Source: Monocercomonoides exilis PA203 (taxonomy: Eukaryota; Protista; Preaxostyla). From it: a stretch of DNA of 64,000 nt. Shown here in pieces: positions 1 through 64,000 of this stretch. Positions within the stretch are counted from its first letter, which is position 1. Each line of letters begins with the position of its first letter. Location: positions 124,001-188,000 of the forward strand of contig LSRY02000045.1 of NCBI GenBank assembly GCA_001643675.2. The letters run 5' to 3'. Under the pieces are notes generated by a model. That model saw only the letters and a program-made list of their open reading frames with translations. It had not been told where the DNA came from and ran no database searches. A program made the translations under genes and the position numbers.

Positions 1-300
1 TCTTCTTCTTCTTCTTCTTCTTCTTCTTCTAATTCATTCAGAATGAATTTATCTCCAATTGACCAATTTTTTGCTTCTCAAATGAAATTTGTGGAGTCAA
101 TGAAGAGAAAGAAAGAAAAGATGAAATGAAAAGAAGAAAGAAAAGAAAGAAAAGATGAAAAGAAATGAAGAAAGAAAAGGAAAGGAAAGGAAAAGAAAAA
201 ATAAAAGATGAAGAAGGAAGAAGAGGAAAGATGAAATGAAGAGGAAGAAGAAATTGAAATAGAAAAAAAAAAAAAGAAATGACAAGAAATGAAATGAAAT
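1..300. repeat. Low-complexity DNA: (tct)10 followed by a GAAA/GAAAT-rich tract
   Basis: Read directly. Confidence 0.85.
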
Positions 301-716
301 GAAATATGCATTTTTCACCTTCCTGCAGCATTTAGAGGAAAATTGATTACAGTTCATAAATTTCTAATTCCATAACAAAATTGCATTTTGATTCATATTG
401 TTTGCATAGATGTGAATAAAAAAAGAATGAAAATGATTTGTTGTATTTTCTTTTTTTTTTCAACTTTTTCTCTGCTCATTAATTCTTTTATATATGTGCG
501 TTTACACACACATATTATGGATATTATCAACCATCCATTTTTTCAAAAAGTTCATTTATCAAATACAATTCTACAAATTTTTTTTTATCGTGCATAATTT
601 AAACATGCAAACAATGAACATTCATCTTTATATTTAAAAAAAGAATAAATATAAACAATAAAATGAACAAATTTTATAAATAAAAAAATAATTATTTTAT
701 CCAATTGATCGAAGAT

Positions 717-1430
717 TTGGTTTATGCAATCAGATCAAATGAAAACAGAAAAAGCGGAAAGCATGTTGAGAGAAGTTTTGCAGCCTGAAGCAAACATGGC
801 ACACAGCACCCTCTGAGGGGTGCGACCCTATCCTTGAGGTGGTACGGGTGCTGAGCCTCTGGGGTGTCTGGGAAATGGGGCAGCGATTAATCGGCCAGAT
901 GGCTGTGCCTGCACATGGAACATGTTTGTGATGCCTCTTTCTATGCGCTGTGCCTGCATAGTGTTGTGAGTCAGCTATATGAATGGGCTTGTGGGGCAGC
1001 TTGGTGCCGGTGGGTGTTGTTGTTTGTTTTCAGAATGTTATCTAATCTGCCAGGGTGGTGGAGGTGTGCCATTTTGTTTGCCTCTCGAGGGAGCCGTTAA
1101 CGTGTTACACCTTTTTTATTTCTATTTTTTCGGATTTTATTTCTCAGCAGGGCGCAGCTGGGGATGTTTTGCAACAGAAGAATTTTTCGATGATCCGGGT
1201 TCCTGGGTGGGCCAAAACGGCGGGGAAGGGGATGGGAGCAATGGAAACGGCGATTGGGAGGGGTGCAGCGTGGAGACGATGGGCTGTGGCAGAATTTTGT
1301 TTTTTCACCTCAAAGGCAGTTATTGGCAGCTGTGGCAGCACCAACACAAATACGGATGATTTTATTGAATAACTTCCTTCAGACCTGGGATTTGCCGTTA
1401 TTTCAGCCAGCATAATTATTTCGACTCCAA
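717..1430. repeat. GC-richer about 0.7-kb module fused to the 3' end of every A cassette (also about 7790-8502, 33050-33765, 45610-46330); function unknown
   Basis: Four near-identical copies, seen as recurring MEHVCDASFYALCL and MVEVCHFVCLSRE shadow ORFs. Confidence 0.8.
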
Positions 1431-2889
1431 CTGTCACTCGTCGCACTGAAGACGTTGTTGAAGAGATCGAAAGAGAATTCGTCCCAACCACACTCACTGC
1501 CTTCCCTTTCCCTGTTATTATTATCTCCTTTTCCCCAACACTGATCGTCTTCTCTTCACTCACATGCCTCCCACCCAGCACTGTGATTGTCGAGCTCAGT
1601 TGCGCCATGCTCGACCCCACTGCATGCCCCACGGTCTTGCAAGGTGCAGACTCGCTCATCCCACACAGATTGCTCGAGTCATCTCCACTCACCCCAACAT
1701 ATATTGTTTTGTCCTTCAACCATCCCTTCTTTTCTGTATGTTGAAGGCTATTACCATTATAGCACACTCTCTTCTCATTGCTATTCGTTGTGTATGATTC
1801 AAAGAACGGGTTATTCGAAGAAAAGTGATTGTAATTGTCTTGAAAAAACACATCGTGGCCATATGGAGTGGAATTACTGCAACTGCAATCATGGAAGAAG
1901 AAGAAATAGCAATAAAGGTTGTTGCTTGGAGCTATTTGTTGGTTTGGATTGAAACACAATCCTCCACCATATGACACTGCTGAGCACGAAATAAATTGGA
2001 GGCTCCTCATTTTGAATGCAGTTGGGACACTTTGGCAATACATCCCTCCACCACTTGAATATGTTAGAGAGCACGAAGTGAAGAAACACTCAAACACACA
2101 AGCGCTCTCCCCGTTCCCACTTTCTGTTCCAATACAGGAAGATCCAGAAACTTGAAAAGAATCGAGATAAAGTCCTCCTCCCCAATTACTTGCATTACAT
2201 TTCTGGAATTCGCACCCACTGATCCTGACACATGTTGAAATCGAATAAATGTCAATTCCTCCGCCTTCGTAGTTCTGTGCTGTGCAAGCGTTGAACGAAG
2301 TATTCTCGACCGTAATGGAACGTATTTCATATGCTGTTATTGCTCCTCCGCCATAAAACGCATAGCAGTCGTTGAACGAGCAATGCTTTACAGAAAGTGT
2401 TCCTGATGACAGACCGTATATATTGATTGCTCCTCCATTTGAAGCGCTATCTTCATAATCTTCATTTTCTCCAGTTGTTTTTGACCCATTCCACACACAC
2501 CAAGTGAACGAATTCGCCCCATCATCTGTAATCTTCTGTCTCGCTGGTTTCGATAAATTCCCCTCACTCCCTCCTATTGCGACATTCTGAGAGCGATAGC
2601 ATCCGATAAACGAGGTATTCGAGGCATCCAGGGAAGACGAAGGGCTATTGAGCGAAGGCAGAAGGTTTTATAGAAGGGAATTGACAAAAGATGAAGAATC
2701 TTGTTGTTTAGCTGAGATGTTAGAAAAGACCAAAAGAGAGCGCGATGCAAGGGATATGACGAGCAATGGAAGAATGGATGTGAAGAAATGCAAAAAGAAG
2801 AGAAATGCGTCTCGCCCTCCGAAAGCGCTGTCTCCTTCTTCTCTTTTTATTTTTATCATTGTTGTTGAATGAATTGTTATATTTCTCAA
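1144..2889 (-). pseudogene. Cassette A1: truncated Pmp-like/pectin-lyase-fold beta-helix surface protein; hydrophobic leader separated from the body by an in-frame TAA
   Basis: Repeated FxxC...GG(A/G)(I/L/M) motifs and YVGVSGDDSSNLCGMSESAPCKTVGHAV cap motif. Leader ORF 2668-2889 is in frame with 1144-2496. Confidence 0.75.
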
Positions 2890-4204
2890 ATTTTTATTGT
2901 TAAAATAATAAGACAGTTGATGTTATTGAAACGCATTAGTGGTATTTTTTTTTTTTAATTCTTTTAATTCAAAGCAAATTTTGAGAGTTTCAAAAGCTAA
3001 ATGCCAATGGCCAAGATGCATTCATTCTTTTCTTTGAAGGCACGTTTGGAATCAAAATTTATTGTTTCCTTTTTATTTTATTTATTGAATATGAAAGTGA
3101 ATGAAATGATGAAGATATTTTGGATTAACAACAATCGTTTTTTTGTTTTGTTTGTTTTGTTTTTATCGAAATATTTGAAATATGTATTGATTGAATATTT
3201 GCAGCAAATAGAAATGAATAATACTTTTAATTCGTTTCATTTTCATTTGATAATTTTGAAGCAATATTTTTTATTCTGTAGAATGTTTTTTGAAATCATA
3301 TGTTTTTTCAGAGTGTAAATAATAACAAACTTTTTTATTATTGAAGTGGATAATTCATGTTTAATAATTCTGTCCATTGCAATTATCACAATAACATCTG
3401 TTAAAGATATTCAATAGAGAAAAAATACTTTTCAAATCGAGTAACACTTTTATTTTTTGTGTTCATCTTCTTGTTTCATTTGACAAATTGTCAAACAGAA
3501 TTTTTCGTAAAAAAAATATGATTTCTCCAATAATTGCCCATTCATATCCCAAAAAAAAATTTTTTTTTGCGTTTAATATTTACAAAGAAACCAATAATTT
3601 TGTTCAGATTCATTGTCGTTTCATTTTGTTTTGAAACAGTCATTTACACATATTGCTATTCACATTTGGTAAACTTATCATTCAGCAATGAATAACTTAT
3701 TGTTCAAATTTGGTGAACTTATCATTCGATATTGTTGAACAGATTCTTCCACAAAAATTCACTTATCATTCAGAACCAATAATTTTGAATGTTTTCCAAA
3801 TGAAATAATATTTGTGAGAAACAAATTTTTGTTGAGTACCAGAAAGTGCTGCTAATGTTATATTTTGTCATTTTTTATTTTATTGAAGGGGAAGGTGTCA
3901 TATATTTCAATATTTTGTTCACAATTTTGAGAATATCTAATTTTTCAGAAAATATTTCAAATTGTGAATTCAGTTGTCTAATTTTTTTTGAAAAATTCCT
4001 TTTGTTTAATATTCAAATAATATGCAAATTGATTATATTCATCAAATTTCCGTTTCAACTCACAAAACTTCACATTAATGAATATAATATCATTGTCAAT
4101 TTTTTGTTTTCATAACAGCAATATTTGATGAGTGGGAACAAAAATTTGATCGAAATATGAAAATTTTATTTTATTTGAATACACCATTTATTATTCAAAT
4201 TTGG

Positions 4205-4292
4205 TAAACTTATTATTCAAAATTAATAAACTTATTATTCAAAATTAATAAACTTATTATTCAAAATTAATAAACTTATTATTCAAAATTAA
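4205..4292 (+). repeat. 22-bp tandem repeat x4 (taaacttattattcaaaattaa); mirror copy at about 4926-5013
   Basis: Four exact copies read directly. Confidence 0.95.
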
Positions 4293-6325
4293 TAAAATTG
4301 AGTATTTTTTGAAAAAAAAATTTTGTATTAAGCCTTCCTTTGATTGAGTGTCGAAAAGTGATTAAAATATCATATTCCGTCAATATTCAAAATGCAGATG
4401 AGAAATTGAACCTTTAATTTTTTTATTTGTGAATAAACATGAAAATTTCCGATTTTTCAGAAAAAAATCATCATCATGGAAATCGGATTATCTTTGAATT
4501 ATTTCACCTCACATTGTCAGATTTCACATTATTCATTCAAAAAAATATTGTAGGCATCAATATAAGTTCATGAAAACTTTTTATTTGCACAATCAAATAA
4601 GTCAATAAAAGCACTTTCTTAATTTTTAATTTGTTTTTATCGATCCTCTGGATATATTTAAATGAAAATATAATATCTTTATTGCGTAATGTGAAATCTA
4701 ACAATGTGAGGTGAAATAATTCAAAGATAATCCGATTTCCATGATGATGATTTTTTTCTGAAAAATCGGAAATTTTCATGTTTATTCACAAATAAAAAAA
4801 TTAAAGGTTCAATTTCTCATCTGCATTTTGAATATTGACGGAATATGATATTTTAATCACTTTTCGACACTCAATCAAAGGAAGGCTTAATACAAAATTT
4901 TTTTTTCAAAAAATACTCAATTTTATTAATTTTGAATAATAAGTTTATTAATTTTGAATAATAAGTTTATTAATTTTGAATAATAAGTTTATTAATTTTG
5001 AATAATAAGTTTACCAAATTTGAATAATAAATGGTGTATTCAAATAAAATAAAATTTTCATATTTCGATCAAATTTTTGTTCCCACTCATCAAATATTGC
5101 TGTTATGAAAACAAAAAATTGACAATGATATTATATTCATTAATGTGAAGTTTTGTGAGTTGAAACGGAAATTTGATGAATATAATCAATTTGCATATTA
5201 TTTGAATATTAAACAAAAGGAATTTTTCAAAAAAAATTAGACAACTGAATTCACAATTTGAAATATTTTCTGAAAAATTAGATATTCTCAAAATTGTGAA
5301 CAAAATATTGAAATATATGACACCTTCCCCTTCAATAAAATAAAAAATGACAAAATATAACATTAGCAGCACTTTCTGGTACTCAACAAAAATTTGTTTC
5401 TCACAAATATTATTTCATTTGGAAAACATTCAAAATTATTGGTTCTGAATGATAAGTGAATTTTTGTGGAAGAATCTGTTCAACAATATCGAATGATAAG
5501 TTCACCAAATTTGAACAATAAGTTATTCATTGCTGAATGATAAGTTTACCAAATGTGAATAGCAATATGTGTAAATGACTGTTTCAAAACAAAATGAAAC
5601 GACAATGAATCTGAACAAAATTATTGGTTTCTTTGTAAATATTAAACGCAAAAAAAAATTTTTTTTTGGGATATGAATGGGCAATTATTGGAGAAATCAT
5701 ATTTTTTTTACGAAAAATTCTGTTTGACAATTTGTCAAATGAAACAAGAAGATGAACACAAAAAATAAAAGTGTTACTCGATTTGAAAAGTATTTTTTCT
5801 CTATTGAATATCTTTAACAGATGTTATTGTGATAATTGCAATGGACAGAATTATTAAACATGAATTATCCACTTCAATAATAAAAAAGTTTGTTATTATT
5901 TACACTCTGAAAAACATATGATTTCAAAAACATTCTACAGAATAAAAAATATTGCTTCAAAATTATCAAATGAAAATGAAACGAATTAAAAGTATTATTC
6001 ATTTCTATTTGCTGCAAATATTCAATCAATACATATTTCAAATATTTCGATAAAAACAAAACAAACAAAACAAAAAACGATTGTTGTTAATCCAAAATAT
6101 CTTCATCATTTCATTCACTTTCATATTCAATAAATAAAATAAAAAGGAAACAATAAATTTTGATTCCAAACGTGCCTTCAAAGAAAAGAATGAATGCATC
6201 TTGGCCATTGGCATTTAGCTTTTGAAACTCTCAAAATTTGCTTTGAATTAAAAGAATTAAAAAAAAAAAATACCACTAATGCGTTTCAATAACATCAACT
6301 GTCTTATTATTTTAACAATAAAAAT

Positions 6326-8074
6326 TTGAGAAATATAACAATTCATTCAACAACAATGATAAAAATAAAAAGAGAAGAAGGAGACAGCGCTTTCGGAGGG
6401 CGAGACGCATTTCTCTTCTTTTTGCATTTCTTCACATCCATTCTTCCATTGCTCGTCATATCCCTTGCATCGCGCTCTCTTTTGGTCTTTTCTAACATCT
6501 CAGCTAAACAACAAGATTCTTCATCTTTTGTCAATTCCCTTCTATAAAACCTTCTGCCTTCGCTCAATAGCCCTTCGTCTTCCCTGGATGCCTCGAATAC
6601 CTCGTTTATCGGATGCTATCGCTCTCAGAATGTTGAAGTCAATGGGACTGAAGGGAATCCATCGAAACCAGCGAGACAGCAGATTACAGACAATGGGGCG
6701 AATTCGTTCACTTGGTGTGTGTGGAATGGATCAAGTACAACTGGAGAAAATGACGAATATGAAGATAGCGCTTCAAATGGAGGGGCAATCAATATATACG
6801 GTCTGTCATCGGGAACACTTTCTATAAAGCATTGCTCGTTCAACGACTGCTATGCGTTTTATGGCGGAGGAGCAATAACAGCATATGAAATACGTTCCAT
6901 TACGGTCGAGAATACTTCGTTCAACGCTTGCACAGCACAGAACTACGAAGGCGGAGGAATTGACATTTATTCGATTTCAACATGTGTCAGGATCAGTGGG
7001 TGCGAGTTCCAGAAATGCAAAGTAAGTGGTTATGGAGGAGGACTTTATCTTGTATCTTTTAATGTTTCTGGATCTTCCTGTATTGGAACAGAAAGTGGGA
7101 AAGGAGAGAGCGCTTGTGTGTTTGAGTGCTCATTCACTTCGTGTTCTCTTACAAATTCTTATGGCGGAGGGATGTATTGTGTAACTGTTCCGGCTGCATT
7201 CAAAATGAGGAGCCTCCAGTTTATTTCGTGCTCAGCAGTGTCATATGGCGGAGGATTGTGTTTCAATCCAAACCAACAAATAGCTCCAGACGACAACATT
7301 TATTGCTATTTCTTCTTCTTCCACGATTGCAGTTGCACAACAACTTCCACTCCATATGGGCATGATGTGTATTTTCAAGACAATTACAATCACTTTTCTT
7401 CGAACAACCCGTTCTACGAATCGTATACAACGAATAGCAATGAGAAGAGAGTGTGCTATTTATACAATAGTTATCAGCATACAGAAAAAAAGGGATGGTT
7501 GAAGGACAAAACAATATATGTTGGGGTGAGTGGAGATGACACAAACAATCTGTGTGGGATGAGTGAGGCAGCACCGTGCAAGACAGTGGGGCATGCGGTG
7601 GGGTCGAGCATGGCGCAGCTGAGCTCGACAATCACAGTGTTGAGTGGGAAGCATGTGAGCGAAGGGGAGACGATCAGTGTTGGGGAAAAGAAGATTTCTG
7701 TTGTTGGGAGAGGGAAGATGGTGAGTGTGATTGGGACGAATTCTCTTTCGATCTCTTCAACAACGTCTTCAGTGCGACGAGTGACAGTTGGAGTCGAAAT
7801 AATTATGCTGGCTGAAATAACGGCAAATCCCAGGTCTGAAGGAAGTTATTCAATAAAATCATCCGTATTTGTGTTGGTGCTGCCACAGCTGCCAATAACT
7901 GCCTTTGAGGTGAAAAAACAAAATTCTGCCACAGCCCATCGTCTCCACGCTGCACCCCTCCCAATCGCCGTTTCCATTGCTCCCATCCCCTTCCCCGCCG
8001 TTTTGGCCCACCCAGGAACCCGGATCATCGAAAAATTCTTCTGTTGCAAAACATCCCCAGCTGCGCCCTGCTGA
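6326..8074 (+). pseudogene. Cassette A2: truncated beta-helix surface protein, palindromic partner of A1
   Basis: Same motifs as A1. TAA at 6545-6547 is followed in frame by NLLPSLNSPSSSLDASNTSF... into ORF 6719-8074. Confidence 0.75.
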
Positions 8075-8502
8075 GAAATAAAATCCGAAAAAATAGAAAT
8101 AAAAAAGGTGTAACACGTTAACAGCTCCCTCGAGAGGCAAACAAAATGGCACACCTCCACCACCCTGGCAGATTAGATAACATTCTGAAAGGAAACAACG
8201 ACACCCACCGGCACCAGACTGCCCTACAAGCCCACTCATGCAACCCCACCACAACATTTTGCAGGCACAGCGCATAGAAAGAGGCACCACAAACATGCTC
8301 CATGTGCAGGCACAGCCATCTGGCCGATAAATCGCTGCCCCATTTCCCAGACACCCCAGAGGCTCAGCACCCGTACCACCCCAAGGATCGAATCACATCC
8401 CTCAGAGGATGCCGTGCACCGTGTTTGCTTCAGGCTGCAAAACTTCTCTCAACACGCTTTCCGCTTTTTTCTGTTTTCATTTGATCTGATTGCATAAACC
8501 AA

Positions 8503-11500
8503 TTCCTCTATCTATTAAAAAAGTATTTTTTTTTGTAATTGTCAATATATTTTTAATAATATTTATAAAGAAGAAAAATGCCATTTCCCCTGGTTTCTGT
8601 GTCCAGACTCCCCCAAATCCATTTTCTCAGCCTTCACAAAAGAATTCATTTGCCCTGGCTCCTTCACAAAGGCAATAATGTGTATTCATTCCCTTGCATT
8701 TTTTCACACAGGGGAATGTCACTCAAACAGACAGATAAATAAATATGTTTTGAATGAAACTGAGCGAAAAAGAAATCAACAATGTGAATGAAAACAAAAC
8801 AGAGAATAATGTGCTTGAAATTTCTCTGAAAAATTACAAAATAATTTTTTTGTGAATTTTGAAAGACATTTTCAATACCTTCATGCATATCACAATTCAA
8901 ATGCCCCCTTTCCTTCATCTTCCTTCTCTTGTTCCAACAAGCTCCACACCCTCCCAATGTTCTCCATTTCCCTCTTCTTTCCTCTCCCTTCCAAAAATAC
9001 AACTGCCCCTCAACCTCACTCAACAAACACATCTGCTCCATGGGGCATATGCCCATCCAGCATCCTTTCTTCAGCTTCATCTTCACCCCCCTCCGACAGC
9101 CTGCCACTCATCATCCTCTCTCATTTTTTCTGTCTGCATTTCCCAACTTTTCTGCTCCGAAACACACAGCTTCTGTCACCTCCATCAGCATTGCCAACAA
9201 CCTTGCTGAGCGTGGAATCATCACACCCACAACCACTCCTCACCCCATTTCATTTGCCCAGCCACACCATCTTCTCTTCACCTTTCTTCTTCCTTCTTCC
9301 TCCTCCCTTTCCATTCCATTCCATCTCAATCCCATGCCTCTCTGCTTTTCTTCTTTCCTTCTCCCTTCCAAACACCCCTCCAAGCAGACTGCCAACTGCC
9401 CCTTCCATCGCCTTCCTCTTCCTCTTCCTCTTCCTCATTGCAAAACAGACACATCTCCATCACACCCAACAACATTCATCCCCCCTCTTTTTGCTCATTC
9501 ACAGGCACACATTCCCCCAAAACACAAATATCAAAAGGGAATACCAAAGACAATGCAACCTCCTCCACACACATTTTCCAAAGTGATGGATGATGATCAG
9601 CCACACCACAAGACAAACAACAACTCATATAAAAAAATGATTAATAAATCAATTTTCACTTCTTTCCTTCCCTTCGCAAACTGAGTTTCATCCATCAATC
9701 CTCCTTGCTCTTTCACCATCATTCCCCTCTGCTCCCTTCTCCCAACTCGTTCTGAACGAGACATCTCATTCCTCCATCACCCTCAAAACTCTCCAGTTTC
9801 TCCATTCTCCACAAATGCATCCTTCCTATTTTCCCAGATGTCTGATTGCAAAAGAAAACAAACTGCATTAGCCAGCCCCACCATTTCTATCAGGAAAAGC
9901 TTCTCTCCATATCCTCAAATACAGTTTAAGAACCCATCACTCATTTCAAATGGAACACACATTTGAATTGAGACTTGTGAGATGGACAAAGAATGTGTAT
10001 CCTGCTCAAAATCCACTCAGGCACACCAATTGATATTTCAATCCTTGTTCAGTTCAAAGAACTTCTTTGACAATCCCTCTCAAAAAATATCCATCTTGTT
10101 GTCATCCCTTTTGCCTCATGCCCAAGGCTTCATACACAAACAGATTCAAAATAATTCCTCTGCTCATTTTACGCCTTTTGCATTATCTCTTTTCCCCATC
10201 ACTTTCCATGGACACACAACCCTGATGATCACCAAAGTGCTCACGTGATTGGACTTTCTGACTCCAATTCAAATGCTAAACGCTTCGTGATATTTCCTTC
10301 CACAAACAACAACAAAACAAATAGACTGATAAACAATCCTTGTTCCTTCTGATTGATTGATTCACACACTGAGATCAGATGGATTTTTCCAATAATGTTG
10401 ATGAAGATAACACTTCGAAACAGGGGATGGCGATGATGGAATGGCAGAAAAAGAAAAATTTCACAGCAAGCTTAGTGACATTTCAGTCGAAGAATAATAC
10501 CTTTCAAATACAAGAAAAACATCTTGTTTTGTCTCTTTGGGTGGTTGAGGGATGTTGATCCAATTTCCCAGATCGAGTATTGGAGAATATGAAGAAGAAG
10601 AAAACACGTTTGAAAACATGGAAAGCGAATATGATTCACGAAGGAAAAAGTGAATTTTGATGGATGAATATTGTCCATTTGCATATGCTTTGAACTTCAC
10701 AATAAAATTGAGAGATAACACAAATATGAGAAGAATGACAGAATTGTCCAAGAGTGCAACAATGTTGTGACATGACCAAAGCAAGATTTGGTGATTTTAT
10801 TCCTTTTTATTCACTTTTCAATAAAATACCATTTATTCAGGAGATTGGCAGGATATGTTGCAATCCAGTGCTGAATGATAAATAAATACATTGTCGACAT
10901 TTTCTCCCTCTAATTATCTCATGCTCATCATGAGCACCAGACAGCTGCCAAAAGTTTGAAATCAATTTCTTTTCTGCTCATTTGGCACTCAAACAACAAG
11001 AATTGGCAAGGTTATTGAGCTGCCCCACAAACAATCCCCTGTCCCCATTTCTCTTCCAGCCTCTGCCCTTTCAACCAAAATGCTTCAAATTGAATCCTCT
11101 TTCATTCATCAATCTCTCTAATCTGTTATGGAAAATGATCAAAGTTAAATGATAAAAAAACTGTCAACAGAATGGGAAATCAAGACGTCAAACATTCCAG
11201 CTGGGATGAGTGAATTATTTTTTTGTGATATGGCAGATGAGACAACAACAATTTTATTATGAGGGAAGCTGGAATTATTCTTTTTGATTGTTGGAGAACT
11301 GTCAAGCCATGACATTTTCGATGGAAATGAAGAATTTTCAATGTATGCATTTTATATTATTCTATTGATTGTGAAGATATTTCCATCCATATCCTCTCCT
11401 AAGTCGTGATTCAGACAAATTATATTTAAAATGGATGATTTGTGCTAAACAGAGCAGAACAGCGAGGAAGCGAGGCAAATGTTATTTTACAAATATATTG

Positions 11501-12280
11501 GAATGTGAATGCATTTTGTTACAAATGTTTATGTTACTTATTTTGGATTCAACATGTGGCATATGGAAATACGATGAATAATGAAAATTAATAGAGCAGA
11601 AATCAACGGGGTTGGAAGATGTCCAAGACAAAAAGGAAGAATGTCCAATCTCTATGAAAAGGAAGCACCTTTTGAGGATGAAGAGGACATTTTCAAAAAA
11701 AGCATTGTAAGAAAAATTGAGTCAGATGACTGAAACAGGTGATTGAAATTGGTTGAGACAGAGCAAGGCGCCTTTCTTGGGATGAGAAGGGCAAGACATT
11801 GATTTTATGGACCGGGGGGAGCGATGGAACAGCATTTGATTGCTTGGCTTGAGAGGCGAAAATAAGAGGAAAACAGACAGTTTTGCGTAATACGGCAGCT
11901 GGAGGCAAATTACAGGCAAAATGGATCCGAATCATTTAACACTCGCCTTTGGCATTGTGTCGTCGATGGGTTATCCATTGAAGCAGAGAACGAGGTTATG
12001 ATGCTGAAGATATCTTCTGACAGAAGATATATAGTATTCAAACTTGACAATAACATCGCCGTCATCATCTTTATCATCTTCATCTCTATCATTGCCATCA
12101 TTGCTGTCATCGTCTTCTTCCTCTTCTCCATCTTCATCTCTTTCATCTACTTCATTTCCTTCATCGAATTCTTCTCCTTCATTGTTTTCATATGCACCTC
12201 CTCGACAAATGAAATTTTGTATTTTTACCTTCTTGGCCATTATCATTTTCTTCTTCTTCTTCTTCTTCTTTATCTTCATC
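8503..12280. repeat. Filler block B (decayed, frameshifted coding-like DNA); homologs at about 29315-33050 (inverted) and 46330-50050 (direct)
   Basis: Recurring broken ORFs (e.g. 8852-9586+, 31799-32689-, 46711-47469+; 11693-11935-, 29653-29880+). Confidence 0.85.
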
Positions 12281-14138
12281 AAATCAGGAGCAAAGCCGCC
12301 TTTACAGCTCCGAATTCAAAACCGCGTTCACTCCGCCAAATGCAGCTCTGCACAATATTCAGAGTAATTCGCCGTAATTGTCTTCTTTATTGCTGACTTC
12401 GAAATGAACCGAATTGATTTCTTTGTATTTTATCATGTGCGAGGATTAGTTTCTTGCTTCCTGCCAGAAAGAGACAAAATTCATTCTCGTCCGAAATATC
12501 ATTACGCGTTTTTGAACCATCAACAACTTTCAGCAAAGATTAAACTTCTTCTTCTGTTCCACTGTCATCGTCGTTATCTGTTCAACTTCGACCACTGGCT
12601 CTGCCTGCTGCTGCACACAGTTCAATTGCCTTGCTTCTGTGGGACACTTCTGAGACAGAATTGGCATTCTGCGAGTGCAGCATCCCGAACAACAACATGA
12701 AGCCGATGAGCAACGAGGAAGACGCATGAATCAATCGTTTGATGGGAAGGGAAAGAGAAAGAGTGATCGATGAAAGAGGTGCAAGAGATGGAGGCCAAGA
12801 AAGAGATCGAGATAAAAGAACAGAGACCTCCGTTCCAATTACCATCATCGACAAAAGCATCAAGGACAACGACAATCAGCAGAAAGGGTTCTTCCATGCC
12901 AGTGCGGCATATGGAATTTGTTTGTATTCTGGTTCATTATTCTCTGTCAAAGGCTCCTCCTCCTTCTCTTAGAAGGCAGCGAGCAGCACACTCCCAACTT
13001 CCTCATGTTCCGAAAAATCGTATGAAGTATTTCGCTCATGCTGGTCATTCAGGCGCTGCTGCTTTTCTTTTTCCGTCCACCTCTCTGCCTATTTGCAGTG
13101 CTTCCTCAATGCTGATGCAATGCAATCTTGCGAATCTCTTCTTCTGGTTGTTGGGCTACTCTTCACAGAAAGGCAGTTGCGCTTTCTTTCTCACTTCAGC
13201 CTCCTCAACACACACTCCACCAACTTGTCCCACAACCCCTCTCTCTTTCTCTTCAAGATGAAACTGAAAGAGTGAACGCACTTGCCGAACTCATGACAAG
13301 GAACCACGACATCGTTCTTCAATCATCGTTCTTCACACAATAGATCGACGCCATTTTATAACCGTTTCCATCCACTTTGTCTTCGATCAACGCTCTTGCT
13401 CCGCTTGTGCATTTCGAAGCACATGCATTTTAATCCTCTTCTGTCTTTGTCATTGCTCGCCCCGCAGCTGATATCCACACCTCCAGTTCCTGTTCCAATC
13501 TGCTGCACTCTTTTCCGAGCTCCGCTGACCTCCTAACTTGCACCTTCGTGCCTTCGCTGTCTGCTCCCTTCGACAAAGCACTCCAGCTTTTGAGGCTGTG
13601 CGGAATCAACGAGCAGTTCATGATCGCTCTCTCCACTTTCTTCTTCTGCCAGCTCGTCACACTTTTTTTCTGGTGAGAAGCTCTCTGCAACAGCAGCTCA
13701 TTCTTCCTTTTCGCTGTTTTCGTTCTCTTTGTCCATTTAGCCAGATGTCGAAAGCATTTCCGAAGTGTCTGGTTTGTGGGGCATACATTTTTCTTCTCTG
13801 TTTTATCCTTCTTTTCTCACTTCTCTTCTCTCAACCAAGCGTCTCCTTCTTCTTCCTCTTTTCCTTCCAACTTTCTTTCTCTTTCTCTTTCTCTCTCTCT
13901 ATCTCTTTCTCTCTTTCTCTCTCTCTACGCCAAACATATGCAATCATCCGATGTGTTTTTTGTTGTCCTCGAACCAAACATCTCCAATGCGCCTGGTGAT
14001 AGTCAATCATTTCAAACAGATCATTCTGGTGAATGTTAACTCGTTCGCCTCTCCTTGGCACACACTCCGATTTCTCTCTTTTTCGAAGCAAGACCTGCTG
14101 CTCATCAAAGAACTCCGCATTTCGCCCATCCGTTTTCA

Positions 14139-16145
14139 TCAATGTTTTTCTTCATCTTCTTCACTTTCTTTATCTGCTTTTCTCTCTTCGACTTTTTCGT
14201 CACGTTTTTCTTTCCACGACCTAAGCATATGAAATAATTTTATTTCCTTCTTTATCATTATCTTCATCACCTTCTTCTTCTTCTCTTTCCTTTTCTTCTT
14301 TTCTTCTCCGCCTTCATCACCTTCATCACCTTCTGCAAGTGTTTCTTCTTCATCGAATTCGACTAATTTTTGTTTTTCTTCATCTTCTTCTTTGTCTTCA
14401 CCTTCTTTTCCCCGCGCCATGAATTCATCCTCCTCCATTTCCTGCTTCCTCTTCAGTCGAAACGCCAAATGCATTTGATCCGCATTGTCCTGCTGTTGAG
14501 TCTTCTCCTTCTCGAAACAATTGCCAAACGAAGAATATTTCTGGCTGGCTGTCATCTGTGTGAAACAGCCTGTTTGCCATTTTTGGCTTTGTGTCAGAGC
14601 ATGTCAGGAGAGAAACGACGAATTTCGTTTTGAAATGATTCTCTGAAGATTATAATTCTGTTGATGCTGCAATTCCTTCTTCTTCTTCTTCTTCCCCCTC
14701 ATCGCTTTCTTCCCCCTCTTTGCATTCTTCATTATGTTTGCTGTAATTGTTGTCATTTGCGCTGCTCTGACAAATGAAGTTATCTGCACATATTTTCTTC
14801 TTGGCTGATATAATATTCTCCTTCTTTGTCTTCTTCACGCTCTTCCTCCTCCTCCATTTCTTCTTCCAACAACATCACTTCTTCACCGTCTTTTTCTTCT
14901 TCTCAAGCAGACTTCCCTTTTTTCAATGTGAAGCACACCATATCACCCTGCTGTGCCATCACTGCCTCAACTGACTTTGGATCAGTTCTCTCATGTTGTG
15001 TGCAACCTGCCACCAGCAAATGAATCACAGTCATGGACGAAGGATGATCCTGCCTCCCTGTCCAACATTCACTCCAGCCAAATAGTGTTACGCACTGAGG
15101 ATGTGCAAGAGCAATATGCAGCGATTCCGCCTCCAGAACACTCACTTCCTCTTCCTCTTCCTCTTCCTCTTCTCTTCTTTCTTTCACTTTAGCATTAGCA
15201 ACTCCTTTTTTTCTTTTTCTTTTTCTTTTATCTGGGACATTTCCAATCCCAAACTGCGGCTCTAACTTTTCCTTCATTACAGTCCCCAAGCTGAACGTGT
15301 TTCGACCATCGAGCTCGGCTTTGAACCTTATCAAAGAAAGAGAGTTGCAACAAAGAATCTTTGCTGCTCTTTGGAAACAACATCTTCTTGCTCCGCCTGT
15401 CCAGCCACCTGTTCCACTCCCTTGTCCATTTCGAATGTTTCATCTGTGTCGAGCGATGGACGAAGTACTCTGTCAAAGCCAGAAAGGTTTTGAAACAGCA
15501 TCAACTGCACAACCTTTCTGTTCCACTGTGGTTTGTGCTATTTTGAAAGGGAAAGAGGAGGGAAAGAAGCATCAGGTCGAGCGAGAGGTGGGAAGCTGGA
15601 GGAGGAAGCGAGCAGATTTAACAGGCATTCCAGAAGATTTTGCGCATTGCAGAGAACAATCACAACAGAGCAAGAAGGAAATTGAAGGGAAGAGAGAGAG
15701 AGAGAGAAAGAGAGATAAAGAAGCAGATGAAGCATACGCTGATGTTCAAGCAGGTGGCAAAGCAGCTGCAAGGTTTGGTGAACAGCAGGATGAATGCGCA
15801 GGCACATTGCGAGAAGCTGCTGATGATTCACACATGCAAAACAATGCCATTGCAGTTGTGTGGCCAGCTGTTTCCGGAAATACACAGAAGCGAAAAGAGG
15901 GATGAGATGCTGTTTATGAGAACGTATGAGATCGAAGAGGAGGATTCGCCTATGGGTCCGTTTGACTCGACTCGATTGCAGACAGCAGAAAGAGAGACAA
16001 GAATGGGAGTGATTTGAGAGAGGGAAATGGGGCTGATAAAGCGATTGCTGCAATTTCTTCTTCTTCATCATCATCATCTTCTTCTTCTTCATCTTCTTCT
16101 TCGTTTTCTGCATTAATGTTTGTTTCATCCTCTTTCAACTTCATA
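14139..16145 (-). pseudogene. Fragmented E/K-rich gene remnants (mirror copy at about 27318-29313, + strand)
   Basis: Series of short acidic or basic low-complexity ORFs broken by stops and frameshifts; no family recognised. Confidence 0.35.
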
Positions 16146-18192
16146 TAAACTCCTTTTTGTTCAGTCTATTTTCACAAACAGGCGATTGTCCTGCCCTTCT
16201 CCTGTGCCATTGCCCTCGAAACTCTGATTCATTGAGCTCTCTCCTCTCTTTCATTCTTCCTCCTCTCAGCAAACAGACACCTCTTTTGTCCATTTCAGAC
16301 AACATCATCACACCCAGACAGGCAGCAAAAGAGAAGAATAACATTAATAATGAAATTCTTCAACGAACACAAACAAACAATAAAGTTCATTTCATTCACC
16401 CCATTTCCTGTTATTTTGACAAAACCATTCATCATCATCATCATCATTTCCAACAATCAAAAATGAATGACTCTTTCTTCTTTCAAAAATGATATTGCTT
16501 TTGTCTTCATTCTGCTTCAGGGCTGTATTCAACTCATCTGCTCCATCTGCCACCTTTTTTGAATGCAAGCCTTTCATTCTTCGTGTGGCCAAGTCAAATC
16601 TTCTGTCATAAGATTCTATTTGATCGTGCTCACGACAGATTTGGGATGATAAAAGAAAAGAAAGCCCAACTGGATTTATTGTGGCTGAATGGGCATATGG
16701 ACAAGTCAGAAAAGAGGGAGGATGGATATATGGAGTTTGGAGAGAAGATATGCTTTTGAGGAGAAAGCAGGATGTCTTGAAGGGGAAAGGAACGACAAAA
16801 GGATGTTTTTTGGGGGGAGAAAGAGGTGTTTTTGTGAGGTTTAAGAGGCAAAATGGATGCACAGGAGATGGATTTGGATGAAGCGCTGAGAGATTGTTTT
16901 TTCGATTTTTGTCATTGGGAAGGCGTAGATGTCGTATTTATTGTTGGAGAAATGGAATTTGTTGTGGAGGAGGTGTGGTGAAGCGGAGGAATAGAGGGAA
17001 GAAGATGGATGGAGTGAATAGAATATATTATCTTTGGAGGGGAGGATGAGAGTTGGAAAGGAAATGGAGAGATATGAAAAAGGGATATTATATTTTTATG
17101 TATCGAAAGAAGGTGGAGGCACACGAGGTGGAGCAAGGGGAAAAAGTTTTTGCTGATGTATGTTTGATAAGAGAGAAAAGTGGGGTTGAAGAAGAAAAAA
17201 ATGAGAGAGATTTTTTTTTAATATTTAAAATTTTTTATTGAATGGACAGTTTGGTCGCGCCTCTCATTTGCAGGGCAAGGATCGGGGGTGGAGGCGGAGG
17301 AAGACGGGAAGAAGGAACATCAGCGCTGGCACTTTGTGTTGAGGATGATGAGATGGAGGGAGGTGAGGAGTTGACCATGGGAAGGTGCCTTCCAAAGAAG
17401 ACAGAAAAAGAATGGAGATGCAAATTTTTTGGTTGGGAAAATGGATGGACTGGGATATGGGTGTGGTGATGTAATGTTGTTGCTTTGGGGGAAATGTGGA
17501 GAAGAAGAAGGCAATGCAGAGAAAAGGGGTGAGACGTGTTTATCAGATGGAATATTTTTCATTGCTGGTTTTTTTTTATAGAATGGAATTGGTGAAGTTA
17601 TTTGAGAAGAAGCAACAAGAAGTTGGACTTTGGCTATTTATTTTTTTGGGGGGAAGCAGAAGGGAAGCGAAGATGAGGCAGATGGAATTTATAGGGAGAA
17701 AGGAACAATATTATAAAAAGAAGAAGAAAGAAAAAGTCAGCGAAAGGCGGTCATTGTGAAAGATATAGGTTTGCATTTTTTTATTACTATTTTTTATTAT
17801 ATGTTATTTTTTATTTATAAAATAAGGATTTTTACAAGAATGTTCAACGACAAGGAATGAACATGGATTATGGAAAGAGGGGATATTGGATGCATTAAAG
17901 AAGTCAGAAAATAATAATTGAATTGGCGCGTAGAGGAGTGAGCCAGATGAAATGTCAAGGAAATGAAAAGATATTTTTCTTTCTTTTTTGAAGGTTTGGG
18001 AAGACATATCGGGAGAATTTTGTTAAAAGCCGAAAATGAGATCAAGGAATTGATGATGCAGCAGAAGAAGAAATTTGGCAAATGTTTGAGAAGAAGAAGA
18101 TATCTTTTTGGAAGTTCGATTGAAAGAGAAAATTTGAATAAGGCGAAGAAAGAATGGAACAGGAAAAGCAAATATATGATTTTTAGAGATAT

Positions 18193-20427
18193 TTGAAGAA
18201 AAGTTGGAAGAAGGGAGAAGATGAGTATTCTTTTGTGAGGGAGTTATTGAACTCGTCTGTTGAAATGAAGGGGATTGAGCTGATTGGAGATGAAATTTGG
18301 AGTATTGTGTGTGGAATGAGGGGGAGTGCGATTGTGGTGAAGGGATGTGGTGTGGAGATGGGGAGAGGCAAGGAGGCGGGGGTGTTTGAGCTGGGTGGGT
18401 GCAGAGGGGTGTTTTGGAACATCACGCTGAGAGGGGTTGGAAGGGGAGGAAATGTGTGTGGGAGACTGTTTGGAGGAGAGGGGAGGATGGGGCAGACGAG
18501 GAGTGAGAGAGAAGGTGGGGGAAGAGGAAGAGCCGGACGGGGAAGAGGAAGTGGAAGAGGTGAAGAAGGAGAGAGGGGAGGACAACGAGGAGGTGGAGGA
18601 AGAAGAGGTGGAGAAGGAAGAGGAAAAGGAAGAGAAGAAGGAAGTGAAGGAGGAGGGAGTGTATTGGTGAGTGAGTCAGATTTCTCATCTTTTTGTGTGT
18701 CTTCAGCCCCGTTTCTGGCGCCACCCTTGACATGCCTTGTATCTCTCACCCAGCTGACCTTCTTCAACATCTCCACAAATCCATCGAAAACAACACATCT
18801 GGCTGAAGGGCTGAGCCAAAGGGTGTTTCTGATGAGTGGATGCTCATTTTCATCAGTGTGGGATGTTTATGATGGGGGCATTGTCCCCTCGCTGAACAGC
18901 CCCTCATCTTCCCTGGATGCCTCGAACACCTCATTTGTCGGATGCCATCGTTCACAGAATGTTGAAGTCAATGGGAGTGAAGGGAATCTGTCGAAGCCAG
19001 CGAGACAGAATCAGACAGACAATGGGGCGAATTCGTTCACCTGGTGTGTGTGGAATGGGTCAAATACAACTGGAAATCAAAATTCTGTCTCAGATGGAGT
19101 TTCGAGTGGAGGGGCGATTAACATGTATAATCTGGGATCGGGAACGCTTTCAGTGAAATTTTGTTCATTCAATGATTGTTATGCGCATTATGGTGGCGGT
19201 GGTATTATGTGCTATAAAATCAGCTCAATCAAGATTGAGAACAACTCGTTCAATGCATGTACCGCAAAAAATAATTATGGAGGAGGGATGTATACTTATT
19301 CGATTTCGTCATGTGTCAGGATCAGTGGGTGCGAATTCCAGAAATGTTCTGCAAAATATGATGGAGGAGGCCTTTATCTCGAAAATTTTAATGTTTCTGG
19401 ATCTTCCTGTATTGGAACAGAAAGTGGGAACGGGGAGAGCGCTTGTGTGTTTGAGTGCTCATTCACTTCGTGCTCGCTTACAAATTCTTATGGCGGAGGG
19501 ATGTATTGCCAAAGTGTTCCATCTGCATTCAAAATGCGGAGCCTCCAGTTTATTTCGTGCTCTGCAGTATCTTGGGGCGGAGGATTGGATTTTTATCCAT
19601 ATCAATCAACACCTCCAAGCAACAACGTTTATTGCTATTTCTTCTTCTTCCACGATTGCAGATGCACAACCACTTCCACTCCATATGGCCACGATGTGCT
19701 TTTTGAAGATGATTACAATCACTTTTCTTCGAACAACCCATTCTATGAATCGTACACAACGAATAGTGATGAGAAGAGAGTGTGCTATGAATATTATTCG
19801 GGCGGTTGGTATTATCAGCACACAGAAAAGAAGGAATGGTTGAAGGAAGGGATGAAGGATCGGTATGTTGGGGTGAGTGGAAATGACGCAAATAATCTGT
19901 GTGGGATGAGTGAGTCTGCACCGTGCAAGACAGTGGGGCATGCAGTGGGGTCGAGCATGGCGCAGTTGAGCTCGACAATCACGTTGCTGGGTGGGAGGCA
20001 TGTGAGTGAAGAGAAGACGATCAGTATTAGGGAAAAGAAGATTTCTGTTGTTGGGAAAGGGAAGACAGTGAGTGTGATTGGAACATGTGAGCTTTCTACC
20101 TTTTCAACAACGCTGTTCAGCATATCTTCTGGTCAACTGGAGGTGGGGCATGTGGGAATCGACCACAACTCGATGAGAAGTCCATCGCCGAGTGTGTTTG
20201 TGGCGTCTGTGGGAAGCGGGACACTTTCGCTGGAGGATGTGGTGATTAATTCTTCGACATCAGGTGGGAGTGGAATGACGAAGTGTGTGTTTGAAGTGGC
20301 TCTGAAGCAATTGAAGACAATTGATGTGGAGATAGAAAACATGAAAATATCACAGCCTATTTTCGCTGAACCATCATCAGTAGGATTGGCATTGGGAGAA
20401 AATTGGTTGTTGTTTATTTTGTTCTGA
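18193..20427 (+). CDS. Cassette C1: 744-codon beta-helix surface-protein ORF, apparently 5'- and 3'-truncated
   Basis: GGAINMY, GGGGIMC, GGGMY, GGGLY repeats with FxxC and the CG..APCKTV cap. No signal peptide at the start of the ORF. Confidence 0.75.
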   Translation: MKKSWKKGEDEYSFVRELLNSSVEMKGIELIGDEIWSIVCGMRGSAIVVKGCGVEMGRGKEAGVFELGGCRGVFWNITLRGVGRGGNVCGRLFGGEGRMGQTRSEREGGGRGRAGRGRGSGRGEEGERGGQRGGGGRRGGEGRGKGREEGSEGGGSVLVSESDFSSFCVSSAPFLAPPLTCLVSLTQLTFFNISTNPSKTTHLAEGLSQRVFLMSGCSFSSVWDVYDGGIVPSLNSPSSSLDASNTSFVGCHRSQNVEVNGSEGNLSKPARQNQTDNGANSFTWCVWNGSNTTGNQNSVSDGVSSGGAINMYNLGSGTLSVKFCSFNDCYAHYGGGGIMCYKISSIKIENNSFNACTAKNNYGGGMYTYSISSCVRISGCEFQKCSAKYDGGGLYLENFNVSGSSCIGTESGNGESACVFECSFTSCSLTNSYGGGMYCQSVPSAFKMRSLQFISCSAVSWGGGLDFYPYQSTPPSNNVYCYFFFFHDCRCTTTSTPYGHDVLFEDDYNHFSSNNPFYESYTTNSDEKRVCYEYYSGGWYYQHTEKKEWLKEGMKDRYVGVSGNDANNLCGMSESAPCKTVGHAVGSSMAQLSSTITLLGGRHVSEEKTISIREKKISVVGKGKTVSVIGTCELSTFSTTLFSISSGQLEVGHVGIDHNSMRSPSPSVFVASVGSGTLSLEDVVINSSTSGGSGMTKCVFEVALKQLKTIDVEIENMKISQPIFAEPSSVGLALGENWLLFILF

Positions 20428-23035
20428 CTGCACAACACGCAAACTGAAGAGAGAAAAAAAAATAGAAATTCTGAGATTAACTTTTTGTTATCTTATTTTT
20501 GTTGAAATGGAATATGATGAAGTGTTATTTTGCATTGAGGGTGCATTCTCTTTACGAAAAAGAATTTTTTTTATGAAAATGATATTTTGATAAATATTTT
20601 GTGGATGCTTGAAAAGATGAAATAACATAAAAAGAAAATCAAAAACAATGATGAAACGATAAATTATTAATGAATTCAAATATCTGTTTTTTTAACAAAA
20701 TGCTCCGAAAACTATTCTCATAGGAACATTTTGCTCAAAAAATAACTTGACTAAAAAATAATAATAATAAAAATCGAAAAAGTATATATTTTTTTTATTA
20801 AGAAAATCGAATTTATCAATAATCATGATTTATCAATCACTTTAGATTGCGATGATAATAAAATTATCATAGATTTATAAACGAGCTGCTTTTGTTTTCT
20901 GATGATTGTGAATCATGAACACCACAGATAATCTTGTTTCAATGAGTGTATTATTGTGAATTAATAATAAATTATAAATACAAAAACAAAGAATTTTCAT
21001 TTTTTTTTTAATAAAAAAAAAAAAATAAATAAATTTAAAGATAAAAGAAGGATTGGTATCAAATTATTTATTGGGATTTGTATTTTTTTTCAAAAATTGG
21101 TTCATATGTAAACTTTCTCACAAATGGGTGATTGTTTTTGAAATCATAGAAAAGATCTGGAGTGAAATTTTCCATTATTCACTCACCCGCTTTTCAGTGA
21201 AGTTAGTTGTATTGAATTGAAATTGACACAAAGAATTGTCAAAGAACAACAAATGTGATGTTATCTCATTTCAGACAGTTTATTGATGTTGTTTTCCACA
21301 AATTATTAAAAATCTGAATTGATTGACAGAACGTGTCTGATCTCAAAAAAAATAGAATAGCCTTGAATAGCATAATCCTCAAAACAATGAATCATTGTTG
21401 GGATAGTATCAACAATTTATCTTTTTTAAAAGACATTAAATCTTGAAACACTCTTCTTTTGCTCATTTCTCAATGATCGTTTGTTGTTGGGTCTTTTCAT
21501 CTCGATCAAATATTTTGAAATATTTTTCTTCTTGATTCTTATTTCTTATTTTCAGATATCTCAATTTTTGTTCACAAAGTGGGAAATTGGGTAAGAATTG
21601 GAATAACAAACTGAAGAAGAAAGAGGGATGAGCATTCAATTTGATGAAAAGAAACAAATATTAATTTCAGTTGAAAAGAATATGAAATGAAATTATTTTC
21701 ATTTATTGAATAATAGAATGATTTTGCTGATTAATTGTGATGTTTGAATTTTAAGGAACAAAGAATATTGAATATATTCATTTCATATTCTTTTCAACTG
21801 AAATTAATATTTGTTTCTTTTCATCAAATTGAATGCTCATCCCTCTTTCTTCTTCAGTTTGTTATTCCTATTCTTTCCCAATTAACCACTTTGTGAACAA
21901 AAGTTGAGATATCTGAAAATATGGAATAAGAATCAAGAAGAAAAATATTTCAAAATATTTGATCGAGATGAAAAGACCCAACAACAAACGATCATTGAGA
22001 AATGAGCAAAAGAAGAGTGTTTCAAGATTTAATGTCTTTTAAAAAAGATAAATTGTTGATACTATCCCAACAATGATTCATTGTTTTGAGGATTATGCTA
22101 TTCAAGGCTATTCTATTTTTTTTGAGATCAGACACGTTCTGTCAATCAATTCAGATTTTTAATAATTTGTGGAAAACAACATCAATAAACTGTCTGAAAT
22201 GAGATAACATCACATTTGTTGTTCTTTGACAATTCTTTGTGTCAATTTCAATTCAATACAACTAACTTCACTGAAAAGCGGGTGAGTGAATAATGGAAAA
22301 TTTCACTCCAGATCTTTTCTATGATTTCAAAAACAATCACCCATTTGTGAGAAAGTTTACATATGAACCAATTTTTGAAAAAAAATACAAATCCCAATAA
22401 ATAATTTGATACCAATCCTTCTTTTATCTTTAAATTTATTTATTTTTTTTTTTTTATTAAAAAAAAAATGAAAATTCTTTGTTTTTGTATTTATAATTTA
22501 TTATTAATTCACAATAATACACTCATTGAAACAAGATTATCTGTGGTGTTCATGATTCACAATCATCAGAAAACAAAAGCAGCTCGTTTATAAATCTATG
22601 ATAATTTTATTATCATCGCAATCTAAAGTGATTGATAAATCATGATTATTGATAAATTCGATTTTCTTAATAAAAAAAATATATACTTTTTCGATTTTTA
22701 TTATTATTATTTTTTAGTCAAGTTATTTTTTGAGCAAAATGTTCCTATGAGAATAGTTTTCGGAGCATTTTGTTAAAAAACAGATATTTGAATTCATTAA
22801 TAATTTATCGTTTCATCATTGTTTTTGATTTTCTTTTATGTTATTTCATCTTTTCAAGCATCCACAAAATATTTATCAAAATATCATTTTCATAAAAAAA
22901 TTCTTTTTCGTAAAGAGAATGCACCCTCAATGCAAAATAACACTTCATCATATTCCATTTCAACAAAAATAAGATAACAAAAAGTTAATCTCAGAATTTC
23001 TATTTTTTTCTCTCTTCAGTTTGCGTGTTGTGCAG

Positions 23036-25267
23036 TCAGAACAAAATAAACAACAACCAATTTTCTCCCAATGCCAATCCTACTGATGATGGTTCAGCGA
23101 AAATAGGCTGTGATATTTTCATGTTTTCTATCTCCACATCAATTGTCTTCAATTGCTTCAGAGCCACTTCAAACACACACTTCGTCATTCCACTCCCACC
23201 TGATGTCGAAGAATTAATCACCACATCCTCCAGCGAAAGTGTCCCGCTTCCCACAGACGCCACAAACACACTCGGCGATGGACTTCTCATCGAGTTGTGG
23301 TCGATTCCCACATGCCCCACCTCCAGTTGACCAGAAGATATGCTGAACAGCGTTGTTGAAAAGGTAGAAAGCTCACATGTTCCAATCACACTCACTGTCT
23401 TCCCTTTCCCAACAACAGAAATCTTCTTTTCCCTAATACTGATCGTCTTCTCTTCACTCACATGCCTCCCACCCAGCAACGTGATTGTCGAGCTCAACTG
23501 CGCCATGCTCGACCCCACTGCATGCCCCACTGTCTTGCACGGTGCAGACTCACTCATCCCACACAGATTATTTGCGTCATTTCCACTCACCCCAACATAC
23601 CGATCCTTCATCCCTTCCTTCAACCATTCCTTCTTTTCTGTGTGCTGATAATACCAACCGCCCGAATAATATTCATAGCACACTCTCTTCTCATCACTAT
23701 TCGTTGTGTACGATTCATAGAATGGGTTAGCCGATGAAAAGAGATTGTAATAATCTTGGAAAAACACATCATGGCCATATGGAGTGGAAGCGTTGCAACT
23801 ACAATCGTGGAAGAAGAAGAAATAGCAATATTGATTGTTGCTTGGAGCTATTTGTTGGTTTGGATTGAAACACAATCCTCCGCCATATGACACTGCTGAG
23901 CACGAAATAAACTGGAGGCTCCTCATCTTGAATGCAGCCGGAACAGTAACACAACACAACCCTCCACCATGTGAACCTGTAAGAGAGCACGAAGTGAATG
24001 AGCACTCAAACACACAAGCGCTCTCTCCTTTGCCGTTTTCTGTTCCAATACAGGAAGATCCAGAAACATTAAAATTTTCGAGATAAAGGCCTCCTCCATC
24101 ATATTTTGCAGAACATTTCTGGAATTCGCACCCACTGATCCTGACACATGACGAAATCGAATAAGTATACATCCCTCCTCCATAATTATTTTTTGCGGTA
24201 CATGCATTGAACGAGTTGTTCTCAATCTTGATTGAGCTGATTTTATAGCACATAATACCACCGCCACCATAATGCGCATAACAATCATTGAATGAACAAA
24301 ATTTCACTGAAAGCGTTCCCGATCCCAGATTATACATGTTAATCGCCCCTCCACTCGATATTCCATCTGAATAAGAACTACTTGTTCCAGTGGTTTTTGA
24401 CCCATTCCACACACACCAAGTGAATGAATTTGCCCCATTGTCTGTCTGATTCTGTCTCGCTGGCTTCGATGGATTTCCTTCGCTCCCATTGACTGCAACA
24501 TTCTGTGAACGATGGCATCCGACAAATGAGGTGTTCGAGGCAGACAAGGATGATGAAGGGCTGTTGAGCGAGGGGACAATGCCCCCATCATACACATCCC
24601 ACACTGATACAAATTCACACCCACTCATCAGAAACGAGGTTTGGCTCAGCCCTTCATCCAGATGTGTTGTTTTCGATGGATTTGTGGAGATGTTGAAGAA
24701 GGTCAGCTGGGTGAGAGATACAAGGCATGTCAAGGGTGGCGCCAGAAACGGGGCTGAAGACACACAAAAAGATGAGAAATCTGACTCACTCACCAATACA
24801 CTCCCTCCTCCTTCACTTCCTTCTTCTCTTCCTTTTCCTCTTCCTTCTCCACCTCTTCTTCCTCCACCTCCTCGTTGTCCTCCCCTCTCTCCTTCTTCAC
24901 CTCTTCCACTTCCTCTTCCCCGTCCGGCTCTTCCTCTTCCCCCACCTTCTCTCTCACTCCTCGTCTGCCCCATCCTCCCCTCTCCTCCAAACAGTCTCCC
25001 ACACACATTTCCTCCCCTTCCAACCCCTCTCAGCGTGATGTTCCAAAACACCCCTCTGCACCCACCCAGCTCAAACACCCCCGCCTCCTTGCCTCTCCCC
25101 ATCTCCACACCACATCCCTTCACCACAATCGCACTCCCCCTCATTCCACACACAATACTCCAAATTTCATCTCCAATCAGCTCAATCCCCTTCATTTCAA
25201 CAGACGAGTTCAATAACTCCCTCACAAAAGAATACTCATCTTCTCCCTTCTTCCAACTTTTCTTCAA
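23036..25267 (-). CDS. Cassette C2: palindromic partner of C1
   Basis: Identical to C1 outside two variable blocks. Confidence 0.75.
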   Translation of the reverse strand: MKKSWKKGEDEYSFVRELLNSSVEMKGIELIGDEIWSIVCGMRGSAIVVKGCGVEMGRGKEAGVFELGGCRGVFWNITLRGVGRGGNVCGRLFGGEGRMGQTRSEREGGGRGRAGRGRGSGRGEEGERGGQRGGGGRRGGEGRGKGREEGSEGGGSVLVSESDFSSFCVSSAPFLAPPLTCLVSLTQLTFFNISTNPSKTTHLDEGLSQTSFLMSGCEFVSVWDVYDGGIVPSLNSPSSSLSASNTSFVGCHRSQNVAVNGSEGNPSKPARQNQTDNGANSFTWCVWNGSKTTGTSSSYSDGISSGGAINMYNLGSGTLSVKFCSFNDCYAHYGGGGIMCYKISSIKIENNSFNACTAKNNYGGGMYTYSISSCVRISGCEFQKCSAKYDGGGLYLENFNVSGSSCIGTENGKGESACVFECSFTSCSLTGSHGGGLCCVTVPAAFKMRSLQFISCSAVSYGGGLCFNPNQQIAPSNNQYCYFFFFHDCSCNASTPYGHDVFFQDYYNLFSSANPFYESYTTNSDEKRVCYEYYSGGWYYQHTEKKEWLKEGMKDRYVGVSGNDANNLCGMSESAPCKTVGHAVGSSMAQLSSTITLLGGRHVSEEKTISIREKKISVVGKGKTVSVIGTCELSTFSTTLFSISSGQLEVGHVGIDHNSMRSPSPSVFVASVGSGTLSLEDVVINSSTSGGSGMTKCVFEVALKQLKTIDVEIENMKISQPIFAEPSSVGLALGENWLLFILF

Positions 25268-28200
25268 ATATCTCTAAAAATCATATATTTGCTTTTCCTG
25301 TTCCATTCTTTCTTCGCCTTATTCAAATTTTCTCTTTCAATCGAACTTCCAAAAAGATATCTTCTTCTTCTCAAACATTTGCCAAATTTCTTCTTCTGCT
25401 GCATCATCAATTCCTTGATCTCATTTTCGGCTTTTAACAAAATTCTCCCGATATGTCTTCCCAAACCTTCAAAAAAGAAAAGAAAAATATCTTTTCATTT
25501 CCTTGACATTTCATCTGGCTCACTCCTCTACGCGCCAATTCAATTATTATTTTCTGACTTCTTTAATGCATCCAATATCCCCTCTTTCCATAATCCATGT
25601 TCATTCCTTGTCGTTGAACATTCTTGTAAAAATCCTTATTTTATAAATAAAAAATAACATATAATAAAAAATAGTAATAAAAAAATGCAAACCTATATCT
25701 TTCACAATGACCGCCTTTCGCTGACTTTTTCTTTCTTCTTCTTTTTATAATATTGTTCCTTTCTCCCTATAAATTCCATCTGCCTCATCTTCGCTTCCCT
25801 TCTGCTTCCCCCCAAAAAAATAAATAGCCAAAGTCCAACTTCTTGTTGCTTCTTCTCAAATAACTTCACCAATTCCATTCTATAAAAAAAAACCAGCAAT
25901 GAAAAATATTCCATCTGATAAACACGTCTCACCCCTTTTCTCTGCATTGCCTTCTTCTTCTCCACATTTCCCCCAAAGCAACAACATTACATCACCACAC
26001 CCATATCCCAGTCCATCCATTTTCCCAACCAAAAAATTTGCATCTCCATTCTTTTTCTGTCTTCTTTGGAAGGCACCTTCCCATGGTCAACTCCTCACCT
26101 CCCTCCATCTCATCATCCTCAACACAAAGTGCCAGCGCTGATGTTCCTTCTTCCCGTCTTCCTCCGCCTCCACCCCCGATCCTTGCCCTGCAAATGAGAG
26201 GCGCGACCAAACTGTCCATTCAATAAAAAATTTTAAATATTAAAAAAAAATCTCTCTCATTTTTTTCTTCTTCAACCCCACTTTTCTCTCTTATCAAACA
26301 TACATCAGCAAAAACTTTTTCCCCTTGCTCCACCTCGTGTGCCTCCACCTTCTTTCGATACATAAAAATATAATATCCCTTTTTCATATCTCTCCATTTC
26401 CTTTCCAACTCTCATCCTCCCCTCCAAAGATAATATATTCTATTCACTCCATCCATCTTCTTCCCTCTATTCCTCCGCTTCACCACACCTCCTCCACAAC
26501 AAATTCCATTTCTCCAACAATAAATACGACATCTACGCCTTCCCAATGACAAAAATCGAAAAAACAATCTCTCAGCGCTTCATCCAAATCCATCTCCTGT
26601 GCATCCATTTTGCCTCTTAAACCTCACAAAAACACCTCTTTCTCCCCCCAAAAAACATCCTTTTGTCGTTCCTTTCCCCTTCAAGACATCCTGCTTTCTC
26701 CTCAAAAAGCATATCTTCTCTCCAAACTCCATATATCCATCCTCCCTCTTTTCTGACTTGTCCATATGCCCATTCAGCCACAATAAATCCAGTTGGGCTT
26801 TCTTTTCTTTTATCATCCCAAATCTGTCGTGAGCACGATCAAATAGAATCTTATGACAGAAGATTTGACTTGGCCACACGAAGAATGAAAGGCTTGCATT
26901 CAAAAAAGGTGGCAGATGGAGCAGATGAGTTGAATACAGCCCTGAAGCAGAATGAAGACAAAAGCAATATCATTTTTGAAAGAAGAAAGAGTCATTCATT
27001 TTTGATTGTTGGAAATGATGATGATGATGATGAATGGTTTTGTCAAAATAACAGGAAATGGGGTGAATGAAATGAACTTTATTGTTTGTTTGTGTTCGTT
27101 GAAGAATTTCATTATTAATGTTATTCTTCTCTTTTGCTGCCTGTCTGGGTGTGATGATGTTGTCTGAAATGGACAAAAGAGGTGTCTGTTTGCTGAGAGG
27201 AGGAAGAATGAAAGAGAGGAGAGAGCTCAATGAATCAGAGTTTCGAGGGCAATGGCACAGGAGAAGGGCAGGACAATCGCCTGTTTGTGAAAATAGACTG
27301 AACAAAAAGGAGTTTATATGAAGTTGAAAGAGGATGAAACAAACATTAACGCAGAAAACGAAGAAGAAGATGAAGAAGAAGAAGATGATGATGATGAAGA
27401 AGAAGAAATTGCAGCAATCGCTTTATCAGCCCCATTTCCCTCTCTCAAATCACTCCCATTCTTGTCTCTCTTTCTGCTGTCTGCAATCGAGTCGAGTCAA
27501 ACGGACCCATAGGCGAATCCTCCTCTTCGATCTCATACGTTCTCATAAACAGCATCTCATCCCTCTTTTCGCTTCTGTGTATTTCCGGAAACAGCTGGCC
27601 ACACAACTGCAATGGCATTGTTTTGCATGTGTGAATCATCAGCAGCTTCTCGCAATGTGCCTGCGCATTCATCCTGCTGTTCACCAAACCTTGCAGCTGC
27701 TTTGCCACCTGCTTGAACATCAGCGTATGCTTCATCTGCTTCTTTATCTCTCTTTCTCTCTCTCTCTCTCTTCCCTTCAATTTCCTTCTTGCTCTGTTGT
27801 GATTGTTCTCTGCAATGCGCAAAATCTTCTGGAATGCCTGTTAAATCTGCTCGCTTCCTCCTCCAGCTTCCCACCTCTCGCTCGACCTGATGCTTCTTTC
27901 CCTCCTCTTTCCCTTTCAAAATAGCACAAACCACAGTGGAACAGAAAGGTTGTGCAGTTGATGCTGTTTCAAAACCTTTCTGGCTTTGACAGAGTACTTC
28001 GTCCATCGCTCGACACAGATGAAACATTCGAAATGGACAAGGGAGTGGAACAGGTGGCTGGACAGGCGGAGCAAGAAGATGTTGTTTCCAAAGAGCAGCA
28101 AAGATTCTTTGTTGCAACTCTCTTTCTTTGATAAGGTTCAAAGCCGAGCTCGATGGTCGAAACACGTTCAGCTTGGGGACTGTAATGAAGGAAAAGTTAG

Positions 28201-31200
28201 AGCCGCAGTTTGGGATTGGAAATGTCCCAGATAAAAGAAAAAGAAAAAGAAAAAAAGGAGTTGCTAATGCTAAAGTGAAAGAAAGAAGAGAAGAGGAAGA
28301 GGAAGAGGAAGAGGAAGTGAGTGTTCTGGAGGCGGAATCGCTGCATATTGCTCTTGCACATCCTCAGTGCGTAACACTATTTGGCTGGAGTGAATGTTGG
28401 ACAGGGAGGCAGGATCATCCTTCGTCCATGACTGTGATTCATTTGCTGGTGGCAGGTTGCACACAACATGAGAGAACTGATCCAAAGTCAGTTGAGGCAG
28501 TGATGACACAGCAGGGTGAAATGATGTGCATCACATTGAAAAAAGGGAAGTCTGCTTGAGAGAAGAAAAAGATGGTGAAGGAGTGATGTTGTTCGAAGAA
28601 GAAATGGAGGAGGAGGAAGAGCGTGAAGAAGACAAAGAAGGAGAATATTATATCAGCCAAGAAGAAAATATGTGCAGATAACTTCATTTGTCAGAGCAGT
28701 GCAAATGACAACAATTACAGCAAACATAATGAAGAATGCAAAGAGGGGGAAGAAAGCGATGAGGGGGAAGAAGAAGAAGAAGAAGGAATTGCAGCATCAA
28801 CAGAATTATAATCTTCAGAGAATCATTTCAAAACGAAATTCGTCGTTTCTCTCCTGACATGCTCTGACACAAAGCCAAAAATGGCAAACAGGCTGTTTCA
28901 CACAGATGACAGCCAGCCAGAAATATTCTTCGTTTGGCAATTGTTTTGAGAAGGAGAAGATTCAACAGCAAGACAATGCGGCTCAAATGCATTTGGCGTT
29001 TCGGCTGAAGAGAAAGCAGAAAATGGAGGAGGATGAATTCATGGCGCGGGGAAAAGAAGGTGAAGACAAAGAAGAAGATGAAGAAATATAAAAATTAGTC
29101 GAATTCGATGAAGAAGAAACACTTGCAGAAGGTGATGAAGGTGATGAAGGCGGAGAAGAAAAGAAGAAAAGGAAAGAGAAGAAGAAGAAGGTGATGAAGA
29201 TAATGATAAAGAAGGAAATAAAATTATTTCATATGCTTAGGTCGTGGAAAGAAAAACGTGACGAAAAAGTCGAAGAAAGAAAAGCAGATAAAGAAAGTGA
29301 AGAGGATGAAGAAGAAGGTGATGAAGGTGACGAAGGTGATGAAGGTGATAATCAAAAGTGGGGGAAAAAATACACAATTTCATATCATTTGGAGGTGTAT
29401 ATGGAAACATGATGTCAATGAGATAGATAAGGCTGACAAAAACAATGAGGATGAAGAAGAAGGGGGAGAATAGACGAAAAAGCAGAAGAAGACGATGAAG
29501 ACAATGAAGTCGATGTTATCGAAATCTCAAATAACGGATATTTTCTGGTCGAAGATGGCTTCAAAAAAAAAAAAAACCTTGTTCTCTACTCTTGTGGATA
29601 TTGCTTCGATGACATAAGGCTAAGGCGAGTATTAAAATATTCAAAGTCCATTTTGCCTGTAATTTTCCTCCAGCTGCCTGTATTACGCCAAACTGTCCGT
29701 TTTTCTCGTTTTTTCGCCTCTCAAGCCAAGCAATCAAATTCAGTTCCATCGCTCCCCCAGGTCTATAAAGTCAATGTCTTTCCATTCTTATCCCAAGAAA
29801 GGCACCTTGCTCTGCTCCAACTGCCTCCAATGTCCCTTTTCAGTCATTTGCCTCAATCTCCCCAACAATGCTTTTTCTGAAAATGTCCTCTTTCTCTTTT
29901 TAAAAAACGCTCCCTTTTCATTGAATTTGGTTATTCTTCCTTTTTGCCTTGAATATCTTCCAACCCCGTTGATTTCTGCTCCATCAAAATTCATTCTTCA
30001 TCGCATTTCTATCCATCGCGCATGTTGAGTCCAAAATGAGTGAAATAAATGTTTATGATAAAATATATTCTGGCTCTAATATATTTGTAAGATAGCATTT
30101 TGCCCTCTTTCTTGCTGTTCCCGTCTGCAAAGAATAAATCGTCATTTGATATAAATCTTCTGAATCACGACTTTGGAGAGGTTACGGATGGAAATATCTT
30201 CACAATCAACAGAAAAACAAAAAATACATACATTGAAAATTCTTCATTTCCATCGAAAATGTTGTTGCTCCACACCATTCTATCAATCAAAATGAATAAT
30301 TTCAGTTTCCCTCAAAATAAAACTGTTGCTGTCTCATCTGCCATATCACAAAAAAATAATTCACTCATCCCAGCTGGAATGTTTGACGTCTTGATTTCTC
30401 ATTCTGTTGTGCAGTTTTTTTATCATTTAACTTCATTTGATCATTTTCCATAACAGATTGGAGAGATTGATGAATGAACGATGGCTCAATTTGAAGTATT
30501 TTGGTTGAAAGGGCAGAGGCTGGAAGAGAAATGGGGACAGGGGATTGTTTGTGGGGCAGCTCAACAACCTTGCCAATTCTTGTTGTTTGAGTGCCAAATG
30601 AGCAGAAAAGAAATTGATTTCTGTTTTTATGGCAGCTGTCTGGTGCTCATGATGAACATGAGATAATTAGAGGGAGAAAATGTCGACAATGTATTTATTT
30701 ATCATTCAGCACTGGATTGCAACATATCCTGCCAATCTCCTGAATAAATGGTATTTTATTGAAAAGTGAATAAAAAGGAATAAAATCACCAAATCTTGTT
30801 TTGGTCATGGCACAACCTTGTTACTCTTTTATCCAATTCTATCAATCTTCTCATGTTGGACAACGTCTGGTGTCATCTTTCAATTTTATTGTGAAATCCG
30901 ATGCAGATACAAATGGATAATTTTCATCCATCGAAATTCACTTTTTCCTTCGTGAGTCATATTCGCTTTCCATATTTTCAAACGTTTTTTCTTCTTCTTC
31001 ATATTCTCCAATACTCGATCTGGGAAATTGGACCAACATCCCTCAACATCCCAAAGAGACTGAACAAGATGATTATCTGGCGTTTGAAAGGAATTTGTCT
31101 TCACCTGAAATCTCTCTTTTTCTGCCATTCTATCATCTTCTTCTTCTTCTGTTTCTATTTGATATCTTCATCAACATTGTTGGGAAAGAGCCCATCTGAT

Positions 31201-33477
31201 CCCAAGATAATATATCAATGAGAATGAGCAGGATTGTTTTTTATCAGACCTTTTTGTTGATGGAAGGAAATATCACAAAACCTTTGGTTTTTGAATTGGA
31301 GTCAGCAAGGTTAGAAACGCAAGCACTTTGGCAACAATCAGGGTTGTGAGTCCATGGAAAGGGAAAGGAAAAAGAGAGAATGCGAAACGCTAGAAATGAG
31401 GAGAGGAATTATTTTGAATCTGTTTGTGAATGAAGCCTTGCACGAAGCAGAAGGAAAGACAGGATGGATTTTTTTTGAGAGGGATTGTCAAAGAAGTTCT
31501 TTGAACTGAACAAGGATCGAATTGACAGTTGGTGTGCCTGAGTGAATTTTGAGCAGGATACACATTCTTTGGCCTTCTCATAAGTTTCAATTCATATGTG
31601 TTCCATTTGGAATGAGAGATGGTTTTGAATATATTTGAGGATATGGAAAGATGAATTTTTTGATAGAAATGGTGGGGCTGGTTCATGCAGTTTGTTTTCT
31701 TTTGCAATCAGACATCTGGGGAAATGGGAAGGATGCATCGGTGGAGAATGGAGAAATAGAAAGGTTTTTGAGGGTGATGGAGGAATGAGATGTCTCGTTC
31801 AGAACGAGTTGGGAGAAGGGAGCAGAGGGAAATGAAGGTGAAAGAGCAAGGAGGAATGGCGGATGAAACTCAGTTTGTGAGGGGAAGAGAAAGAAGTGAA
31901 AATTGATTTATTAATCAATTTTTTATATGAGTTGTTGTTTGTCTTGTGGTGTGGCTGCTCATCAACGATCACTTTGGAAAATGTGTGTGGAGGAGGTTGC
32001 ATTGTCTTTGGTATTCCCTTTTGATATTTGTGTTTTGGGGGAATGTGTGCCTGTGAATGAGCAAAAAGAGGGGGGCTGGATGTTGTTGGGAGTGATGGAG
32101 ATGTGTCTGGTTTGCAATGAGGAAGAGGAAGAGGAAGAGGAAGGCGATGGAAGGGGCAGTTGGGAGTCTGTTTCGAGAGGTCTTTGGAAGGGAGTTGGAA
32201 AGAAGAAAAACAGAGAGGCAGGGATTGAGATGGAATGGAAAGTTGGGTGAAGAAGACGAAAGGTGAGGAGAGAATGGTGTGGCTGGGCAAATGAAACGGG
32301 GTGAGGAGTGTTTGTGGGTGCGATGATTCCACGCTCAGCAAGGTTGTTGGCAATGTTGATGGTTGTGATGGATGCTGTGTGTTTTGGAGCCGAAAGGATG
32401 GGGAAAGCAGACAGAAGAAATGAGAGAGGATGGTGAGTGGCAGGCAGTTGTTGGAGGGGGGTGAGGATGAAGCGGAGGAAAGGATGCAAGATGGGCATAT
32501 GCCCCATGGAGCAGATGTGTTTGTTGAGTGAGGTTGAGGGGCAGTTGTGTTTTTGGAAGGGAGAAGAAAGAAGAGGGAGATGGAGAACATATGGAGGGTG
32601 TGGAGCTTGTTGGAACAAGAGAAGGAAGGTAAAGGAAAGGGAGGCATTTGAATTGTGATATGCATGAAGGTATTGAAAATGTCTTTCAAAATTCACAAAA
32701 AAATTATTTTGTAATTTTTCAGAGAGATTTCAAACACTTTATTTTCTGTTTATTTCTCATTCGCATTGTTGGTTTCTTTTTCGCTCAGTTCCACTCAAAA
32801 CATATTATTTTATTTGTATGTTTGTGTGGCATTCCCCTGTGTGAAAAAATGCAAGGGAATCAACACACATTATTGTCTTTGTGAAGGAGCCAGGGCAAAT
32901 GAATTCTTTTGTGAAGGCTGAGAAAATGGATTTGGGGGAGCCTGGACACACAGAAACCAGGGGAAATGGCATTTTTCTGTTTGATAAATATTATAATAAA
33001 TTCATATTTATAATTTTATAAAAAAGTTTTTTTTCAAATAGATTGATGAACTGGTTTATGCAATCAGATCAAATGAAAACAGAAAAAGCTGAAAGCGTGT
33101 TGAGAGAAGTTTTGCAGCCAGGAACAGACATAGCACATGGCATACCCTGAGGGGTGTGATTCGATCCTTGGGGTGGTACGGGTGCTGAGCCTCTGGGGTG
33201 TCTGGGAAATGGGGCAGCGATTAATCGGCCAGATGGCTGTGCCTGCACATGGAACATGTTTGTGATGCCTCTTTCTATGCGCTGTGCCTGCATAGTGTTG
33301 TGAGTCAGCTATATGAATGGGCTTGTGGGGCAGCTTGGTGCCGGTGGGTGTTGTTGTTTGTTTTCAGAATGTTATCTAATCTGCCAGGGTGGTGGAGGTG
33401 TGTCATTTTGTTTGCCTCTCGAGGGAGCTGTTGATGTGTTGCACCTTTTTTATTTCTATTTTTCCGTATTTTATTTC

Positions 33478-35134
33478 TCAGCAGGGCGCAGCTGGGGATG
33501 TTTCGCCACAGAAGAATTTTTCGATGATCCGGGTTCCTGGGTGGGTCAAAACAGCGGGGAAGGCGATGAGAGCAAAAGAAACAGCGATTGGGAGGGGTGC
33601 AGCGTGGAGACGATGGGCTGTGGCAGAATTTTGTTTTTTCACCTCAAAGGCAGTTATTGGCTGTTGTGGCAGTGCCAGCACAAATACGGATGATTTTATT
33701 GGATGCTCTCCTTCAGACCTGGGATTTGCCGTTATTTCATCCAGCAAAAATATTTCGACTCCAACTGTCCACTTGCCACACTGAACAGCATCGTTGAAAT
33801 TGAAGAAAGAGAATTTGTCCCAATCACACTCACTGTCTTCCCTCTCCCAACAACAGAAATCTTCTTTTCCCCAACATTGATCGTCGCCCCTTCGCTCACA
33901 TGCTTCCCATCCAGCAACGTGATTGTCGAGCTCAGCTGCGCCATGCTTGACCCCACTGCATGCCCCACTGTCTTGCACGGTGCAGACTCACTCATCCCAC
34001 ACAGATTGTTTGTGTCATCTCCACTCACCCCAACATATATTGTTTTGTCCTTCAACCATCCCTTCTTTTCTGTATGCTGATACGTCCAACTGCTTGATTG
34101 CACATATCTATAACACACTCTTGTATCATTGTTATTCGTTGTATACGATTCGTAGAATGGGTTATTCGATGAAAAGAGATTATAATAATCTTGAAAATAC
34201 ACATCGTGGCCATATGGAGTAGAATTACTGCAACTGCAATCATGGAAGAAGAGAAAATAGCAATAAATGTTGTTGGCCGGGGCTGTTGTTTGAGACGTAT
34301 AAAAGTACAATCCTCCGCCATACGACACTGCTGAGCAAGAAATAAATTGGAGGCTCCGCATTTTGAATGCAGATGGAACATTGTAACAAAACATCCCCCC
34401 TCCGCTGGTGCTCGAAAGTGTACATGAAGTGAATGAGCACTCAAACACACAAGCACTCTCTCCATTGCCGTTTTCTGTTCCAATACAGGCAGATCCAGAA
34501 ACATTAAAATAATCGAGATAAAGTCCTCCTCCGCGATTACTTGCATTACATTTCTGGAACTCGCACCCACTGATCCTGACACACGAAGTAATGTCATATG
34601 CATGAATTCCTCCTCCACGATAATTTTTTGCTGTACATGCATTGAATGAATTGTTCTCAATATTTATTGAATAGATCGAACGACACAAAATTCCTCCCCC
34701 AGCATAATATGCATAGCAATCATTGAACGAACAAAATTTCACTGAAAGTGTTCCTGATGACAAGCCATACATGAAAATAGCTCCACCATTTGAAGTTCCA
34801 TTACTAATGGATGTCGATGTTCCATTTGCTTTTGACTCATTCCACACACACCAAGTGAACGAATTCGTCCCATTGTCTGCTATTTGCTGTCTCGCTGGCT
34901 TCGACGGATTCCCTTCACTCCCATTGACAACAACATTCTGAGACCGATAGCATCCAGCAAATGAGGTGTTCGAGGCAGCCATGACTGAGACGTTAGAAAA
35001 GACAAAAAGAGAGCGCGATGCAAGAGATATGACGAGCAATGGAAGAACGGAGCTGAAGGAATGCAAAAAGAAGAGAAATGCGACTCGCCCTCCCGAAAGC
35101 ACTGCCTCCTTCTTCTCTTTTTTTTTTTTATCAT
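33478..35134 (-). pseudogene. Cassette A3: beta-helix ORF 33732-35102 with leader fused in frame; upstream ATG out of frame across an A12 tract; tail frameshifted
   Basis: Same motif set. ...FSNVSVMAASNTSF joins leader to body. Confidence 0.75.
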
Positions 35135-36059
35135 TGTTGTTGAATGAATTGTTATGTTTCTAAAGATTTTGTTGTTAAAATAATAAGACAGTTGATGTTG
35201 TTGAAAGGCATTAGTGGTATTTTTTTAATTCTTTTAATTCAAAGCAAATTTGAGAGTTTCATAAGCTAAATGCCAATGTCCAAGATGCATTCATTCTTTT
35301 CTTTGAATGCATGTTTGGAATCAAAATCATTGTTTTCCTTTTATTTTATTCATTAAATATGAAAGTGAATGAAATGATGAAGATATTTTGGATAAACAAC
35401 AATTGTTTTTAGTTCTTTTTTTGTTTTGTTTTTATTGAATTATTTGAAATGTGTATTGATTGAATATTTGCATCAACTCGAAATGAATAATTTTCATTGA
35501 TTCGTTTCATTTTCACTTGGTATTTTTTAAAAAAACATGTATTTAAAAGATGTTGTTATTATTATTATTCAATATTTCCATAAAAAAATCATAACTTTAA
35601 ACACATTTGTTTTTTTGTTTTTATTTATTTTCGAAAAAGATAGTTATTAAAATCGCAATGGAACGTTTGTAACACTTGGCCAGAATACATTTCTTCAAAC
35701 AAATCTTTTTTTTCACAATATTCAAACACTCATAAATTCACAAATGAGCCTTTTCACCATTTATTATTCAGAAGAAATACAAATGAAATATTTTCATTTA
35801 AAAAATGTTCTTTAGGAATTCGGTTCGTCGAATGAATATTTCAAACAAAACAGTATTCGATATTCAATTTCTTTTCTCTTTAAGAGGAAGATAATTTGAA
35901 ATTTGATTTTCTTGTTAATAATTTCTTATTTTTCAACAAAATTCTCTTGACCCTTCACAAAATAAAACTGTCATTGTCCATGTTGATGATTTATTTATTT
36001 CAGAATTGATTTCTCACCTCTTATCTTAATTCATTTGTTTGTTTGTTCAGTAATTTGAT

Positions 36060-37365
36060 TGTCAAAAATCCAGTTTCTTTCAAATTATTATTGATCATTT
36101 GTTGTTGTCATTTACTGATTTGAGATTTGGGTAATTCCTTTTTGACATCACACTTTTTCTATCATAAGAATTCGTTTCGATAAATCAATTTGATGATCCT
36201 GAAGATGAAACCAAGCAGAACTATTGATGAGTTTCTATTTGTTTTCAGATTGTTGTTTTTCAGTTGTTTTCAATGATTCAATAATTGATCATTTCAATCC
36301 ACTGAACATTTCATTGCAATCTGTTAGACCCAATGATAGAATGTTGGTTATTATTGGAGAACAGAATTTTCATTTTTGATTTCAAAAATACTCACCCATT
36401 TTCAAGAGTTAATCTCAAAATCCAATTTCATTTTGACATTCATTTTGAAATTTGATGAGAATCATCAACTATTTAGTGTTTTATTTTGAACAATTTTTCA
36501 ACAGTTTTTTCCTTTTATGAATGAACTGGAACATCTTTTTAAAAAATATTTTCTTTATTAATGCTTTATGTATCATATGGATTCTTTTTGAAATCATTAG
36601 AGTGGAGAACTTATTTCATTTATTTTTGACTAAAAATAACAAACGTTTATTATCACTCACACACAATGATACACATATTAATGAATTTTGTTTTTCATTG
36701 AAAAATATAAAATTAAATGTGTTATTTGAAGTGATGTTAATAGATATTTAATATAAGTTTTTTTAATGAAATCAATATTCAAAAAAAAAAAGAAAAAGAA
36801 AAGAGAAATTGGAATTTCATTTAAACGTTAAAAACAAATATCCAAATGATCACTCAGAAAAATACAAAAAGAAATATTTTAGAAAAAGAAGATGTTCCAG
36901 TTCATTCATAAAAGGAAAAAACTGTTGAAAAATTGTTCAAAATAAAACACTAAATAGTTGATGATTCTCATCAAATTTCAAAATGAATGTCAAAATGAAA
37001 TTGGATTTTGAGATTAACTCTTGAAAATGGGTGAGTATTTTTGAAATCAAAAATGAAAATTCTGTTCTCCAATAATAACCAACATTCTATCATTGGGTCT
37101 AACAGATTGCAATGAAATGTTCAGTGGATTGAAATGATCAGTTATTGAATCATTGAAAATAACTGAAAGACAACAATCTGAAAACAAATAAAAACTCATC
37201 AATAGTTCTGCTTGGTTTCATCTTCATGCTCTTCAAATTGATTTATCGAAACGAATTCTTATGATTGAAAAAGTGTGATGTCAAAAAGAAATCACCCAAA
37301 TCTCAAATCAACAAACGATAATGATGACAACGATAAATGATAATTTGAAAGAGACTGGATTTTGA
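36060..37365. repeat. About 1.3-kb mini-palindrome cassette X-spacer-X' (arms about 36060-36538 and 36889-37365), repeated in direct orientation at about 41896-43200
   Basis: gaactggaacatctt / aagatgttccagttc arm ends. The spacer stretch gaaattggaatttcatttaaacgttaaaaacaaatatcc occurs at about 36805 and 42641 in the same orientation. Confidence 0.85.
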
Positions 37366-37439
37366 TTAGAAAAGAAAACTTCCATTCAATTTCTTCTCTT
37401 CTTGTTGAGAGAGATGCCACTTTATGGGTCATGTCACTT
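37366..37439. repeat. 3' inverted terminal repeat of the DIRS element (partner 41822-41895)
   Basis: ttagaaaagaaaacttcc...catgtcactt; one mismatch against the reverse complement of 41822-41895. Confidence 0.92.
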
Positions 37440-37560
37440 GAAGTGATAAAAGGGCACGACGACATGTGCTGATCTCAAGATATCTTGCGCCATAAAAAAC
37501 CATATTGGCGCGAGAAGAGAAAAAACATAAAAAGGGGTGGGTAACAAACAGGGGTGGGCA

Positions 37561-37662
37561 AAGAGAAGAAATTGAATGTTTGTTTTCTTTTCTAATTAAA
37601 ATGCATAACATTTTCATTGTCAAGAAAACTTCCATTCAATTTCTTCTCTTCTTGTTGAGAGA
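37561..37662. other. Internal complementary region (ICR) of the DIRS element
   Basis: 37561-37595 matches the element 3' terminus (3 mismatches). 37622-37662 matches the 5' terminus exactly. A 26-nt linker lies between them. Confidence 0.88.
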
Positions 37663-37667
37663 AAAAC

Positions 37668-39167
37668 TTAGTTGGAAGCTGTTGCTTTACAATCTGGACT
37701 TCGACCGAAGGAGCGGAAATCATATGTCTTGGACTCTCTTTTGGCCTGTGCCCTTGTGCGAATAATGAAAAAGTCCTTTTCTTCTGGTCTGTGCTGTTCA
37801 CTGTTCAATGCATCTCGGGTTCTATCATCGTCTCCTTGAGTTTGCAACTTCTTTCCTTTTGTCCTTTTCCTCCTGACAGTCTTCGTTTTCACCTCTGCCA
37901 CAAACTCCTCCATGGAAGCATCCACTTCTTCACTCTTTAATTCCTCTTCTGAAAGAGTTCCTTCATTGGCTTGTTCTCTTTTTTCTTCCTCTTCATCACT
38001 AACTATCGGACTATCATCCCTCCCGCAGTCACCAGTCTTCTGTTCCTTCATTGTTCCAGCAATTACTTGTGCCATTGACGATGCCAAATTAGTCCTGAAA
38101 TAGTGCTTAACAAGAGTGTTTGTCTTCGGCGATAGCCTTGCAAACTTAGCAACCTGTGAAGGCGGGATTCCTGCCATTGTTAATGTTGACAATGTTGCTG
38201 CCTTTAAAGAGTACGGCCTGAATCTCTGAGGAACTCCTGCTAGCTTCATTGCCTCCTTAGCTAACTTGCGGATACACGAGGCAGTCGGCGGCTCGAATGT
38301 TGCAGTATTGAGCAGAAGTTTGTTGCTGTTCTGTTTTTGTTTTACCAGGAAATACAAATCCCTAATTGCTGAAGCTGGACAAATAAGTGGGAGATCGGGA
38401 AGAAAAGGAACTGCAATCTCTGAACGTGTGTGTGATGTTTTCAACACTGTGTCCAAATATACACCTTCCTCTTCAAACCGAGAGTTTTCCATGTTGACGC
38501 GCTCCAGTTCTGTAAATCTGCAGGCAGAGAAGAGCATTGTTAATGTGATAACCTTCATTGTCAATGTCTTGAAAGATAACTTGTTGTTTGGGCCTAACTC
38601 GGTGAAGTATTTTAACAAAATATTCGGATTCCAAATCTCTGGAACCATCTTCTTTCTTGATGTGTCGTTTCTTCGGAATGCACGAAATAAAATCCTGATG
38701 ATAGCGATGTCTCCCAATGCAGTGTTGAAAGCAAGAACTGAATAAAATGACACTGCTGCCCTTACCATCTGTATAACAGAAACCTTGAATCCTCTATTCT
38801 TCATCGTTAAAAATACATCCGCGCATTTAACGGTCCAGTCCGGCAAGTTGTCTGGAATATGTCCATGGGCACACTTCTTCCACTGATCTGAAAAGTGCGC
38901 GAAACAGAATAAATACCACTCCCATGTTGTCTTTGCAATTCCAACCTTCCATTCCTTTGCGAGCTCCAAAGAAACACCCCTTTCATGAAGCGCATGCAGC
39001 CACTGGGCTTCACCTCTCTTCTTGATGGATTCAGCAGAATTGCTTTCAACTTCCCTGGAGGAAGGCAGGCTCCCGTTTTCTTCATCAATGGTCATTATCG
39101 AAGAATCTTGGAGCTGTAATTCAATTCCAAGCTGTAATAATTGCTCGTTCGAAGAAGGATGTCCCAA
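37668..39167 (-). CDS. DIRS tyrosine recombinase
   Basis: SACRFTEL (R), LKTS (K), PYSLKAA (HxxR position), LVKHY (Y nucleophile), plus an N-terminal SAM-like binding region (VRAAVS). Confidence 0.88.
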   Translation of the reverse strand: MGHPSSNEQLLQLGIELQLQDSSIMTIDEENGSLPSSREVESNSAESIKKRGEAQWLHALHERGVSLELAKEWKVGIAKTTWEWYLFCFAHFSDQWKKCAHGHIPDNLPDWTVKCADVFLTMKNRGFKVSVIQMVRAAVSFYSVLAFNTALGDIAIIRILFRAFRRNDTSRKKMVPEIWNPNILLKYFTELGPNNKLSFKTLTMKVITLTMLFSACRFTELERVNMENSRFEEEGVYLDTVLKTSHTRSEIAVPFLPDLPLICPASAIRDLYFLVKQKQNSNKLLLNTATFEPPTASCIRKLAKEAMKLAGVPQRFRPYSLKAATLSTLTMAGIPPSQVAKFARLSPKTNTLVKHYFRTNLASSMAQVIAGTMKEQKTGDCGRDDSPIVSDEEEEKREQANEGTLSEEELKSEEVDASMEEFVAEVKTKTVRRKRTKGKKLQTQGDDDRTRDALNSEQHRPEEKDFFIIRTRAQAKRESKTYDFRSFGRSPDCKATASN

Positions 39168-41275
39168 TTCTGACCCTTACAGCTCAGCAGGAAAATTATC
39201 GCTCGAGCTTTCTCCATCTGAGCCTTTCGTATTACCATCGGAATCAGAGGTGTCGGTGGATGAGCTAGAACACACTCGTTGTTCCAAGGAACTGTCAATC
39301 CATCTTCTGCAATTGGACTGCCTACTCCACACCATCTTTCCACTTTGTGATTGTGTTCCGATGCAAAAGCATCGAGAGTCGGTCTCACTTTCAACTGTGC
39401 AAGAAACTCTTCGAGTGCTTCGTCCTTTATTTCGTAATCGCCTGCCCTTTCCAATCGAGACAGCGCATCCGCTCTGTGGTTCTTTCTTCCTGGAAGATGT
39501 TGTGCTCTTATTATCAGATTCCTTGCCTCCGTCCATTTCCATATCTTGCGTAGCACTGGCCGAAGATTCTTCCCTGCACTCCAACGATTTATGTTGAAAA
39601 CCACTGAGCTGTTGTCCGATCGCAGCAACAGCTGGGATATTTTGTTTTCTTGAATTGTCTGCGAAAAATGGCGAAGCGCTTGCAAAACAGCTAGTTGTTC
39701 TCTGAAGTTGGACGATTGGCGACAGGCATTGTTGGGGAACTTGGCGTGCCAATCCATAATGTTGTTGTTCACTCTGAATGTTGCACACCATGCTGTTTCC
39801 GCAGCATCTGTCGTTAACACAGCCTGGGGAATAAACACTGGTTGTAATGGTCTCTGTCGATTCCGGCTCAATATCCATTGCCACTCCTGAATCTCCCTCA
39901 ACACTGAAGCATTCATCCTCATCACACCGCTCCATCCGTATGTCTTCACGTTCCTCTGTAGGAGACGATGATGAGCTGCAAGGTGAAGTGACGCATCCTG
40001 GTGTACGAATCTTACTGCGCTGAGCTTTCCAATTGCTGAGGCAAAATCCTTTATTCGAACTGTTTTGGCTCTTATTGCCTTCACTCTCCATTGACTCAGC
40101 ATCGCTTTGAGAGATCCCAACCTCTCCTCGCACAATTGAACCGTGAATGCTTCCGTGTCCCATGCAAACCCCAGAAAAGTGAACTTTCTCCTCGGGGTTG
40201 TTGAACATTTGTCCTTGTTGATAATCAAGCCCAGATTTTCCAAAAATCGAATCACCTCGCTTGTGATTTCTTTCAACATGTTGAAATCTTGATGCAGGAG
40301 AATCAGATCGTCCAAGTATGATATCACTCTCACGTTCCATTTTCTTTTGATTTCCGTTGTGACTTTCCTCATGACTTTTGTGAAATACCTTGGAGCATCT
40401 GTGTAGCCGAACGGCATGCCGTTGAAAGCATAATCGATGCCTTCGAACCTGAACGTAAGATAAGGTCTGAGTTCGTTTGAAACAGGAATTAGATAATAGG
40501 CTTGAGATAAATCCATTGTCACCGCGAAGTCGTTCATGCTTATTAATTTTTCGACAGTTCTTTCGTTCTCGCATTTGAAATGAGATTTCGTCATTGCAGC
40601 GTTTAGTATTCGGCAATCCAAAATCTGCCTCCAGGCTCCGGACTTCTTCCGAATGAGGAAAATATTGTTCCGAAATTTCACATCTTTGGGAGGAATTCTG
40701 CTCACAATCCCTGTTTCCAGCTGCTCCTTCAATTCCTTTCGAAAAGCAATTTTTTGGTTCATGCTCATTTGCGCTGCTCCGTCCATGATTTTCCTCTTTT
40801 CCAAACAATCTCTTGCCCTGCGATTGCGCCAATGAGCCTGGACTCCATTTTTGATTAATTTTCCTCCGTCTATTTTTCTCCATTCTTGTATATAGTCCGC
40901 TGTCCGACCTCCTATCTTTCCAGCTTTTAAAGTCCTTCTCGTCTGAGCTTGCTCTAATTCTTCTGCAGTCCCGCGGTTCGTCCTGTTGTGTTTTTCTTCC
41001 AATAATCTCTCCTTGGTCCTGCGCTCTTGAACGTCGACGACCGGGGACTTCCTTGAAAAAAGCGTTTTCTTCCAGATATTTGTGATGTCGGATGATATTT
41101 TTTGGAGAAGAATCCTTTTGGAGAAGAATAAATATATGAAGATCCCTGCTGCATCTTCTGCTCCTTTGAAAGCTCTTCCAAAATCTGTTCCTGACGCTTT
41201 GTTAGCAGGCCTCCTGATGGTTCCGAGTCCATCTTTTCCGCCGCGCGAAAACCGAATCTTCCTTCGATTCTGCAC
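39095..41275 (-). CDS. DIRS Pol: reverse transcriptase + RNase H + Dam-like methyltransferase domain
   Basis: RT motifs ILDCR, DLSQAYY, MPFG..APRYF, YLDD, FLG. RNase H motifs TDA, NFRE, SDN, HLPG..N..ADALSR. MT motifs DAFAS..N.K, DGL..PW, HPP. Confidence 0.95.
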   Translation of the reverse strand: MQNRRKIRFSRGGKDGLGTIRRPANKASGTDFGRAFKGAEDAAGIFIYLFFSKRILLQKISSDITNIWKKTLFSRKSPVVDVQERRTKERLLEEKHNRTNRGTAEELEQAQTRRTLKAGKIGGRTADYIQEWRKIDGGKLIKNGVQAHWRNRRARDCLEKRKIMDGAAQMSMNQKIAFRKELKEQLETGIVSRIPPKDVKFRNNIFLIRKKSGAWRQILDCRILNAAMTKSHFKCENERTVEKLISMNDFAVTMDLSQAYYLIPVSNELRPYLTFRFEGIDYAFNGMPFGYTDAPRYFTKVMRKVTTEIKRKWNVRVISYLDDLILLHQDFNMLKEITSEVIRFLENLGLIINKDKCSTTPRRKFTFLGFAWDTEAFTVQLCEERLGSLKAMLSQWRVKAIRAKTVRIKDFASAIGKLSAVRFVHQDASLHLAAHHRLLQRNVKTYGWSGVMRMNASVLREIQEWQWILSRNRQRPLQPVFIPQAVLTTDAAETAWCATFRVNNNIMDWHAKFPNNACRQSSNFREQLAVLQALRHFSQTIQENKISQLLLRSDNSSVVFNINRWSAGKNLRPVLRKIWKWTEARNLIIRAQHLPGRKNHRADALSRLERAGDYEIKDEALEEFLAQLKVRPTLDAFASEHNHKVERWCGVGSPIAEDGLTVPWNNECVLAHPPTPLIPMVIRKAQMEKARAIIFLLSCKGQNWDILLRTSNYYSLELNYSSKILR
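39177..40883 (-). CDS. 568-codon ORF overprinted on RT, in frame with the YR ORF
   Basis: Stop-free for 1.7 kb in a second frame; same frame as 37668-39167, separated by a single TAA. Confidence 0.5.
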   Translation of the reverse strand: MEKNRRRKINQKWSPGSLAQSQGKRLFGKEENHGRSSANEHEPKNCFSKGIEGAAGNRDCEQNSSQRCEISEQYFPHSEEVRSLEADFGLPNTKRCNDEISFQMRERKNCRKINKHERLRGDNGFISSLLSNSCFKRTQTLSYVQVRRHRLCFQRHAVRLHRCSKVFHKSHEESHNGNQKKMERESDIILGRSDSPASRFQHVERNHKRGDSIFGKSGLDYQQGQMFNNPEEKVHFSGVCMGHGSIHGSIVRGEVGISQSDAESMESEGNKSQNSSNKGFCLSNWKAQRSKIRTPGCVTSPCSSSSSPTEEREDIRMERCDEDECFSVEGDSGVAMDIEPESTETITTSVYSPGCVNDRCCGNSMVCNIQSEQQHYGLARQVPQQCLSPIVQLQRTTSCFASASPFFADNSRKQNIPAVAAIGQQLSGFQHKSLECREESSASATQDMEMDGGKESDNKSTTSSRKKEPQSGCAVSIGKGRRLRNKGRSTRRVSCTVESETDSRCFCIGTQSQSGKMVWSRQSNCRRWIDSSLEQRVCSSSSTDTSDSDGNTKGSDGESSSDNFPAEL

Positions 41276-41808
41276 TTCCTCGCTTCATGAAGTGCTTGAG
41301 AAACTATTAGTATTGCATCCTTGATCATCTGTTCGCGGCTCTCTTTCTCGTCGCTCTTGATTTGAATAGACATTAGTAACGCCTTGAATGCTGGATATAA
41401 AAATTTTTCAACCCGTTCGCCTGCTTTATCCAAAGCATCCCTGTACCAAAAAGATGTTTTGCTTGCTGCTGGGGGTGATGCTTGTAATACCGGGCTGAAG
41501 TCCTGTTCGTTGTAACAAGTCGCAATATCTTCCACAATTGCCTTAGAAATTCTGACATCAAACAGAGAGGTTGTTGGCTCAACACCAAATATTGATTTGA
41601 ACAAATCATCAATAGATAGAGAATCTGAAGCTTGATGAACGATAGGCGAAGGTTGAAGCTCTAATTCAGCGTGAGAAAAGATATTCGAAGAAGCTGTTGG
41701 TATCTGTGAGCTACTGCATTGGGAACTCGTTGGCCCACTGATTTGCATAGCAGAACCAGAAGAAGGTGCGAGCCCGGCTTGCAATGGAGTTTGCGGGGTG
41801 CTAAACAT
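40954..41808 (-). CDS. DIRS ORF1 (gag-like)
   Basis: ATG 13 nt inside the 5' ITR; overlaps the start of the Pol frame; basic C-terminus. Assigned by position. Confidence 0.75.
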   Translation of the reverse strand: MFSTPQTPLQAGLAPSSGSAMQISGPTSSQCSSSQIPTASSNIFSHAELELQPSPIVHQASDSLSIDDLFKSIFGVEPTTSLFDVRISKAIVEDIATCYNEQDFSPVLQASPPAASKTSFWYRDALDKAGERVEKFLYPAFKALLMSIQIKSDEKESREQMIKDAILIVSQALHEARKCRIEGRFGFRAAEKMDSEPSGGLLTKRQEQILEELSKEQKMQQGSSYIYSSPKGFFSKKYHPTSQISGRKRFFQGSPRSSTFKSAGPRRDYWKKNTTGRTAGLQKN

Positions 41809-41821
41809 TTTTGATCACGAA

Positions 41822-41895
41822 AAGTGACATGACTCATAAAGTGGCATCTCTCTCAACAAGAAGAGAAGAAATTGAATGGAAGTTTTCTTTTCTAA
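41822..41895. repeat. 5' inverted terminal repeat of the DIRS element
   Basis: aagtgacatgactcataaagtggc...gttttcttttctaa. Confidence 0.92.
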
Positions 41896-43225
41896 TCAAA
41901 ATCCAGTCTCTTTCAAATTATCATTTATCGTTGTCATCATTATCGTTTGTTGATTTGAGATTTGGGTGATTTCTTTTTGACATCACACTTTTTCAATCAT
42001 AAGAATTCGTTTCGATAAATCAATTTGAATAGCATGAAGATGAAACCAAACAGAACCATTGATGAGTTTCTATTTGTTTTCAGATTGTTGTTTTTCAGTT
42101 GTTTTCAATGATTCAATAATTGATCATTTCAATCCACTGAACATTTCATTGCAATCTGTTAGACCCAATGATAGAATGTTGGTTATTATTGGAGAACAGA
42201 ATTTTCATTTTTGATTTCAAAAATACTCACCCATTTTCAAGAGTTAATCTCAAAACACAAATTCATTTTGACTTTTGTTTTGAAATTTGAGGTTATTGAT
42301 GGACTGTTTTTCATATTTGATATTGCACAATGATTCAACAATTTTTTAATCTTTATGAATGAACTGAAACGTCTTTTTCTTTAATGTTTCTTTTTGTATT
42401 TTCTTGATTGATAATATGAATTAATCTTGAAATCATTGGAGTAAAGAGCTTATTTCATTTATATTTGATTAAGAATTATATTCGTTTATTATTGTAAAAA
42501 TTCAATGATACACATATTAATGGATTTTGTTTTGCATTAAAGAAAAAAAATACATGTGCTATTTGAAGTGATGTTAATCGTTATTTCAATTCAGTTTTTT
42601 TAATGAAATCAATATTCAAAAAAAAAAAAAAAAGAAAAGAGAAATTGGAATTTCATTTAAACGTTAAAAACAAATATCCAAATGATCACTCAGAAAAATA
42701 CAAAAAGAAATATTTTAGAAAAAGAAGATGTTCCAGTTCATTCATAAAAGGAAAAAACTGTTGAAAAATTGTTCAAAATAAAACACTAAATAGTTGATGA
42801 TTCTCATCAAATTTCAAAATGAATGTCAAAATGAAATTGGATTTTGAGATTAACTCTTGAAAATGGGTGAGTATTTTTGAAATCAAAAATGAAAATTCTG
42901 TTCTCCAATAATAACCAACATTCTATCATTGGGTCTAACAAATGGCAATGAAATGTTCAGTGGATTGAAATGATCAATTATTGAATCATTGAAAACAACT
43001 GAAAAACAACAATCTGAAAACAAATAAAAACTCATCAATGGTTCTGTTTGGTTTCATCTTCAGGATCATCAAATTGATTTATCGAAATGAATTCTTATGA
43101 TAGAAAAAGTGTGATGTCAAAAAGGAATCACCCAAATCTCAAATCAACAAACGATAATGATGACAATAATAAATGATAATTTGAAAGAGGCCAAATTTTG
43201 ACAATCAAATTACTGAATAAATAAA

Positions 43226-43270
43226 CAAGACAAGACAAGACAAGACAAGACAAGATAAGATAAGATAAGA
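43226..43270 (+). repeat. Pentanucleotide microsatellite (caaga)6(taaga)3
   Basis: Read directly. Confidence 0.9.
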
Positions 43271-44081
43271 GGTGAGAAATCAATTCTGAAATAAATAAAT
43301 CATCAACATGGACAATGACAGTTTTATTTTGTGAAGGGTCAAGAGAATTTTGTTGAAAAATTAAAAGTTATTAACAAGAAAATCAAATTTCAAAATATCT
43401 TTGATTTTAAGAGAAAAGAAATTGAATATCGAATCCTATTTTGTTTGAAACATTCATTCAACAAATTGAATGTCAAAAGAACATATTTTTATGAAAATAT
43501 TTCATTTGTATTTCTTCTGAATAATAAACGGTGAAAAGGCTCATTTGTGAATTTATGAGTATTTGAATATTGTGAAAAAAAAGATTTGTTTGAAGAAATG
43601 ATATTCTGGCCAAGTGTTACAAATGTTCCGTTGCTATTTAAATAACTATTTTTTTTCGAAAATAAATAAAAACAAAAGACAAATTTGTTCAAAGTTATTT
43701 CCTTTTTATGGAAATATTGAATATTAAAATAATAATAATAACATCTTTTAAATATATGTTTTTTTCAAAAAATATCAAGTGAAAATGAAACGAATCAATG
43801 AAAATTATTCATTTCGAGTTGATGCAAATATTCAACCAATGCACATTTCAAATAATTCAATAAAAACAAAACAAAAAAAGAACTAAAAACAATTGTTGTT
43901 TATCCAAAATATCTTCATCATTTCATTCACTTTCATATTCAATAAATAAAATAAAGGAAACAATAAACATTAATTCCAAACGTGCCTTCAAAGAAAAGAA
44001 TGAATGCATCTTGGCCATCTGCATTTAGCTTATGAATCCCTCAATTTTGAATTAAAAAAAAAAAAAAAAATTATTTGACAA

Positions 44082-45906
44082 GTGCTGACAATGCCTTTCA
44101 ACAACATCAACTGTCTTATTTTTTTTTTCAACAATAAAATCTTGACAAAAATGACAATCCTTTCAACAACAATGATAAAAATAAAAAGAGGAGGAGAAAG
44201 CGCTTTCGGAGGAAAAGTTGCATTTCTCTTCTTTTTGCATTTCTTCAGCGCCATTCTTCCATTGCTCGTCATATCCCTTGCGTCACGCTCTCTATTGGTC
44301 TTTTCTAACGTCTCAGCTAAACTATTGGATTCTTCATCTATAATCAATTTCCTTTATGAAACCTTCTGCCTTCGCTGGACAGCCCTTCGTCTTCGTTGGC
44401 TACCTCAAATACCTCGTTTGTCAGGTGCTATCGGTCTCAGAATGTTGCAATCAGTGGAAGTGAAGGGAATCCATCGAAACCAGGGAGACAGCAGATAGCA
44501 GACAATGGGGCGAATTCATTCACTTGGTGTGTGTGGAATGGGTCAAAAACCACTGGAACAAGTGGTTCTTATTCGGATGGGATATCGAGTGGAGGGGCGA
44601 TTAACATGTATAATCTGGGATCGGGAACGCTTTCAGTGAAATTTTGTTCCTTCAATGATTGCTATGCGCATTATGGCGGTGGTGGTATTATGTGCCGTGA
44701 GATCAGTTCAATAAATATTGAGAACAATTCGTTCAATGCTTGTATCGCAAAAAATTATTATGGAGGAGGAATGTATGCTTATTCGATTTCGTCATGCGTC
44801 AGGATCAGTGGGTGCAAATTCCAGAAATGTTCTGCAAAATATAATGGAGGAGGACTTTATCTCGATTATTTTAATGTTTCTGGATCTTCCTGCATTGGAA
44901 CAGAAAACGGCAAAGGAGAGAGCGCTTGTGTGTTTGAGTGCTCATTCACTTCATGTACACTTTCGAGCACCAGCGGAGGGGGGATGTTTTGTTACAATGT
45001 TCCATCTGCATTCAAAATGCGGAGCCTCCAATTTATTTCTTGCTCAGCAGTGTCGTATGGCGGAGGATTGTACTTTTATACGTCTCAAACAACAGCCCCG
45101 GCCAACAACATTTATTGCTATTTTCTCTTCTTCCATGATTGCAGTTGCAGTAATTCTACTCCATATGGCCACGATGTGTATTTTCAAGATTATTATAATC
45201 TCTTTTCATCGAATAACCCATTCTACGAATCGTATACAACGAATAACAATGATACAAGAGTGTGTTATAGATATGTGCAATCAAGCAGTTGGACGTATCA
45301 GCATACAGAAAAGAAGGGATGGTTGAAGGACAAAACAATATATGTTGGGGTGAGTGGAGATGACACAAACAATCTGTGTGGGATGAGTGAGTCTGCACCG
45401 TGCAAGACAGTGGGGCATGCAGTGGGGTCAAGCATGGCGCAGCTGAGCTCGACAATCACGTTGCTGAGTGGGAGGCATGTGAGTGAAGGGACAACAATCA
45501 GTGTTTGGGAAAAGGAGATTTCTGTTGTTGGGAGAGGGAAGACAGTGAGTGTGATTGGGACGAATTCTCTTTCTTCAATTTCAACGATGCTGTTCAGTGT
45601 GACGGATGGGCAGTTGGAGTCGAAACATTTTTGCTGGCTGAAATAACGGCAAATCCCAGGTCTGAAGGAGAGCGTCCAATAAAATCATCCGTATTTGCGC
45701 TGGCGCTGCCACAGCTGCCAATAACTGCATTTGAGATGAAAAAACAAAATTCTGCTGCAGCTCCTCGTCTCCCGCCGCACCCCTCCCAGTCCCTGTTTCT
45801 TTTGCTTTCATCCCCTTCTCCGCTGTTTTGGCAAGCCCAGGCGCCCGGATCATCGAAAAATTCTTCTGTTGCGAAACATCCCCAGCTGCGCCCTGCTGAG
45901 AAATAA
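44082..45906 (+). pseudogene. Cassette A4: beta-helix ORF 44396-45646; leader and tail frameshifted
   Basis: Leader ORF 44082-44498 leaves the body frame at about 44350; same motif set. Confidence 0.75.
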
Positions 45907-48900
45907 AATACGGAAAAATAGAAATAAAAAAAGGTGTAACACGTTAACGGCTCCCTCGAGAGGCAAGCAAAATGGCACACCTCCACCAGCCTGGCAGATT
46001 AGATAACATTCTGAAAGGAAACAACGCCACCCACCGGCACCAGACTGCCCCACAAGCCCACTCATGCAACCCCACCACAACATTTTGCAGGCACAGCGCA
46101 TAGAAAGAGGCATCACAAACATGCTCCATGTGCAGGCACAGCCATCTGGCCGATAAATCGCTGCCCCATTTCCCAGACACCCCAGAGGCTCAGCACCCGT
46201 ACCACCCCAAGGATCGAATCACATCCCTCAGAGGATGCCGTGCACCGTGTTTGCTTCAGGCTGCAAAACTTCTCTCAACACGCTTTCCGCTTTTTTCTGT
46301 TTTCATTTGATCTGATTGCATAAACCAATTCCTCAATCAATTTGAAAAATGAATTTTTTTTGTAATTGTAAATATATTTTGAATAATATTTATCAAACAG
46401 AAAAATGCCATTTCCCCTGGTTTCTGTGTGTCCAGGCTCCCCCAAATCCATTTTCTCAGCCTTCACAAAAGAATTCATTTGCCCTGGCTCCTTCACAAAG
46501 GCAATAATGTGTATTCATTCCCTTGCATTTTTTCACACAGGGGAATGTCACGCAAACAGACAGATATAAATATGTTTTGAATGAAACTGAGCGAAAAAGA
46601 AATCAACAATGTGAATGAAAACAAAACAGAGAATAATGTGCTTGAAATTTATCTGAAAAATTACAAGATATTTTTTTTTGTGAATTTTCAAGGATATTCT
46701 CAATCCCTTCATGCATATCACAATTCAAATACCTCCCTTTCCTTCACCTTCCTTCTCTTGTTCCAACAAGCTCCACACCCTCCATATGCTCTCCATCTCC
46801 CTCTTCTTTCTTCTCCCTTCCAAATACACAACTGCCCCTCAACCTCTCTCAACAAACACATCTGCTCCATGGGGCATATGCCCATCAAGCATCCTTTCCT
46901 CCGCTTCATCCTCACCCCCCTCCAACAACTGCCTGCCACTCACCATCCCCTCTCATTTCTTCTGTCTGCTTCTCTCATCCTTTCTGCTCCAAAACACACA
47001 GCATCCATCACAACCATCAACATTGCCAACAACCTTGCTGAGCGTGGAGTCATCACACCCACAAACACTCCTCACCCCGTTTCATTTGCCCAGCCACACC
47101 ATTCTCTCCTCACCTTTCGTCTTCTTCACCCAACTTTCCATTCCATCTCAATCCCTGCCTCTCTGTTTTTCTTCTTTCCAACTCCCTTCCAAAGACCCCT
47201 CCAAGCAGACTGCCAACTGCCCCTTCCATCACCTTCCTCTTCCTCTTCTTCTTCCTCATTGCAAAGCAACACATCTCCATCACTCCCAACAACATCCAGC
47301 CCCCCTCTTTTTGCTCATTCACAGACACACATTCCCCAAAAAACACAAATATCAAAAGGGAATGCCAAAGGCAATGCAACCTCCTCCGCACACATTTTCC
47401 AACGTGATCGTTGATGAGCAGCCACACCACAAGGCTGGCAATAACTCATATAAAAAAAGGATTTATTAAGCAATTTTCACTTCTTTCTCTTCCCCTCACA
47501 AACTGAGTTTCATCCGCCATTCCTCCTTGCTCTTTCACCTTCATTTCCCTCTGCTCCCTTCTCCCAACTCGTTCTGAACGAGACATCTCATTCCTCCATC
47601 ACCCTCAAAAACCTTTCTATTTCTCCATTCTCCACAAATGTTTCCTTCCATTTCCCCAGATGTCTGATTGCAAAAGAAAACAAACTGCATGAACCAGCCC
47701 CACCATTTCTATCAAAAAATTCATCTTTCCATATCCTTAAATATATTCAAAACCATCACTCATTCCAAATGGAACACATATATGAATTGAGACATATGAG
47801 AAGAACAAAGAATGCAAATCCTGCTCAAAATCCACTCAGACACGTCAACTGACAATTCAATCCTTATTCGGTTCACAGAACTTCTTTGACAATCCCAATC
47901 AAAAAATATCCATCTTGTTGTCTTTCCTTCTGATTCAAATAAGACTTCATATGCACTGATTCAAAATAATTCCTCTGCTCATTTTTCGACTTATAATTCT
48001 TCTTTTCTTTCCATCCCTTTCCATGGACTCACAACCATGATGATCACCAAAGTGCTTGCGTTTCTAACCTTGCTGACTCCAATTCAAAAACCAAGAGCTT
48101 TGTGATATTTCCTTCCATCAACAAAAAGGTCTGATAAAAAACAATCCTACTCATTCTGATTGTTTGATTTTCACACTGGACTCAGATGAATCTTCTCAAC
48201 AATGTTGATGAAGATAACAAATAGAAGCAGAAGAAGAAGAAGATGATAGAATGGCAGAAAAAGAGAGATTTCAGGGCAAGATAAATGCCTTTCTAACACA
48301 AGAAAATCATCTTGTTTTATCTCTTTGGGTGGTTGAGGGATGTTGATCCAATTTCCCAGATCGAGTATTGGAGAATATGAAGAAGAAGAAAACACGTTTG
48401 AAAACATGGAAAGCGAAGATGATGCACAAGTGAAAAAGTGAATTTTGATGGATAAAAATTATCCACTTGTATCTGCATCGGATTTCACAATAAAATTGAA
48501 AGATGACACCAATATGAGAAGAATGACAGAATTGTTCTAAAGAGCAACAATGTTGTGAAATGAACAAAACAAGATTTGGTGATTTTTTTCCTTTTCCTTC
48601 ACTTTTCAACAAAAAACCATTTATTCAGGGGATTGGCAGGATATGTCGCAATCCAGGTGCTGAATGATAAATAAATACATTGTTGACATTTTCTCCCTCT
48701 AATTATCTCATGCTCATCATGAGCACCAGACAGCTGCCAAAAGTTTGAAATCAATTTCTTTTCTGCTCATTTGGCACACAAATAACAAGAATTGGCAAGG
48801 TTATTGAGCTGCCCCACAAACAATCCCCTGTCCCCATTTCTCTTCCAGCCTCTGCCCTTTCAACCAAAATACTTCAAATTGAATCCTCTTTCATTCATCA

Positions 48901-51900
48901 AACTCTCTAATCTGTTATGGCAAATGATCAAAGTTTAATGATAAAAAAGCTGTTCAACGGAATGAGAAATCAAGATGTCAAACATTCCAGCTGGAATAAA
49001 TGAATTATTTCCAGAGATATGGCAGATGAGACAACAACAATTTTATTTTGAGGGAAGCTGGAATTATTCATTTTGATTGATGGAATGGTGTGGAGCAACA
49101 ACATTTTCGATGGAAATGAAGAATTTTCAATGTATGCATTTTATATTATTCTATTGATTGTGAAGATATTTCCATCCATATCCTCTCCTAAGTCGTGATT
49201 CAGACAAATTATTTAAAATGGACAATTTATTCCATGCAGAGCAGAACAGCGAGGAAGTGAGCCAAATATTTTCTTACAAATATATTAGAGCCAGAATATA
49301 TTTTATCATAAACATTTATTTCACTCATTTTGGACTCAACATGCGCGATGGATAGAAATACGATGAATAATGAAAATTAATAGAGCAGAAATCAACGGGG
49401 TTGGAAGATGCCAAAGCTAAAAAGGAAGAATGTACAAACTCTATGAAAAGGGAACATATTTTGAAGATGAAGAGGACATTTTCAAAATAATTTTGTTGGA
49501 AAGATTGGAGTAGATGACTGAAACAGGACATTGGAGGCAGCTGCAGCAGAACAAGGAGCCTTTCTTTGGAGTTGAAGGACAGAGCATTAATTTTATGGAC
49601 CGAGGAAAGGGGTAGAATGGCACTTGAGTGCTTGGATTGCTAGTCGAAAATAAGAGAAAGTCTGTTGGTTTGGTGTGATGCAATCAGCTTGGGGTGGATA
49701 ACAGACAAAATGGACTTTGGGTCATTTTTCTATTACCTTTGCCATTACGTCATCGAGATTGTTATGTTGAGGATATCTTTCAACTGAAGATATCGTTCAT
49801 ATGAAATCTCCATCGCATCTTCGTCTTCAACAACGCCTTCATCATCTTCTTCATTTTCATCGTCTTCTTCGTATCTTCTTCGTCGTCTTCGTCTTCTTCT
49901 ATGTCTTGACCTTCAACACCAAGAAATATGAAATTAATTTCCCCTCTATTTTTGTTCATCATTTTCTTCACCTTCTTTGCCATGTTCAGTCTTGTCTTCT
50001 TCATCCACTTCTATATCATATTTTCCATCATCATCTTCATCTTCTAATTCTTCTTCACCCAGCACCTTCTCATTCACCTTCATCTTCTCCCTTCTCCTTC
50101 TCCTTCTCCTTCAGCGAACTGACTGAGTGACATGTTCATCTGAATGAGGGTGCCAGTTCTGGGAGTGTTTGCAGGGCTGGTTCACATCCAGTCGATTTGG
50201 GGTTGAATGTGGAGCATGTTTCATTTGGTGTCAGCAGCCATTCACAGCCGCTTTTTGGGGAAGAGGGGAGGAAATGAATGAGATGGTGAGGATGTGGGAG
50301 GGATAAGGCAAGAGACCGATTGCATTCACATCATCGCTTTCCTTTTTGTCAGCTGTTCAACAATCTTCATCGTCATCGTGATCTTCTTCTTCTTTTGCTT
50401 CTGTCTGCAGCCTCTGGGCAATGAGGCATTTTTGAGGAATGGAGATGAAAGAGGTGGGCAATGCAGGGCATTGGTGGAGCGAGAGATGGAAATGGCAGTT
50501 TGTGTTGCTTGGAGCAGAGAGCGAGATGAATGAGAGAGAAGAGAAGGAAAAGATGAGGAGGAAGCAGAGAGAAAAGAAGTGATGTTCATTTCTGTCTTCT
50601 CTTTTCCGATGAGGACAGCCACCCGCTGTGCAGCATCTGCTTTCCTCGTTCAGCATTGAGCACTCAGCAAACCGGGTGAAGCTGCACGTCATCTCTTCTC
50701 TTCTCCTCTGCCACACCGACACCACGCCGACTCTGCAGTCACATCCATCGGGTGGTGTCTGAAGAACACGGACAGCTCCCCTTTGCCAAGCGATGACAGC
50801 ACAGCAGCAGCAGCGGCGACGAAGGCAGATTGTGCATGGGGCAGCTGTGGAGCGGTTTCCGCAGGAGCGACTGGCCAAGCATCTCCGACACGATGTTCGC
50901 CTCCTCCGCCGCGTTATCTCTTGTCAAGATGGCCTCGCGCAGCTGGTCATTGCCCTCGATCTTGTCGGAAGATGGAACATCGGGCTGTGTGTTGGCAGCA
51001 CAGCCACTTTGTTTGGTGTGTCATGAAAGGGCGAGAGGACTTTCAGGAGAAGACTGCTTCGATGTGAGAAGCCATTTATCAGAGAGGAGATGGAGCGGAG
51101 AAGCGATGGGAAGGGGAATGGTGAGGACAGGCTGTGTGGAGGATGAGAAGGGAAAGAGGAGGGGAAGGAATTTCTGGAAGAGGGCGAGAAAGATGAATGA
51201 AAGGAGAGGGGTGTTGTTTTCGGAGAATATTGTGAGGTGGATGGAGGAGGACGATAGCAAAGACAAGAAAATGAGAGCAGCCATCACTCTGGAATTGTGA
51301 GGGGAAAGGGGAGGGCAATGGCGAAGAAAAGGCAGAGGAATGAGCAGTGGATGGCCGGGTGTGGTGATTTGGATGGAAGGATCAGGCACAACGTTTGGGA
51401 ATGAGATTTTGTGAAGAGTTTGAAGTGAGCAGTGGAAATGGGATGTTTTGGGGGATGTTCAAGATCTTATGAAATATGATTGAATTGCGAAAAGAATTGT
51501 TTGTCACATGATTTATTCGCCTTCTTCAATTTGAACTTCCTCATGTTCCTCATTTTCTTCATCTTCCTCATTTTCTTCTTCACCGTCATTATCTCCATTG
51601 TCACCATCATGTTTTCGTTTGCACCACCCAACAAATGAAAGTGTTTTTATGTGAAATCTTCTTCTTGGTTATTGTCATTTTTGCCTTCATAGCCTTCGAC
51701 AAGTCTGAGTTCTCCCTCTAATTCATCTGCTTCTTCATCTTCATCTTCCCCTTCGATATTTTTAAGAAAAGGGTTTGTAGAGATTATTTGAGAAGAAGCA
51801 ACAAGAAGTTGGACTTTGGCTGTTTATTTTTTTTGAGGAATTAGAGGCGAAATGAAAATAGTGCAGATGGGTTTTGCTGGTAGAAAGGGACGATATTTGG

Positions 51901-52399
51901 AAGAAAAGAAGAAAGTTTGCTAAGATCATTCGCATAAAAGTCATAGGTTTGTTTTTTTAATTATAATTTTTCATATATTGTTTTTTTATGAAACTAGGTA
52001 TTTTGAATGGGTATTCAATGGAAATGAATGAACATGGAAAAAGAGCATATTTGGCGCCTTTAAGAAATCTGGAGATAATAATTGGAGAGTGTTTGGCGGA
52101 ATGAGAAGGAGCAAAAATTGAAGCGAATAGAAGAGGAGGCCTTTGATGGTTTTGGAAGGCGTATCTGGTGAATCTTATTTAAAGAGAAAAGAGGGAAATA
52201 GAAGTTGATGATGTAGCAGAAGAAGAAATTTGGCAAATAATTGAAAAGAAAAATATGTTTATAAGAAATTCGAATGAAAGAGATGATTTGAATGAAAAGG
52301 AAGAAAAAATGAAAAATGAAAATAGAAATTTGAGGGATGATTGAAGATGAGTCAAGAGAAAGGAAAAGAGAAAGAAAAGGAAGAAAGAAAAAGAAGAAG

Positions 52400-54780
52400 A
52401 AGAAGGAAAAGAAAACGATTGCGATGGAAATGACAACATCGATGAAAATGAAGGAGGAGAAATGGAAGGATCGATCAGACAAGATGCACACGCAGAGGAC
52501 AGCCGCAAGTTGTTGATTGTCAATTCTTTGCAATTCAGAAGATGTTTGTGCTGTGCTGAAGAAGCAGATGCTGCTGATGCATGACAAGACATTGACTCCT
52601 CTCCCCCTCCCTCGCTCTGCCGTGCCATTGGCTTGCGAAACAGCTCCACACGCTGCCCGTTCCCCAGCAGCACCCCCAAAGCAGATTGGCCGACCAACCT
52701 CGTTCGCTCTGCAGCTGCCTCCACGAGCTGCACCAGCATCATCACCATCCGGAACAGCACCCACAGCCGACTGCACCAGCATCAACACTTCGATTCAGCC
52801 CTGCCCCCGTTGACACACACGAAAGCACCTGCACCTGATCGTCCAGCGCAGGCTGACTGTCTTCACAACTGAGCTGTTCTGTGACAGGAAAAGAGGAGAT
52901 CTGCAGCTGGCAGCATCACACACATCTGGATGCATCAGGCACAGTGTGAAGAAATCGTTGGTCTGGAACACCTTCAGCACCGATGCAAACGATGGCAGAA
53001 AGCACCTAGACAGATGGGATGCATCTCAGAAGAATTGTTGCGACAGCGCCTGTGGCGTCTGTGGATAGCACACACACAGAAGAGATTCCATCTCTGAATT
53101 TGTGATACACCTAATATCGTTGACGAAGAAATCAATGCATCCCCAGAACATATGGCATCATACAGCTCCATTATCGTCTCCTTTCATCATTTTTTCTTCT
53201 GCCCAGTTGTTATTCAGCAGAATCCCCAGAGACACAGACGCATCTGCCACTCCCATCTTTGACTGTATCTTCTCGAACTCCACCAAAAAACATCTTGATC
53301 TTCTTCTCCGCTCCTCTTTCAAGCACGATATCAAAGAACAAGAAGAGCGACAGCTTGTCTTCGTTGAACTCCTCCCTCACAAACCTCCCAAACAGCCACA
53401 TCTCTGCAATGTTCCACTAGAATAGCTTCTCCCCCGTGGATCATCACCTTCCTGATTGCCTCGCTCTTCTTCTGATTCTTAATCGCCTCCTCGAATAGCG
53501 CCTTCTGCTCTCAGATCGTCTGCTCCTTCACTTTCGGAAGTTCCATCAGCATCTTCATTTTCCTTCTCCGTCTCGTTCGTCTTCTGCTGCGCCGTTGCGT
53601 CTGCTCTTCCACCACCTCCTCCACCTCCGCTGTTTGCTTCTCCCACAACACTCACCCCGCTCCCCACTTTTGCAACAACCTCCTTCCCATTCAGGTCTGG
53701 CCCAAGCATCACAGCACTTCCATTTTTGTTGATCTCTGTTAACTTCTCCTGGCACTTTTCACAAAGCCCCAACGGCAGAATCAACAAAGCCAAAGATGGA
53801 ACAATTCCATTATACGCACAAATTAATGAAGAAGATATGGCAATTGTAACCACCGACCAGCTAGTTTCCACTTGCCATCCACGCTCACCACTCCTCCTTG
53901 CTGTGCCTAGCACTTCTTCTCCTTCACCTGCTTCACCTGCTTCACCTCTGTGTTGTGCTTCTCGCTCAGCTCCAGAATCTTCCTCTGATTCATCCAGATG
54001 ATCTTGCCCTTCTCCTGCAGCTGCTCTGCCAACCCGCTCATCCGCTTCGCCTCCTTTTCCTTTCCAACTTCTTCTTCTTCTTCTTCTTCTTCTTATCTTT
54101 CTTCCAGCAAATTCGGCACAATCGCTGCAGGCGACAGAACCACATCTTCCTTCATCAGCCCCTCTGCCCCACCGCCTCCAGCGCCTTCTCCGCAAACTCT
54201 CCCACTTCATTCACTGCAACCTTTCGCCTCCTCATTTTGTTGACCAGCTTCATCACTCTGCATGCCTCGATTGCTTCTATCGGTTCTTTAGCCATTCAAT
54301 GGCCGATGAAGCCAGCGATGGATCAGGCGGATTGCAGATTGGCAGGAACGCAACCACGTCTACTGCTGTTAATAACTGCTTCTTCGACGACTTCTTTCTC
54401 GGCAAGTCCTCAAGAAACGGGAGCATAGCCAGAAGTGGAATGGAAAGCATCACACATTGAGCGGACACAGCACGTTCTGTTCAGCTGGGCGCAGCAAGCC
54501 AACATTGAAACCTCGGAGTGCTTTCAGCAGTGAGTGAAGTGATTGAAGTGATTGCGAAGATGAAAGCGACAACAACCCGGCTGCCTCGGGCACGTCAATC
54601 CTTAGCCACCTCACGTTGTGGTGCAGTTTTTTGTCTTTAATGTGAGATGCAGCCACAGCCGATTCATCTGAAGGGTCGACTGCGGGTGCCAATTATGATG
54701 ATGGCCATTCGTCTCCTTTGCTCCTCCGCTGCATGAAAGGCGAAGCGGCGTGGCGTGATGTTTCAGATGTTTCAGATGAA
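52400..54780. pseudogene. GC-richer decayed gene fragments (mirrored at about 62300-64000)
   Basis: Broken ORFs on both strands; absent from the first repeat unit; no family recognised. Confidence 0.3.
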
Positions 54781-55511
54781 GAAGAATGAGATGAAAGAAA
54801 ATTGAATATTAGATTTTTGAGGGATGTTTGAAGATGAGTTAAGAGAAAGGGAAGAAAGATGAAAGGAGAAAGAGGTTTTGGTAAAAAATAGAGGTGATTA
54901 GCTTTTGTGAGGAAGAATACAGATAATTTGGAGAAAATTCTAAAAAGAAGATGGGGATAGGCTCCAGAATATTTATCTTAATGGACGGAGGTTGCAAAAT
55001 GTTTTGTTTTTGCCGGAGATGAGGGAAGGGATGAGGAAGCAAGGAATGCAGCGATTCTTTGAGAAAAGTGGGCGAGAGAAAAGGAAAACAAAGGTATGAC
55101 ATTTTTATTGGTGATATTATTTGACCTATTTTTAATATGATTTATTGTTTTTCTTTTTATTTGTTTGAACAAAATTGTTTTTGCTGGCGTTTTCGTAAAA
55201 CTTCAAGGGAGTGAAATTACATCAAACGATAGAAAGTGAAGGTCAATGGTGGAATTAGCTTGGGAAAGAGCTTTATAGGATCATAGTTATAAAAAGGAAT
55301 TGGCAGCGAAGGTCTGTTATATTTTTTTTATGAGATTCATTACATATGCAGCAGAAAGAGGGAGGGAAAGGGTTGTAGAATAATTTGAGTTTTTGATGAA
55401 AATTGTATTGAGAGGGATGGTGCAGACGAGAAGTGGGAGAGAGGTGAAGGAAGAGGAAGTGAAGGAAGAGAAGAAAAAAGAGAAGAAGAAAGTGAAGGAG
55501 GAGGGAGTGTA

Positions 55512-57275
55512 TTGGTGAGCGAGTCAGATTTCTCATCTTTTTGTGTGTCTTCAGCCCCGTTTCTGGCACCTCCATTGACACGCCTTGTATCTCTCACCCA
55601 GCTGACCTTCTTCAACATCTCGACAAATCCACTGAAAACAACACATCTGGCTGAAGGGCCGAGCCAAACCTCGTTTCTGATGAGTGGATGCGCATTTTCA
55701 TCGGTGTGGGATGTTTATGATGGGGGCATTGTCCCCTCGCTCAACAGCCCCTCATCTTCCCTGGATGCCTCGAACACCTCGTTTGTCGGATGCTATCGAT
55801 CACAGAATGTTGAAGTCAGCGGGAGTGAAGGGAATCCGTCGAAGCCAGGGAGACAGCAGATAGCAGACAATGGGACGAATTCGTTCACTTGGTGTGTATG
55901 GAATGGGTCAAATACAACTGGAACAAACTCTGGTTATTCTTATGGAGATTCAAATGGTGGAGCAATTTACATGTATAGCAAGACATCAGGAACACTTTCA
56001 GTGAAATTTTGTTCGTTCAATGATTGCTATGCATATTATGCTGGGGGAGGAATTATGTGCCGTTCGATCAGTTCAATAAATATTGAGAACAATTCATTCA
56101 ATGCATGCACTGCTCAAAAAGATTACGGAGGAGGGATGTATACTTATTCGATTTCGTCATGTGTCAGGATCAGTGGGTGCGAGTTCCAGAATTGTAAAGC
56201 AAGTGCTTATGGAGGAGGACTTTATCTTAATTCTTTTAATGTTTCTGGATCTGGCTGTATTGGAACAGAAAGTGGCAAAGGAGAGAGTGCTTGTGTGTTT
56301 GAGTGCTCATTCACTTTGTGCTCTGTTTCAGGTTCTTATGGCGGAGGGATGCGATGTTATGGCGTTCCAGCTGCATTCAAAATGAGGAGCCTCCAATTTA
56401 TTTCGTGCTCAGCAGTGTCATATGGCGGAGGATTTTGGTTTAATCCAAACCAACAAACAGCTCCAAGCAACAACCTTTATTGCTATTTCTTCTTCTTCCA
56501 CGATTGCAGTTGCAGTAATTCCACTCCATATGGCCACGATGTGTATTTTGTAGATAATAAGAATCTCTTTTCATCGAATAACCCGTTCTACGAATCGTAC
56601 ACAACGAATAGTGATGAGAAGAGAGTGTGCTACAGCGGAAATAGCCTTCAACATACAGAAAAGATGTGGTGGCTGAGCGTAGGGATGAAGGATCGGTATG
56701 TTGGGGTGAATGGGAATGATTCGAGCAATCTGTGTGGGATGAGTGAGTCTGCCCCGTGCAAGACGGTGGGGCATGCAGTGAGTTCGAGCATGGCGCAGCT
56801 GAGCTCGACAATCACGTTGCTGGATGGGAAGCATGTGAGTGAAGGGGCGACAATCATTGTTGGGGAAAAGAAGATAATAATAACAGGGAAAGGGAAGACA
56901 GTGAGTGTGATTGGGACAAGTGCGCTTTCTTCGCCTGCAACTACTCTGTTCAGCATATCTTCTGGTCAACTGGAGGTGGGGCATGTGGGGATCGATCACA
57001 ACGCGACAAGAAGCCCATCACCAAGTGTGTTTGTGGTGTCGCTGGGGAGCGGGGCTCTTTCGCTGGAGGATGTTGTGATCGACTCTTCGACATCAGGAGG
57101 GAGTGGAATCTCGTCATCTGTGTTTGAAGTGGCTCTGAAGCAATTGAAGGCGATTGATGTGGAGGTTGAAAACATGAAAATGAGCCGACTTCTGATTGTT
57201 GAACCATCATCAACAGGACAACATTGGGAGAAAATTGGTTATCAAATGTTTTGTTTTGTGTTCATGGCACGCTGA
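55512..57275 (+). CDS. Cassette C3: 5'-truncated beta-helix surface-protein ORF
   Basis: Homologous to C1 from VSESDFSSF onward. Confidence 0.75.
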   Translation: MVSESDFSSFCVSSAPFLAPPLTRLVSLTQLTFFNISTNPLKTTHLAEGPSQTSFLMSGCAFSSVWDVYDGGIVPSLNSPSSSLDASNTSFVGCYRSQNVEVSGSEGNPSKPGRQQIADNGTNSFTWCVWNGSNTTGTNSGYSYGDSNGGAIYMYSKTSGTLSVKFCSFNDCYAYYAGGGIMCRSISSINIENNSFNACTAQKDYGGGMYTYSISSCVRISGCEFQNCKASAYGGGLYLNSFNVSGSGCIGTESGKGESACVFECSFTLCSVSGSYGGGMRCYGVPAAFKMRSLQFISCSAVSYGGGFWFNPNQQTAPSNNLYCYFFFFHDCSCSNSTPYGHDVYFVDNKNLFSSNNPFYESYTTNSDEKRVCYSGNSLQHTEKMWWLSVGMKDRYVGVNGNDSSNLCGMSESAPCKTVGHAVSSSMAQLSSTITLLDGKHVSEGATIIVGEKKIIITGKGKTVSVIGTSALSSPATTLFSISSGQLEVGHVGIDHNATRSPSPSVFVVSLGSGALSLEDVVIDSSTSGGSGISSSVFEVALKQLKAIDVEVENMKMSRLLIVEPSSTGQHWEKIGYQMFCFVFMAR

Positions 57276-59799
57276 CTGAAGAGAGAGAGAAAATAGAAAT
57301 TCTGAGATTAACTTTTTATTATCTTTTTTATTAAAGTATCAGGTGATGGAGTGTTATTTTTTTATTGAGAGTGCATGGCTTAACGGAAACGATTATTTTT
57401 TAATGAAAATGGTTTGTTGATAAAACTTTTGTGGATGCATGAAAAGATGGAATAAATGAAAAAGCCACCAAAAACAATGATTTTATCATAAATTATTAAT
57501 GAATTCAAATATTTGTTTTTTTTTAAAACAAATTATTCAAAAAATGATTGTTATTTGAACATTCTGATAAAAAAGTTTCAAAATATTTGAAAATAGAAAC
57601 AAAAATCGAAAATGCTTTAATTATCAAGAATATTGTATTTATCAACAGTTATGATATATCAGTCACTTTAGATTGCAATGATAATAAAATTATCATAGAT
57701 TTATATATGAGTTGCTTTTGTTTTCTGATGATTAAAAATCATGAACACCACAGATAATCTTGTTTCAATGAGTGTATTATTGTGAAGTTATTAAATATAT
57801 TCGAAGTCTGAAAATCAAATTATTTTCATTCATTTTTTGAAAAGAATAAACTTGAGATAGGAGAAGGATCAGTGTCAAATTATTTATTGGGATCTGTATT
57901 TTTCTTCAAAAATTTGTTCAAACAAACATTTGTTCACAAATGGGTGATTATTCTTGAAATCAAACAATCTTTCTGGGAGTGAATTATTTCCATTATTCAC
58001 TTTTCAATGAAGTTATTTGTATTGAATTGAAATTGACACAATGAATGGTGATGAACAATAAATGTGATATTTTTTCCTTATTGAAAGTCAATTGATGTTG
58101 TTTTCCACAAATCATTAAAAATCTGAATTGATTGACAGAACGTGTCTGATCTACAAAAAATAGAATAGCCTGGACAATACCTTCCTCAAGCAAATGAATC
58201 ATTGTTGGAATAGTATCAATAATATATCTTTTGAAAAAGACATTTGATCTTGAAACACTCTTCTCTTGCTGTTTTCTCAATGATAATTAGTTGTTGAGTC
58301 TTTTCATCTCAAACAAACATTTTGAAACATTTTTCTTCTTGATCCTTATTCCTTATTTTCAGATGTCTCAACAAAAGTTGAGAAAGCAGTAAATTGGGAA
58401 AGAATTAGAATAACGAACTGAAGAGGAAAGATGGATGGGCATTATTATTTATGGAAAGATACATGTATATATATAAATTTTAAAAATACTTGTTGTGAAT
58501 ATTTAAAATCTTCTTTGTTCCTAAATATTCAAATGTCTCAATTAATCAGCAAAAACATAAAATTATTCCAAAAATGAAAATGATTTCAATTCACATTTTG
58601 AATATTGAAATGAATATTTGTTTTTTTTTGTAAAAAATGCCCATCCCTCTTTCCTCTTCAGTTTGTTGTTCCAATTCTTTCCCAATTTACTGCTTTCTCA
58701 ACTTTTGTTGAGACATCTGAAAATAAGGAATAAGGATCAAGAAGAAAAATGTTTCAAAATGTTTGTTTGAGATGAAAAGACTCAACAACTAATTATCATT
58801 GAGAAAACAGCAAGAGAAGAGTGTTTCAAGATCAAATGTCTTTTTCAAAAGATATATTATTGATACTATTCCAACAATGATTCATTTGCTTGAGGAAGGT
58901 ATTGTCCAGGCTATTCTATTTTTTGTAGATCAGACACGTTCTGTCAATCAATTCAGATTTTTAATGATTTGTGGAAAACAACATCAATTGACTTTCAATA
59001 AGGAAAAAATATCACATTTATTGTTCATCACCATTCATTGTGTCAATTTCAATTCAATACAAATAACTTCATTGAAAAGTGAATAATGGAAATAATTCAC
59101 TCCCAGAAAGATTGTTTGATTTCAAGAATAATCACCCATTTGTGAACAAATGTTTGTTTGAACAAATTTTTGAAGAAAAATACAGATCCCAATAAATAAT
59201 TTGACACTGATCCTTCTCCTATCTCAAGTTTATTCTTTTCAAAAAATGAATGAAAATAATTTGATTTTCAGACTTCGAATATATTTAATAACTTCACAAT
59301 AATACACTCATTGAAACAAGATTATCTGTGGTGTTCATGATTTTTAATCATCAGAAAACAAAAGCAACTCATATATAAATCTATGATAATTTTATTATCA
59401 TTGCAATCTAAAGTGACTGATATATCATAACTGTTGATAAATACAATATTCTTGATAATTAAAGCATTTTCGATTTTTGTTTCTATTTTCAAATATTTTG
59501 AAACTTTTTTATCAGAATGTTCAAATAACAATCATTTTTTGAATAATTTGTTTTAAAAAAAAACAAATATTTGAATTCATTAATAATTTATGATAAAATC
59601 ATTGTTTTTGGTGGCTTTTTCATTTATTCCATCTTTTCATGCATCCACAAAAGTTTTATCAACAAACCATTTTCATTAAAAAATAATCGTTTCCGTTAAG
59701 CCATGCACTCTCAATAAAAAATAACACTCCATCACCTGATACTTTAATAAAAAGATAATAAAAAGTTAATCTCAGAATTTCTATTTTCTCTCTCTTCAG

Positions 59800-61563
59800 T
59801 CAGCGTGCCATGAACACAAAACAAAACATTTGATAACCAATTTTCTCCCAATGTTGTCCTGTTGATGATGGTTCAACAATCAGAAGTCGGCTCATTTTCA
59901 TGTTTTCAACCTCCACATCAATCGCCTTCAATTGCTTCAGAGCCACTTCAAACACAGATGACGAGATTCCACTCCCTCCTGATGTCGAAGAGTCGATCAC
60001 AACATCCTCCAGCGAAAGAGCCCCGCTCCCCAGCGACACCACAAACACACTTGGTGATGGGCTTCTTGTCGCGTTGTGATCGATCCCCACATGCCCCACC
60101 TCCAGTTGACCAGAAGATATGCTGAACAGAGTAGTTGCAGGCGAAGAAAGCGCACTTGTCCCAATCACACTCACTGTCTTCCCTTTCCCTGTTATTATTA
60201 TCTTCTTTTCCCCAACAATGATTGTCGCCCCTTCACTCACATGCTTCCCATCCAGCAACGTGATTGTCGAGCTCAGCTGCGCCATGCTCGAACTCACTGC
60301 ATGCCCCACCGTCTTGCACGGGGCAGACTCACTCATCCCACACAGATTGCTCGAATCATTCCCATTCACCCCAACATACCGATCCTTCATCCCTACGCTC
60401 AGCCACCACATCTTTTCTGTATGTTGAAGGCTATTTCCGCTGTAGCACACTCTCTTCTCATCACTATTCGTTGTGTACGATTCGTAGAACGGGTTATTCG
60501 ATGAAAAGAGATTCTTATTATCTACAAAATACACATCGTGGCCATATGGAGTGGAATTACTGCAACTGCAATCGTGGAAGAAGAAGAAATAGCAATAAAG
60601 GTTGTTGCTTGGAGCTGTTTGTTGGTTTGGATTAAACCAAAATCCTCCGCCATATGACACTGCTGAGCACGAAATAAATTGGAGGCTCCTCATTTTGAAT
60701 GCAGCTGGAACGCCATAACATCGCATCCCTCCGCCATAAGAACCTGAAACAGAGCACAAAGTGAATGAGCACTCAAACACACAAGCACTCTCTCCTTTGC
60801 CACTTTCTGTTCCAATACAGCCAGATCCAGAAACATTAAAAGAATTAAGATAAAGTCCTCCTCCATAAGCACTTGCTTTACAATTCTGGAACTCGCACCC
60901 ACTGATCCTGACACATGACGAAATCGAATAAGTATACATCCCTCCTCCGTAATCTTTTTGAGCAGTGCATGCATTGAATGAATTGTTCTCAATATTTATT
61001 GAACTGATCGAACGGCACATAATTCCTCCCCCAGCATAATATGCATAGCAATCATTGAACGAACAAAATTTCACTGAAAGTGTTCCTGATGTCTTGCTAT
61101 ACATGTAAATTGCTCCACCATTTGAATCTCCATAAGAATAACCAGAGTTTGTTCCAGTTGTATTTGACCCATTCCACACACACCAAGTGAACGAATTTGC
61201 CCCATTGTCTGTAATCTGCTGTCTCGCAGGTTTCGACGGATTCCCTTCACTCCCGCTGACTTCAACATTCTGTGATCGATAGCATCCGACAAACGAGGTG
61301 TTCGAGGCATCCAGGGAAGATGAGGGGCTGTTGAGCGAGGGGACAATGCCCCCATCATAAACATCCCACACCGATGAAAATGCGCATCCACTCATCAGAA
61401 ACGAGGTTTGGCTCGGCCCTTCAGCCAGATGTGTTGTTTTCAGTGGATTTGTCGAGATGTTGAAGAAGGTCAGCTGGGTGAGAGATACAAGGCGTGTCAA
61501 TGGAGGTGCCAGAAACGGGGCTGAAGACACACAAAAAGATGAGAAATCTGACTCGCTCACCAA
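59800..61563 (-). CDS. Cassette C4: palindromic partner of C3
   Basis: Identical to C3 except 3 residues in one patch. Confidence 0.75.
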   Translation of the reverse strand: MVSESDFSSFCVSSAPFLAPPLTRLVSLTQLTFFNISTNPLKTTHLAEGPSQTSFLMSGCAFSSVWDVYDGGIVPSLNSPSSSLDASNTSFVGCYRSQNVEVSGSEGNPSKPARQQITDNGANSFTWCVWNGSNTTGTNSGYSYGDSNGGAIYMYSKTSGTLSVKFCSFNDCYAYYAGGGIMCRSISSINIENNSFNACTAQKDYGGGMYTYSISSCVRISGCEFQNCKASAYGGGLYLNSFNVSGSGCIGTESGKGESACVFECSFTLCSVSGSYGGGMRCYGVPAAFKMRSLQFISCSAVSYGGGFWFNPNQQTAPSNNLYCYFFFFHDCSCSNSTPYGHDVYFVDNKNLFSSNNPFYESYTTNSDEKRVCYSGNSLQHTEKMWWLSVGMKDRYVGVNGNDSSNLCGMSESAPCKTVGHAVSSSMAQLSSTITLLDGKHVSEGATIIVGEKKIIITGKGKTVSVIGTSALSSPATTLFSISSGQLEVGHVGIDHNATRSPSPSVFVVSLGSGALSLEDVVIDSSTSGGSGISSSVFEVALKQLKAIDVEVENMKMSRLLIVEPSSTGQHWEKIGYQMFCFVFMAR

Positions 61564-64000
61564 TACACTCCCTCCTCCTTCACTTTCTTCTTCTCTTTTT
61601 TCTTCTCTTCCTTCACTTCCTCTTCCTTCACCTCTCTCCCACTTCTCGTCTGCACCATCCCTCTCAATACAATTTTCATCAAAAACTCAAATTATTCTAC
61701 AACCCTTTCCCTCCCTCTTTCTGCTGCATATGTAATGAATCTCATAAAAAAAATATAACAGACCTTCGCTGCCAATTCCTTTTTATAACTATGATCCTAT
61801 AAAGCTCTTTCCCAAGCTAATTCCACCATTGACCTTCACTTTCTATCGTTTGATGTAATTTCACTCCCTTGAAGTTTTACGAAAACGCCAGCAAAAACAA
61901 TTTTGTTCAAACAAATAAAAAGAAAAAACAATAAATCATATTAAAAATAGGTCAAATAATATCACCAATAAAAATGTCATACCTTTGTTTTCCTTTTCTC
62001 TCGCCCACTTTTCTCAAAGAATCGCTGCATTCCTTGCTTCCTCATCCCTTCCCTCATCTCCGGCAAAAACAAAACATTTTGCAACCTCCGTCCATTAAGA
62101 TAAATATTCTGGAGCCTATCCCCATCTTCTTTTTAGAATTTTCTCCAAATTATCTGTATTCTTCCTCACAAAAGCTAATCACCTCTATTTTTTACCAAAA
62201 CCTCTTTCTCCTTTCATCTTTCTTCCCTTTCTCTTAACTCATCTTCAAACATCCCTCAAAAATCTAATATTCAATTTTCTTTCATCTCATTCTTCTTCAT
62301 CTGAAACATCTGAAACATCACGCCACGCCGCTTCGCCTTTCATGCAGCGGAGGAGCAAAGGAGACGAATGGCCATCATCATAATTGGCACCCGCAGTCGA
62401 CCCTTCAGATGAATCGGCTGTGGCTGCATCTCACATTAAAGACAAAAAACTGCACCACAACGTGAGGTGGCTAAGGATTGACGTGCCCGAGGCAGCCGGG
62501 TTGTTGTCGCTTTCATCTTCGCAATCACTTCAATCACTTCACTCACTGCTGAAAGCACTCCGAGGTTTCAATGTTGGCTTGCTGCGCCCAGCTGAACAGA
62601 ACGTGCTGTGTCCGCTCAATGTGTGATGCTTTCCATTCCACTTCTGGCTATGCTCCCGTTTCTTGAGGACTTGCCGAGAAAGAAGTCGTCGAAGAAGCAG
62701 TTATTAACAGCAGTAGACGTGGTTGCGTTCCTGCCAATCTGCAATCCGCCTGATCCATCGCTGGCTTCATCGGCCATTGAATGGCTAAAGAACCGATAGA
62801 AGCAATCGAGGCATGCAGAGTGATGAAGCTGGTCAACAAAATGAGGAGGCGAAAGGTTGCAGTGAATGAAGTGGGAGAGTTTGCGGAGAAGGCGCTGGAG
62901 GCGGTGGGGCAGAGGGGCTGATGAAGGAAGATGTGGTTCTGTCGCCTGCAGCGATTGTGCCGAATTTGCTGGAAGAAAGATAAGAAGAAGAAGAAGAAGA
63001 AGAAGAAGTTGGAAAGGAAAAGGAGGCGAAGCGGATGAGCGGGTTGGCAGAGCAGCTGCAGGAGAAGGGCAAGATCATCTGGATGAATCAGAGGAAGATT
63101 CTGGAGCTGAGCGAGAAGCACAACACAGAGGTGAAGCAGGTGAAGCAGGTGAAGGAGAAGAAGTGCTAGGCACAGCAAGGAGGAGTGGTGAGCGTGGATG
63201 GCAAGTGGAAACTAGCTGGTCGGTGGTTACAATTGCCATATCTTCTTCATTAATTTGTGCGTATAATGGAATTGTTCCATCTTTGGCTTTGTTGATTCTG
63301 CCGTTGGGGCTTTGTGAAAAGTGCCAGGAGAAGTTAACAGAGATCAACAAAAATGGAAGTGCTGTGATGCTTGGGCCAGACCTGAATGGGAAGGAGGTTG
63401 TTGCAAAAGTGGGGAGCGGGGTGAGTGTTGTGGGAGAAGCAAACAGCGGAGGTGGAGGAGGTGGTGGAAGAGCAGACGCAACGGCGCAGCAGAAGACGAA
63501 CGAGACGGAGAAGGAAAATGAAGATGCTGATGGAACTTCCGAAAGTGAAGGAGCAGACGATCTGAGAGCAGAAGGCGCTATTCGAGGAGGCGATTAAGAA
63601 TCAGAAGAAGAGCGAGGCAATCAGGAAGGTGATGATCCACGGGGGAGAAGCTATTCTAGTGGAACATTGCAGAGATGTGGCTGTTTGGGAGGTTTGTGAG
63701 GGAGGAGTTCAACGAAGACAAGCTGTCGCTCTTCTTGTTCTTTGATATCGTGCTTGAAAGAGGAGCGGAGAAGAAGATCAAGATGTTTTTTGGTGGAGTT
63801 CGAGAAGATACAGTCAAAGATGGGAGTGGCAGATGCGTCTGTGTCTCTGGGGATTCTGCTGAATAACAACTGGGCAGAAGAAAAAATGATGAAAGGAGAC
63901 GATAATGGAGCTGTATGATGCCATATGTTCTGGGGATGCATTGATTTCTTCGTCAACGATATTAGGTGTATCACAAATTCAGAGATGGAATCTCTTCTGT

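Follow-up and report, generated by a model that had tools for sequence, protein, structure and literature searches.

Incomplete gene copies that feed segments to functional genes are known from the trypanosome VSG pseudogene archive and the chicken immunoglobulin pseudo-V genes, in both of which transfer is regulated and a single locus is active. In plant NLR/LRR-kinase clusters, exchange reshuffles the exposed repeat-solenoid residues of many expressed genes; these clusters are not known to contain head-only palindromic arrays. Palindromes are familiar from mammalian Y chromosomes, where near-identical arms surround a short unique loop and undergo arm-to-arm conversion. Here, we analyze a 64,000-nucleotide stretch ("the window") of the 82.3-Mb long-read assembly of the gut protist Monocercomonoides exilis, in which eight copies of the N-terminal β-helix "head" of a receptor family are arranged in four palindromes. 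Literature searches found no published description of such a head-cassette system.

Head-only cassettes and their parent receptors

A first-pass annotation had placed eight copies of one family in the window. All eight open frames are where it had located them, and its ten claims of shared peptides and three invariant blocks are exact as written. The features of the window are as follows.

683-8534, no strand: palindrome A1/A2, head-to-head; 94.8% overall, AT-rich inner arms identical, loop of 121 nt (4549-4669)
1144-2667, minus: cassette A1; head-only open frame of 507 aa (core 1446-2658), with neither a signal peptide nor a Met ahead of the core
2391-2581, minus: probable imported tract in A1; 190/191 bp identical to both arms of a cassette pair on contig C80, exact run 210 bp; A2 92% there
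6548-8074, plus: cassette A2, paired with A1 and flanked on either side by decayed receptor remnants (64-67% to a stalk-bearing gene, with indels); core 6557-7772
7772-12085, plus: shared A-type tail; receptor coding match ends after ~200 bp of remnant; patch-converted among A-type copies
14135-29325, no strand: palindrome C, tail-to-tail; 97.9%, loop of 73 nt (21698-21770); read contigs show both arm alleles and the center
18187-20427, plus: cassette C1; frame of 746 aa that covers the N-terminal part of the receptor minus its signal peptide and ends ~100 aa past the core
18965-19101, plus: C1/C2 patch with 21 differences; counterpart in C2 24359-24495
19476-19734, plus: C1/C2 patch with 53 differences; counterpart in C2 23729-23984
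23036-25273, minus: cassette C2, partner of C1; open frame
29606-49756, no strand: palindrome A3/A4, older, head-to-head; arms 89% alike overall and identical for ~550 bp within the core; a DIRS-like retrotransposon has lengthened the spacer
33732-35159, minus: cassette A3; same protein in both annotation sets
44360-45646, plus: cassette A4; both annotation sets give the same protein; shares an exact 322-bp run, spanning the core end, with another C42 cassette
53076-64000, no strand: palindrome C3/C4, tail-to-tail; 98.8%, extends past the window end, loop of 186 nt (58447-58632)
55389-57275, plus: cassette C3; matched by MONOS_15443
55844-55898, plus: single C3/C4 patch of 55 bp with 8 differences; counterpart 61177-61231
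59800-61686, minus: cassette C4, partner of C3; open frame

Each of the eight frames corresponds to the head alone of a receptor; the family is very large, and its members are single-pass β-helix receptors of 2,000 to 4,400 aa that end in a kinase-like cytoplasmic tail. The long relatives P0131 and P0132 have a signal peptide, a long ectodomain, one membrane span, and a kinase-like tail whose kinase match covers only the C-terminal third of PF07714, in line with the earlier proposal of a surface receptor in a protist. The window copies depart from this layout, which is that of the M. exilis receptor tyrosine-kinase-like family: they lack stalk, membrane span, and kinase, none of the eight has a signal peptide, and they align only to approximately residues 150 to 790 of proteins of 2,000 to 2,900 aa (one membrane span, partial kinase match). 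A1, A2, and A4 have no Met ahead of the core, and the ends of the short frames are not conserved. The modular, cassette-like units that had been described are thus copies truncated to the head. An A-type leader considered as a signal peptide was rejected, being a decayed piece of receptor exon. The first-pass annotation had overlooked both the nature of the copies as heads cut from receptor-kinase-like genes and the similar, head-focused turnover of the complete genes.

Complete genes of the family number in the hundreds, with long genes interspersed within the array; among the 108 best heads, we counted at least 82 near-complete membrane-plus-kinase tails and 35 frames of at least 2,000 aa. 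Candidate counts were 642 for the head and 221 for the stalk, which cannot serve as a cassette-to-gene ratio, since stalks come in several types. At the DNA level, we compared 33 of the several hundred copies, using the window together with 30 loci of 4.2 kb each; further searches used coordinates only.

Pfam gave no match in the heads or in ten flanking frames. An AlphaFold model of the head reached a pLDDT of 73.6 (29 for a single-sequence model), and its structure comparison returned exclusively β-helix proteins in the top rows (Z 18.3, 246 aligned, rmsd 4.2), although a Foldseek search with the same model gave no significant match. The modeled head fits a right-handed parallel β-helix, the fold originally suggested. 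As had also been noted, the variable residues are rich in Tyr, Ser, and Asn and cluster periodically, recurring at fixed coil positions; judging from the coil register, they may share one face of the helix.

Exchange of short tracts among heads

Across three palindromes, partner arms differ at 216 of 3,887 head sites and at 1 of 10,639 sites elsewhere. This comprises 114 substitutions at 1,213 head sites versus none at 1,856 inner-spacer sites in A1/A2, 94/1,478 versus 1/4,758 in C1/C2, and 8/1,196 versus 0/4,025 in C3/C4. The initial description of arms near-identical outside the head therefore holds for the A1/A2 inner spacer, C1/C2, and C3/C4, but not for the outer tails of A1/A2, where differences are patchy too, nor for A3/A4, whose arms are 89% alike along their whole length. 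The arms act as a built-in clock, by which differences enter several hundred times faster by conversion than by point mutation.

Exact tracts of 200 to 430 bp (longest, 431 bp) are also common to non-partner copies, among them stalk-bearing genes and copies located on other contigs. Identical runs were significant in 36 of 378 non-partner pairs (Bonferroni p<0.05), and the trees built from four segments of the head were mutually rejected in AU tests (p≤0.0007), so that both the proposed segmental gene conversion among non-partner paralogs and the incongruence along the gene expected from it were borne out. Exact runs of at least 100 bp occur in 7 of 84 C-cassette/long-gene pairs compared with 0 of 83 cassette/cassette or long/long pairs from the same classes (p=0.014, with pairs that are not independent). 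One long gene shares a 297-bp tract with both arms of a pair that lies on a different contig, which would most simply reflect transfer from cassette to gene, a direction that parsimony suggests in one or two cases only. Cassettes receive tracts too: partner arms differ by imported tracts, and A1 is the likely recipient of the tract that it shares with the C80 pair, since this is identical to both C80 arms and A2 is 92% alike there. For the two 256- to 259-bp alleles of the large C1/C2 patch, no single donor exists in the assembly (best, 88-89%), suggesting either that several donors contributed to a mosaic or that the assembly lacks the donor.

The complete genes appear to share this head-focused turnover. 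Locus L011 (a 3,163-aa frame) and locus L016 show no substitution in 1.5 kb of stalk and ~14% difference in the head; the frames of L016 and L017 are broken (947 and 1,887 aa), and the comparison covers head and stalk DNA. The stalk identity between long paralogs could reflect homogenization instead of recent duplication.

Contigs from the sequencing runs and an older protein set indicate that the head patches are real. The C1/C2 coding parts have no alternative letters in three DNA runs from 2016 and 2022, and in EukProt, which holds the older assembly, the A3 and A4 proteins are identical to ours, while the C3/C4 protein combines alleles from both arms.

A probable variant reservoir and its alternatives

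On balance, we favor a de facto reservoir of variants fed by general, multidirectional gene conversion, with no dedicated switching machinery. Two old truncation events, one of A type and one of C type, were copied as whole palindromic units into the contig's array; palindrome C3/C4 is 81% like palindrome C across coding part and spacer and was therefore duplicated as a unit. When DNA breaks in a head copy, homologous recombination may then restore it from the partner arm or from one of the hundreds of paralogs, which would produce the observed tracts of 50 to 430 bp; this repair route is suggested because M. exilis is reported to lack NHEJ and to possess homologous recombination (PMC6759080). 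Exchange would run in all directions between cassettes and complete genes. Since cassettes add donors for the head alone, the ligand-facing tip of complete genes would be reshuffled while the stalk stays unchanged, a pattern that we observe and for which cassettes may be the main donors. The array would thereby act as a reservoir without targeted switching or a single expression site. We discarded the idea of a G4 trigger, as G4 motifs do not occur at all cassettes and the A types have no G-rich leader.

We also entertain, tentatively, a stronger possibility: that the head-only palindromic arrays are a selected donor library giving new ligand-binding tips to hundreds of receptor kinases. Such a library would be the germline equivalent, with many donors and many recipients, of the vls and pseudo-V archives, used by a commensal oxymonad to recognize prey bacteria, glycans, phage, or host molecules and not to escape immunity. 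In favor of the reservoir itself, stop codons occur in none of 53 array cassettes but in 5 of 8 dispersed copies (p=1e-5), and the non-coding junctions of array cassettes are only 74 to 86% alike, with decayed flanking remnants. Private changes in cassettes are 36 synonymous versus 22 non-synonymous. In pairwise counts on these recombining data, pN/pS at variable sites is 0.68 (local pS) to 0.94 (global pS), with no value above 1, compared with 0.17 to 0.29 in the framework. Passive refreshing at a high rate could by itself keep the frames open; they are probably kept readable by refreshing plus selection.

Rather doubtful, in our judgment, is that the array is a passive by-product, its truncated duplicates spreading with the palindromes and readable only because functional heads overwrite them faster than they mutate, with little input to expressed diversity and no selection. 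Patch conversion also affects the non-coding A tails (exact runs of 231 bp in A1/A3 and 221 bp in A2/A4; locus L006 has 28 of 33 alleles in common with another pair), head donors exceed spacer donors (23 C-type junctions) by at least approximately an order of magnitude, which could explain the head/spacer contrast, and the variable-site pN/pS also suits this view. However, dispersed short copies decay and array copies do not, independent truncation types all retain the same head, and long tracts are in excess between C cassettes and long genes.

It is unlikely that the short frames function as independent expressed genes, encoding soluble or cytosolic lectin-like proteins or family-regulating RNAs (e.g., hairpin RNA from convergent arms). 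The frames are intact and annotated, inverted vsp pairs in Giardia are complete genes (PMC2996952), and contigs of an RNA run lie over coding parts and not over spacer, one of them (20368-20542) running through the C1/C2 stop into 115 bp of tail, suggesting some transcription of C-type cassettes; yet depth is low and DNA carry-over possible, and the missing signal peptides and Met codons and the unconserved frame ends argue against self-sufficient genes.

Programmed antigenic variation in the vlsE/msp2 manner, in which silent cassettes would be one-way donors to a single expression site or a few such sites within a clone's life, appears very unlikely. It would account for head-only cassettes in arrays, open frames, variable blocks alternating with constant ones, and interspersed long genes. 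The vlsE/VSG/msp2-type system first envisaged is nevertheless at odds with the hundreds of complete genes (the membrane-plus-kinase tails and long frames counted above), cassettes acting as recipients, converted non-coding tails, a pN/pS of 0.7 to 0.9, C1/C2 sequences unchanged between assembled contigs of the 2016 and 2022 runs, and the view of M. exilis as a commensal (PMC6759080). Finally, palindromes and patches created by fold-back nanopore contigs and ten Pilon rounds with mis-mapped paralog reads, a concern given the assembly method and its authors' own warning about multi-copy regions (PMC8767320), are extremely improbable in view of the concordant DNA runs, arm-specific contigs at roughly half the depth of arm-shared ones, the agreeing older proteins, and large patches without a single donor.

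Of the M. exilis genome, 35% consists of "unclassified repeats" (PMC8767320), a share that the head arrays partly explain. The arrays also show frequent ectopic conversion between copies just 80 to 88% alike, although this eukaryote reportedly possesses mismatch repair and lacks NHEJ. If the arrays are selected donors, they would diversify the entire receptor-kinase repertoire of a cultivable protist by a route not yet described.

Comparison with known systems

The likeness to the VSG and immunoglobulin archives and to the plant clusters is one of anatomy. As in Y-chromosome palindromes, near-identical arms surround a short unique loop, but the M. exilis arms span kilobases, contain truncated genes, and take up tracts from paralogs of 80 to 88% identity. 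With the chlamydial and trichomonad Pmp adhesins, as far as the motif description in PMC11166332 goes, the heads share coils built from Fxx(C/N) and GG(A/G)-hydrophobic motifs in a right-handed β-helix; they differ in having FxxC instead of FxxN, no autotransporter barrel, and a kinase-like tail, and the Pmp hallmark of GGA(I/L/V) and FxxN repeats with a Pfam Pmp match was not found in them. Giardia, likewise a metamonad, has head-to-head and tail-to-tail pairs of surface-protein genes 2 to 4 kb apart, with recombination among members (PMC2996952), but vsp pairs are complete, mostly identical, and switched epigenetically, whereas the M. exilis pairs are truncated and differ by imported tracts.

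A further parallel is with Borrelia vls and Anaplasma msp2, with which the window shares partial cassettes of the variable part only, preserved open frames in an array, and short segmental tracts, and, with vls, constant blocks between variable ones and inverted repeats nearby (PMC11499132). In contrast to the single expression site and one-way transfer from unchanged donors in vls, M. exilis has hundreds of complete genes, and its cassettes receive tracts; moreover, every cassette occurs as a palindromic pair, and the protein targeted, a receptor ending in a kinase-like tail, belongs to a eukaryote that lives as a commensal.

Palindrome arms and their differences

The window (C42:124001-188000 in an assembly of 101 contigs and 82,301,135 bases) contains four palindromes holding eight paralogous frames, with the A cassettes paired head-to-head (A1/A2, A3/A4) and the C cassettes tail-to-tail (C1/C2, C3/C4). 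Between arms, the head, which is the N-terminal beta-helix part of a longer receptor, differs at 114 of 1,213 sites in A1/A2, 94 of 1,478 in C1/C2 and 8 of 1,196 in C3/C4, versus 0 of 1,856, 1 of 4,758 and 0 of 4,025 sites in the respective inner spacers (pooled, 5.6% versus 0.009%). Pairs of loci outside the window (L007/L008, L014/L020 and L013/L015) show the same patchiness. The exception is A3/A4, whose arms are 89% alike throughout and whose spacer contains a DIRS-like retrotransposon:

37356-41905, minus strand: the DIRS-like element, with duplicated pieces of the A3/A4 spacer flanking it
39098-41284: its RT, RNase H and Dam-like methylase
37671-39176: its tyrosine recombinase
37561-37662: its internal complementary region; the element has short terminal repeats

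Despite the 89% identity elsewhere, about 550 bp within the A3/A4 core are identical (A3 33912-34454, A4 44924-45466), the mark of a recent conversion between the arms that spanned the inserted element. Elsewhere, contig C42 near its start (1855-16413) and contig C80 near its end (1896559-1911099) carry nearly identical copies of a whole A-type palindrome (L003-L006), reflecting either contig ends that overlap but were left unmerged or a recent subtelomeric duplication. Palindrome formation is not confined to cassettes, since inverted pairs with equal scores also occur genome-wide among complete or long receptor genes, e.g., on contigs C5, C32, C52 and C53.

Because the nanopore assembly was polished with Nanopolish and with ten rounds of Pilon (PMC8767320), chimeric polishing of paralogs was a serious rival explanation for the patches. 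However, in contigs from three DNA runs of one sample (one from 2016, two from 2022) aligned to window 18851-24850, we found zero alternative letters over the C1/C2 coding parts, and in two of these runs a contig at 19518-19605 falls within the C1-specific patch. Near the palindrome centre, arm-specific contigs of run X2 have a depth of about 95 versus about 200 for arm-shared ones, as a rough figure only. Identical versions of the A3 and A4 proteins are present in the EukProt set, which, judging from its gene count, probably derives from the older 454 assembly; its C3/C4 protein takes one allele from each arm, as expected of a collapsed pair. We conclude that the palindromes and their patches are real. 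A single DNA-run contig bridges both ends of 21349-22124 with 29 other letters between them, that is, with a shorter palindrome centre, and may represent a related palindrome or a deletion variant.

Gene conversion among cassettes and stalk-bearing genes

The first-pass annotation had listed peptides shared among non-partner cassettes, every one of which proved exact on recheck, and had ascribed them to segmental gene conversion between paralogs, for which incongruent trees along the gene would be support. Both points are borne out: a Bonferroni-corrected comparison of 28 non-redundant cores, whose mean identity is about 82%, gives 36 non-partner pairs with identical runs longer than chance would produce, and the trees of four head segments mutually reject each other. 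A1, for instance, has a 210-bp run that recurs exactly in each arm of a contig C80 pair; A2 is 92% identical there. No single donor accounts for either of the two large C patches, whose best match is 88-89%; within them, exact stretches of 45-84 bp correspond to several paralogs. Taken together, the arm patches are gene conversion tracts of multi-donor origin. Non-coding A tails are also patch-converted, indicating that the process tracks homology and the number of donors, with no targeting of the head. M. exilis has been reported to lack NHEJ and to retain homologous recombination and mismatch repair (PMC6759080), which would provide an ordinary route to the tracts and to palindrome upkeep.

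Exchange extends to stalk-bearing genes, in which the head is followed by a stalk. Between L017 and either L011 or L016, the stalks are 98% identical and the heads just 86-87%; L011 (a 3,163-aa frame) and L016 show zero substitutions in 1.5 kb of stalk versus about 14% divergence from the head start to roughly the point at which many cassettes break off. A 431-bp exact run joins L016 to cassette L025, and a 297-bp exact run is common to both arms of L013/L015 and a long gene on contig C37. Runs of at least 100 bp link 7 of 84 C cassette/long gene pairs versus 0 of 83 C cassette/C cassette or long gene/long gene pairs, the pairs not being independent. Stalks carry patches too, at lower density. 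Cassettes thus exchange sequence with stalk-bearing genes, and heads turn over faster than stalks. Cassettes receive tracts as well; we infer that they are net donors, kept for that role.

Head-only frames and their variation

The proposed beta-helix fold is upheld by a right-handed beta-helix model of the head (pLDDT 73.6) that matches beta-helical glycosidases and tailspikes (Z 18.3), although having a fold in common is no evidence of function. Long relatives (2,000-2,900 aa) cross the membrane once, and two of them carry a partial PF07714 kinase match; for the membrane-plus-tail part there are at least 82 strong matches, most of them within frames of about 2,500-4,200 aa. This receptor family fits the tyrosine-kinase-like genes reported as the largest M. 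exilis family, overlapping unclassified repeats (PMC8767320). The window copies cover only the N-terminal 400-700 residues of the long relatives: a search of the window for stalk, membrane span and kinase found none, and none of the eight copies has a signal peptide. Decayed exon remnants (61-73% alike, with indels) flank the A types on both sides. The C-type junction occurs 23 times (74-100% alike), mostly in convergent pairs on contig C42. Arrays contain about 15 copies of the A-type tail, most of them in divergent pairs, and there are partial dispersed matches as well. Two old truncations have therefore spread as palindromic units. Pieces of window 8100-9000, in the A-type tail, adjoin dispersed, often stop-containing head fragments on contigs C91, C23, C37, C25, C29, C7 and C80, suggesting that a head-plus-tail unit has been mobile. 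A distant relative with the beta-helix repeat, P0170 (2,484 aa), occurs in Streblomastix strix, making the repeat oxymonad-wide; the close head family was found in M. exilis only.

The best 108 head matches, a list biased to high-scoring copies, comprise 61 short and 47 long frames. Stops interrupt the head in 0 of 53 short frames in arrays versus 5 of the 8 dispersed short frames (p=1e-5); the arrayed copies are head-only cassettes with preserved frames. Variation had been said to cluster around the GGG turns and to be rich in Tyr, Ser and Asn, and indeed entropy maxima recur in all six coils at three residues preceding each Gly-Gly-Gly turn, as well as at +4, +6 and +7, with Tyr (25%), Ser (16%) and Asn (12%) at the variable sites. 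Judging from the coil register, these residues probably lie on one face. Their pN/pS of 0.68-0.94 (framework, 0.17-0.29) falls short of demonstrating positive selection and would fit either relaxed or diversified sites.

An RNA-run contig (20368-20542), which differs at a single position (20406), crosses the stop codon of C1/C2 and the tail, and no RNA contigs cover the C1/C2 spacer past 20650. Cassettes may therefore not be silent, the contig representing either low transcription of a truncated cassette or DNA carry-over in the RNA run; convergent arms could give rise to complementary RNAs.

Comparison with known systems

We found no published description of an M. exilis head-cassette system in the literature. 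The analogy with vls suggested at first holds in anatomy, in which the cassettes resemble vls and pseudogene archives; however, vls has a single expression site, whereas complete genes are many in M. exilis, and transfer in vls is one-way, whereas here the cassettes are also recipients.
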